A DNA stretch of 38,917 bases from Deltaproteobacteria bacterium (GCA_038150265.1 JAYOTF010000032.1:1-38917), one strand, 5' to 3'; shown: positions 1 to 38,917, counted from the first letter of the stretch. The notes: generated by a model from the sequence alone, not told the origin. Made by a program: numbers and translations.

Positions 1-28
1 AGACTCCGTTTCATTGGTCACTGATTCC

Positions 29-586
29 TCATTGTTTTGAGTCATGTTTGGGTGGATCCTTGAGTTCGTCTTCGAGCTCCTGCTTTGCGGCAGCAAGCTC
101 CTGTTTGGCCATTTCGTGAAATTCCTCAAGAACCTTTGATTCAACCTTGCTCACTCCAGAGGAGTAGAAGAAGCTCCCGGACGCGTCTGCAATCGCAGTG
201 GCCAGGCGCTCCAGGTCTTCGTTAAACTCAACGGCACTCTGGTGGGGAAGGCGACGGTTGATGTACTTCATGATGCCACGCATCCAGTCGTCTTCACGGT
301 TGAGGGTGCCTCCTCGCAGGCGCGCCAGGAGCGCGTCCTTGGACTCAAAGGTTTGCCGGAACAACCAGCGGCTGTATGGGGTTTTGCAGTACTTTCGCTG
401 CTCAATCCATTGAAAGAAGACGCTGAACTCGTCGTCGTCCATCGTCCCATCGGCTTCTGCCACCTTCAGGAAGATCAAAAAGGGAAGCTCCTTCATGGCA
501 GCTTCCCACTGATCCTCCTCACTCTGGTTCTCAGCAGGTTTTTCGGCCTCTTGCTCTGGTGAAGTTGCAGTGGGGTCTTCGCTCAT
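29..586 (-). CDS. TerB-like (tellurite-resistance TerB fold) protein, 185 aa
   Basis: ORF track 29..646; the likelier start is ATG at 586 (MSEDPTAT). Contains 'LKVAEADGTMDDDE' and 'LATAIADASG...VSKVESKVL', matching the paired A-x-ADG-x4-E helices of TerB-like folds. Confidence 0.55.
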   Translation of the reverse strand: MSEDPTATSPEQEAEKPAENQSEEDQWEAAMKELPFLIFLKVAEADGTMDDDEFSVFFQWIEQRKYCKTPYSRWLFRQTFESKDALLARLRGGTLNREDDWMRGIMKYINRRLPHQSAVEFNEDLERLATAIADASGSFFYSSGVSKVESKVLEEFHEMAKQELAAAKQELEDELKDPPKHDSKQ

Positions 587-751
587 GAGTCTCACACAAA
601 AGGTTGAACAAACCTCCGCCGCCCTCGCAAGTTTGACGGCGAGCAACGCAGGCGGCTAAACTGTTCCATGAATCCGGACTGCGTTTGCCCGGTTTTCGTG
701 AGGACACTGGCTGCATAAAACGTGCGCAACTTTTTTCCTCCAACCACATTT

Positions 752-767
752 CGCGGAAACCATGCCA
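752..767 (-). promoter_or_regulatory. Possible sigma-54 (-24/-12) promoter for the TerB-like gene
   Basis: Minus strand reads TGGCATGGTTTCCGCG: GG-N10-GC spacing with TGGCA intact, but the TT before the -12 GC is CC. Confidence 0.25.
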
Positions 768-854
768 GAGCCTTGCCTGCCCATTCAACCGCATCAGCGG
801 TTTCGTTTTGATGTAACGCGTTTCAAATTACCTGTTTTCCGCTAAAAAGCAATC

Positions 855-1703
855 GTGATCCCTTTTGTTGTTGCAAACGTTTACAGCCGGACGTGGGAAG
901 CCCTGACGCATCCGGACCCCACCACCAAAGTCACCCTCACGACTCAACTACGCACCGCCTGGGAAGCGGGCCAGCTGAACCGAGACCCGACTCCCGTGGA
1001 AGCCCTTCCGGTTCCGGGACGTCCGGAACGTCCGGAGCTGGTGCTGCCCCGGAACCTCAAGAAGCGCAAACTCAGCACCCCGGAAGGCCGCGCCGTGCTG
1101 ATTCATGCCCTGGCGCACATTGAGTTCAATGCCATCAACCTTGCGCTGGATGCCGCCTATCGCTTTCAGCAGCTGCCGGATGCCTACCTCTCAGACTGGC
1201 TTCAGGTGGCAGCAGACGAGGCCCGGCACTTCGGGCTCCTGCGGCAGCGACTTCAGGCGCACGGCTTTGACTACGGCGACTTCCCGGCCCACAACGGCCT
1301 CTGGTCCATGGCCTGCAAGACGGCTCACGACCCGCTGGAACGCATGGCGCTGGTGCCTCGGGTCATGGAAGCCCGCGGGCTCGATGTGACCCCGGGAATG
1401 ATCACGCGCTTTGACGCCCTGGGCGATGCCGAAACCGCCGACGTCCTCCGGATCATCTGGCAGGATGAGGTCACCCACGTGGAAATTGGCAACCGCTGGT
1501 TCCACCACCTCTGTCAGGAACGCGCCCTCGACCCCGAATCCACCTTCTATGCGCTGGTCGAGCAGCACATGCCCGGAGGCCTGCGGGGTCCCTTTCACCT
1601 GGAAGGTCGGCGAAAAGCCGGGTTCTCTGAAGCCGAGCTGGAGCGCCTGCAGGTCCAGGCAGCCATTCCCGCCTTGCACTCCTCTTCCGGACCGGTAGCT
1701 TGA
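855..1703 (+). CDS. Ferritin-like di-iron protein (DUF455 family)
   Basis: Motifs HALAHIEFNAINLA, DEARHF, EARGLD and DEVTHV (paired ExxH iron ligands) typical of DUF455. Confidence 0.9.
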   Translation: MIPFVVANVYSRTWEALTHPDPTTKVTLTTQLRTAWEAGQLNRDPTPVEALPVPGRPERPELVLPRNLKKRKLSTPEGRAVLIHALAHIEFNAINLALDAAYRFQQLPDAYLSDWLQVAADEARHFGLLRQRLQAHGFDYGDFPAHNGLWSMACKTAHDPLERMALVPRVMEARGLDVTPGMITRFDALGDAETADVLRIIWQDEVTHVEIGNRWFHHLCQERALDPESTFYALVEQHMPGGLRGPFHLEGRRKAGFSEAELERLQVQAAIPALHSSSGPVA

Positions 1704-1751
1704 ACCTCGGTCTCTCCGGACGTTCGCGCCCGGACTTCCTTTCCTCGCAAG

Positions 1752-4478
1752 ATGACGTCCATGCCCACGCTGTTTGCCATTGATTCCATGGCGGTGCTGT
1801 ACCGCGGTTACTTTGCCATGATCCGCAACCCGCTGATCAACTCCAGGGGGCTCAACACCAGCGGCATCCGGGCAGTCTTGATGCAGATCATCAAGATCAT
1901 TGAAGAGGACCGGCCCGAGTACCTTGCCGTTGCCTCCGATTCCAGCGAGCCCACGTTCCGGCATGAGCGCTTTCCCGCCTACAAGGCCACCCGCGAGAAA
2001 ATGCCCGAGGACCTCGTTGCCCAGTTGCCCTACCTGCCTCGCCTGGTCGAAGCCCTCCAGCTGCCGTACCTGATCCTTCCCGGATACGAAGCGGATGACA
2101 TCATCGGCACCCTGATGCGCTGGTGTCGCGAAGCCAACCTCCACGGTGTGATGGTCACCAGCGACAAGGACTACCTGCAGCTCGTTTCCAAGACCACGGA
2201 AGTCCTCGACCACAAGGGGGACCGCCTCGGCCTGGCTGCGGTTCAGGACCGCTTTGGGGGCACTCCGGAGCAGGTCATTGAGGTCCTTGGCCTGATGGGA
2301 GACACGTCTGACAACATTCCCGGCGTCCGGGGCGTTGGTGAAAAGACCGCCGTGAAGCTCATTCAGGAGTACGGAAGCATTGCAGGCGTTTATGAAAATG
2401 TCGCCGCCATCAAGGGGAAGCTTCAGGAGAAGCTCCGGGACGGTGAAGCGGACGCCTGGCTGTCTCGGGAGCTGGTGACCATTCATCAGGAGGTGCCGCT
2501 TTCCTCAACACTGGAAGACCTGCACCTGGGTCAGACGAATCTGTACGACAACCCGGACTTCCACGCCTTGCTGGAAGAGCTGGAGTTCCACACCCTCCTC
2601 AAGCGATTTCAGAAGCAGTCCAGCTCCGCCCCAACCCCCCGGCCCAAGAAGCCCGCTCCGCCTCCCGAGCCTGTTGAAGCACCGCAGGAGCCCCTGCAAG
2701 CGGAAGCGGTGCTGCTTGAGACTCCGGAGGCCTTTCAGGAGTGGCTGGCGGCTCTGCCTCCGGATGGGCCAGTGGGGCTCGCTGCGCTTTTTTCAGACGA
2801 GCACCGGCTCGATGGCGTGCTGACGGGGCTGGCGATCAGCGCCCAAGCCGGAACCGCCGGCGTCGTCCGTACCCCTGAAAACCCGGGCTGGAAGCCGGCA
2901 CTGCAGGCGTTTTTCTCCAGCGCGCGTCCCAAAAGCGTTCACGACAGCAAACGCCTCCGGCATGGCCTCCGGGCCTCTGGGTATGAACTGGCAGGCGTCC
3001 AGTTTGATGCCCTGATCGCCGCCCACCTGGTGGACCCACTGGAGCGGAAGTTTGACCTCGACCGTCTGATTGGACGGCGTCTTCACAAAACCCGGACGCC
3101 TGCCGAGGAGGCTCCGGCAGACCAGCAGCTGGAACTGCTCCCCACCGTGGACCCAACCCTCACCCGGCGACTCGCTGAAGACGCGGTGGCGATCTGGGAG
3201 CTGCAACAGGCCCTCACGCCCCAGCTGCAGCAGACGGGACAGCTCGCCCTCTTTGAGCAGATTGAACTCCCCCTCGCTCAGGTGCTCGCCGAGATGGAGT
3301 GGGAAGGTGTGGCACTCGATGTCCCTGGACTTCAGGAAGTGTCTCAGGAGTTTGACTCTCGCCTGGAAGCCTTCCGGACCCGCATCCATGAACTCGCAGG
3401 AACGACTTTCAACGTCAACTCGGTTCCGGAACTGCAGACCGTGCTTTATGAAAAGCTGCGGCTCCATGAGCAGTTCAAGGTCAAACCCAAGAAGATCAAG
3501 ATTGGCCTCGGCCTCTCCACTGATGAGGAAACGCTCGAGAAGCTCGCAGAGCATGAACTGCCCCGGACCCTGCTGGAATACCGGGGCATCAACAAGCTCA
3601 AGAGCACCTACGTGGATCAGCTCCCGACTTACGTCCACGGGCGCTCCGGACACCTCCACACCACCTTCAATCAGGCAGCCACAGCGACCGGACGCCTTTC
3701 CTCCGACAGTCCCAACCTGCAAAACATCCCCATCCGGACTGAAGAAGGCCGGCGCGTTCGGCGGGCCTTTGTGGCATCTGGCCCCGGACGGGTGCTGATC
3801 TCTGCCGATTACAGCCAGATTGAGTTGCGCGTGGTCGCCCATTACTCCAAAGACCCCACCTTTCTGGCAGCCTACCGAGACGGCCTGGACATCCATGCCC
3901 TCACCGCGGCAGCCATTTTTGAAGTCCCGGAAGCTGAGGTCACGCGAGAAATGCGCTCTGCCGCCAAGGAGGTCAACTTCGGGCTCATCTACCGCATGGG
4001 CGCAGACCGGTTGGCCCTGGTGACCGGGCGTTCCAAGGCCGAGGCCAAGGCCTTCATTGAGCGCTACTTTCAGCGCTACAGCACCATCCACGCCCTGCAG
4101 GAGCACTTTCTGGAAACCGCCCGCAAGGAAGGCTACGCCCAGACCTTGCTGGGGCGCCGACGCCCGCTTCCGGAAATCAATGGGCGTGGCCTGGCCAAGA
4201 GCCTTGCAGAAGGCGGAGCGGTCAACACACCGATCCAGGGCTCTGCTGCCGAGATCATCAAACTGGCCATGCTGGCGATTGATCGGCGCCTCCGGGAAGA
4301 AGGGCTCCGGTCGAAGATGGTCCTCTCGGTTCATGACGAAATCGTCCTGGACGCCTTTGCAGACGAGGCGGAGGCTGTTCAGCAACTCGTCAAAGCCGAA
4401 ATGGAGCACGTGCTCCTGCTGGAAGTCCCGCTGGTCGCTGAGGTCGGCACCGGCGCCAACTGGCTGGACGCCCACTGA
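1752..4478 (+). CDS. polA: DNA polymerase I
   Basis: N-terminal 5'-3' exonuclease (YEADDIIGTL, GDTSDNIPGVRGVGEKTA); family A polymerase motifs TGRLSS..PNLQNIP, motif A ADYSQIELR, motif B AKEVNFGLIY, motif C VHDE. Confidence 0.98.
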   Translation: MTSMPTLFAIDSMAVLYRGYFAMIRNPLINSRGLNTSGIRAVLMQIIKIIEEDRPEYLAVASDSSEPTFRHERFPAYKATREKMPEDLVAQLPYLPRLVEALQLPYLILPGYEADDIIGTLMRWCREANLHGVMVTSDKDYLQLVSKTTEVLDHKGDRLGLAAVQDRFGGTPEQVIEVLGLMGDTSDNIPGVRGVGEKTAVKLIQEYGSIAGVYENVAAIKGKLQEKLRDGEADAWLSRELVTIHQEVPLSSTLEDLHLGQTNLYDNPDFHALLEELEFHTLLKRFQKQSSSAPTPRPKKPAPPPEPVEAPQEPLQAEAVLLETPEAFQEWLAALPPDGPVGLAALFSDEHRLDGVLTGLAISAQAGTAGVVRTPENPGWKPALQAFFSSARPKSVHDSKRLRHGLRASGYELAGVQFDALIAAHLVDPLERKFDLDRLIGRRLHKTRTPAEEAPADQQLELLPTVDPTLTRRLAEDAVAIWELQQALTPQLQQTGQLALFEQIELPLAQVLAEMEWEGVALDVPGLQEVSQEFDSRLEAFRTRIHELAGTTFNVNSVPELQTVLYEKLRLHEQFKVKPKKIKIGLGLSTDEETLEKLAEHELPRTLLEYRGINKLKSTYVDQLPTYVHGRSGHLHTTFNQAATATGRLSSDSPNLQNIPIRTEEGRRVRRAFVASGPGRVLISADYSQIELRVVAHYSKDPTFLAAYRDGLDIHALTAAAIFEVPEAEVTREMRSAAKEVNFGLIYRMGADRLALVTGRSKAEAKAFIERYFQRYSTIHALQEHFLETARKEGYAQTLLGRRRPLPEINGRGLAKSLAEGGAVNTPIQGSAAEIIKLAMLAIDRRLREEGLRSKMVLSVHDEIVLDAFADEAEAVQQLVKAEMEHVLLLEVPLVAEVGTGANWLDAH

Positions 4479-4525
4479 CCTCCGGGCTTCGCAACCGCAT
4501 CAGGCCCCAATCAGGGAGAGAGACA

Positions 4526-5437
4526 ATGCAAGCAGAATGCGTGGTGGATTGCCGGTGCATGCTCGGCGAGGGCATCATCTGGGATGCTGAAAGTCAACGG
4601 CTGTGGTGGGTGGACATTCCCTTGCCGCAGCCCCGGATTCACTGCTGGGACCCGGCTTCTGGCGAACACCAGTGCTGGGATGTTCCGGAAATGGTGGGCT
4701 CGCTTGCCGTCTGCGAAGATGGCTCCCTGCTCGTCGCCTCGCACTTCGGTTTGAACCGTTTTCATCCCGACCCGGGCAAGCTGGAACGCCTCAGCACCCC
4801 GGAAGCCCACCGGCCACAGAATCGTGCCAACGATGGCAAGTGCGACCCACTTGGGCGGTTCTGGTTTGGAACCATGCAAAACAACATCGGCCCCCGTGGC
4901 GAAGACATTCCGCTCACGGAGCACTCCGGAACCCTCTACCGCACTGAGAGCGACCTCAGGGTGCATCCGGTTGTCTCAGGCATCGCCATTTCCAACTCGC
5001 TGTGCTGGAGTCCGGACGGCACCACGATGTACCTCAGTGACACCGTCAGCGGCTGGATTGAGGCCTTCGACTTTGACCTGGCTTCCGGAGCCGTTTCCGG
5101 GCGCCGACGGTTCGCCTCTGCTGAAGGGAAGGGCTTTCCAGACGGCGCCACCACAGACTCTGACGGAGGCGTGTGGAGCTGCCGCTGGGGCGGTGGGCAG
5201 GTGCTGCGCTTTGATGCCTCTGGAGCCGAAAGCGCCGCCGTCCCCCTTCCGGCCCAAAACGTGACCTGTGCCACCTTTGGGGGTCCGGATCTCGACACGC
5301 TGTACATCACGACGGCTCGGCAGGCGACCCCGGCGGCGGTGCTGGAGGCGCACCCCACCATTGGGGGGATCTTTGCGGTGAAGCCGGGCGTGACGGGGTC
5401 AGCGACCCCACGATTTCGGGACGCTTCCCGGCGTTGA
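4526..5437 (+). CDS. SMP-30/gluconolactonase/LRE family sugar lactonase
   Basis: LGEGIIWD, NRANDGKCDPLGRFWFGTM, SNSLCWSPDG, FPDGATTD, TFGGPDLDTLYIT; purine-rich RBS upstream. Confidence 0.93.
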   Translation: MQAECVVDCRCMLGEGIIWDAESQRLWWVDIPLPQPRIHCWDPASGEHQCWDVPEMVGSLAVCEDGSLLVASHFGLNRFHPDPGKLERLSTPEAHRPQNRANDGKCDPLGRFWFGTMQNNIGPRGEDIPLTEHSGTLYRTESDLRVHPVVSGIAISNSLCWSPDGTTMYLSDTVSGWIEAFDFDLASGAVSGRRRFASAEGKGFPDGATTDSDGGVWSCRWGGGQVLRFDASGAESAAVPLPAQNVTCATFGGPDLDTLYITTARQATPAAVLEAHPTIGGIFAVKPGVTGSATPRFRDASRR

Positions 5438-5536
5438 CCCCCAGTGAGGCTGCTTGGTTTTTCGCATGGGCTTGTGTATCCTGCCCGTGTCACCCAAGCG
5501 GTGTGCTGTCTGAACCAATCGGCTTTAGGAGAATCC

Positions 5537-6136
5537 ATGCTGATGCGTTTGCTTGTGCTGTTGCTCCTCCCCACCACGGTGTGGGCGCAGGGAATTTTGG
5601 AGACGGAGTCCATCCGCCAGCGCCTCTTTGACCGAATTGGGAACCGTGACTCGCAGTCTGTGGTTCCGGAGATGCTGGAAGGCACCCTCGGACGCGTGAC
5701 CGACTCGGAAAGCGTCTGGGTCCGCATTGACGACCGGGGCGAGTTCCGGAAGTGGACCTACAAGCTCTCGAAGAGCAGCCTCAGCCTGCCTCGTCAGGAA
5801 ATCCGGATCTGGCTCCAGCACGTCTCGCCCGATCGCTCGATCAGCCAGGGCAAGGAGTACAACGAGTGGTTCAAGAAGAAGGCGGCCTTTGAGCTGGGCA
5901 AGACCTTCTACAACCGCCACGTCCGGGTAGAATACGACTACTCTGAAGTCACGTACCGCCTGACCGGCATGGTGTGGTCCGGACGTGACAGCCTGAACCT
6001 GTGGCTGGTGAAGAACGGCTGGTCCTTCTACCTGCTCTCTGATGAGCCCCCTCCGGAGCATGGCGACTTCCTGGCCGCTGAAAAGCAGGCACAGCGGGCA
6101 CAAGTCGGCTTGTGGAAACCCGAATTGCAGAAATGA
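5537..6136 (+). CDS. Exported thermonuclease (SNase)-like protein with a degenerate active site
   Basis: AGGAGA at 5527-5532, ATG 5537, signal peptide MLMRLLVLLLLPTTVWAQ; C-terminal SNase signature 'LNLWLVKNGW...FLAAEKQAQRAQVGLW'. Confidence 0.75.
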   Translation: MLMRLLVLLLLPTTVWAQGILETESIRQRLFDRIGNRDSQSVVPEMLEGTLGRVTDSESVWVRIDDRGEFRKWTYKLSKSSLSLPRQEIRIWLQHVSPDRSISQGKEYNEWFKKKAAFELGKTFYNRHVRVEYDYSEVTYRLTGMVWSGRDSLNLWLVKNGWSFYLLSDEPPPEHGDFLAAEKQAQRAQVGLWKPELQK

Positions 6137-6261
6137 CTCCCGGCCCGGAGGCTCCTCTTTTGTCCGGATCCAAGGATTTCAATTGAACCTTTTTCTGCAT
6201 TTGAGTAAATCTTTGTGCTTGCTTGATGCAGTCTTTGTGTTGAGTTGACCCAATTTTCCTT

Positions 6262-6281
6262 CCGAACTGCCCCCAGTTCGG
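6262..6281 (+). promoter_or_regulatory. Perfect 8-bp inverted repeat in the leader of the nucleoside-transport operon
   Basis: CCGAACTG-CCCC-CAGTTCGG, ending 14 nt before the AGGAG RBS at 6296-6300. Confidence 0.45.
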
Positions 6282-6307
6282 GCTCACTGATCACTAGGAG
6301 AGATCTA

Positions 6308-7309
6308 ATGAAAAAAATCCTCTCAGGCTTGCTCTGTGCTGGGGCGCTGGCGCTTTCTGCCACATCGGCCATGGCCATGAAGCCCGCTGTGCTGTTTGAC
6401 ATGGGTGGTAAGTTTGACAAGTCCTTCAACGAGGGAATCTGGAACGGCGTGGAGCAGTTCCGGAAGGAAACCGGCATCAAGTACCGCGAATTCGAGGTGC
6501 AGCAGGAAGCCCAACGCGAGCAGTTCCTGCGCAAGCTCGCGGAGCGCTCTGATGTGGTGATTGCCGTTGGCTTTGGCCAGGCGCCCGCTCTGGAAAAAGT
6601 GGCTCCGGAATTCCCGAACGTCAAGTTCAGCATCATTGACATGGTCGTCGACCTGCCGAATGTGCAATCCATTGTCTTCAAGGAGCACGAGGGCTCCTTC
6701 CTCGTGGGCGCCCTGGCCGCCCTGAAGAGTGGCTCCGGCAAGGTGGGCTTCGTTGGGGGCATGGACATTCCGCTGATCCGCCGGTTTGCCTGCGGCTACG
6801 CACAGGGGGTGAAGCACATCAACGGCGGCGCAACCGTGTACTCAAAAATGACCGGCACCACTCCGGCGGCCTGGAATGACCCCACCCGCGGAGGCGAGCT
6901 GGCCAAGAGCATGTACGACAGCGGCGCCGATGTGGTCTATGCTGCCGCCGGCGGAACCGGACTCGGAGTGCTGCAAGCTGCCGCTGACAACAACAAGCTC
7001 GCCATTGGGGTGGACAGCAACCAGAACCACCTGCAGCCAGGCTTCGTCCTGACGTCCATGCTCAAGCGCGTTGACGTCGCCGCCTATGAAGTCTTCCGGA
7101 CCGCCAACGAGGGCACCTGGAAGCCAGGCATCAAGGTCCTTGGCCTTGCCGAAGATGGCGTGGGCTGGGCGCTGGACGAAAACAACGCCGGCCTCGTCAG
7201 TGACGGCATGCGTGACCAGGTGGAGCAGATCCGCCGGGACATCATTACCGGAAAAATTGCGGTGCATGACTACATGGCAGACAACAACTGCCCCGTCGCC
7301 ACCGAGTAA
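6308..7309 (+). CDS. BMP-family (PnrA-like) nucleoside ABC transporter substrate-binding protein
   Basis: AGGAG RBS then ATG 6308; signal peptide ending AMA; GGKFDKSFNE, FKEHEGSFLVG, GFVGGMD, AIGVDSNQ, TSMLKRVD motifs. Confidence 0.95.
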   Translation: MKKILSGLLCAGALALSATSAMAMKPAVLFDMGGKFDKSFNEGIWNGVEQFRKETGIKYREFEVQQEAQREQFLRKLAERSDVVIAVGFGQAPALEKVAPEFPNVKFSIIDMVVDLPNVQSIVFKEHEGSFLVGALAALKSGSGKVGFVGGMDIPLIRRFACGYAQGVKHINGGATVYSKMTGTTPAAWNDPTRGGELAKSMYDSGADVVYAAAGGTGLGVLQAAADNNKLAIGVDSNQNHLQPGFVLTSMLKRVDVAAYEVFRTANEGTWKPGIKVLGLAEDGVGWALDENNAGLVSDGMRDQVEQIRRDIITGKIAVHDYMADNNCPVATE

Positions 7310-7319
7310 CCTCCAGTGA

Positions 7320-7339
7320 GGCCGGGACCCTTCCCGGCC
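7320..7339 (+). other. Intercistronic hairpin after the binding-protein gene (possible mRNA stabiliser)
   Basis: GGCCGGGA-CCCT-TCCCGGCC, perfect 8-bp stem with no U-tract. Confidence 0.45.
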
Positions 7340-7365
7340 CTCCCCCAACTCCTGCCGGCAGCTTC

Positions 7366-8304
7366 ATGCCTCGTCAAATCATCATTGATACCGACCCGGG
7401 ACAGGACGACGCCCTGGCCATCTTGTTGGCTCTGGCCAGCCCTGCTGAGCTGGACGTCCTGGGCATCGTCACGGTTGCGGGAAACGTTCCGCTGCCGCTG
7501 ACGTCCCGGAACGCGCGCGCGCTGGTGGAGCTGGCCGGACGCCCAGAGGTTCCGGTGTTTGCCGGCTGCCCTCGCCCCCTCATGCGCCCACTGGTGACGG
7601 CCGAATACGTGCATGGCAAAACGGGGCTGGACGGCTGGGACGTTCCCGAGCCCACCCTCCCGCTGCAGCCGCAGCATGGCGTGGACTGGCTCATTGAGAC
7701 GCTGCTGGCCGCTGAAGACAACGCCATCACCCTCTGCACCCTCGCGCCGCTGACCAACATCGGCATGGCCATCGCGAAGGCCCCGGAGATCCTTCCGAAG
7801 ATTCGGGAAATCGTCATGATGGGAGGCGGCTTCTTTGAGGGGGGGAACATCACGCCAGTTGCAGAATTCAACATCTACGTCGACCCTCACGCTGCGCAGA
7901 CGGTGTTTGCCTGTGGGCGCCCCCTCACGGTGATGCCCCTCGACGTCACTCACAAGGCCCTTATGCCCAAGCCGTGGCTGCAGGCCTTGAAGGAACTCGA
8001 CTCCGCTGTCGGACGTGCCACCAACGGCATGCTGACGTTTTACGAGCGCTTTGACGTTGACAAGTACAACAGTTCCGGCGGGCCGTTGCATGACCCAACG
8101 GTGATCGCCTACCTGCTGCAGCCCGAGCTGTTCTCCGGGAAATCCGTCAATGTCACGGTGGAAACCGGATCGGAGCTGACCCTGGGCATGACGGTGGTCG
8201 ACTGGTGGGGCGTCACGGATCGTCCGGCCAATGCGCAGGTGATGAATCAGATTGACGCCGACGGCTTCTTCACCCTCCTCCTTGAGCGGCTGGCCCGCCT
8301 CTGA
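7366..8304 (+). CDS. Nucleoside hydrolase (IUNH/Rih family)
   Basis: N-terminal DTDPGQDD Ca-binding motif, VHGKTGL, GNITPVAEFNIYVDPHAA, LHDP. Confidence 0.96.
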   Translation: MPRQIIIDTDPGQDDALAILLALASPAELDVLGIVTVAGNVPLPLTSRNARALVELAGRPEVPVFAGCPRPLMRPLVTAEYVHGKTGLDGWDVPEPTLPLQPQHGVDWLIETLLAAEDNAITLCTLAPLTNIGMAIAKAPEILPKIREIVMMGGGFFEGGNITPVAEFNIYVDPHAAQTVFACGRPLTVMPLDVTHKALMPKPWLQALKELDSAVGRATNGMLTFYERFDVDKYNSSGGPLHDPTVIAYLLQPELFSGKSVNVTVETGSELTLGMTVVDWWGVTDRPANAQVMNQIDADGFFTLLLERLARL

Positions 8305-8309
8305 TTGCC

Positions 8310-9836
8310 ATGCCTGCCATTGAACTCCGTCACATCCACAAGCGCTTTGGCGCCGTCCAGGCCAACCAGGACGTCAATCTGGTGGTGGAAGCCGGAACCA
8401 TTCACGGCATCATCGGTGAAAACGGCGCCGGCAAGTCCACGCTGATGAGCATCCTCTACGGGTTCTATCAGGCCGATTCCGGAGAGATTCAGGTCAATGG
8501 CACCCCCACCCGCATTGCTTCCTCACAAGATGCGATCCGCGCTGGCATTGGCATGGTCCACCAGCACTTCATGCTCGTTGACCCCTTCACCGTGCTGGAA
8601 AATGTCGTCCTGGGCGCCGAATCCGGTTTTTCACTCGACCACTCCCTCCGGACCGCCCGCACGGCGCTGCTGAAGCTGGAGCAGGAGTATGGGCTTGAGG
8701 TGGACCTCAACGCGCAGGTAGACAAGCTGCCCGTCGGGTTGCAGCAACGTGTGGAGATCCTCAAGGCGCTCTACCGTGGAGCCGACATCCTGATTCTGGA
8801 TGAGCCCACCGGAGTGCTGACGCCTCAGGAAGCCGATGAGCTGTTTCGCATCTTGGCCGAGCTTCGCAAGCAGGGGAAGACCATCGTCCTGATCACGCAC
8901 AAGCTCCGGGAGATCATGGCCATCACCGACGCGGTCTCGGTGATGCGTCAGGGACAGATGGTGGCGCACCGCAAGACTGCCGAGACGCATCGCGAGGAGC
9001 TGGCGGAGCTGATGGTTGGCCGCAAGGTCCTCATGGAGCTCGACAAACAGCCGGCCCAGCCCCGCTCCACCGTTTTGCGCGTGGACAACCTGTCTGTCAC
9101 CGGAGAAGACGGCGTCAAGCGCGTCAAGGATGTGAGCTTTGAGGTCCGGTCCGGGGAAATCGTCGGCATCGCTGGCGTTTCCGGAAACGGGCAGTCGGAG
9201 TTGCTGGAAGCCATTACCGGCATCCAGCCGATCCAGTCCGGAAGCCTTGAGCTGTCCGGACAGGTCATTGACGCCTCCCACGGCCTCACACCGGCCGACA
9301 TGCGTCAGCTTGGCATGGCGCACGTTCCGGAAGACCGGCACCGCATGGGGCTGGTGACGTCCTTTCCCGCTTACGAAAACGCGGTCCTCGGGTACCACCA
9401 CGACCCGAAGTTCAACGGCACGATCGAGATGCACCACGACCAGTTGGTTGAGGAGTGCCAGCGGCAGATGGACGCCTATGACGTCCGTCCCCGAGATCCG
9501 AACCTGAAGGTCAGCCTCATGTCCGGAGGGAACCAGCAGAAGCTGGTGGTGGCTCGGGAGATGGACCGAGATCCGGCGTTGCTGGTGGTGGGGCAACCGA
9601 CGCGAGGGGTAGACATCGGGGCCATCGAGTTCATCCACAAGCGCATCCTCGCCATGCGTGATGCCGGAAAGGCCGTACTGCTGGTGTCGGTGGAGCTTGA
9701 TGAAATCCTGTCCCTCAGTGACCGCATCCTCGTCATGTTTGATGGGCGCCTGATGGGCGAAATGCGGGCTGCTGAAGCAGATGAGCGCCGCATTGGCCTG
9801 CTCATGGCCGGCATTCAGGAAGGAGAGGCGACATGA
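8310..9836 (+). CDS. Nucleoside/sugar (CUT2-type) ABC transporter ATP-binding protein with tandem NBDs
   Basis: GENGAGKST Walker A, LILDEPT, degenerate second half GVSGNGQSE, SGGNQQK, QPTRGVD. Confidence 0.96.
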   Translation: MPAIELRHIHKRFGAVQANQDVNLVVEAGTIHGIIGENGAGKSTLMSILYGFYQADSGEIQVNGTPTRIASSQDAIRAGIGMVHQHFMLVDPFTVLENVVLGAESGFSLDHSLRTARTALLKLEQEYGLEVDLNAQVDKLPVGLQQRVEILKALYRGADILILDEPTGVLTPQEADELFRILAELRKQGKTIVLITHKLREIMAITDAVSVMRQGQMVAHRKTAETHREELAELMVGRKVLMELDKQPAQPRSTVLRVDNLSVTGEDGVKRVKDVSFEVRSGEIVGIAGVSGNGQSELLEAITGIQPIQSGSLELSGQVIDASHGLTPADMRQLGMAHVPEDRHRMGLVTSFPAYENAVLGYHHDPKFNGTIEMHHDQLVEECQRQMDAYDVRPRDPNLKVSLMSGGNQQKLVVAREMDRDPALLVVGQPTRGVDIGAIEFIHKRILAMRDAGKAVLLVSVELDEILSLSDRILVMFDGRLMGEMRAAEADERRIGLLMAGIQEGEAT

Positions 9837-10927
9837 GTGAGCGATCCGCCAAGGTCCTGCTGGTCACACTGATCACCCTGGGGAACCTGTTCCTGGCGTT
9901 CTTTGTCTCCGGGGTCATCGTCTGGTCGGTCGGTGAGAGCCCGCTGAGGGCGCTGGAGGTGCTGCTTTACGGAGCCTTTGGGTACTCCGGAGGCGTGGGG
10001 TACACCCTTTATTACACAACGAACTACATCTTCACGGGCCTGGCCTTTGCGGTCGCCTTCCACACCCGCCTGTTCAACATCGGTGCGGAGGGGCAGGCTT
10101 ACATTGGGGGGCTGGGCGTGGGACTGGTCTGCCTGGCAACGGACACGCTGCCGTTTTGGGTGATCCTGCCGCTGGCGACTCTGGCAGCCGTCGTCTTTGG
10201 AGGCCTCTGGGGGGCGATCCCCGGGTGGCTGCAGGCGCGGCGCGGGAGCCACGTCGTGATCACGACGATCATGTTCAACTTCATTGCCAGTTCCCTGATG
10301 ATCTGGCTCCTCAGCGAGGTGCTCATCAAGCCGGGGCAGATGTCTCCGGAAACCCGAGAGGTGCTGCCCAACGCCTGGATTCCGCAGCTGCATGAGTGGT
10401 TTGGCGACTGGGGCATGAGCCGTTCGCCCCTCAATGCGAGCTTCTTCTGGGCCCTGCTGTGCTGCGTCCTGGTCTGGCGCTTCATCTGGCACACGCGCTG
10501 GGGCTACGAACTCCGGACCGTGGGCGCCAACGAAACAGCCGCGGTGTATGGGGGCATCAGCGTGTCCCGAAACGTCATCCTCGCCATGGCTGTCTCCGGA
10601 GCCCTCGCGGGCTTTGTCGGCCTGAACGAGATCATGGGCGTGCAGCACCGCATCCTCCTCAACTTCCAGCTCGGATATGGCTTCACCGGCATTGCCGTTG
10701 CCCTGATCGGCCGCAACCACCCCCTGGGGGTCCTGCTGGCCGCGATCCTCTTCGGAGCCCTCTACCAGGGCGGCGCCGAGCTGGCATTTGAAATGGACAA
10801 GATCGACAACCACATGGTGATCCTCATTCAAGCGCTGGTGATCCTGTTTGCCGGTGCCCTGGAAAACCTCTTCAAGCCGCAGCTCGAGGCCTTTGTGAAG
10901 CGGCTGACTCATTCGCCGGAGGCATGA
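9833..10927 (+). CDS. Nucleoside ABC transporter permease 1
   Basis: LFNIGAEGQ, VITTIMFN, GYELRTVGAN, GFTGIAVALIGRNHP; ATGA overlap with the ATPase gene. Confidence 0.95.
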   Translation: MSERSAKVLLVTLITLGNLFLAFFVSGVIVWSVGESPLRALEVLLYGAFGYSGGVGYTLYYTTNYIFTGLAFAVAFHTRLFNIGAEGQAYIGGLGVGLVCLATDTLPFWVILPLATLAAVVFGGLWGAIPGWLQARRGSHVVITTIMFNFIASSLMIWLLSEVLIKPGQMSPETREVLPNAWIPQLHEWFGDWGMSRSPLNASFFWALLCCVLVWRFIWHTRWGYELRTVGANETAAVYGGISVSRNVILAMAVSGALAGFVGLNEIMGVQHRILLNFQLGYGFTGIAVALIGRNHPLGVLLAAILFGALYQGGAELAFEMDKIDNHMVILIQALVILFAGALENLFKPQLEAFVKRLTHSPEA

Positions 10928-11880
10928 TGTGGCATGAATTCCTCCTCGTCATGGACGCGACCCTCCGGGTTTCGGTTCCCCTCATCTTTGCGGCCATGGG
11001 CGGGATCTTTGCGGAACGTTCCGGAGTGATTGACTTTGGACTGGAAGGCAAGATGCTCGCCGGCGCCTTTGTTGCTGCCGCAGTGGCGCATGTGACCCAA
11101 TCGGCCTGGATGGGCATCCTCGGTGCCATCAGCATCGGCGTCCTGCTCTCGCTGGTGCATGGGTTGGTGAGTGTCACCAAAGCCGGAAACCAGGTGGTCT
11201 CGTGTGTGGCCATCAACGAAGTCGCCCGGGGCCTGACCGTGGTGCTGGCCGTGTGGTGGTTTGCGCAAGGCGGCAAGACGCCTCAGTTGCCCAAGGAAGC
11301 CCGCTTCATGGCGCTCGAGCTTCCCTTTGTGGAGGAAATCGGCTCCATTCCGATCGTCGGGGAAATTTACGCGGAGCTGCTCAGCGGCCACAACATCCTC
11401 GTCTACCTCGCCTTTCTCTGTGTGCCGCTCACCGCGTGGGTGCTGTACCAGACCCGATTTGGCCTGCGCCTTCGGGCGACCGGAGAGAACCCCCTTGCCG
11501 TGGATACGGCCGGCATCTCGGTGCAGTCGATGCGGTACCGGGCCCTGATCATCAACGGCGTGCTGGGAGGCCTCTCGGGCGCCTACCTTTCCACTGCCCA
11601 GATTGCCTTCTTTGCCAAGGACATGTCTGCCGGAAAGGGCTACTTTGCTCTTGCCGCCATGATCTTCGGCAAGTGGCGGCCGTCCACCGCCTTGCTCGCC
11701 TGCCTCCTGTTCGCGTTTCTGGACGCCTGGGGGAACCGGCTGCAGGGAACCCCGGGCGTTCCGGTCGCCCTAATCCAAGCCTTACCTTATGTGCTTACAG
11801 TCGTCCTGTTAGCCGGGTTTGTGGGAAAAGCAGTTGCGCCCCAGGCCATTGGAGAGCCCTTCGTCAAGGAACGTAAATGA
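10924..11880 (+). CDS. Nucleoside ABC transporter permease 2
   Basis: FAERSGVIDFGLEG, FGLRLRATGENP, GKGYFALAAMIFGKWRP, LPYVLT; ATGA overlap. Confidence 0.93.
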   Translation: MMWHEFLLVMDATLRVSVPLIFAAMGGIFAERSGVIDFGLEGKMLAGAFVAAAVAHVTQSAWMGILGAISIGVLLSLVHGLVSVTKAGNQVVSCVAINEVARGLTVVLAVWWFAQGGKTPQLPKEARFMALELPFVEEIGSIPIVGEIYAELLSGHNILVYLAFLCVPLTAWVLYQTRFGLRLRATGENPLAVDTAGISVQSMRYRALIINGVLGGLSGAYLSTAQIAFFAKDMSAGKGYFALAAMIFGKWRPSTALLACLLFAFLDAWGNRLQGTPGVPVALIQALPYVLTVVLLAGFVGKAVAPQAIGEPFVKERK

Positions 11881-12812
11881 GTGCAGCACTGGGAATTGAA
11901 GCCATCGGAACCTTTTTGCCGGAGGGTCGCCTCTCCAACCTCGACCGGATGGAGGCGTTCAGCATGACGGAGCAGACCGTCCGGGAGAAGGTCGGGTTCC
12001 TGTCCGTCAGTCAAAAGGAGCCCGAGATGGAGACCTCGGACCTCTGCGTCCGGGCCTGGCAGGCGCTCAAGCAGCAGCGCCCCATCCGCTCGGAAGAAGT
12101 GGAATGCGTTGTCGTCTGCACCCAGAATCCCGATGGCTACGGCCTCCCACACACCTCGGCGATCGTCCACCGCAAGCTGGGGCTGTCCCAAACCTGTGCC
12201 GCCTTTGACATCTCCCTCGGCTGCTCCGGATTCGTCTACTCCCTCTCCATCATCCAGGCCTTCATGCAGGCGCAGGGCATGAAAACCGGAGTCCTCTTCA
12301 CCGCAGACCCGTATTCGAAGGTCATCGACGCCAACGACAAGAAGACCAGCACGCTTTTTGGAGACGGCGCGGCAGCGACGCTGATCACCGACCAGCCCGT
12401 CTGGAAGAGCGGGGCCTTCGAGTTTGGCTCCGATGGCACCAAGTGGGACAGCATTGTCGTCCGGGACCAGACCCTGCACATGAACGGACGGGCGGTGTTT
12501 ACCTTCTCCGTCCGAATGATTCCCGACAGCATCCGGGCGATGCTGCAGAAGAACGACCGGACCCTCGCCGAGGTCGACCGCCTGCTGCTGCATCAAGGCA
12601 GCCGCCACATCGTCAACTCCATTGCCGACGAGCTGGGCGTCTCACGCGAGAAGTGCCCCTTTTACGCGGAAGGATACGGCAACACCGTCTCCTCCACGGT
12701 TCCCTTCATGCTGGCAGAAGAGTTCCACAATCCAGACCTCCAGACCCTGTTGGTCGCGGGTTTTGGAGTGGGGCTTTCCTGGGCCAGCACCCTGCTGTTC
12801 CGGCAATCGTGA
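11877..12812 (+). CDS. 3-oxoacyl-ACP synthase III (FabH-like)
   Basis: Cys-His-Asn triad: AFDISLGCSGF, LLHQGS, YGNTVSS; also LFGDGAAA and GFGVGLSW. Confidence 0.9.
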   Translation: MSAALGIEAIGTFLPEGRLSNLDRMEAFSMTEQTVREKVGFLSVSQKEPEMETSDLCVRAWQALKQQRPIRSEEVECVVVCTQNPDGYGLPHTSAIVHRKLGLSQTCAAFDISLGCSGFVYSLSIIQAFMQAQGMKTGVLFTADPYSKVIDANDKKTSTLFGDGAAATLITDQPVWKSGAFEFGSDGTKWDSIVVRDQTLHMNGRAVFTFSVRMIPDSIRAMLQKNDRTLAEVDRLLLHQGSRHIVNSIADELGVSREKCPFYAEGYGNTVSSTVPFMLAEEFHNPDLQTLLVAGFGVGLSWASTLLFRQS

Positions 12813-14035
12813 AACGCCTGCTGCTTCCCCTGCTCCTGCTGCTTGCCGGAGTCACCTTTGCGCAAACGCCCGGCTACGAGGCGCTGGACGCCCGGCTCAC
12901 GAAGCTCGTGCAAAAGGGCTGCGTGCTGGTTGGCTCACAGACGCAGGTGCTCTACCGCTACCCTCGGGGGTGCAACCCCACCCTGGTCCCTGCCTCGCTG
13001 CTCAAGATTGCCAACGCCTATGCCGCGCTTTCGGTACTGGGAGACACCTACCGGTTCCCGACCGAAGTCTATTCCGGAGCAGACCAGCGTTTGGGCATCA
13101 AGGGCTTTGGGGACCCCTACCTGACTTCGGAAACCTGGGCGGATCTGGCCCAGGCACTGGCGGCGGTGCCCGGCGTGTCGCGTCAGTGGAAGGGCCTCTT
13201 CCTCGACACCAGCACCTTTGATCCGGAGTTGGCCATTCCCGGACTGGAGGCCTCGCTTGATCCATACAACGCCAAGATCGGGTCGCTGTCTTCGAACTTC
13301 AACACGGTTTATGTGGAGGTTCTGCCCAACGGAACGGTCCGCTCCGCTGAGCCTCAGACCCCGCTGACGCAGGTGGCCCGGACACTCGCCCAGGGCCTCA
13401 AGCCCGGAAAGCACCGCATCAACATCACGCTGGAGGCCGGACGTTCGCTGGACTACAGCGCCGAATTGGCCCGCCTCTTTCTGGAGCAGCAGGGGTTTCA
13501 GTTCGCAGAGGCAGCCTACCAAACGCGTGAGGTGAGCCCGGGGGATCAGCAGGTGCTGCGCTACCAAAATCCGAAAAAGCTTCCGGAAGTCCTCGCTGGC
13601 ATGCTTCAATATTCCAATAACTTTATTGCCAACGAGCTGCTCCTGGCAATGGGACGGCAGCAGGCGGGAAGCCCCACGACCCTCGGCAAGGGGGTCCGGA
13701 CGCTCCACCAGTTTCTGGAAACCCGCATGGGCTGGGCTCCGGAGTCCTTTCAGCTTGCTGAAGGCTCCGGGATCTCCCGCCAGAACCGGATGACGCCAGA
13801 AATGATCCTCGACCTCCTTCGGGCCTTTGAGCCCTACCAGTCGCTGCTGCCTCTGGAGAAGGGCGTCCGCCTCAAAACCGGAACCCTCAAGGGCATCTAC
13901 AACATTGCCGGATACTTTCCCGATGTGGAAAACCGGTACTTTGTGGTGATGCTGGAACAGACCAAAAACTACCGGAACGCCGTGATGCGCCACCTGCTGC
14001 GCACCTCGTTCCCTGAACCTGCTGGTGCCAACTGA
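12809..14035 (+). CDS. dacB: D-alanyl-D-alanine carboxypeptidase/endopeptidase (PBP4, peptidase S13)
   Basis: Likely GTG start at 12809 overlapping the previous TGA; signal peptide; SxxK (ASLLK), SxN (YSNN), KTG (LKTGTL), GFGDPYL, EGSGISRQN. Confidence 0.9.
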   Translation: MKRLLLPLLLLLAGVTFAQTPGYEALDARLTKLVQKGCVLVGSQTQVLYRYPRGCNPTLVPASLLKIANAYAALSVLGDTYRFPTEVYSGADQRLGIKGFGDPYLTSETWADLAQALAAVPGVSRQWKGLFLDTSTFDPELAIPGLEASLDPYNAKIGSLSSNFNTVYVEVLPNGTVRSAEPQTPLTQVARTLAQGLKPGKHRINITLEAGRSLDYSAELARLFLEQQGFQFAEAAYQTREVSPGDQQVLRYQNPKKLPEVLAGMLQYSNNFIANELLLAMGRQQAGSPTTLGKGVRTLHQFLETRMGWAPESFQLAEGSGISRQNRMTPEMILDLLRAFEPYQSLLPLEKGVRLKTGTLKGIYNIAGYFPDVENRYFVVMLEQTKNYRNAVMRHLLRTSFPEPAGAN

Positions 14036-14583
14036 TGCGATTCCTCGTTTTATTGAGCCTGATGTGCCTGAGCCTCACGACCTCCGGATGGGCGCAGCGT
14101 GTTCCCCTGAATGACAGCGAGCGGGAGCTTCTCAAGGAAATGAAGGTCGAGATGCCGACCATGCTCATTGAGGCACACGACTTTGAGATGAAGCTGCTGG
14201 ACGGTCGAGAGCTTCCGCTGCGAGACCTGCAGGGAAAATTTGTGCTGCTGAACTTCTGGGCCACCTGGTGTGCCCCGTGCTTGCGGGAGATGCCAGACAT
14301 GGAAGCCCTTCAGGAGGCCGTGGGGTCCGAAAACCTCACGGTGCTCGCCGTTTCCATGGGAGAAACCGAGGAGCGTGTCCAGAAGTTCCTCAAGATGCAC
14401 GGGTTCACCTTCCCCATTGTGGCCGACACCGAGATGGAGATCGTCCAGCTGTACGGGGTCAAGAACATCCCCATCACCTACCTCATCAGCCCCAAGGGCG
14501 TCATTCTTGGCCGGGCGCTGGGTCCACGCGAGTGGAACCGTGTCTCGTTTCAGGAGTTTGTGAAGCGTCGCACTGCCGGATAA
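14035..14583 (+). CDS. TlpA/ResA-family thiol-disulfide oxidoreductase
   Basis: Signal peptide; LLNFWATWCAPC active site; IPITYLI cis-Pro motif; TGATG overlap with dacB. Confidence 0.93.
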   Translation: MRFLVLLSLMCLSLTTSGWAQRVPLNDSERELLKEMKVEMPTMLIEAHDFEMKLLDGRELPLRDLQGKFVLLNFWATWCAPCLREMPDMEALQEAVGSENLTVLAVSMGETEERVQKFLKMHGFTFPIVADTEMEIVQLYGVKNIPITYLISPKGVILGRALGPREWNRVSFQEFVKRRTAG

Positions 14584-14790
14584 GCCCTAAACCTCAGGGG
14601 AGCCTCACCGGTCCGGCCAGGTTGCCGCTCGGAACATCAAAAGGGGGTGCTTGGGGGAAACGAAAGGGAGTGCTTTGGAGGGGAAGCCCGGCACCGATCT
14701 CAAGACATCTTCCAGCCTGAGGCCTGCATCGATTTTCCTGGTACATGAAGCTTCGACTTTGTTTTAGGAGGTGTCGAAACCAGGATTTCC

Positions 14791-14871
14791 CTAAAAATCG
14801 GTGCCGTTTTGCCGCTTCTTCTGAGGTACTCGTAGAAGAAGCAACGGAATTCTTAAGTTGAGAATCAGCAT
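14791..14871 (-). CDS. Candidate small protein, 26 aa (MLILNLRIPLLLLRVPQKKRQNGTDF)
   Basis: GGAGGT SD ending 4 nt upstream of ATG 14871; TAG at 14793-14791; below the ORF-track length cutoff. No evidence of expression. Confidence 0.3.
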   Translation of the reverse strand: MLILNLRIPLLLLRVPQKKRQNGTDF

Positions 14872-14983
14872 ACCGACCTCCCGTATCCAAGTCCAGTAAA
14901 AAATTGTAACTCTAGTGGTGATTTCCTTCACTAAACTGATTTAGTAAACCGTTTCAGCAGATTTCGGGAGGCGCAGGGGGAGG

Positions 14984-15802
14984 TTACGAGGAGAGTAACC
15001 TTTCCTGAAGGCGCTCAAATTCTTCGAGGGAGGAGTAGTGGAGTTCGATCCGTCCCTGTCCGGAGTGGAAGTGGATGGAGACCTTGGTCCGGAGGTGACG
15101 ACTGAATTCCTCTTCCAGGGCACGCAGGTGGATTTGAGCGGCTTCAGGGGTGGGAGCGGCAGGTGCTGAGGAACCGGGCGTCCGGAAGAGGCTGGCCCAG
15201 CGCGCCTGCTCCGCCTTGACGGCTTTTTCCGTCTGCCGGACGCTCCAGGCCTGGCGCAGGATCTGCTCCCGGAGGTTGAGCTGCGAGGCGGTTCCCGGCA
15301 GTCCCAGCAGCGCCCGGGCGTGTCCGGAGGAGAGGCGTCCCGATTCCACGTCCTGCTGGATGGCTTCCGGAAGCTGCAGAAGCCGCAGCTGGTTGGCAAT
15401 CGTCGAGCGGTCCTTGCCCAAGCGACGGGCGAGCTCATTTTGGGTGCAGGCATACATCCGGAGCAGGTCCTGATACGCCTGCGCCTCTTCAATCGGACTG
15501 AGGTCTTCACGCTGAATGTTTTCCAGGAGCGCCACCTCCAGCAGTTCCTGATCGGAAACGGCCCGGACCACCACCGGAACCGTCTCGGCCTCCAGCAGGT
15601 TCAGCGCCCGCCAGCGTCGCTCTCCGGCCACCAGTTCGTAGCGTCCGTCTTCAAGCTCCCGGACCACCAGAGGCTGCAAAATCCCCTGACTCCGGATCGA
15701 TTGCGCCAGCTCCTTCAGGGAGCGCTCATTAAAACGCCGGCGGGGTTGGTTCGGGTTCGGAACCACCTGCTTCAGCGGCACCTCCCGGAGCATGGCACTC
15801 AT
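14984..15802 (-). CDS. parB: ParB/Spo0J family partition protein
   Basis: ATG 15802 overlaps the tlyA stop (ATGA); PNPNQPR, GILQPLVVR, AGERRWRA (CTPase box), ENIQREDL, HTH TQNELARRLGKDRSTIAN, C-terminal dimerisation segment GRIELHY. Confidence 0.92.
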   Translation of the reverse strand: MSAMLREVPLKQVVPNPNQPRRRFNERSLKELAQSIRSQGILQPLVVRELEDGRYELVAGERRWRALNLLEAETVPVVVRAVSDQELLEVALLENIQREDLSPIEEAQAYQDLLRMYACTQNELARRLGKDRSTIANQLRLLQLPEAIQQDVESGRLSSGHARALLGLPGTASQLNLREQILRQAWSVRQTEKAVKAEQARWASLFRTPGSSAPAAPTPEAAQIHLRALEEEFSRHLRTKVSIHFHSGQGRIELHYSSLEEFERLQERLLSS

Positions 15803-16542
15803 TTTTGCAGCCAAAGAAAAAATTCCCGGTTCCCGCTCTTTTTCCCGATGATGGCAGAGTCGCTCTCGCCACGGACCGCAAAGCCGCACGATTCGGCTTC
15901 TTCCCGGACCTCATCCAGCACCCGGCGGTGGGTGGCTTCACTGGAAACCTTCCCACGCCGCCCAATTTCCTCGGCTCCTGCTTCAAACTGCGGCTTGACG
16001 AGGGCCAGGACATACGCCTCCGGCTTCATGAATTCTGCGGCCTTGGGCAGAATCAGCCTCAGCGAGATGAAGGAGGCATCAATCACCACGAGGTCCACAG
16101 CTTCTCCCAGGGTCTCCGGCGCCAGGTGCCGGATGTTTGTGCGCTCGAGCGAGATCACACGTGGGTCCTGACGCAGCTCCCACGCCAATTGCCCGTACCC
16201 GACATCCACCGCAAAGACCTTGGCTGCGCCGTGCAGGAGGAGGCAATGGGTAAAGCCTCCGGTCGACGCACCAATGTCCAGCGCCACCCAGCCTTCTGGA
16301 GCCAGGGCAAACTCACGCAGCGCGCCTTCCAGCTTCAGGCCTCCACGGCTCACATAAGGGTGATCGCGCCCAAGGACCTCCAGCTCGGCATCTTCCGGAA
16401 CCGCCCGTCCGGGCTTGTCAGCAGGCTCGCCGTTGACCCGAACCTGATGGGCCAAAACGTAGGCCTGTGCTTTTTCCCGAGAAGGCGCCAGCCCCTTCTC
16501 GACGAGCAGCACATCCAGGCGCTTGCGCGGAGGCCGACTCAC
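15799..16542 (-). CDS. tlyA: TlyA family rRNA 2'-O-methyltransferase (S4 + FtsJ-like domains)
   Basis: RLDVLLVEKGL...SREKA, YVSRGGLKL, LDIGASTGGFT, VDVGYGQL, LVKPQFE, GNREF. Confidence 0.96.
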   Translation of the reverse strand: MSRPPRKRLDVLLVEKGLAPSREKAQAYVLAHQVRVNGEPADKPGRAVPEDAELEVLGRDHPYVSRGGLKLEGALREFALAPEGWVALDIGASTGGFTHCLLLHGAAKVFAVDVGYGQLAWELRQDPRVISLERTNIRHLAPETLGEAVDLVVIDASFISLRLILPKAAEFMKPEAYVLALVKPQFEAGAEEIGRRGKVSSEATHRRVLDEVREEAESCGFAVRGESDSAIIGKKSGNREFFLWLQK

Positions 16543-16544
16543 GC

Positions 16545-18611
16545 TTACCCCTTTTCGGTATGCGTGAAGACCACGTTCCAGCCACTGGGGTCAATCAGGT
16601 ACTGCCGGCAGCGTTCCAGCATGACCTCTGAGGGGCCATCTCCGGGGTGAATCGAGAGCGCCTTCTCAAAGTGCTGAACCGCCGCCTGGAAGTCGGCTTC
16701 CTGGTAGACCTGCAGGCCCCTGGCATACTCCTCCACCGCTCCAGCGATGGTTCCGGAGGTCTGGTTCTTCTTGGCAAGCAGTTCATAGACATGAACCGGA
16801 TCGTTGCGCCCCACGACCCGGATGACATCCAGCAAGCGTGCATCCACAGCCTCCTGAGCCTGCTGGTAGGTGTCTCCGGAGACCATCGTGTAGTTCTTGT
16901 AAAACTTGTTGGCGCCTTCCAGGCGAGCGGCCAGATTGACCGTATCCCCCATCATCGTGTAGTCCATGCGCTGAGCCGACCCCATGTTGCCAACGACAAT
17001 CGGACCACTGTTGATGCCCTGCCGGGCGTAAAGCTGGTCGCGGCCCTGTTGCTTCCAGACCTGGCGCATCTCGGCGAGGCGCTCCTGCATGTCGATCGCA
17101 GCCAGGCAGCTGAGGGTGGCATGGTTGGGCTGATCCAGAGGCGCCCCCCAGAAGGCAATGATGGCATCGCCCTCGAACTTGTCGATGGTTCCGTTGTGAG
17201 AAGAGATGATGTTGCACATCTCGGTGAGGTACTCATTGAGCAGCTGCACCAGCTCCTCCGGAGTCAGTTTTTCCGAAATGGTGGAAAACTTCTGGACGTC
17301 TGAGAAGTAGGCCGTCATCTCTCGGCGCTCGCCTCCCAGCTTCAGTTTGCTCGGATCCTCGACAATGACATCAATCACCGCTGGAGAGAGGTACTGCGAG
17401 AAGGCCCCCTTGATGAAGGTCTTCTGCTTGCGCTCCTTGAGGTAGAGGAAGAGGTTGATGAGGACAAAGCTGAGGACACACGCCAGCAACGCGTAGGTCA
17501 TGGAAAACGCGACACCGTGGTAGACGTAGGCGTAAAAGGCGGCCACGGTGTACGCCAGGGTGATCAGCAGGTACAGGGGAGTGGCGAAGTGTCCGGCATG
17601 GGACGCGGCCACAAACAGCAGGAACAGCGCCAGCAGCACCGCCAGCTCCGCCAGCTCCGGAGCCGGACGGATCGGGCCATTGGCCATGATGGTCTTGATC
17701 GTGTCAGCCAGGATCTCAATTCCGTACACCTCTCCAATGGGAGTCTCAAAGATATCGTGTGACACCTCTGACGTGTCTCCCACCAAGACAATCTTCCCCT
17801 CCACGAGCGGGCGCAGGTCTTCCGTTTCGTAATCAAACTCCTCCTCCGGAATGTCTTCGAGGTCCATCAGGATCATCGCTGCCGTAATCGCTGCCGGCGT
17901 GTCCTTGCTGAGGAAGTTGGTGTGCGGAGGCAAGCTCGGAAAATCGATCCAGAGGTCGTTGTTGTGATCCAGCGGAGCCCGGTAGGGACCCACGACCAGG
18001 GTTTGCCCTTCGAGGCGGGGCTCTTCGCCTACTGCCATTGAAAGGGCCTTCACGGCAAACGGCCAGATGTTGTGTTCCTGATGAATTTCGGGGTAGAAGC
18101 GGACACGGGAAAGGTTGCTGCCGATGAGCGTGTGGTTCGTGTAGCCATTCTGCGTCGCTTCCGCCAGCACCTCAGTGGGCCCGTTGATGCCAATCAGCTG
18201 CTGATTCTTGAGCTGGAGCTGCGACACGACCATCGTGTTCCCAGCCGCGTGCAGGGCTTCGGCAAGCAGCGGGTCTTCGCCATAGCCATTGGGGAAGTCC
18301 ATCAGCATGTCGAGCGCCACCACCTTGGCGCCCAGTTTGTGGAGGTAGGTGACGATTTTGGCAATGTCGGCTCGCTTGAGGGGCCAGCTGCCGTATTCGT
18401 CAAAAAACTCCTCCTCCGTGTCAACAATCAGGATCTCATCGTAAGGAAATTGGGTCTGCTCCGGAGGCAGGGTGCTGTTGCGCCAGATGTGCCGGAACCC
18501 GAGGAGCTGGTTTTCGACCATCGGAAAGAGTTCCAGGCGCTCGGCTGGAACCATGAGCAAAAAGAGCAGGCCGACCATCCACAATTCTGGACGATTAAAA
18601 AGCTTTTTCAT
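16545..18611 (-). CDS. CHASE2-domain class III adenylate cyclase with a C-terminal TPR-like helix pair
   Basis: Likely ATG 18611 (MKKLFNRP); N-terminal TM, CHASE2-like region (WP..R, GAKVVALD, GKIVLVG, YGIEILA), three TMs, cyclase motifs FSDVQKFS, DKFEGD, GINSG, DYT..GDTVNLAARLE (K/D residues indicate ATP specificity). Confidence 0.92.
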   Translation of the reverse strand: MKKLFNRPELWMVGLLFLLMVPAERLELFPMVENQLLGFRHIWRNSTLPPEQTQFPYDEILIVDTEEEFFDEYGSWPLKRADIAKIVTYLHKLGAKVVALDMLMDFPNGYGEDPLLAEALHAAGNTMVVSQLQLKNQQLIGINGPTEVLAEATQNGYTNHTLIGSNLSRVRFYPEIHQEHNIWPFAVKALSMAVGEEPRLEGQTLVVGPYRAPLDHNNDLWIDFPSLPPHTNFLSKDTPAAITAAMILMDLEDIPEEEFDYETEDLRPLVEGKIVLVGDTSEVSHDIFETPIGEVYGIEILADTIKTIMANGPIRPAPELAELAVLLALFLLFVAASHAGHFATPLYLLITLAYTVAAFYAYVYHGVAFSMTYALLACVLSFVLINLFLYLKERKQKTFIKGAFSQYLSPAVIDVIVEDPSKLKLGGERREMTAYFSDVQKFSTISEKLTPEELVQLLNEYLTEMCNIISSHNGTIDKFEGDAIIAFWGAPLDQPNHATLSCLAAIDMQERLAEMRQVWKQQGRDQLYARQGINSGPIVVGNMGSAQRMDYTMMGDTVNLAARLEGANKFYKNYTMVSGDTYQQAQEAVDARLLDVIRVVGRNDPVHVYELLAKKNQTSGTIAGAVEEYARGLQVYQEADFQAAVQHFEKALSIHPGDGPSEVMLERCRQYLIDPSGWNVVFTHTEKG

Positions 18612-18818
18612 GAAACAACTGAGTCGTAAGGAGTTAAGGCGATGGCTGCGGGACCAGGTCAAGAAGCTCCTGCACCATGCCACACCTGCTGGAAATGCAC
18701 AAACAGCTCGTGCGGACGCGATGAAGTCGCAGTTGACCTAACGGCAGGAAGTGCCCTACAGTAAGGGCCGTTGCACCGAACTTGCTGCCCGCCAGCAAGC
18801 CCTTTTCTCTGATGGCTC

Positions 18819-19652
18819 ATGTTTAAATCGATCGCTCCCACCGTGTGGGCCTTTGATGTGGAGTGGGTTCCAGACCCGGAACTGGGACGACGGCTCTACG
18901 GCCTTCCGGAAGACGCTCCTGCGCAAGAAGTGCTGGAAGCAATGTGGCGGCAGGGGGGCGCCTCTGAAGACGACCCCCAGCCCTACCTCAAAACCATTCT
19001 GTGCCGCGTGGTCTCGGTGGCGGCCGTGACCCGGAAGGTCCAGCCCACTGGGGAGGTCTCGCTGAACCTGACCTCGCTTCCTCACGATGTGACCCAACCT
19101 GAGCAAACGCAGGAGTCTGAAATCCTCAGCCGCTTTCTGCAGGCGGTGGGACAGCACCAGCCGCAGCTCGTGGGCTTCAACTCCCAGCGAGCCGACCTGA
19201 AGATCCTGGTCCAACGGGCGGTGGCCAATGGGCTGCAGGCCAGGCAGTTTGCCCAGCGGCCCAACAAGCCCTGGGAAGGTGTGGACTACTGGGCTTCCGG
19301 AAACGACCACAACGTGGACCTGATGAGCATCCTTGGCAGCTTTGGGAAGTCCACCCCGTCGCTCCATGAAATGGCCCTCGCCTGCCGCATTCCCGGAAAA
19401 CTCAGCACCAGTGGCGATAACGTCGCAGCCATGTGGCTGGACGGGCACTGGGATCAGATTGTCGCCTATAATGAAACCGACGCCCTGACCACCTACCTGA
19501 TCTGGCTCCGGCTGGCTCACTTTGGTGGTTTCCTGACCGCTGAAGCCTATGAGCAGGAGCAGGACCAGCTCCGGCGCCTCCTGCAGGAGTCCCAACGCCC
19601 CCACCTCCTGGAGTTCCTCCAGGCCTGGGAGCACTTGCAGCCTTCTTCGTAA
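18819..19652 (+). CDS. Stand-alone DnaQ-like (DEDDy) 3'-5' exonuclease, PolB-exo2-like family
   Basis: ExoI AFDVEWVPD, ExoII LVGFNSQRADL, ExoIII AYNETDAL; HNVDLMSIL and SLHEMALACRIPGK are typical of this family. Confidence 0.85.
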   Translation: MFKSIAPTVWAFDVEWVPDPELGRRLYGLPEDAPAQEVLEAMWRQGGASEDDPQPYLKTILCRVVSVAAVTRKVQPTGEVSLNLTSLPHDVTQPEQTQESEILSRFLQAVGQHQPQLVGFNSQRADLKILVQRAVANGLQARQFAQRPNKPWEGVDYWASGNDHNVDLMSILGSFGKSTPSLHEMALACRIPGKLSTSGDNVAAMWLDGHWDQIVAYNETDALTTYLIWLRLAHFGGFLTAEAYEQEQDQLRRLLQESQRPHLLEFLQAWEHLQPSS

Positions 19653-19769
19653 GACCTCGGCTCAACCCTGAATTTTCTAAAGTTTTCAGAGAATTTGCCG
19701 AAAAGGAGAGGAAGCCGATCATTGCCGGCCGCCATTACACTCCTTTAAATTGAATCATCAGGGTTGATT

Positions 19770-20519
19770 ATGAGGAATCTGGTCCGAGGGCTCCTACTGC
19801 TCCTAGTTACCGTTTCGCCTGCTCAGGCGCAGTATTTTTCACTCAGTTATACTGCCAGCACCGGATCTTTGGTCGAGCTCACGAACTTTGGTGTGGCCGC
19901 TGATGAAATCGATATTTGCGCCTTCGACAAGGTCAAAACTCCAGAGACCTGTCAGTCCACCACCACCATCTCCGACCGCTACGACAACCAAACGTCTGAC
20001 CAGTACTACCAGAATGTCAGCCCAGTGATTGGAATGGTTCGGGTCGGTTTTGGTGGGCAGGCCGAACTCTTCAGCGACTACATTGCCTTGCGGTATGGCC
20101 TCAACCTGGGGGCGCTCAACCTGAGGGGCGAAAATGATAAGACCGACCTGGATGGCAGCTCCTTCCTTTATGGCGGAGAGCTTGAAGTGGCACTCGAGAA
20201 AGGAATCCTCCAAGTGGTGGGATTCTATCCGTTTGCCAAAATGACCAGTGTGGTCACGCCTGAATTTTCACTGATCATGACGGGTGAAAATGGCGACAAC
20301 CTCTACCGGGTGACACGGGAGAATGCCATCTACTCCGGAAACACCTATGCCTTTGGAGGGTCGTTCTTTATCGAGTCACGGGGACAAAATGCTCTCATGC
20401 GCTACCACCTGGACATCTTCAAGGAGCTTTCCAAGGGCTCCCTCAAGATTGCCGATCAAGAGTATGACGTCAAAAACTATAACATTGGTTTAGCCTTCAA
20501 GGTTTCAGTGAGCATGTAG
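19770..20519 (+). CDS. Exported hypothetical protein, possible outer-membrane beta-barrel
   Basis: Signal peptide ending AQA; alternating hydrophobic/polar strands (LRYGLNLGAL, YNIGLAFKVSVSM); a cysteine pair near the N-terminus. Confidence 0.6.
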   Translation: MRNLVRGLLLLLVTVSPAQAQYFSLSYTASTGSLVELTNFGVAADEIDICAFDKVKTPETCQSTTTISDRYDNQTSDQYYQNVSPVIGMVRVGFGGQAELFSDYIALRYGLNLGALNLRGENDKTDLDGSSFLYGGELEVALEKGILQVVGFYPFAKMTSVVTPEFSLIMTGENGDNLYRVTRENAIYSGNTYAFGGSFFIESRGQNALMRYHLDIFKELSKGSLKIADQEYDVKNYNIGLAFKVSVSM

Positions 20520-20600
20520 CGCCACCAAGCCAGCCCCCTTCCCTTGCTTCTTTCCCAAGGAGCTTGATTTCCGCACACTGCCTCAAGACGAAACGATATC

Positions 20601-21755
20601 ATGTCCGAACAGCATGAGTTCCTGGAAGCCGCCGAGTTGGCCCGAACCCGGTCCCGCTTGCAGGGGCCCCTCCAGCCTGAGGCCGCTGAGCGTCCCCTGC
20701 AACGCCGTCAGGTGGAGGAAAGTCGTTTTGAGAAAATCATTCCGCTCTCCACCAATGAAGCCCTCCGGGACCGCTACATCAATTTTTTCGGGGGCCTGCG
20801 AGTTGGGAAGCTGTTGGAAGAGCTGGACCTCAGCGCAGGCATGGTCGCCTACACTCATGCCGAAGGCTGGGAGCGGGGGCTCACCATTGTCACCGCAGCA
20901 TGCGACCGCATTGACCTGACGGGCCCCCTCCGGAGCAATCAGGACTTACGGATTCAGGGCAGCGTCAACTGGGTGGGGCGCAGTTCCATGGAGGTCGGGT
21001 TCCGGATTTCAGCTCAGGAGTCTGACGAGTGGCGTCCGGTGGCTCGCGCCTACTTCATCATGGTGTCCCGCCGAGGAGAAGCCGCGGCTCCGGTCAACCC
21101 GCTGCTGACGGAATCCGCTGAGGAGGTCCGTCGCTTTGAAGAAGGGGAGGTCCGGCAGCAGCAGCGTCGCGACCTCGCCAGCCAGAGCATTCACCGGCAA
21201 CCCCCTTCTGCCGAAGAAAGTCAGGTGCTGCACGACCTCTTCCTGGCCCGCAGCTCCGGAGCCGTGGGAGTGCCCATGAGCGAAACAGGGAGGCAGTCCA
21301 CCTTGCTCATGCACCCGCAGTCGAAAAACATCCACAACAAGATCTTCGGGGGCTACCTCATGCGAGAAGCCTTCGAGTTGGCCTGGAACATCACGTACCT
21401 GCACTGCCGTCAGCGCCCGCACTTCCTCAGTGTCGATCACATGTACTTCTTTGAGCCGGTGGAAATCGGAGCAATCCTGTCCTTCACCGGACGGGTGATT
21501 TACACCAGTGAGGAGGCGCTGATGGTGGAGGTCGTGACAGAAGTCATTCAGCCGGCAACCGGAGAGACCCGGGTCACCAATGACTGCTTCTTTACCTTCA
21601 CGGCACGGGAAGACGGAGACGGTCCGCTGCTGATTCCAGCCGTTCAGCCTCATACCTATGAAGAAGGCCTGAAGTACCTCGAGGGCCGGCGGCGTTTTCA
21701 GCTGGGGGAGTCGATTCGCAAGCGGAAGTCCGGTGAGCGTTCCGGATCCGAATAA
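20601..21755 (+). CDS. Double hot-dog acyl-CoA thioesterase (ACOT9-like)
   Basis: YINFFGGLRVGKLLEELD, TIVTAACD, WVGRSSMEV, HPQSKNIHNKIFGGYLMREAFELAW, PVEIG. Confidence 0.88.
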   Translation: MSEQHEFLEAAELARTRSRLQGPLQPEAAERPLQRRQVEESRFEKIIPLSTNEALRDRYINFFGGLRVGKLLEELDLSAGMVAYTHAEGWERGLTIVTAACDRIDLTGPLRSNQDLRIQGSVNWVGRSSMEVGFRISAQESDEWRPVARAYFIMVSRRGEAAAPVNPLLTESAEEVRRFEEGEVRQQQRRDLASQSIHRQPPSAEESQVLHDLFLARSSGAVGVPMSETGRQSTLLMHPQSKNIHNKIFGGYLMREAFELAWNITYLHCRQRPHFLSVDHMYFFEPVEIGAILSFTGRVIYTSEEALMVEVVTEVIQPATGETRVTNDCFFTFTAREDGDGPLLIPAVQPHTYEEGLKYLEGRRRFQLGESIRKRKSGERSGSE

Positions 21756-21775
21756 GCGGGGGAGCAGGAGAAACC

Positions 21776-21799
21776 TGAGGAGCCTCTGCAGGCTCCTCA
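21776..21799. terminator. Hairpin between the convergent thioesterase and flgE genes
   Basis: TGAGGAGCCT-CTGC-AGGCTCCTCA, perfect 10-bp stem; no clear U-tract on either side. Confidence 0.55.
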
Positions 21800-21818
21800 A
21801 GCCATTGGGAGAGAAGAC

Positions 21819-23306
21819 TTAGCGCTTCATGTTGACGAGGTCGGTGATCATCTCGTCAGAAGTCGTCACGGTCTTGGCGTTGGCCTGGAAGGCCCGCTGC
21901 GACTCAATCATCTTCACAAACTCGTTGGAGAGGTCCACAGTGGACTGCTCCAGGCTCATGCTCCGGATTTCTCCAAAGCCGGCGGTGCCCGCCTGACCGG
22001 TCACCTTCTTGCCCGCCCCCTGCGTTTCACGGAGGAGGTTGTCTCCGATCTGGGCGAGCTTGCCGGGGTTGTCAAACTTGGTCAGCACCACCCGTCCAAT
22101 CGGTCGGGTGTAGCCGGAGTCAAACACCCCTTCCACCGTGCCGTCACTCTTCACAGAGATGTTCTCCAGAGTTCCGGAGGCGTTCCCGTCTGCACTGGCG
22201 CGGATGACGTTGTACTTGCCAGCAAACTGGGTCAGTCCGTCCAGACCGGTCCGCGGATCTGTCGGATCATCCGGATTGAAGCCATCGCCCAGGTGCAGTC
22301 CCAGCACCACGGGATCCTCTCCGTTAAACGGTACAGCAAACTGCGGGACCCCGGTTTCCGGATCCACCGGTTGAGGCACCAGACGAGGCGGTCCCCCCGG
22401 AAGCGCCTGTCCGGTAGCCGGATCGACGCCCCCCGGGGTGGCTTCAAAGGAGCCACTGGTGGCCGCAATGAGCTTGCCGTCATCCGTGAACTGCAGGAAG
22501 CCTCCGCCCACAGCGACCTGGGTGCCAGGCATCTGTCCCAGAGAAGCGCCATCCAGCATCAGGTAGTACTCCCACTGGTTCCGGACTCCGGTTCCCGGGA
22601 TCGGGAGGCCGGTGGCCGCATCGACCTGCTCAGGCAGATCCGGACGCTTCCGGAAGGCCACTGTGGCCGTGTGGCTGTTTCCGTATTGGTCATACACCGT
22701 GGTCGAGGTGGCAAAGTTGTACATGGAGTCCCGAACGTTGGTCGGGTCCAGCGGCATGTCCTTGACCACGGCGTTGGCGTCCAGGTTGACGGCCACCCGG
22801 ATGCCGGTTCCGTTTCGTCCGTCACCGGTCGGCTGAGGCGGATCCACCAATCCCAGCACCTTCAAGGAGCCGGGCAGGCCCTTGCTTTCGCCGGTGTTCC
22901 GGTCCACTTCCAGCGCCTGCACGCGGTGTCCGCGCGGAGTGGAGAGGAAGCCTTCCTTGTCGTAGGAAAACTGTCCATTCCGGGTGTACATTTCTTTTCC
23001 GGTCGCCGGGTCGACGACCGTGAAGTACCCTCCGCCTCCGATGGCCATGTCGGTCGCCATGGAGGTGGTCTCAAATGCCCCTTGCGTGAACTCCTGTTCC
23101 ACGCTGCCGATCTTCACCCCGTTGGACACCTGAGTGAACGAACCCCCTTGCGGGTAGTTGTTTCCCATCAGGTCTTCAAAGGCCACGATGTTGCGCTTGA
23201 AGCCGTAGGTATTGACGTTCGCAATGTTGTTACCAATCACCTGCATCGCCTTGCCGTGGGTTTTCACCCCACTGGCGCCAGTTTGCAGCGATCCTAATAA
23301 AGCCAT
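21819..23306 (-). CDS. flgE: Flagellar hook protein
   Basis: IGNNIANVNTYGFK, DMAIGGGGYF, YTRNGQFS.DKEG, C-terminal LEQSTVDLSNEFVKMIESQRAFQANAK; AAGGAG RBS; follows flgD. Confidence 0.95.
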   Translation of the reverse strand: MALLGSLQTGASGVKTHGKAMQVIGNNIANVNTYGFKRNIVAFEDLMGNNYPQGGSFTQVSNGVKIGSVEQEFTQGAFETTSMATDMAIGGGGYFTVVDPATGKEMYTRNGQFSYDKEGFLSTPRGHRVQALEVDRNTGESKGLPGSLKVLGLVDPPQPTGDGRNGTGIRVAVNLDANAVVKDMPLDPTNVRDSMYNFATSTTVYDQYGNSHTATVAFRKRPDLPEQVDAATGLPIPGTGVRNQWEYYLMLDGASLGQMPGTQVAVGGGFLQFTDDGKLIAATSGSFEATPGGVDPATGQALPGGPPRLVPQPVDPETGVPQFAVPFNGEDPVVLGLHLGDGFNPDDPTDPRTGLDGLTQFAGKYNVIRASADGNASGTLENISVKSDGTVEGVFDSGYTRPIGRVVLTKFDNPGKLAQIGDNLLRETQGAGKKVTGQAGTAGFGEIRSMSLEQSTVDLSNEFVKMIESQRAFQANAKTVTTSDEMITDLVNMKR

Positions 23307-23362
23307 GGAATCTCCTTATTGAGTTCAGGGTTCAGAGCCGCACAGGTGCGGAATTCAAAAAA

Positions 23363-24154
23363 TCAGTTTTGTTCTTCATCCAGGCGGAGGGTCCCTGGCA
23401 TGGAGTTCAGAGACTTGGGTTGCAGGTCTTCCCTCAGCGGAAGTGGCTGCAGCGCATCGAAGCGTTTGCTGGAACGGTTGCTCACCCCCATGATGCTGTT
23501 GGCCGGGAGCCATTCGCCGTTGATCTGCACCAGCGGGTTGCTGTCATCGAGCTTGATCATGGAGACCTGTCCGGACTTCGACATCTTCACGTTGATGCCT
23601 TCGCCGCTGTCGGTTCGGGCCACAATGTCAAAGCGGTAGCTGCCATCCGGCATCGGGTCGCCCTCGGCGTCCAGACCGTCCCAGGTGAACTGGTGGGAGC
23701 CCTGAGAACGTGCTTCCAGGTCAACGCGGCGGACCAGTTCGCCATTGCCATCCATCACATGAACCACCACCTGATCCGCGTCTCCTTCCAGGCTGTAGGA
23801 AAGCGGGGTCGCCTGACCGTTTTGCAGGGCAAGGGAGCGGGTGCCCACCTCCACATCCTGCCCCACGAGGCTGCTGGCTCCCGCCCAGGCGCTCTGGCGC
23901 TGCAGCTTCATCAGGTCGCCAACTTGAGCATTCAGGTTCTGCAGCTGTTCGACTGTCGACAAGGAGGACATCTGCTGCATCATGTTTTCCGTGTCCATCG
24001 GATTCATCGGATCCTGATGAGACATTTGGGTCATGAGCAGGTTCAGGAAGTCCTGTTTGCCCAGCTGCTTGCCATCGCCACTGCTGCTGGCAGCGGCAGC
24101 GCGCTGAGAGGTCGCAGCCTGCTGAATGGCTTGGTTGACATTGTTCATGTTCAT
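23363..24154 (-). CDS. flgD: Flagellar hook capping protein
   Basis: LGKQDFLNLLMTQMSHQDPMNPMD, FTWDGLD...DGSYRF. Confidence 0.95.
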   Translation of the reverse strand: MNMNNVNQAIQQAATSQRAAAASSSGDGKQLGKQDFLNLLMTQMSHQDPMNPMDTENMMQQMSSLSTVEQLQNLNAQVGDLMKLQRQSAWAGASSLVGQDVEVGTRSLALQNGQATPLSYSLEGDADQVVVHVMDGNGELVRRVDLEARSQGSHQFTWDGLDAEGDPMPDGSYRFDIVARTDSGEGINVKMSKSGQVSMIKLDDSNPLVQINGEWLPANSIMGVSNRSSKRFDALQPLPLREDLQPKSLNSMPGTLRLDEEQN

Positions 24155-24162
24155 GGCGTTAC

Positions 24163-25578
24163 TCAGATATAGAGGTTGAGCCCGGAGCCACCTCCCCGCG
24201 TTCGCGCGGTGGAAGCGACAGAACTGTTGACAGCGGCACTGCGCTCAGCCCCTCGGCTGGCGGCGGCCGTCATCCGCTCCAGTTGTTCCTGGCGTTCCTG
24301 ATGCTGTTCAAAGCCTCCGGAGTTCTGCTGGCCAACGTTGACGTTCATGCTCAGGTCCCGGTAGTTCAGGTCCTGTTGAGTGACCCGGTTCCGGAGGACA
24401 TCCAGGCCCGATTCCAGGATCTGCTTGGCCATGGGGTTGTCGACCTTCATGTCCAGAAACAGCTCTCCGCCTTGCTGCCGGACCTTCATGATCATCTTGC
24501 CCAGGTGTTCCGGCTCCAGTTGAACCGTCATTTCCTGCGAATCCCCGTCCCGCATGGTCCGGACCCGCGTCATCACCTGATTGAAATCGAAGGGCAGTTC
24601 GAGTGCCTGTGGACGCGTAGGAGCCTGTGTCTGAGAGACCTGATCGGCCCGGGCTTCTGTCGAATTGGTGCCAAAGGCATGGTGCTGCTGAACCTGCTGG
24701 GAACGGATTTCCGTCTCCGGAGATGCCAGGTCGTCCAGTGCCTGCGAGGCGACCCCTGCAAACTGCGCATTGGAAGCTGAAGACAGGGTGGTTTCCAGTC
24801 CGGTCGTTGCGGCCGAGTTCATCTGGGGCTTCATCTCGGCTGCCTTCAGGTCCATCTTCAGCTCAAGGTTGGCCTGCTCGGAGGCATCGGCTTGCTGAAA
24901 ATCGGTCTTCACCTTGTCACTGATCAGGTCCTGGATGCGTTGGTTCTGAGACCGGAATTCGTGGAGGTTGTCTGCAGACTCGCCCTCGGATTTTCCACGC
25001 TTGAGCGCCATCTGGCGGATCACGGCAGAAACATCGGGCTGGAGTTCTGAGTCAGCGGTCTCTTCACTCACCAGGTTGGAAAACAGCTGCTCGTCGGTCC
25101 CCGGAACGGCGCGCTCCACTTCCGCCTGTGGATCCACTCGCGGGTCCGCCCCTTCCAGCACAATTTCCTGGTTGTTCAGAGCCGAAGCCTGCTTCAGGAT
25201 TTGCTGGCGCAGCGTGTTCAGCTCTTCGGCAGAAAGCTCGCCCTTGGGAAGTTCCTGGGCGACAGAAGGAGGCAGGTGCCCCAAGATGGCAGCCATCATC
25301 TCTTCATCGAGCAGGTCCATCTCGCCATCGGCCTGCTGGGCCTGTTCCTCCAGAAGCGCGAGTTCCTCTTCAGTCAAGTTGGCGGTCAGCTCAGCAGCCA
25401 TTTCTTCGGAAAGGGCGCCTTCTGCCATCGGGACCGCCTGGCCTGCAGCGCCTTCTGGGGTCAGCTCGCTTCCCAACAAGCTGTCAAACCCATTGCCCGC
25501 CCCTTTCTCCGAGGCGCCTTTTGCTGACTTGCCACCGGAGTCACTTCCGGGAGTGGCGGTGTTTACGAGTCCAATCAT
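24163..25578 (-). CDS. fliK: Flagellar hook-length control protein
   Basis: Long acidic low-complexity N-region; C-terminal VQLEPEHLGKM motif; position directly upstream of flgD. Confidence 0.88.
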   Translation of the reverse strand: MIGLVNTATPGSDSGGKSAKGASEKGAGNGFDSLLGSELTPEGAAGQAVPMAEGALSEEMAAELTANLTEEELALLEEQAQQADGEMDLLDEEMMAAILGHLPPSVAQELPKGELSAEELNTLRQQILKQASALNNQEIVLEGADPRVDPQAEVERAVPGTDEQLFSNLVSEETADSELQPDVSAVIRQMALKRGKSEGESADNLHEFRSQNQRIQDLISDKVKTDFQQADASEQANLELKMDLKAAEMKPQMNSAATTGLETTLSSASNAQFAGVASQALDDLASPETEIRSQQVQQHHAFGTNSTEARADQVSQTQAPTRPQALELPFDFNQVMTRVRTMRDGDSQEMTVQLEPEHLGKMIMKVRQQGGELFLDMKVDNPMAKQILESGLDVLRNRVTQQDLNYRDLSMNVNVGQQNSGGFEQHQERQEQLERMTAAASRGAERSAAVNSSVASTARTRGGGSGLNLYI

Positions 25579-25581
25579 AGT

Positions 25582-26172
25582 TCATTTCTTGCTGGCAATT
25601 TCGGCAATCAACTCAGCGGATTGAGCAGCGCCCATGTTCGACAGTACTTCTGAGGCCTGCTTGTCCTTCATCCGCATCAGGATGTTTACGGCAACTTTGC
25701 GATCCAGGTTCGAGATCGACTGGGCAGCGGTGGCGGCATCCATCTTCGAATAGAAGGCGACCGCTTTGTCCAGCATCTCGTTGTCCTGAGCCTTTTTGGC
25801 TTCAATGCCTTGCTCAATCTCTTGTTGCAGGGTCTCCAGCTGCGTGATCTGGCGCTGAATGTCTTCCTGCAGGGCCTTTAGCTGAGTTTCCCGACGATCC
25901 AGGTCGGTTTCCCGAAGACGCATCCGCTCCTGCTGATCGGCAAGGCGCGTCAGAATCTCCTTTTCAGTAGCCGTAAACTCACGAGGCTTTTGGGCGCCAT
26001 CTGCCGCTTCCGGAGGAGGCGAGGCACAGAAGTCCAGCCCATATTCCCGACACAGATCCCCGAACGCCTGCGTGGCTTCGTCTACGCTGGTCGGTATGCT
26101 ATAAGCGGGCCTTGGCTGAAAAAGAATCAGAGTCGTCAAGGCTACTAAACTGATTAAAAACGAATTTTTCAC
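25582..26172 (-). CDS. MotE/FlbB/YlxF-like flagellar protein (coiled coil + MgtE_N-like domain)
   Basis: Likely GTG start at 26172 with a hydrophobic N-terminus; coiled coil; C-terminal YSKMDAATAAQSI...IL.RMKDKQASEVLSNM; located between fliJ and fliK. Confidence 0.8.
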   Translation of the reverse strand: MKNSFLISLVALTTLILFQPRPAYSIPTSVDEATQAFGDLCREYGLDFCASPPPEAADGAQKPREFTATEKEILTRLADQQERMRLRETDLDRRETQLKALQEDIQRQITQLETLQQEIEQGIEAKKAQDNEMLDKAVAFYSKMDAATAAQSISNLDRKVAVNILMRMKDKQASEVLSNMGAAQSAELIAEIASKK

Positions 26173-26245
26173 ACGCAAATCGGGAAAGAGGTCAAAGGGG
26201 CAGAGTCCGGCCCTCCGGCAGAGGAAGAAGGTTGCAGCAAAAAAC

Positions 26246-26689
26246 TCATGTCCTTTCTCGGTAACGTCGCAAGTTCTGGGCAATTTCATCCGCCTCCATG
26301 CGTTCGCGACGCTCCATCTCGGCACGATGCTCCCGCTCCTGCTTTTCTTTCAAAATTTCCAACACCCGCTTCTTCTGAGAAGCCCGGGTCAGTTCCTGAC
26401 GCTTCAGTTGCACCACCTGCTGCTGGCGACGGAGGTGCTCATCCGTGACTTCCAAGATGCGTTCCAAGCGGCTCTGGAACTGCTGGCTCATCTGCAGGTC
26501 TGCCACGGTGAAGCCGGTTTGCTTGGACTGGTTGGTCTTGTCCAGGTTGTCAGCCAGGGCCTCTTGCACCAGGTCCTGCTGACGCTGAATGCGCTGCTCA
26601 ATCTGAAGCTCCTCCGCCAGTGCTTTCTGGTAGAGCTTCTCCAGGCGTTCCCGGACCTTGAGTGCCGTTTCGAGGTTGAAGCGAGGCAT
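26246..26689 (-). CDS. fliJ: Flagellar export chaperone
   Basis: 147 aa coiled-coil protein starting MPRFNLETALKVRE and ending LEILKEKQ...ERMEADE; flagellar context. Confidence 0.88.
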   Translation of the reverse strand: MPRFNLETALKVRERLEKLYQKALAEELQIEQRIQRQQDLVQEALADNLDKTNQSKQTGFTVADLQMSQQFQSRLERILEVTDEHLRRQQQVVQLKRQELTRASQKKRVLEILKEKQEREHRAEMERRERMEADEIAQNLRRYRERT

Positions 26690-26823
26690 GAGACGAGTTG
26701 CAGAAGGAGAACGAACAGGCCCGCCTCTGAAGGCAGAAGGCGAGCACGGGATCTATGGTTGGAGAGGGATGCAAATACTTTGCTAGCTCTCAGAGGGAGC
26801 CGGCGAAGTTCACGGTGTTTCTC

Positions 26824-27831
26824 TCAGGAACCGGTAATTTCGACCTCCAGGCGCTGCCGGTAGGGCTGCTCCGGAGTCACACCAATCGAAGGGAAGTGCG
26901 GGTGATTGAGGCTGTCGGGAAAGTGCTGAGGCTCCAGGCACACGCCGCCAAAACGTCCATGCGCCTGCCCGTCCAGGCCTCCGGTAAAGGGCTGCAGGTG
27001 CATGGCATTGTAAAGCTGCAGACCGGGTTGATCGGTCCACAACCGCAGGGTCACGCCATTGGGTGCCGCAAGCACGGCTGCGGGCTCCTCCAGGTTGCGT
27101 TCCGGATGCAGCACCAGGTTGATGTCGGTGCCCTGCTGTTCCGGATCCGCCTCGGCCAGGGTCCGGGCTTCGGTGAAGTCGAAGTGGGTTCCCGACAACT
27201 CCACCCGTTCTCCGGTCGGAATCAGTGTTGCGTCAGTGGGCGTGTACTGAGTCGCTGCCACCTGAAGCTGATGCGTCCAGACTTCTCCGGCGCCCATCAG
27301 GTTGTAGTAGGAGTGCTGAGCGAGGTTGATCGGAGTCGGTCGGTCCGGGAGCCCTTCCATTTCGTAGATCAGGCGGTTGCCTTGCAGGCGGACCTGCAGG
27401 CGAAACTCAACGGCGCCAGGGTAGCCTTCTTCCTGATCCGGAGAGTGATAGGTCAGTTGCACCTGTTCCTGCGAGGCGTCCGCCTCCAGGGTCCACAGAC
27501 GCTTGCCCAACCCGCGGAATCCCCCATGCAGGTGATGCGGAGGCTGGTTCAGGGGCAGCTGGTACTCGGTTCCCTGAAAGGTGAAGCGCCCTTGTGCCGT
27601 CCGGTTGGCCACCCGCCCGGCGATCACTCCCAGGCTGGCCGTGTCTGTGACGTAACGCTGGGCGTCTTCGTATCCCACGACGACCGGAATTCGCTGACTT
27701 CCCAGCGGGATCCGCCAGTCGCGGGTGATCGCCCCATAATTGAGGAGAGCCACTGAGACATCCCCGCTTTCCAGGATGACTTCTTCAATGGAGTGACCGT
27801 CGTATTCAGCAACTTTTCGAGGACCACGCAT
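26824..27831 (-). CDS. galM: Aldose 1-epimerase (galactose mutarotase)
   Basis: GRVANR, HLHGG, EGYPG, NLAQHSYYNL, TDQPGLQLY, CLEPQHFPDSLN. Confidence 0.95.
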   Translation of the reverse strand: MRGPRKVAEYDGHSIEEVILESGDVSVALLNYGAITRDWRIPLGSQRIPVVVGYEDAQRYVTDTASLGVIAGRVANRTAQGRFTFQGTEYQLPLNQPPHHLHGGFRGLGKRLWTLEADASQEQVQLTYHSPDQEEGYPGAVEFRLQVRLQGNRLIYEMEGLPDRPTPINLAQHSYYNLMGAGEVWTHQLQVAATQYTPTDATLIPTGERVELSGTHFDFTEARTLAEADPEQQGTDINLVLHPERNLEEPAAVLAAPNGVTLRLWTDQPGLQLYNAMHLQPFTGGLDGQAHGRFGGVCLEPQHFPDSLNHPHFPSIGVTPEQPYRQRLEVEITGS

Positions 27832-27940
27832 GCGAATGGTTGGAGGTAGGGTTCGTTAAACGTAAAAGCGACGAGACGCTTCAGAAACAGGACTGGCCCA
27901 GTGGTTTCACCTGCTGGGAGACACCCCAAAAGGAGCCAGT

Positions 27941-29917
27941 TTACGATTCATCTTCTGCGAGCACAATCAGCGCGTCCTTACGGCACAGCCGGAAGGAACG
28001 GTCCTTCCGAGGGATGACGTGGATGCCAAACAGCTGGGCGGCATCGCGCTGCTCGCGCACCAGCTTGATGCCGAAGCAGACTTCCCGGCGCTGCTGAGCC
28101 GCAAGCACACACTCGCCAAAGCTGACCTCGATTTCCTCCTGATCGGCAAAATCGAAATACAGCTCGGCGTGCTTCACATACACCTCGCTGCCTTCCTCGG
28201 AGAAGAGGTCTTCATAAACGCGCATCACGTCTGCTTCCACGGCAATCTGAGCAAAGATGCGCGACACAAACTGGTTGGAAATGAGGAAGTCCTTGACCCC
28301 AACCTGAACCACCAACTCCGTGTTTTCCGAGTTCACAATTTCCGTGATCAGCTTGGTTGTGATCTCCTCACCCGTCGCCCGCTCATGCTCCTGGAAGAGG
28401 TGGCGGATCTGCAACAGGCGCATGATGGTCTTGGCATCAATTTCTTCCGCCTCTTCACCGCTCCCGGCCAAGATGGAAACCGTGGTGTAGATCGGCAAGT
28501 TCAGCGCCGTCAGCTCCTCTTGCGAGTGAAAATCGATCTCGTTGAGCGTCATCTGGATGCGGGGGAAGTGAGCGGCAATCTCCTCAAAGGTCTTCCGGAT
28601 CACTTGGTTGTTGCCTTGCTCAATGAGCAGGTTCACCGATGAGCCTTCGGTCATGTACGCCGCGTACTCCCGCAGAACAATGGGCGCCTTGTTGTTCCAG
28701 CCCACCACCAGGTGATTTTCCGGAAGAAGCGTGTGACGCAAGGTGGAGTAAGGCCGGGGCTCCGGAGTCACTGCGGGCGTCTTTGAAAAGTCGATGGTCG
28801 AGTCGTCATCGGCGAGCACCACAATGTCATCCTCCTCCTGCAGCACCCGATCCTGAGGCGGGTTGAGGATGATCCGTCCCTCCGGCGTCCGGATCCCAAG
28901 CGGCACGCTCTCCATGAAGTGGTACTGCAGCGCTCCAAACGTCAGGGCCCCCCACCCGCCTTCTGGTCGGTAGAAGTAAAACTCGTTGCCCTGGAAGCCC
29001 ACGAGGTCGGAGTACACCATCGCCAGTCCTTCATTCCGAGAGGTCTGCACCAGCATCCGGGCCAGGATTTCGGCTTCGTTCAGTGTCGTGATCTTGCCCT
29101 CAACAATGCTCTGAGCCAGGATGCGGTAGCGGTCGATGTGCACCTCTGCCACCACAGGCGGCACCCCCTCTTCTCCCTTCGCCGAGACCACGGCCATGAT
29201 GGTCTTCAGCACGCGCGCGTCTGCGGACTCCTTGGTCAGGTCATCATCTGAAGACTTGGCGTCATTGAGGATCACCACGGAGTGCGCAAACTCGATGCCA
29301 GCGCTTTGCAGATTCTTCAAACTGGTCGGCGACCCACTCCGGGTGATCACGCGAGTCGTCAGAAACCCGTGAATGTTCTCCCGGATGTAGTCATCCATCT
29401 TCTCCTTGTCCTGATCTGCCAGAATCACCACCACTCCGGAGTCCGACTCATTGGCCACAATCAACTCCCGGATGATCTCAATCACGCGGCCGCTGAAGCC
29501 CACGATGAGGATGTGATCCGATTCCAGCACCAGGCTCTTGCCCTTGCGGAGGATGGACAGGCGGCGCTCGAACTCCTGAGTGATGAAGGCCACCATGCTG
29601 GAAAACAGCACCAGCCCCACAAAGATCGTCAGGATCGCCACCAGCTTCCCGGCAAAGTTGGACTGTGCATCCAACTCCGCCAGGGCCCCAGAGTCAATGA
29701 TCTGGAAAAAAGCATGCCAGAGCAAAAATCCCTGGTCCTCAATGGCCTCATCCGGAAAGATGAAAAATGTCCCTAAACGCACCGCTCCCATCACGACAAA
29801 CGCAATGAAGAAGAGGAACAGAAGTGCTAGAAAAACAGAGGCTCCGCCCTTGGACATGAAGTTATCCAGGCGGTAACGGAACCTTTCAGAAAGGGTATGT
29901 TTCTTTGTTAAGGACAT
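27941..29917 (-). CDS. CASTOR/POLLUX (DMI1)-like putative cation channel with two RCK-like domains
   Basis: RFRYRLDNFMSKG, TM-pore-TM with filter-like IDSGALA, LRKGKSLVLESDHILIVG, ITRSGSP, DLVGFQGNEFYF, EDLFSEEGSEVY. Confidence 0.88.
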   Translation of the reverse strand: MSLTKKHTLSERFRYRLDNFMSKGGASVFLALLFLFFIAFVVMGAVRLGTFFIFPDEAIEDQGFLLWHAFFQIIDSGALAELDAQSNFAGKLVAILTIFVGLVLFSSMVAFITQEFERRLSILRKGKSLVLESDHILIVGFSGRVIEIIRELIVANESDSGVVVILADQDKEKMDDYIRENIHGFLTTRVITRSGSPTSLKNLQSAGIEFAHSVVILNDAKSSDDDLTKESADARVLKTIMAVVSAKGEEGVPPVVAEVHIDRYRILAQSIVEGKITTLNEAEILARMLVQTSRNEGLAMVYSDLVGFQGNEFYFYRPEGGWGALTFGALQYHFMESVPLGIRTPEGRIILNPPQDRVLQEEDDIVVLADDDSTIDFSKTPAVTPEPRPYSTLRHTLLPENHLVVGWNNKAPIVLREYAAYMTEGSSVNLLIEQGNNQVIRKTFEEIAAHFPRIQMTLNEIDFHSQEELTALNLPIYTTVSILAGSGEEAEEIDAKTIMRLLQIRHLFQEHERATGEEITTKLITEIVNSENTELVVQVGVKDFLISNQFVSRIFAQIAVEADVMRVYEDLFSEEGSEVYVKHAELYFDFADQEEIEVSFGECVLAAQQRREVCFGIKLVREQRDAAQLFGIHVIPRKDRSFRLCRKDALIVLAEDES

Positions 29918-30420
29918 CAGGTTAATTCCAAATTTAAAATCGCTTCAATCGCTTGAAAAAGCGATCGGTCAAGGGGGGACGCGCTGACAACGGAAACCGC
30001 CATCGGTTCACTTTCTGAAAACAGTTCAGCCACTTAAACCACGGCTGAGGCCTCCGCCAGAGCAAATGAGCAAGAGTTAAACCAACCGCTCCCTCCCTTT
30101 CCTTTTTATGACAAAAGAGGCGCCCAACCCGTCTCGCTTCGGCTCGGCAGGGTCTATTACTAACCGAAGGGAGATCGCTTGGCAAGAGCGGAACCTCCTC
30201 CTCAGCAAAGGCCGCTGGCCACACACGTCGCCAGATGAGGAACAACGGGCCCACCCGCCAGTCAAAATTGTCAGTAATCAAATTTTAATCGGACAAAGAG
30301 AAAGGACGCACGAGGTCTTGCCAGCCCATCAAAGAGCTTGAGTCAGGGAGGCCAGGAAACGGGTCAGGCAAGGGACGTGTACGGAAGGGGAGATGGCGGA
30401 TCTGAAGACCCGCCGGGAGA

Positions 30421-31749
30421 TCAGCGGTGCTGCATCTCGAAGAGCTTGCTCCGGACCTCAGAGAGGATTTCATGAATGGGCAGATCCGGGAAGTCTTCCC
30501 AGCCCATGAGGTTGAGGATGTAGCGCTTGAGGCGAGGACGCTTGAGGTCTCGCCCTTCCCACATGTAGTGCACTTCCTCGTGCTCGCGCGGAAGCGGGCG
30601 GCCGTCAATGTCCCGCCGCAGCAGGAACTTGAGGGCGGAATCCGGATACTGCTGAACAAAACGGGCCATTGATTCTGCGGTAATCGGGCCATTTCCAAAA
30701 ACTACATCTGCGTCGTCTTCCACTACCTGTACCAGTCCAAGGTTTTCAATTTCCGGATCCTCTCCATAGTCGTCGTCCTCAAAGTCCAGCAAGGCGCCAA
30801 CGCTTTGCACCACTTCAGGCTGAGGAGCAGGAACCGCGTCTTCTTCAAGGACCTCCGCCTGATCTGAAAGCAGGTCGGGAAGCGGAGGGTCTGCCACTGG
30901 AACCCCCAGGTCCAGATCGGGCTCCAGGAGCAACTCGGGAGGGCTTGAGGCTTCAGAAGCATCCACAACCGGCGCTTCTGATGCCGATGCTAGCAAGGGC
31001 TCCTGAGAAACACCAGTCCCGGATTCGGAAGACGCAGGAAGCGGGCGCTCCGGAACGTAGTTCGAGGGGCGCACAAAACGAATCGGCTCGTGGCTCCTCG
31101 GCTTTGAAGGACGTGCCTCCGAGGTCGGCTCCTGGGTGAGCGTCTCCACTGAGACGCCTCGCTGCTTGGCAATCATCCCAAGGACGCTTTGCACAAACTG
31201 ACGGCCCTCCAAACGCTCCTGCACCTGCTTGCGGAGCTGGAGGAGGCTCTCTGGCGTGTAGTGCTGTTCCGGCTCGGACGCCTCCGGAGCCGAAGCCGCC
31301 CGCGCCTCTGGTGAAGCCAGAAACAGCGCCCAGTACCCCTCAAGCAGCAGCAGCAGGTCCCGAAGCGGGTGGCCGGGCTGCTGAAGCCCCAGCGCCACAC
31401 TGCGTTTGAGGCTCACCGGGTGGTGCCGCCCACGGGCCGCCTGATTGAAGGCGCGCTGAATGCGTTGCCGAAGGCGGGCTCTCAGCTCAGGGCCGTGATG
31501 CTGCTGCAGGTAGGCCAGGAAGTTTTGCCGCTTCGTTGGATCCAGCTGCCCCCTCAGGACCTCGCCTTCCTGCTCAAAGAAGCTCTCCAGGACGCCCTCT
31601 CCGGCCACCACTTCTTCCGGGGTGGGAGAGTCGAGGACAAATCCGGAATAGTGCAGGTGTTCCAGCAGTTGCACCAGGAGTGATTCATCATCCGGCAACG
31701 TCGGGTCAAGCCGTGGGGGAGCCCCCCGTGAAACCGTACTTCGGTGCAT
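30421..31749 (-). CDS. Hypothetical protein (helical N-domain, Pro/acidic linker, compact C-domain)
   Basis: Long ORF with protein-like composition; start uncertain (ATG 31749 chosen, ORF open to 31854); no family recognised. Confidence 0.65.
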   Translation of the reverse strand: MHRSTVSRGAPPRLDPTLPDDESLLVQLLEHLHYSGFVLDSPTPEEVVAGEGVLESFFEQEGEVLRGQLDPTKRQNFLAYLQQHHGPELRARLRQRIQRAFNQAARGRHHPVSLKRSVALGLQQPGHPLRDLLLLLEGYWALFLASPEARAASAPEASEPEQHYTPESLLQLRKQVQERLEGRQFVQSVLGMIAKQRGVSVETLTQEPTSEARPSKPRSHEPIRFVRPSNYVPERPLPASSESGTGVSQEPLLASASEAPVVDASEASSPPELLLEPDLDLGVPVADPPLPDLLSDQAEVLEEDAVPAPQPEVVQSVGALLDFEDDDYGEDPEIENLGLVQVVEDDADVVFGNGPITAESMARFVQQYPDSALKFLLRRDIDGRPLPREHEEVHYMWEGRDLKRPRLKRYILNLMGWEDFPDLPIHEILSEVRSKLFEMQHR

Positions 31750-31987
31750 GGTCCGCCAAGAAGGGAAGTCAAAAACAAACTGGGGCACCCCAACTTGCTG
31801 AGTTATCCTCAAAAAAACTCTGCGATTATGGGAAAATCGCATTGTGGTTGGCAAGGATTTTTTTTAATTTTGTGACAACACTGCCACGCACAGGGGCTCC
31901 TGGCCTGTTTTTCTGGCTGGGTCGCCCATCTCCTGCCCATCTGTTCGGCTCAACTTCAATAACGTCTCTTCCCAGAAAGAACCGCGA

Positions 31988-33916
31988 ATGATCAGCCTGG
32001 CTGGCCTTACAATGAATTATGGACAGAAGGTCCTGTTCGAGGATGTCTCCCTCAGCTTTGACCCCGGCAAGCGTTACGGGCTGGTGGGCGCCAACGGCGT
32101 GGGGAAGACCACCCTCCTGCGGATCCTCTCCAACGAGGAGACCCCGACGGCAGGAGTCGTCTCGGTTCCTCGGCAGGCCCAGGTCGGTGTCCTCAAGCAG
32201 GATCACTTCCAGTATGAGAAGGAGTCGGTGCTGAATGTCGTCCTGCGGGGACGTCAGGAGCTCTGGGACGCGATGCATGAAAAGGAGCACCTCCTGGAAA
32301 GTGGGCAGCAGGATGCTGAAACCGGGCACCGCCTTGCCGAGCTGGAGGGCATCATCGCCGAGCAGGACGGCTACGTCGCCGAGTCCTTTGCCGCTGAGCT
32401 GCTGGCCGGGCTGGGCATTGGGAATGCGTACCATCCGGGCCCCATGAGCGCCCTCTCCGGAGGCTTCAAGCTCCGGGTGCTGCTGGCGCAGTTGCTCTTC
32501 CGACGTCCGGATGTGCTGATGCTCGACGAGCCCACCAACCACCTGGACATCGTTTCCATCAAGTGGCTGGAAGCCTTCCTCCGTGACCAGTTCAATGGCA
32601 CGCTGATCTTCATCTCCCACGACCGCCAGTTCCTCAACTCCGTGGCCACGCACATCGTGGACATCGACTACCAGGAGCTGCGCCTCTACCCCGGAAACTA
32701 CGAGCAGTTTCTGGATGCCAAGGCGCTCAATGAAGAGCAGAAGAAGAAGCTCATTGAAAGCCAGGAACGCAAGGTCGCAGAAATGCAGGCGTTTGTGGAC
32801 CGGTTCCGCTACAAGGCCACCAAGGCTCGCCAGGCGCAGTCCCGGGCCAAGATGATCGACAAGATGGAGATCCCGGAAATCAAGCGTTCCTCCCGGATTG
32901 CACCGCAGCTTCGGTTTGAGCAAACCCGCCCCTCCGGGAAGGTCGTGCTGCAGGCAGAAGGCCTCTCCAAGTCCTATGGTCCGGTCTCGGTGCTGGAAAA
33001 CATCTCCCTCGAAATTGAACGGGGGGAACGGGTCGCTCTCATTGGCCCAAACGGCATTGGCAAGTCCACGCTCCTCAAGTTGCTCCTGGAACAGATTCCC
33101 GCCGATGCGGGCAACTGGGAGTGGGGCCACGAGGTCAGCATTTCCTACTTTGCTCAGGATCACCACGAGCAGCTTCAGGGCAAAACCAGCGCCTACGAGT
33201 GGCTCTATCAGTATGCCCCTCAGGAAACCGTCAGCTTCATCCGCGGCCTGCTGGGACGGGTCCTGCTCTCGGGCGATGAGGCCATGAAGCAGGTCAAGTC
33301 TCTGAGCGGAGGCGAGTCTGCACGCCTGCTCTTTGCGCGGATGATGCTGGAAAAACGCAACGTGCTGGTGCTCGATGAGCCCACCAACCACCTGGACCTG
33401 GAAGGCGTGGACGCGCTGGCGGAAGCCGTTGCGCAGTACCCCGGAACCGTTCTGGTGGTCAGCCACGACCGGCACTTCGTCCGGCACATTGCCACCCACA
33501 TCCTCGAGCTGACTCCCGAGGGCGCCCGGAACTTCAAGGGCAGCTACGATGAGTTCCTGGAACGCTTTGGCGATGACTACCTCAGCCGCGACCAGGCCCT
33601 TTCCCAAACCCGAGACAGCGCTCCCGCAAAGTCCGGACCCTCCGGAGCGGAACGGCGCGAGGCCCGCAAGCAGCTGACGCGCCTGGAGCGAGACGCCGAA
33701 AAACTGGAACGCAAGATTGCCGAAAAGGAGCAGGAGATCGAATCCATTGATGCTCGCTTCGGCGCTGAAGACTTTTATCAGAACACCCCGCCTGAGAAAG
33801 TCAGAGAGCTTGAGAAATACAAGCAACGCCTGACCAACCGCCTCAATGATGACCTGAAACAGTGGGAGAATGTTGCTGAACAATTAGAAAAGGTCAAAGA
33901 CCTCGTTGGTGCCTGA
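31988..33916 (+). CDS. ABC-F family ribosome-associated ATPase (YbiT-like core with a C-terminal coiled-coil extension)
   Basis: Two NBDs (GANGVGKT/LSGG/LDEPTNHLD; GPNGIGKS/LSGGE/LDEPTNHLD), inter-domain linker FRYKATKARQAQSR, no TM segments. Confidence 0.95.
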   Translation: MISLAGLTMNYGQKVLFEDVSLSFDPGKRYGLVGANGVGKTTLLRILSNEETPTAGVVSVPRQAQVGVLKQDHFQYEKESVLNVVLRGRQELWDAMHEKEHLLESGQQDAETGHRLAELEGIIAEQDGYVAESFAAELLAGLGIGNAYHPGPMSALSGGFKLRVLLAQLLFRRPDVLMLDEPTNHLDIVSIKWLEAFLRDQFNGTLIFISHDRQFLNSVATHIVDIDYQELRLYPGNYEQFLDAKALNEEQKKKLIESQERKVAEMQAFVDRFRYKATKARQAQSRAKMIDKMEIPEIKRSSRIAPQLRFEQTRPSGKVVLQAEGLSKSYGPVSVLENISLEIERGERVALIGPNGIGKSTLLKLLLEQIPADAGNWEWGHEVSISYFAQDHHEQLQGKTSAYEWLYQYAPQETVSFIRGLLGRVLLSGDEAMKQVKSLSGGESARLLFARMMLEKRNVLVLDEPTNHLDLEGVDALAEAVAQYPGTVLVVSHDRHFVRHIATHILELTPEGARNFKGSYDEFLERFGDDYLSRDQALSQTRDSAPAKSGPSGAERREARKQLTRLERDAEKLERKIAEKEQEIESIDARFGAEDFYQNTPPEKVRELEKYKQRLTNRLNDDLKQWENVAEQLEKVKDLVGA

Positions 33917-33965
33917 CCCGTGCCGAGCCCTTTGAGTTTTCAAACGCTTTTCCATCAAAGGACCT

Positions 33966-36900
33966 ATGAAGCCCTTATCTTTATCTCTGATTTATCCCTT
34001 CCTCTTCTTATTCCTCTGGAGCCTTCCCGCTGCCGTGAGCGCTCAGACCGAACCGGCTCCGGCCACAGCCAATGTTGAAGCCTCCGAAGAGGCGGAACGA
34101 TGGGATCAGTCCCGAACCCAAACCGAGCAGCAGTACAGCGAGGGCAACCTCGAAGAGGCGCTCAACTCAGCCAAGGAAACCGTTGCCATTGCCGACGAAG
34201 TCTTCGGCCCCGCTGACGCCCGCACCCTGGAAAGCTTCCTGCTGCAAGCACAGATTGAAAGTGACCTCGGGCTCTATGAAGAAGCCAATCAAACCTACCA
34301 GCACACGATTGAACTCGCCCAACAGGGTCCGGGACTGGAAGACCCCCTGACGCTCAACGTGGTGGACCGCTACGCCGATTTTCTTTCGTGGGTGGGCGAC
34401 TTCGAAAACGCTGAAGCGCTGCAGCGACAGGTCATTGACCTCTCAGCCACGGCCTTGGGGGCTGAGGCGCCACAAACCCTGCTGCGGCAACGGGCACTTG
34501 CGCTGAACCTTCAAAGCCAGGGACGCTTTCAGGAGGCGGACGAGTTGCTCACCCAAACCGCCACCCAGCTGCAGGCGGTCCTCGGCCCGGAAGATCCGGA
34601 GGTGCTGGAAACCCAGTCTCACCGGGTGCGGCTGCTGATGCAAACCGGCCAGCTGCCTCAAGCCCGAGAGCTCGTGGAGCCGCTTCTGCAGCAACAGCAG
34701 TTCAACTACGGCGACTCCGCCATTCCGACCCTCGAGTCTCAGGAAAATCTGGCTGAGATCCTCCGGCAGCAAGGAGAGTACGAAGCCGCAGAAGCACGCT
34801 TCCAGGAAATGCTTCAATTGGCTCAAGCCGAGCTGGGACCGGAAGACCCCCTGACGATTCAAGGCAAGAGCCACCTGGCTCAGCTTTATGAAGACACCGG
34901 ACGCCTCGATCAGGCGCTCCTCCTGCACCAGCAGGTCTATGATGTGGAAGTGGCCCTGCTGGGTCCGGACCACCCGAATGTTGCCACCGACCTCAACAAC
35001 ATCGCCAGCGTCCAACGGCGCATCGGCAAGCTCGCAGAGGCCGAACAGAACTTCCGGAGGTCCCTTCAGGTGATGTCGGAAACCCTGGGAGACGACTCGC
35101 CACAAGCCATCTCGGTCTCCAACAACCTGGCGCTGCTGCTCGAAAATCAGGGCATCTACGATGAAGCTGAGCCGCTCTACCAAAAAGCGCATGCCAGCGC
35201 CGACGTCGTTTTGGGCCCGGATCATCCGACCACCCTTGCTCTGGCCAACAACCTGGCCATGCTTTATGAGTCTCAGGGGGACTTCAGTCGGGCGGAACTG
35301 GCGTACAAGCAGGTCAACGAGCGCAATGCCGCAGTGCTGGGCCCCGAGCACCCCAGCACCCTGGCTGGGCTCAACAACCTGGGCTACCTCTACCTGCGGA
35401 TGGAACGTCCCGCTGAGGCCTTGCCGCTGTTCCAAAATGCCTACCGCCTCTGGTCAGACAGCCTCGGAGAAAAGCACCAGAACACCCTCAAGGCCCTCAA
35501 CAACCTCGGCCGGGTGCAGATGCAACTCGAAGACTACGAAAATGCTGAGCTGAACCTCCAGGCTGCGCTGGAAGGCCGCCAGGAAGTGTTTGGGGAGCGG
35601 CACCCGGATACGCTGCGAAGCATGAACGACATGGGGGTCCTGCTCGGCAAGCAGGAACGCACCGACGAAGGCGTGGACCTGCTCCGGAAGACCCTGGAGC
35701 TGGAAAAGGAAGTCCTGGGCGAGGCCCACCCCTACACCTTTGAAACCCGAAATGCCCTGGCCGATCTGCTGGAACAACTGGGTCAGCTCAATGATGCCTT
35801 CGAAATTCGCCGAGACGGATTTGCCCAGCGCAACACCTTCTTCGACCGCGTCCTTTGGGTCGCTGGAGACAACACCCGCAAGGGCTACATCAGCCTCCAC
35901 AAGCCAGAACAGGACGCCTACATCCGGAACCTCCTGCAACTCGAAGACACCGAGCTGGCCGCAAGGGAACTCCTGAACGTCAGCCTCCAGCGCAAGGGGT
36001 TGCTGCTCAAGATCACCAGCGAGACCCAGCAAATTGCCAAGCTGTCGAACGACCCGAAGCTGGCCGAAACGGCAGCCGGGCTGCTGACCGCCCGCAAGGA
36101 GCTCGCGGCCCTCACTCTGGCGGGCCCGACTCCGGAGAACAAGGACATCTTCCTCCAGCTGGTTCATAACCTTGAGGAACAGGTCAACAGCCTTCAGCTG
36201 AAGATTGGGGAGCAGAGCCTGCGCTTCCGGGAGTCCCGTCAAACCGTGTCCGCGGATCAGGTGCTGGAGGCCCTGGGGGACGTCGCCCTGGTGGACTTCC
36301 TGACCTACCAGGATGACATGGGCGACGCTTCACTGGTGGCCATTGTGGCCTCCGGAGGCTCCGTTCAGTATCACGATTATGGGACGTCGGACTACATCAC
36401 CGACATGATCATGGAGTACCGCGAGGTCATCCAGGACTTCGGAATGGCCGATGAAGACGTCAAGCTGGCGGGCTACGACATGTGGGATGTCCTGTGGTCT
36501 CCCCTGACGGAGGCCCTGGGCGAAAGTGAGGCCCTCTACCTGATCCCGGACGGGTCCCTCAACGTGCTTCCGTTTGATGCCCTGGTTGATGACAACGACG
36601 AGTACCTCATTCAGTCCCTCGACCTCCGGCTCATCAGCTCGGCTCGCGACCTCGTGCTGGATCCGCTTGCTCCTGCAACAGGCGAGGTGGTCATTGTCGC
36701 GGGTCCGGACTATGACACCGACCAGATCCTGCAGTCTCCCCAGGCCCGTGCCGTCACCGGAAAGCGTTCCGGAAGTGTGGCCCAGGGAGCCCGCATGGGC
36801 TCTGGACTCCGAGGCCTGAGCTTTGATCCGCTCCCCGGTGCCGAAAAGGAAGGCTCCATCATCGAAGCCGTCTCCAGGGACAAGGAGCGCGCCACTCAGA

Positions 36901-37499
36901 TCTTCTCCAAGCGAGATGGCGAGGAAGAGCAGCTCCGGTCGCTGCCGGAAGTGCCCGAGGTTCTGCACATTGCCACTCACGGCTTCTTCCTCAAGGAGGA
37001 AGAGCGGCTCGCCCAACGCATCGCCGGGCTCAACCGCGGAAGCACCAACCGGGTCCCTCCTCCGGGCGACAACCCGCTGCTCCGGGCGGGGCTGGCCTTT
37101 GCCGGCTTGAACGCCAATGCGCCTCTGCTCGGAGAGATTGACACCGACAACGACGGCGTCTTGACCGCAATGGAAGTGCTGTCGCTCGACCTCGTGGGCA
37201 CTCAACTCGTGGTGCTTTCTGCGTGTGAAACCGGATTGGGAGAAATTCATGACGGCGAAGGCGTCTATGGCCTGCGACGGTCCTTCCAGGAAGCCGGTGT
37301 CCGTGCCGTCGTCAACTCCTTCTGGGAGGTGAGCGATGACGGAACCCAGCACCTGATGACGGAGTTTTATGACCGCTACCTAGAGGGCACGTCTCCTCGA
37401 GACGCCCTCCGGGAAGCCCGGTTGGAGATGGTCAATGATCCGCGGTGGAGTTCCCCCTTCTACTGGTCGGCCTTTGCCCTGGTGGGGCGGAATAGCTAA
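33966..37499 (+). CDS. Exported TPR-repeat CHAT (caspase HetF-associated) protease
   Basis: Signal peptide ending VSA-Q; about a dozen or more 42-aa kinesin-light-chain-type TPRs (LGPDHP...NNLA); CHAT catalytic His (LHIATHGFF) and Cys (VLSACETG); C-terminal PFYWSAF. Confidence 0.92.
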   Translation: MKPLSLSLIYPFLFLFLWSLPAAVSAQTEPAPATANVEASEEAERWDQSRTQTEQQYSEGNLEEALNSAKETVAIADEVFGPADARTLESFLLQAQIESDLGLYEEANQTYQHTIELAQQGPGLEDPLTLNVVDRYADFLSWVGDFENAEALQRQVIDLSATALGAEAPQTLLRQRALALNLQSQGRFQEADELLTQTATQLQAVLGPEDPEVLETQSHRVRLLMQTGQLPQARELVEPLLQQQQFNYGDSAIPTLESQENLAEILRQQGEYEAAEARFQEMLQLAQAELGPEDPLTIQGKSHLAQLYEDTGRLDQALLLHQQVYDVEVALLGPDHPNVATDLNNIASVQRRIGKLAEAEQNFRRSLQVMSETLGDDSPQAISVSNNLALLLENQGIYDEAEPLYQKAHASADVVLGPDHPTTLALANNLAMLYESQGDFSRAELAYKQVNERNAAVLGPEHPSTLAGLNNLGYLYLRMERPAEALPLFQNAYRLWSDSLGEKHQNTLKALNNLGRVQMQLEDYENAELNLQAALEGRQEVFGERHPDTLRSMNDMGVLLGKQERTDEGVDLLRKTLELEKEVLGEAHPYTFETRNALADLLEQLGQLNDAFEIRRDGFAQRNTFFDRVLWVAGDNTRKGYISLHKPEQDAYIRNLLQLEDTELAARELLNVSLQRKGLLLKITSETQQIAKLSNDPKLAETAAGLLTARKELAALTLAGPTPENKDIFLQLVHNLEEQVNSLQLKIGEQSLRFRESRQTVSADQVLEALGDVALVDFLTYQDDMGDASLVAIVASGGSVQYHDYGTSDYITDMIMEYREVIQDFGMADEDVKLAGYDMWDVLWSPLTEALGESEALYLIPDGSLNVLPFDALVDDNDEYLIQSLDLRLISSARDLVLDPLAPATGEVVIVAGPDYDTDQILQSPQARAVTGKRSGSVAQGARMGSGLRGLSFDPLPGAEKEGSIIEAVSRDKERATQIFSKRDGEEEQLRSLPEVPEVLHIATHGFFLKEEERLAQRIAGLNRGSTNRVPPPGDNPLLRAGLAFAGLNANAPLLGEIDTDNDGVLTAMEVLSLDLVGTQLVVLSACETGLGEIHDGEGVYGLRRSFQEAGVRAVVNSFWEVSDDGTQHLMTEFYDRYLEGTSPRDALREARLEMVNDPRWSSPFYWSAFALVGRNS

Positions 37500-37532
37500 G
37501 GGGATCGTCTGAAAACGACCTTCCGTGCCCGG

Positions 37533-38390
37533 TTGCTCCAACCCATGTGGAGCCTGCACCTGGCCATTTTGGGATTTGGCCTGACCGGGCTCTTTGGCAA
37601 GTGGCTGCCTCACTCGCCGGTCGTCATCACTGCTGGACGAGCCGGGTTCGGCGCCCTGACCCTGCTCGGCCTCCTGCTGTGGCGCCGAGAGTCTCTTTGG
37701 GTGCCCCGGCGCGATGCAGCCTGGCTGGCCCTCACGGGGGTCATCCTGGCGGGACACTGGATGACCTTCTTCCACAGCATCCAGGTGTCTTCAGTTGCCA
37801 TTGGCCTGATGGCCTTTTCCAGCTCTCCGGTCTTCACGGTGCTGGTGGAGCCCTGGGTCTTCCGGGAACGGCTGCGTCCCATCGTGCTAGCCGCCGTTGG
37901 GGTCGTGGTGGTCGGACTGGTTCTCATTGCGACCTCCGGAGAGTCCCTCAGCTGGGAGTCTCAAACCCTGCAGGGGGTCGCATGGGGGCTGGTTGCCGGA
38001 ATGCTGCATGGGTTTCTCGGCATCCTCAACCGCCTTCACGTTCGTGCTCACTCAGCGCTGCGAGTGGGCTTCATTCAAGATGGCGTGGCGGCCCTCATTT
38101 TGTTGCCCTTTGCCCTTCACTCCTTTGCGGCCCTGTCCGGAAACGACTGGCTGCTGATTCTGCTCCTTGGTACGGTCTTCACGGCTGGGGCACACGGACT
38201 GCTCATCCATGTTCTGAAATTCGTTCAGGCCCAAGTGGCCAACCTGCTGGTTGCCGGCCTTGAACCCGTTTACGGAATCCTCCTGGCGCTGCTGCTGCTG
38301 GGAGAGGTTCCCGCCACTCAGGCCCTGTTGGGCGGTGTCTTGATCATCGCCTCCACGCTTTACATTACCGTTCATCCCCCCGGGGACTAA
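37533..38390 (+). CDS. DMT/EamA family transporter
   Basis: About 10 hydrophobic segments in two EamA repeats; SSPVFTVLVEP and LEPVYGILLA..LLGE. Start uncertain (TTG 37533, ATG 37545, or CTG 37509 after AAGGGG). Confidence 0.9.
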   Translation: MLQPMWSLHLAILGFGLTGLFGKWLPHSPVVITAGRAGFGALTLLGLLLWRRESLWVPRRDAAWLALTGVILAGHWMTFFHSIQVSSVAIGLMAFSSSPVFTVLVEPWVFRERLRPIVLAAVGVVVVGLVLIATSGESLSWESQTLQGVAWGLVAGMLHGFLGILNRLHVRAHSALRVGFIQDGVAALILLPFALHSFAALSGNDWLLILLLGTVFTAGAHGLLIHVLKFVQAQVANLLVAGLEPVYGILLALLLLGEVPATQALLGGVLIIASTLYITVHPPGD

Positions 38391-38411
38391 TCCTTCTTGT
38401 TCATCACGCTC

Positions 38412-38917
38412 ATGCCTGCAGATCCCAACCCGCCCCGCGACTCCGACGAGCCGAAACTCGAGCCCATCGAAGACAGTCGCCCCCTTCGCATCCGGAAGCG
38501 TCAGGAGTCACGACCCGCTCCTTCACGTCGACCCGCAGCGAAGGCTCCCCAAGACGACGTCTGGCCCCAGAAGGCTGAGGAACGACGCCATCGCCAGGAT
38601 CACCAGCGCTTCCGGGAACTCGCCTCCAGCGACCAGCTCTACGACCGCAGCAAGCCGCGCAGCTACCAGGACCGCTGGCAGGACCGGGACCGCCAACAGG
38701 ATCGCCTCCATGAACGCCGCCGGCCCGGAGGAGGACGCTCTCGGGAAGAAGGCTCAGAAAGAGGACGGCGCTCCGACTCACCACGCCCGCCTCGTAACCG
38801 TGAGGATCGCTCTCGTTGGGAAGATCGCCCCCGGAGAGACGACAGGCCTCGGAGAGATGACCGGTTTCAAAGGGACGAACGCCCCAGACGTGACGAACGA
38901 CCTCGGAGAGATGACCG
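38412..38917 (+). CDS. Partial ORF: Arg/Asp/Glu/Pro-rich disordered N-terminus, runs off the window end
   Basis: ATG 38412, open to the end of the window: MPADPNPPRDSDEPKLEP...EDRPRRDDRPRRDDRFQRDERPRRDERPRRDD; missing from the ORF track because it has no stop. Confidence 0.75.
   Translation, partial: MPADPNPPRDSDEPKLEPIEDSRPLRIRKRQESRPAPSRRPAAKAPQDDVWPQKAEERRHRQDHQRFRELASSDQLYDRSKPRSYQDRWQDRDRQQDRLHERRRPGGGRSREEGSERGRRSDSPRPPRNREDRSRWEDRPRRDDRPRRDDRFQRDERPRRDERPRRDD
38802..38917 (+). repeat. Degenerate 18-bp coding tandem repeat encoding (D/E)(D/E)RPRR
   Basis: Units gaggatcgctctcgttgg / gaagatcgcccccggaga / gacgacaggcctcggaga / gatgaccggtttcaaagg / gacgaacgccccagacgt / gacgaacgacctcggaga / gatgaccg (truncated). 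Confidence 0.85.

Follow-up and report, generated by a model that had tools for sequence, protein, structure and literature searches.

Here, we found that TCCGGA is the commonest of all hexamers in the genome from which the present DNA derives (G000; 3.39 Mb in 87 contigs, 61.3% GC, 97.8% complete), with 9,711 copies or 2.9 per kb, about 8-fold over expectation, and that neighbouring copies are phased along the helix with a period of 10.5 bp. We give roughly even chances to the explanation that TCCGGA serves across the genome as a recognition word of the cyanobacterial HIP (highly iterated palindrome) kind, read by a putative lineage-specific, probably dimeric DNA-binding factor. Such a reader would act on double-stranded DNA and would be of the nucleoid-organising or chromosome-marking type.

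Abundance of TCCGGA in the window and in the genome

The window, i.e. the whole stretch of 38,917 bases that was analysed, contains 114 copies of TCCGGA (2.9 per kb), compared with a mean of 15.34 (sd 3.3, maximum 23) in dinucleotide-preserving shuffles, none of which (0/100) attained the observed count. The high iteration of the word, which the first-pass annotation had noticed by eye, is therefore real; its estimate of about 29 copies in the first ~7.1 kb agrees with an exact count of 29 at positions up to 7100, and the three codon phases that it had reported for one DUF455 gene lie at the positions given below. Gene calls hold 107 of the 114 copies, split 35/27/45 over the codon phases, and 107 of the 251 permissive sites bear the word (42.6%). 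The related palindromes ACCGGT, GCCGGC and CCCGGG occur 12, 23 and 16 times, the reversed-word control AGGCCT 23 times. Pfam matches in the window comprise DUF455, polA, a nucleoside ABC transporter, parB, flagellar hook genes and TPR-CHAT. The features are as follows.

1..38917, no strand: TCCGGA field of 114 copies in an ordinary chromosomal stretch (shuffle test)
673..678, no strand: intergenic TCCGGA in the spacer between an ORF end at 646 and an ORF start at 855
855..1703, plus strand: DUF455 gene (PF04305, E = 2.4e-100)
911 and 1031: further TCCGGA copies inside the DUF455 gene
1022, 1447 and 1686: DUF455 copies in the phases xxT CCG GAx, xTC CGG Axx and TCC GGA, respectively
1022..1036, no strand: close TCCGGA pair, 9 bp apart (neighbour-spacing list)
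1715-1720 and 6163-6168: more intergenic TCCGGA copies
22639-22654 and 33632-33646: other close TCCGGA pairs, 10 bp and 9 bp apart

Genome-wide, the observed/expected ratio (O/E) is 8.67 under a mononucleotide model, 7.57 under a dinucleotide model, and 3.95, 2.39 and 1.22 under models of order 2, 3 and 4; the last value is this low because the pentamers feeding the order-4 model are themselves mostly parts of TCCGGA, TCCGG being followed by A in 9,711 of 18,017 cases. The other NCCGGN palindromes show no enrichment genome-wide (ACCGGT 0.66, GCCGGC 0.68, CCCGGG 0.67). In 40 within-gene shuffles of synonymous codons, 2,111.6 copies (sd 39.6) were expected and 8,728 observed (O/E 4.13, z = 167); none of the 4,096 hexamers exceeds TCCGGA in z, and none with 200 or more copies does so in O/E. 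The ratio under the codon null is thus nowhere near 1, the enrichment is not shared equally among NCCGGN words, and the earlier view that no single dipeptide or codon bias suffices stands, all phases being enriched.

Entirely coding copies number 8,767 of 9,711; the codon-phase counts are 2,058/2,389/4,281. The word occupies 8,725 of 21,276 permissive coding sites (41.0% vs 8.9% expected), and every phase is enriched, at occupancies of 33.6%, 37.6% and 48.7%. Outside gene calls, TCCGGA is again the commonest hexamer (937 copies, 2.38 per kb, O/E 7.7/6.1/3.7). Under the codon null, the one-off words TCCGGG/CCCGGA are mildly enriched (O/E 1.57), and the one-off words with T for C are undepleted (TTCGGA/TCCGAA 0.92, TCTGGA/TCCAGA 1.26). 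TCCGGA thus has the marks of a HIP: it is the top outlier hexamer, it occurs in all coding frames and in non-coding DNA, and its excess goes beyond codon bias. The first-pass proposal of a HIP1-like, genome-wide iterated palindrome is strengthened further by its specificity among NCCGGN words, its conservation and its presence in many relatives.

Occupancy stays between 0.39 and 0.43 across all codon-bias deciles and is binomial per gene (chi2/df = 1.02, n = 1,852 genes, no outlier after Bonferroni correction). The density in 5-kb windows has an sd of 0.81 per kb against 0.76 for Poisson, and 0 of 1,235 such windows are empty. The pressure for TCCGGA acts evenly on all genes, whatever their codon bias. 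The flanks carry less than 0.1 bit per position, with a weak GCY...RGC alone, and no 10-mer with TCCGGA inside it is present more than 275 times. There are neither operator-like arrays nor clusters suggestive of autoregulation, the maximum being 4 copies per 120 bp, in 21 places. A mobile repeat of the REP/MITE type was rejected, given the lack of conserved flanks past GCY...RGC and the predominance of coding copies. Uniform, expression-independent binomial occupancy would be equally expected from a genome-wide fixation bias (repair or conversion), which speaks against a binding factor.

Rotational phasing of neighbouring copies

Are neighbouring copies placed with respect to the turn of the helix? 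Against a null in which occupancy is re-dealt among permissive sites, the copies in the source genome are phased with a peak at 10.5 bp (z = 15; amplitude 479 vs a null maximum of 148 in 200 draws), and a null with amino-acid-context-specific occupancy gives the same peak (10.50 bp, z = 15.1). The phasing is seen whether the spacing is divisible by 3 (z = 8.9) or not (z = 9.3), and when the genome is cut into 8 chunks of about 400 kb, each of them is in phase. It is specific to TCCGGA: in the same genome, z does not exceed 2.9 for any of seven control palindromes. Coherence extends to about 300 bp, with z = 8.2 at 61-120 bp, 6.6 at 121-200 bp and 4.8 at 201-300 bp, and is gone past 450 bp. A general AA/TT periodicity of 10.5-11.4 bp is also present in the genome.

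For pairs 27-110 bp apart, in-phase outnumber anti-phase arrangements by 1510:1019 in the source genome, and the same-face lean recurs in four other genomes (G002 115:68, G018 73:31, G044 56:31, G051 37:21), all five belonging to genera g1 and g11. G013 of genus g12 instead prefers opposite faces (76:143, p = 1.5e-7; Fisher test against the source genome, p = 1e-12), a rule drawn from 400 kb of one genome, the sole one sampled from g12; both halves of the sample agree, and a protein-preserving null gives z = -3.9. The binomial p-values for these ratios treat pairs as independent. Under the strict protein-preserving null, the in-phase z is just ~2 in samples of 320-440 kb from G002 and G018, and G044 shows no phasing signal over 27-300 bp. 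Whether turnover preserves the phase was addressed with a replacement test, whose result was negative or limited by power (71:58, p = 0.6).

The preference for certain rotational angles between copies up to about 300 bp apart suggests that the reader works in helix register, contacting or organising the DNA perhaps by cooperative or filament-like binding, and the occurrence of a same-face rule in two genera and an opposite-face rule in a third argues for a rule that stems from a trans-acting factor and not from the mechanics of the word. Of the two kinds of binding factor that had been offered as alternatives at the outset, the chromosome-organising one gains support from the 10.5-bp phasing, while an uptake factor does not predict it. 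Each copy would carry a small advantage; we infer a log odds of occupancy relative to the codon-usage expectation of about 2, a size typical of weak selection or of a fixation bias with the same effect. More tentatively, we speculate that TCCGGA could be the docking word of a putative chromosome-coating protein system, so that the sequence itself would encode a rotational register for bacterial chromatin. How the reader oligomerises would then decide between the same-face (g1, g11) and the opposite-face (g12) preference, and sister lineages that are neutral towards the word or avoid it would have lost the reader or had it replaced by a restriction system. If the reader were found, the function of highly iterated palindromes would for the first time be open to experiment.

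Turnover of sites and distribution among relatives

Over 431 kb aligned between the source genome and G002 at 81.9% identity, 561 sites are shared, 658 occur only in the former and 402 only in the latter, i.e. 46% and 58% are retained, whereas the figure for other hexamers is 33.5%; of 109 sites compared in the window, 55 are retained, against 30%. The excess conservation of TCCGGA sites is modest and site turnover is fast, and congener differences affect all positions of the word, transversions included. Copies are gained and lost quickly while the density and the rotational setting of neighbours persist.

The trait is common to many relatives, with O/E of 6.0-9.8 at 41-61% GC, and hence independent of GC content. 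It is labile among genera: within one phylum, TCCGGA is hyper-abundant in some, neutral in g2 and under strong avoidance in others. In some relatives the avoidance is 20- to 100-fold, and therefore the word is 'seen' across the phylum; in genera g38 and g40-43 of family f7, TTCCGGAA has 3-30 copies compared with 228-333 for the control, and G023 has 133 TCCGGA compared with 987.

Alternative explanations and known systems

An orphan methyltransferase could mark TCCGGA, e.g. with N4-methylcytosine, and a methyl-directed process, either strand discrimination in mismatch repair or SeqA-like sequestration, could favour its accumulation to roughly at least 1 per kb. We regard this as rather unlikely. 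It has precedents: the account of Elhai (2015, PMC4390886) has frequent HIPs accompanied by a HIP-specific methyltransferase and models their accumulation through methyl-directed repair, and SeqA is described as a methyl-dependent reader through which copies of a short palindrome can come to prefer the same helical face (PMC2691817). Profile searches of the 97.8% complete source genome found no PF00145 C5 methyltransferase and no PF03852 Vsr (as positive controls, these matched 9/14 and 3/14 named genomes), no MutH, no type I/IIG N6 methyltransferase, no SeqA (PF03925) and no histone-fold homologue; a Bse634I/Cfr10I search is uninformative, as its control matched nowhere. A Dam-type enzyme is likewise absent from this genome, the sole PF02086 match being a 47-residue motif-I stretch of a gene on contig C51. 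When all 2,791 gene calls were screened for motifs, no DNA amino-methyltransferase emerged beyond two genes, and neither of the two tracks the trait across 64 relatives. One of them reaches the end of the window.

38397..38917, plus strand: 3'-open ORF at the window end (synteny: G002:C16 aligns to the window end, and the orthologue starts directly after)

This ORF is probably the N-terminus of the sole order-wide conserved amino-methyltransferase-like gene, the SPPY gene, which carries on in contig C51. In G002 it encodes a 730-aa protein in which a repeat region rich in R, E and D precedes the methyltransferase domain (FMGGGT...SPPY). The gene matches PF01555 (E = 3e-9) and UPF0020 (E = 3.5e-6; Pfam and NCBIfam), and its best, weak match in the PDB is the DNA cytosine-N4 methyltransferase 8s9n (E = 1.7e-5, 24 residues); through UPF0020 and the tRNA m2,2G methyltransferase 5e71, it resembles RNA m2G methyltransferases too. 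It is present at 41-49% identity in the TCCGGA-neutral g2 (7/9 genomes) and in the avoiding G023, and was not found in g7, g10 or the enriched G018. The SPPY gene is thus a candidate modifier of TCCGGA that does not track the trait. The second gene, on contig C45, adjoins a retron-type reverse transcriptase and has a full orthologue in G001 only. Among the 19 genomes whose 8-mer ratio is 10 or higher, any PF00145 match occurs in 3 and a full-length one in 1. The mechanism favoured by the first-pass annotation, a CCGG/TCCGGA methyltransferase plus biased repair, therefore draws no support from gene content, from the undepleted C-to-T neighbours or from the distribution of both amino-methyltransferase genes. 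Its C5-methyltransferase/Vsr route is excluded by gene content, and enrichment by Vsr/Dcm-type repair was rejected on the same grounds together with the T-for-C words. Methylation of TCCGGA may or may not be part of its reading.

We think it unlikely that TCCGGA reflects molecular drive without function, in which a sequence-specific fixation bias (very-short-patch-like repair, biased gene conversion, or preferential uptake or recombination of word-bearing DNA) turns near-matches into the word and its abundance is an equilibrium. Drive fits the exactly binomial, gene-independent occupancy, the near-Poisson density along the genome, the fast turnover of individual sites and the mild enrichment of TCCGGG/CCCGGA. 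For the uptake sequences found in Haemophilus and in Neisseria, which reach about 1 per kb, drive alone has been argued to suffice; known uptake signals are, however, longer than TCCGGA and not palindromic. Moreover, context-blind conversion predicts no 10.5-bp phasing coherent over 300 bp and even less a phase rule that flips between genera, and the undepleted C-to-T neighbours, the congener differences at all positions and the lack of a detectable Vsr in the source genome do not point to it.

Intrinsic DNA mechanics, i.e. phased TCCGGA encoding bendability or curvature with no need of a sequence-specific reader, as a GC-rich counterpart of phased A-tracts, seems very doubtful to us. The period of 10.5 bp is the helical repeat of relaxed B-DNA and the AA/TT periodicity is genome-wide, but TCCGGA is uncoupled from WW or SS dinucleotide phase (z at most 1 at 10.5 bp), specificity for this one hexamer is extreme, with other NCCGGN at or below expectation, and the same word is same-face in g1/g11, opposite-face in g12, neutral in g2 and avoided elsewhere. 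It is practically out of the question that the excess arises as a by-product from codon usage, from dipeptide content or from base composition: TCC, GGA, CGG and CCG are common codons and the order-4 O/E is small, but that ratio is built on fragments of TCCGGA, and the protein- and codon-preserving shuffle, the enrichment in three phases and in non-coding DNA, and its span from 41% to 61% GC refute it.

Taken as a recognition word with a putative reader, TCCGGA resembles HIP1 of cyanobacteria, GCGATCGC, and the alternate HIPs (Elhai 2015, PMC4390886; Xu et al. 2018, PMC5861425). As these accounts present them, they too are GC-rich palindromes, hyper-abundant in and between genes beyond codon usage and differing among related lineages, with selection seeming to act on their distribution and not on single sites; their sites exceed comparable words in conservation between related genomes (Xu et al. 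2018, PMC5861425). HIP1 is an 8-mer in cyanobacteria, whereas TCCGGA is a denser 6-mer in another phylum, has no evident cognate methyltransferase and occurs in a genome lacking C5 methyltransferases. The periodicity described for HIP1 spans tens of kilobases (18-94 kb; Xu et al. 2018, PMC5861425), a scale beyond our 87-contig assembly, compared with 10.5 bp and a lineage-specific rotational sign here. HIP1 proper was rejected, since the word is TCCGGA, CGATCG is under-represented (445 copies, O/E 0.40) and the organism is not a cyanobacterium.

SeqA on hemimethylated GATC pairs of E. coli is reported to share the same-face neighbour preference met in g1/g11 (PMC2691817). The source genome, however, has no detectable SeqA or Dam homologue, and genus g12 prefers opposite faces. 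To our knowledge, GATC is not hyper-abundant in E. coli. Very-short-patch repair by Dcm/Vsr shapes CCWGG frequencies, and a repair bias can raise the target word of a methyltransferase; the TCCGGA case differs in being far larger, phased, and without C5 methyltransferase, Vsr or T-for-C depletion. USS/DUS and Chi are likewise short words with a density of about 1 per kb that fall in all reading frames and are kept by genome-wide bias or selection, but they are longer than TCCGGA, non-palindromic and often orientation-biased, and we know of no report of helical phasing for uptake sequences or Chi sites. A DNA uptake sequence (non-palindromic, 9-12 bases) was rejected, as the core here is a 6-base palindrome with near-uninformative flanks. 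In restriction-site avoidance, finally, the sign is reversed: the same word is counter-selected in sister lineages and accumulates in the source genome. Many of the TCCGGA-avoiding genomes encode C5 methyltransferases.

Hyper-abundance of TCCGGA in the window and the genome

The palindrome TCCGGA occurs 114 times in the window, compared with a mean of 15.3 and a maximum of 23 in 100 dinucleotide-preserving shuffles, and it occupies 107 of the 251 positions at which the encoded protein permits it (permissive sites). The first-pass annotation had counted 29 copies by eye up to position 7100, which is exact, and the three codon phases that it gave for the DUF455 gene (855-1703) are all correct by coordinates. 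By its gene content (Pfam), the window is ordinary chromosome, with DUF455, polA, gluconolactonase, nucleoside ABC transporter and parB genes, a CHASE2 cyclase, the flagellar hook genes flgE, flgD and fliK, and a TPR-CHAT protein. Two of these genes flank the hook cluster:

16545-18683, (-) strand: CHASE2-sensor adenylate/guanylate cyclase, beside the flagellar hook cluster
33966-37499, (+) strand: TPR-CHAT protein of 1,177 aa, on the other flank of the cluster, with a caspase-like CHAT domain behind ~10 TPR units

The window is contig C32 of the source genome, G000 (3.39 Mb, 87 contigs, 61.3% GC, 97.8% complete). In this genome, TCCGGA is the commonest hexamer of all, with 9,711 copies or 2.86 per kb. 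The ratio of observed to expected copies (O/E) is 8.67 for a mononucleotide model, 7.57 for dinucleotides, 3.95 for order 2, 2.39 for order 3 and 1.22 for order 4, the last being low only because the order-4 model is fed by pentamers that already belong to TCCGGA (A comes next in 9,711 of 18,017 TCCGG). The related words ACCGGT, GCCGGC and CCCGGG stand at 0.66-0.68, which rules out an equal enrichment of all NCCGGN words.

Genes were called with a simple self-trained ORF scorer (2,791 genes, 88% of the genome), which in the window matched most Pfam-supported ORFs and missed at least 11877-12812 and 25582-26325. Upon shuffling of synonymous codons within genes (40 times), 2,111.6 ± 39.6 copies are expected and 8,728 are observed (O/E 4.13, z = 167, rank 1 of 4,096 hexamers). 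Thus, a codon or dipeptide artefact is ruled out, as the first-pass annotation had argued. TCCGGA is carried by 8,725 of 21,276 permissive coding sites (41.0%, against 8.9% from codon usage), namely by 33.6% in the Ser-Gly phase (TCC/GGA), 37.6% in the [FLIV]-Arg-[IMTNKSR] phase (xTC/CGG/Axx) and 48.7% in the x-Pro-[DE] phase (xxT/CCG/GAx). Outside the gene calls, in DNA that includes some missed genes, it is again the commonest hexamer (937 copies, 2.38 per kb, O/E 7.7/6.1/3.7). The log odds of occupancy relative to expectation are ~2.0, which we interpret as either a weak advantage of each copy or a fixation bias of equal effect.

The word is spread evenly. Occupancy stays at 0.39-0.43 whichever decile of codon-bias score or quartile of gene length is taken, with no dependence on expression as judged by the codon-bias deciles. 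Among the 1,852 genes with at least five permissive sites, the dispersion of per-gene occupancy is exactly binomial (chi2/df = 1.02), and with Bonferroni correction none of these genes stands out. Across 1,235 windows of 5 kb the standard deviation is 0.81 per kb versus 0.76 for a Poisson process, and zero windows are empty. We found no significant foreign islands devoid of the word: the poorest 5-kb windows hold 3 copies, no single gene is significantly poor at the Bonferroni threshold, and motif-poor stretches are poor because they offer fewer permissive sites. Within 50 bp of start codons the density is about two-fold lower. Arrays were not found in G000, the maximum being 4 copies per 120 bp at 21 places, nor were operator-like arrays beside a candidate reader gene, i.e. 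a gene for a proposed TCCGGA-binding protein. The flanks are weakly palindromic (G-C-Y-TCCGGA-R-G-C, <0.1 bit per position), with the same consensus genome-wide and in 912 intergenic copies.

Enrichment, avoidance and turnover among relatives

Is the abundance of TCCGGA shared by related genera? In 64 genomes of the order, we compared the word with its composition-matched reversal AGGCCT.

Ratio of TCCGGA to AGGCCT by genus (g) or family (f)
g1 (own genus): 3.9-5.9
g12: 14-30
g11 (18 genomes): 1.6-32, the three lowest-ratio genomes being 51-57% complete
g4: 3-8
g6: about 4.6
g3: 3.8
g7 and g10: 1.8-2.6
g2 (9 genomes), g5, g8 and g9: 0.8-1.4
most of f2: 0.6-2.0
G023, G021 and G026 (f2): 0.13-0.25, i.e. 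avoidance

A phylum-wide comparison of the 8-mer TTCCGGAA with AAGGCCTT in 88 genomes revealed enrichment in family f4 (63 versus 3 copies) and in genera g33 and g35-g37 of family f7 (ratios 2.6-6.9), and strong avoidance in genera g38 and g40-g43 of f7 (3-30 versus 228-333 copies). Measured against the reversed-word control, TCCGGA or TTCCGGAA is avoided 4- to 100-fold in G023, G021 and G026 (f2), in G067 and G068, and in G081 and G083-G087 of family f7. Samples of 107-400 kb from each of seven relatives gave the following values.

TCCGGA in samples of relatives (GC; rank among hexamers; density; dinucleotide O/E; permissive-site occupancy)
G002 (g1): 59.7%; 1; 2.20 per kb; 6.0; 0.33
G013 (g12): 57.1%; 1; 2.46 per kb; 7.0; 0.33
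G044 (g11): 43.0%; 1; 1.94 per kb; 9.8; 0.34
G018 (g11): 43.6%; 3; 1.49 per kb; 8.8; 0.25
G051 (g11): 40.7%; 23; 0.98 per kb; 6.6; 0.18
G007 (g6): 47.8%; 302; 0.44 per kb; 1.26; 0.085
G014 (g2): 45.2%; 2,575; 0.17 per kb; 0.93; 0.035

Occupancy tracks the trait, and from ranks, O/E and occupancies over such varied GC it follows that the trait is GC-independent and evolutionarily labile.

Site conservation in orthologues, a point raised in the first-pass annotation, is indeed seen. The whole window has a syntenic counterpart in contig C16 of G002 (81.5% identity), which retains 55 of 109 aligned copies, versus 30% for other hexamers; in G001 the figures are 17 of 59 versus ~21%. Over 431 kb of G000 and G002 (81.9% identity), the two genomes have 561 copies in common, with a further 658 in G000 only and 402 in G002 only, so that retention amounts to 46% and 58% versus 33.5% for other hexamers. 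At sites where the other genome has an alternative state, every position is affected and transversions are among the changes (folded by half-site: T1>C 162, C3>T 89, C2>G 87, T1>G 84 and C3>G 49; more rarely C3>A 38, T1>A 33, C2>T 33 and C2>A 5). This spectrum is that of synonymous alternatives, not of deamination and repair.

Helical phasing and its sign

We compared the spacings of TCCGGA pairs within genes with a null that, gene by gene and phase by phase, re-dealt occupancy over the permissive sites. The observed spacings are sharply periodic at 10.5 bp: their amplitude is 479, whereas the highest of 200 null draws is 148 (z = 15). Pairs are in excess at 31, 41-42, 52 and 63 bp and too few at 11-17, 22-26, 34-36 and 44-47 bp. 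Under a stricter null, in which each site received the genome-wide occupancy of its own amino-acid context (452 contexts), the peak lies at 10.50 bp (z = 15.1), spacings that place both copies on the same helical face (in-phase) are ~17-19% over and those on opposite faces (anti-phase) ~10% under expectation. The phasing is seen both for spacings that are multiples of 3 (z = 8.9) and for others (z = 9.3), and in each of eight chunks of ~400 kb separately (z +1.9 to +4.6). It declines with distance, from z = 8.2 at 61-120 bp to 6.6 at 121-200, 4.8 at 201-300 and 2.8 at 301-450 bp, with no coherence beyond 450 bp. Seven other abundant palindromes in G000 reach z <= 2.9 with scattered periods. 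TCCGGA has no fixed phase relative to WW or SS dinucleotides, nor is it coupled to the phase of A-tracts or GC dinucleotides.

In relatives, pairs 27-110 bp apart were scored as in-phase when within a quarter turn of whole 10.5-bp turns, for which the null fraction is 52.4%.

In-phase:anti-phase pairs, with binomial tests that treat pairs as independent
G000: 1510:1019, 59.7%, p = 1e-13
G002: 115:68, 62.8%, p = 0.005
G018: 73:31, 70.2%, p = 2.5e-4
G044: 56:31, 64.4%, p = 0.03
G051: 37:21, 63.8%, p = 0.09
G013: 76:143, 34.7%, p = 1.5e-7

All three g11 samples (G018, G044 and G051) thus lean in-phase; over 27-300 bp, G044 alone showed no phasing, and under the protein-preserving null G002 and G018 reach z ~2 each. 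In G013, the one g12 genome sampled (loci L109-L128), half turns are preferred, the reverse of G000 (Fisher's test, p = 1e-12): there are 0 pairs at 30-34 or 40-41 bp, and pairs are heaped at 36-39, 44-49 and 57-60 bp. This reversal is found in both halves of the sample (z = -3.3 and -2.3) and under the protein-preserving null (z = -3.9, 571 pairs). Indeed, when G002 and G013 were pooled, the periodicity cancelled out because their phases are opposite. Since the word is chemically the same DNA in every genome and yet the sign changes with the genus, we take the phasing as pointing to a trans-acting reader, or a chromatin context, that is specific to the lineage.

Turnover bears on the phasing as well. 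Copies found only in G000 lean in-phase with those shared with G002 (277:206 at 27-300 bp, p = 0.026). For the replacement of lost sites by gained ones of like phase, the ratio was 71:58 (p = 0.6, an underpowered comparison), and gained sites 27-60 bp from lost ones numbered 64 versus 41.9 expected, local permissive-site density being uncontrolled.

A putative reader and its rivals

Cyanobacterial genomes have been known for decades to carry highly iterated palindromes, which to our knowledge have no accepted function. TCCGGA is denser than these and occurs in an unrelated, uncultured lineage. We propose, with moderate confidence, that TCCGGA is best explained as a recognition word under weak selection across the whole genome, whose putative reader would engage it in register with the DNA helix; the 10.5-bp rotational rule with its genus-dependent sign is a direct signature of such a protein. 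That a short palindrome can be read with a preference for one helical face has a precedent in SeqA and GATC (PMC2691817), but G000 has neither SeqA nor Dam. The accessible text on the periodicity of cyanobacterial HIP1 (PMC5861425) gives 18-94 kb, as opposed to 10.5 bp here. In the full-text literature, with subscription-only papers and REBASE outside its scope, neither TCCGGA hyper-abundance nor helically phased highly iterated palindromes are reported, and the accessible part of Elhai 2015 (PMC4390886) does not mention TCCGGA.

The leading explanation of such palindromes is methylation with repair, and a methylation-linked variant is an unlikely, albeit conceivable, account of TCCGGA. The accessible part of Elhai 2015 (PMC4390886) takes a cognate methyltransferase in the genome as a criterion, which for C5 enzymes is absent here: in G000 we found no match to PF00145 (C5 methyltransferase) or PF03852 (Vsr), and one-off C-to-T words of TCCGGA are not depleted, so that the CCGG/TCCGGA methyltransferase with biased repair proposed in the first-pass annotation is not supported. 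PF02384 (type I/IIG N6 methyltransferase), PF02976 (MutH), PF03925 (SeqA) and the histone fold likewise gave zero matches in G000, and the last three were rejected as candidates. Controls for the five Pfam searches matched in named genomes; the control of a Bse634I/Cfr10I search matched in no genome. Across the phylum, the 8-mer ratio reaches 10 or more in 19 genomes, of which only 3 have any PF00145 match and only 1 a full-length one; by contrast, 5 of the 6 avoiding f7 genomes have a full-length C5 methyltransferase.

A PF01555 search of G000 returned two genes:

C45 (locus L022:1441-2217): SPPY N6_N4 DNA methyltransferase of 258 aa, directly preceded by a retron-type reverse transcriptase (L022:35-1444; NCBIfam retron St85 family, E = 4e-59) whose stop overlaps its start
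window 38397-38917, (+) strand, 3'-open, then C51:2-1387 (locus L023): FMGGGT...SPPY gene, joined by synteny with G002 and G001, the contig break lying within its repeats

The first is ruled out as the cause, since its full orthologue (71% identity) and that of the reverse transcriptase pair occur in G001 only. The second, a candidate cognate methyltransferase that may act on DNA or on RNA, encodes in G002 730 aa, with ~350 aa of R/E/D-rich, RREDRPRYEDRP-like charged repeats ahead of the amino-methyltransferase domain, and weakly resembles DNA N4-cytosine and RNA m2G methyltransferases. Its orthologues are almost order-wide, in most cases next to genes for an EamA transporter and a TerB-like protein, and its distribution speaks against it as the cause, since its presence does not track the trait: it is found in trait-neutral g2 (7 of 9 genomes, ~49% identity) and in avoiding G023, and was not found in g7, g10 or enriched G018. 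A motif screen of all gene calls added one candidate only, a 194-aa DPPY protein that looks like the rRNA methyltransferase RsmD.

Somewhat less probable still is a fixation bias without function, which accounts for the uniformity of the word but leaves the phasing and its flip unexplained. Pure DNA mechanics is quite improbable given the change of sign between genera, and an artefact of composition is negligible in view of the synonymous shuffle.

Returning to the putative reader, the trait ranges from 20-fold avoidance to a 30-fold excess between related genera and varies even inside one genus, so that the gene behind it could be traced by phylogenetic profiling. Together with the missing C5 methyltransferase and Vsr, which separate TCCGGA from the methylation-repair explanation, and the helical rule, this variation makes the problem of highly iterated palindromes more tractable.

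Among the avoiders, G021, G026 and G023 have 16-18 matches each to the N6_N4 methyltransferase query. Other words in G000 also deviate from expectation. GAGCTC is the most under-represented common palindrome (698 versus 1,637 expected, O/E 0.43, fourth-order Markov), hexamers with CTAG are very scarce, and CGGCCG, CCGCGG and CTCGAG stand at 0.4 of the codon-null expectation; these deficits are typical restriction-avoidance signatures. A second family (TCATCA, TCCTCA, CATTGA, TCATTG, TCAATG, GCTTCA, TCTTTG and CTTCAT) is 2.2-2.8-fold over the synonymous shuffle in coding DNA, a codon-context bias unrelated to TCCGGA.
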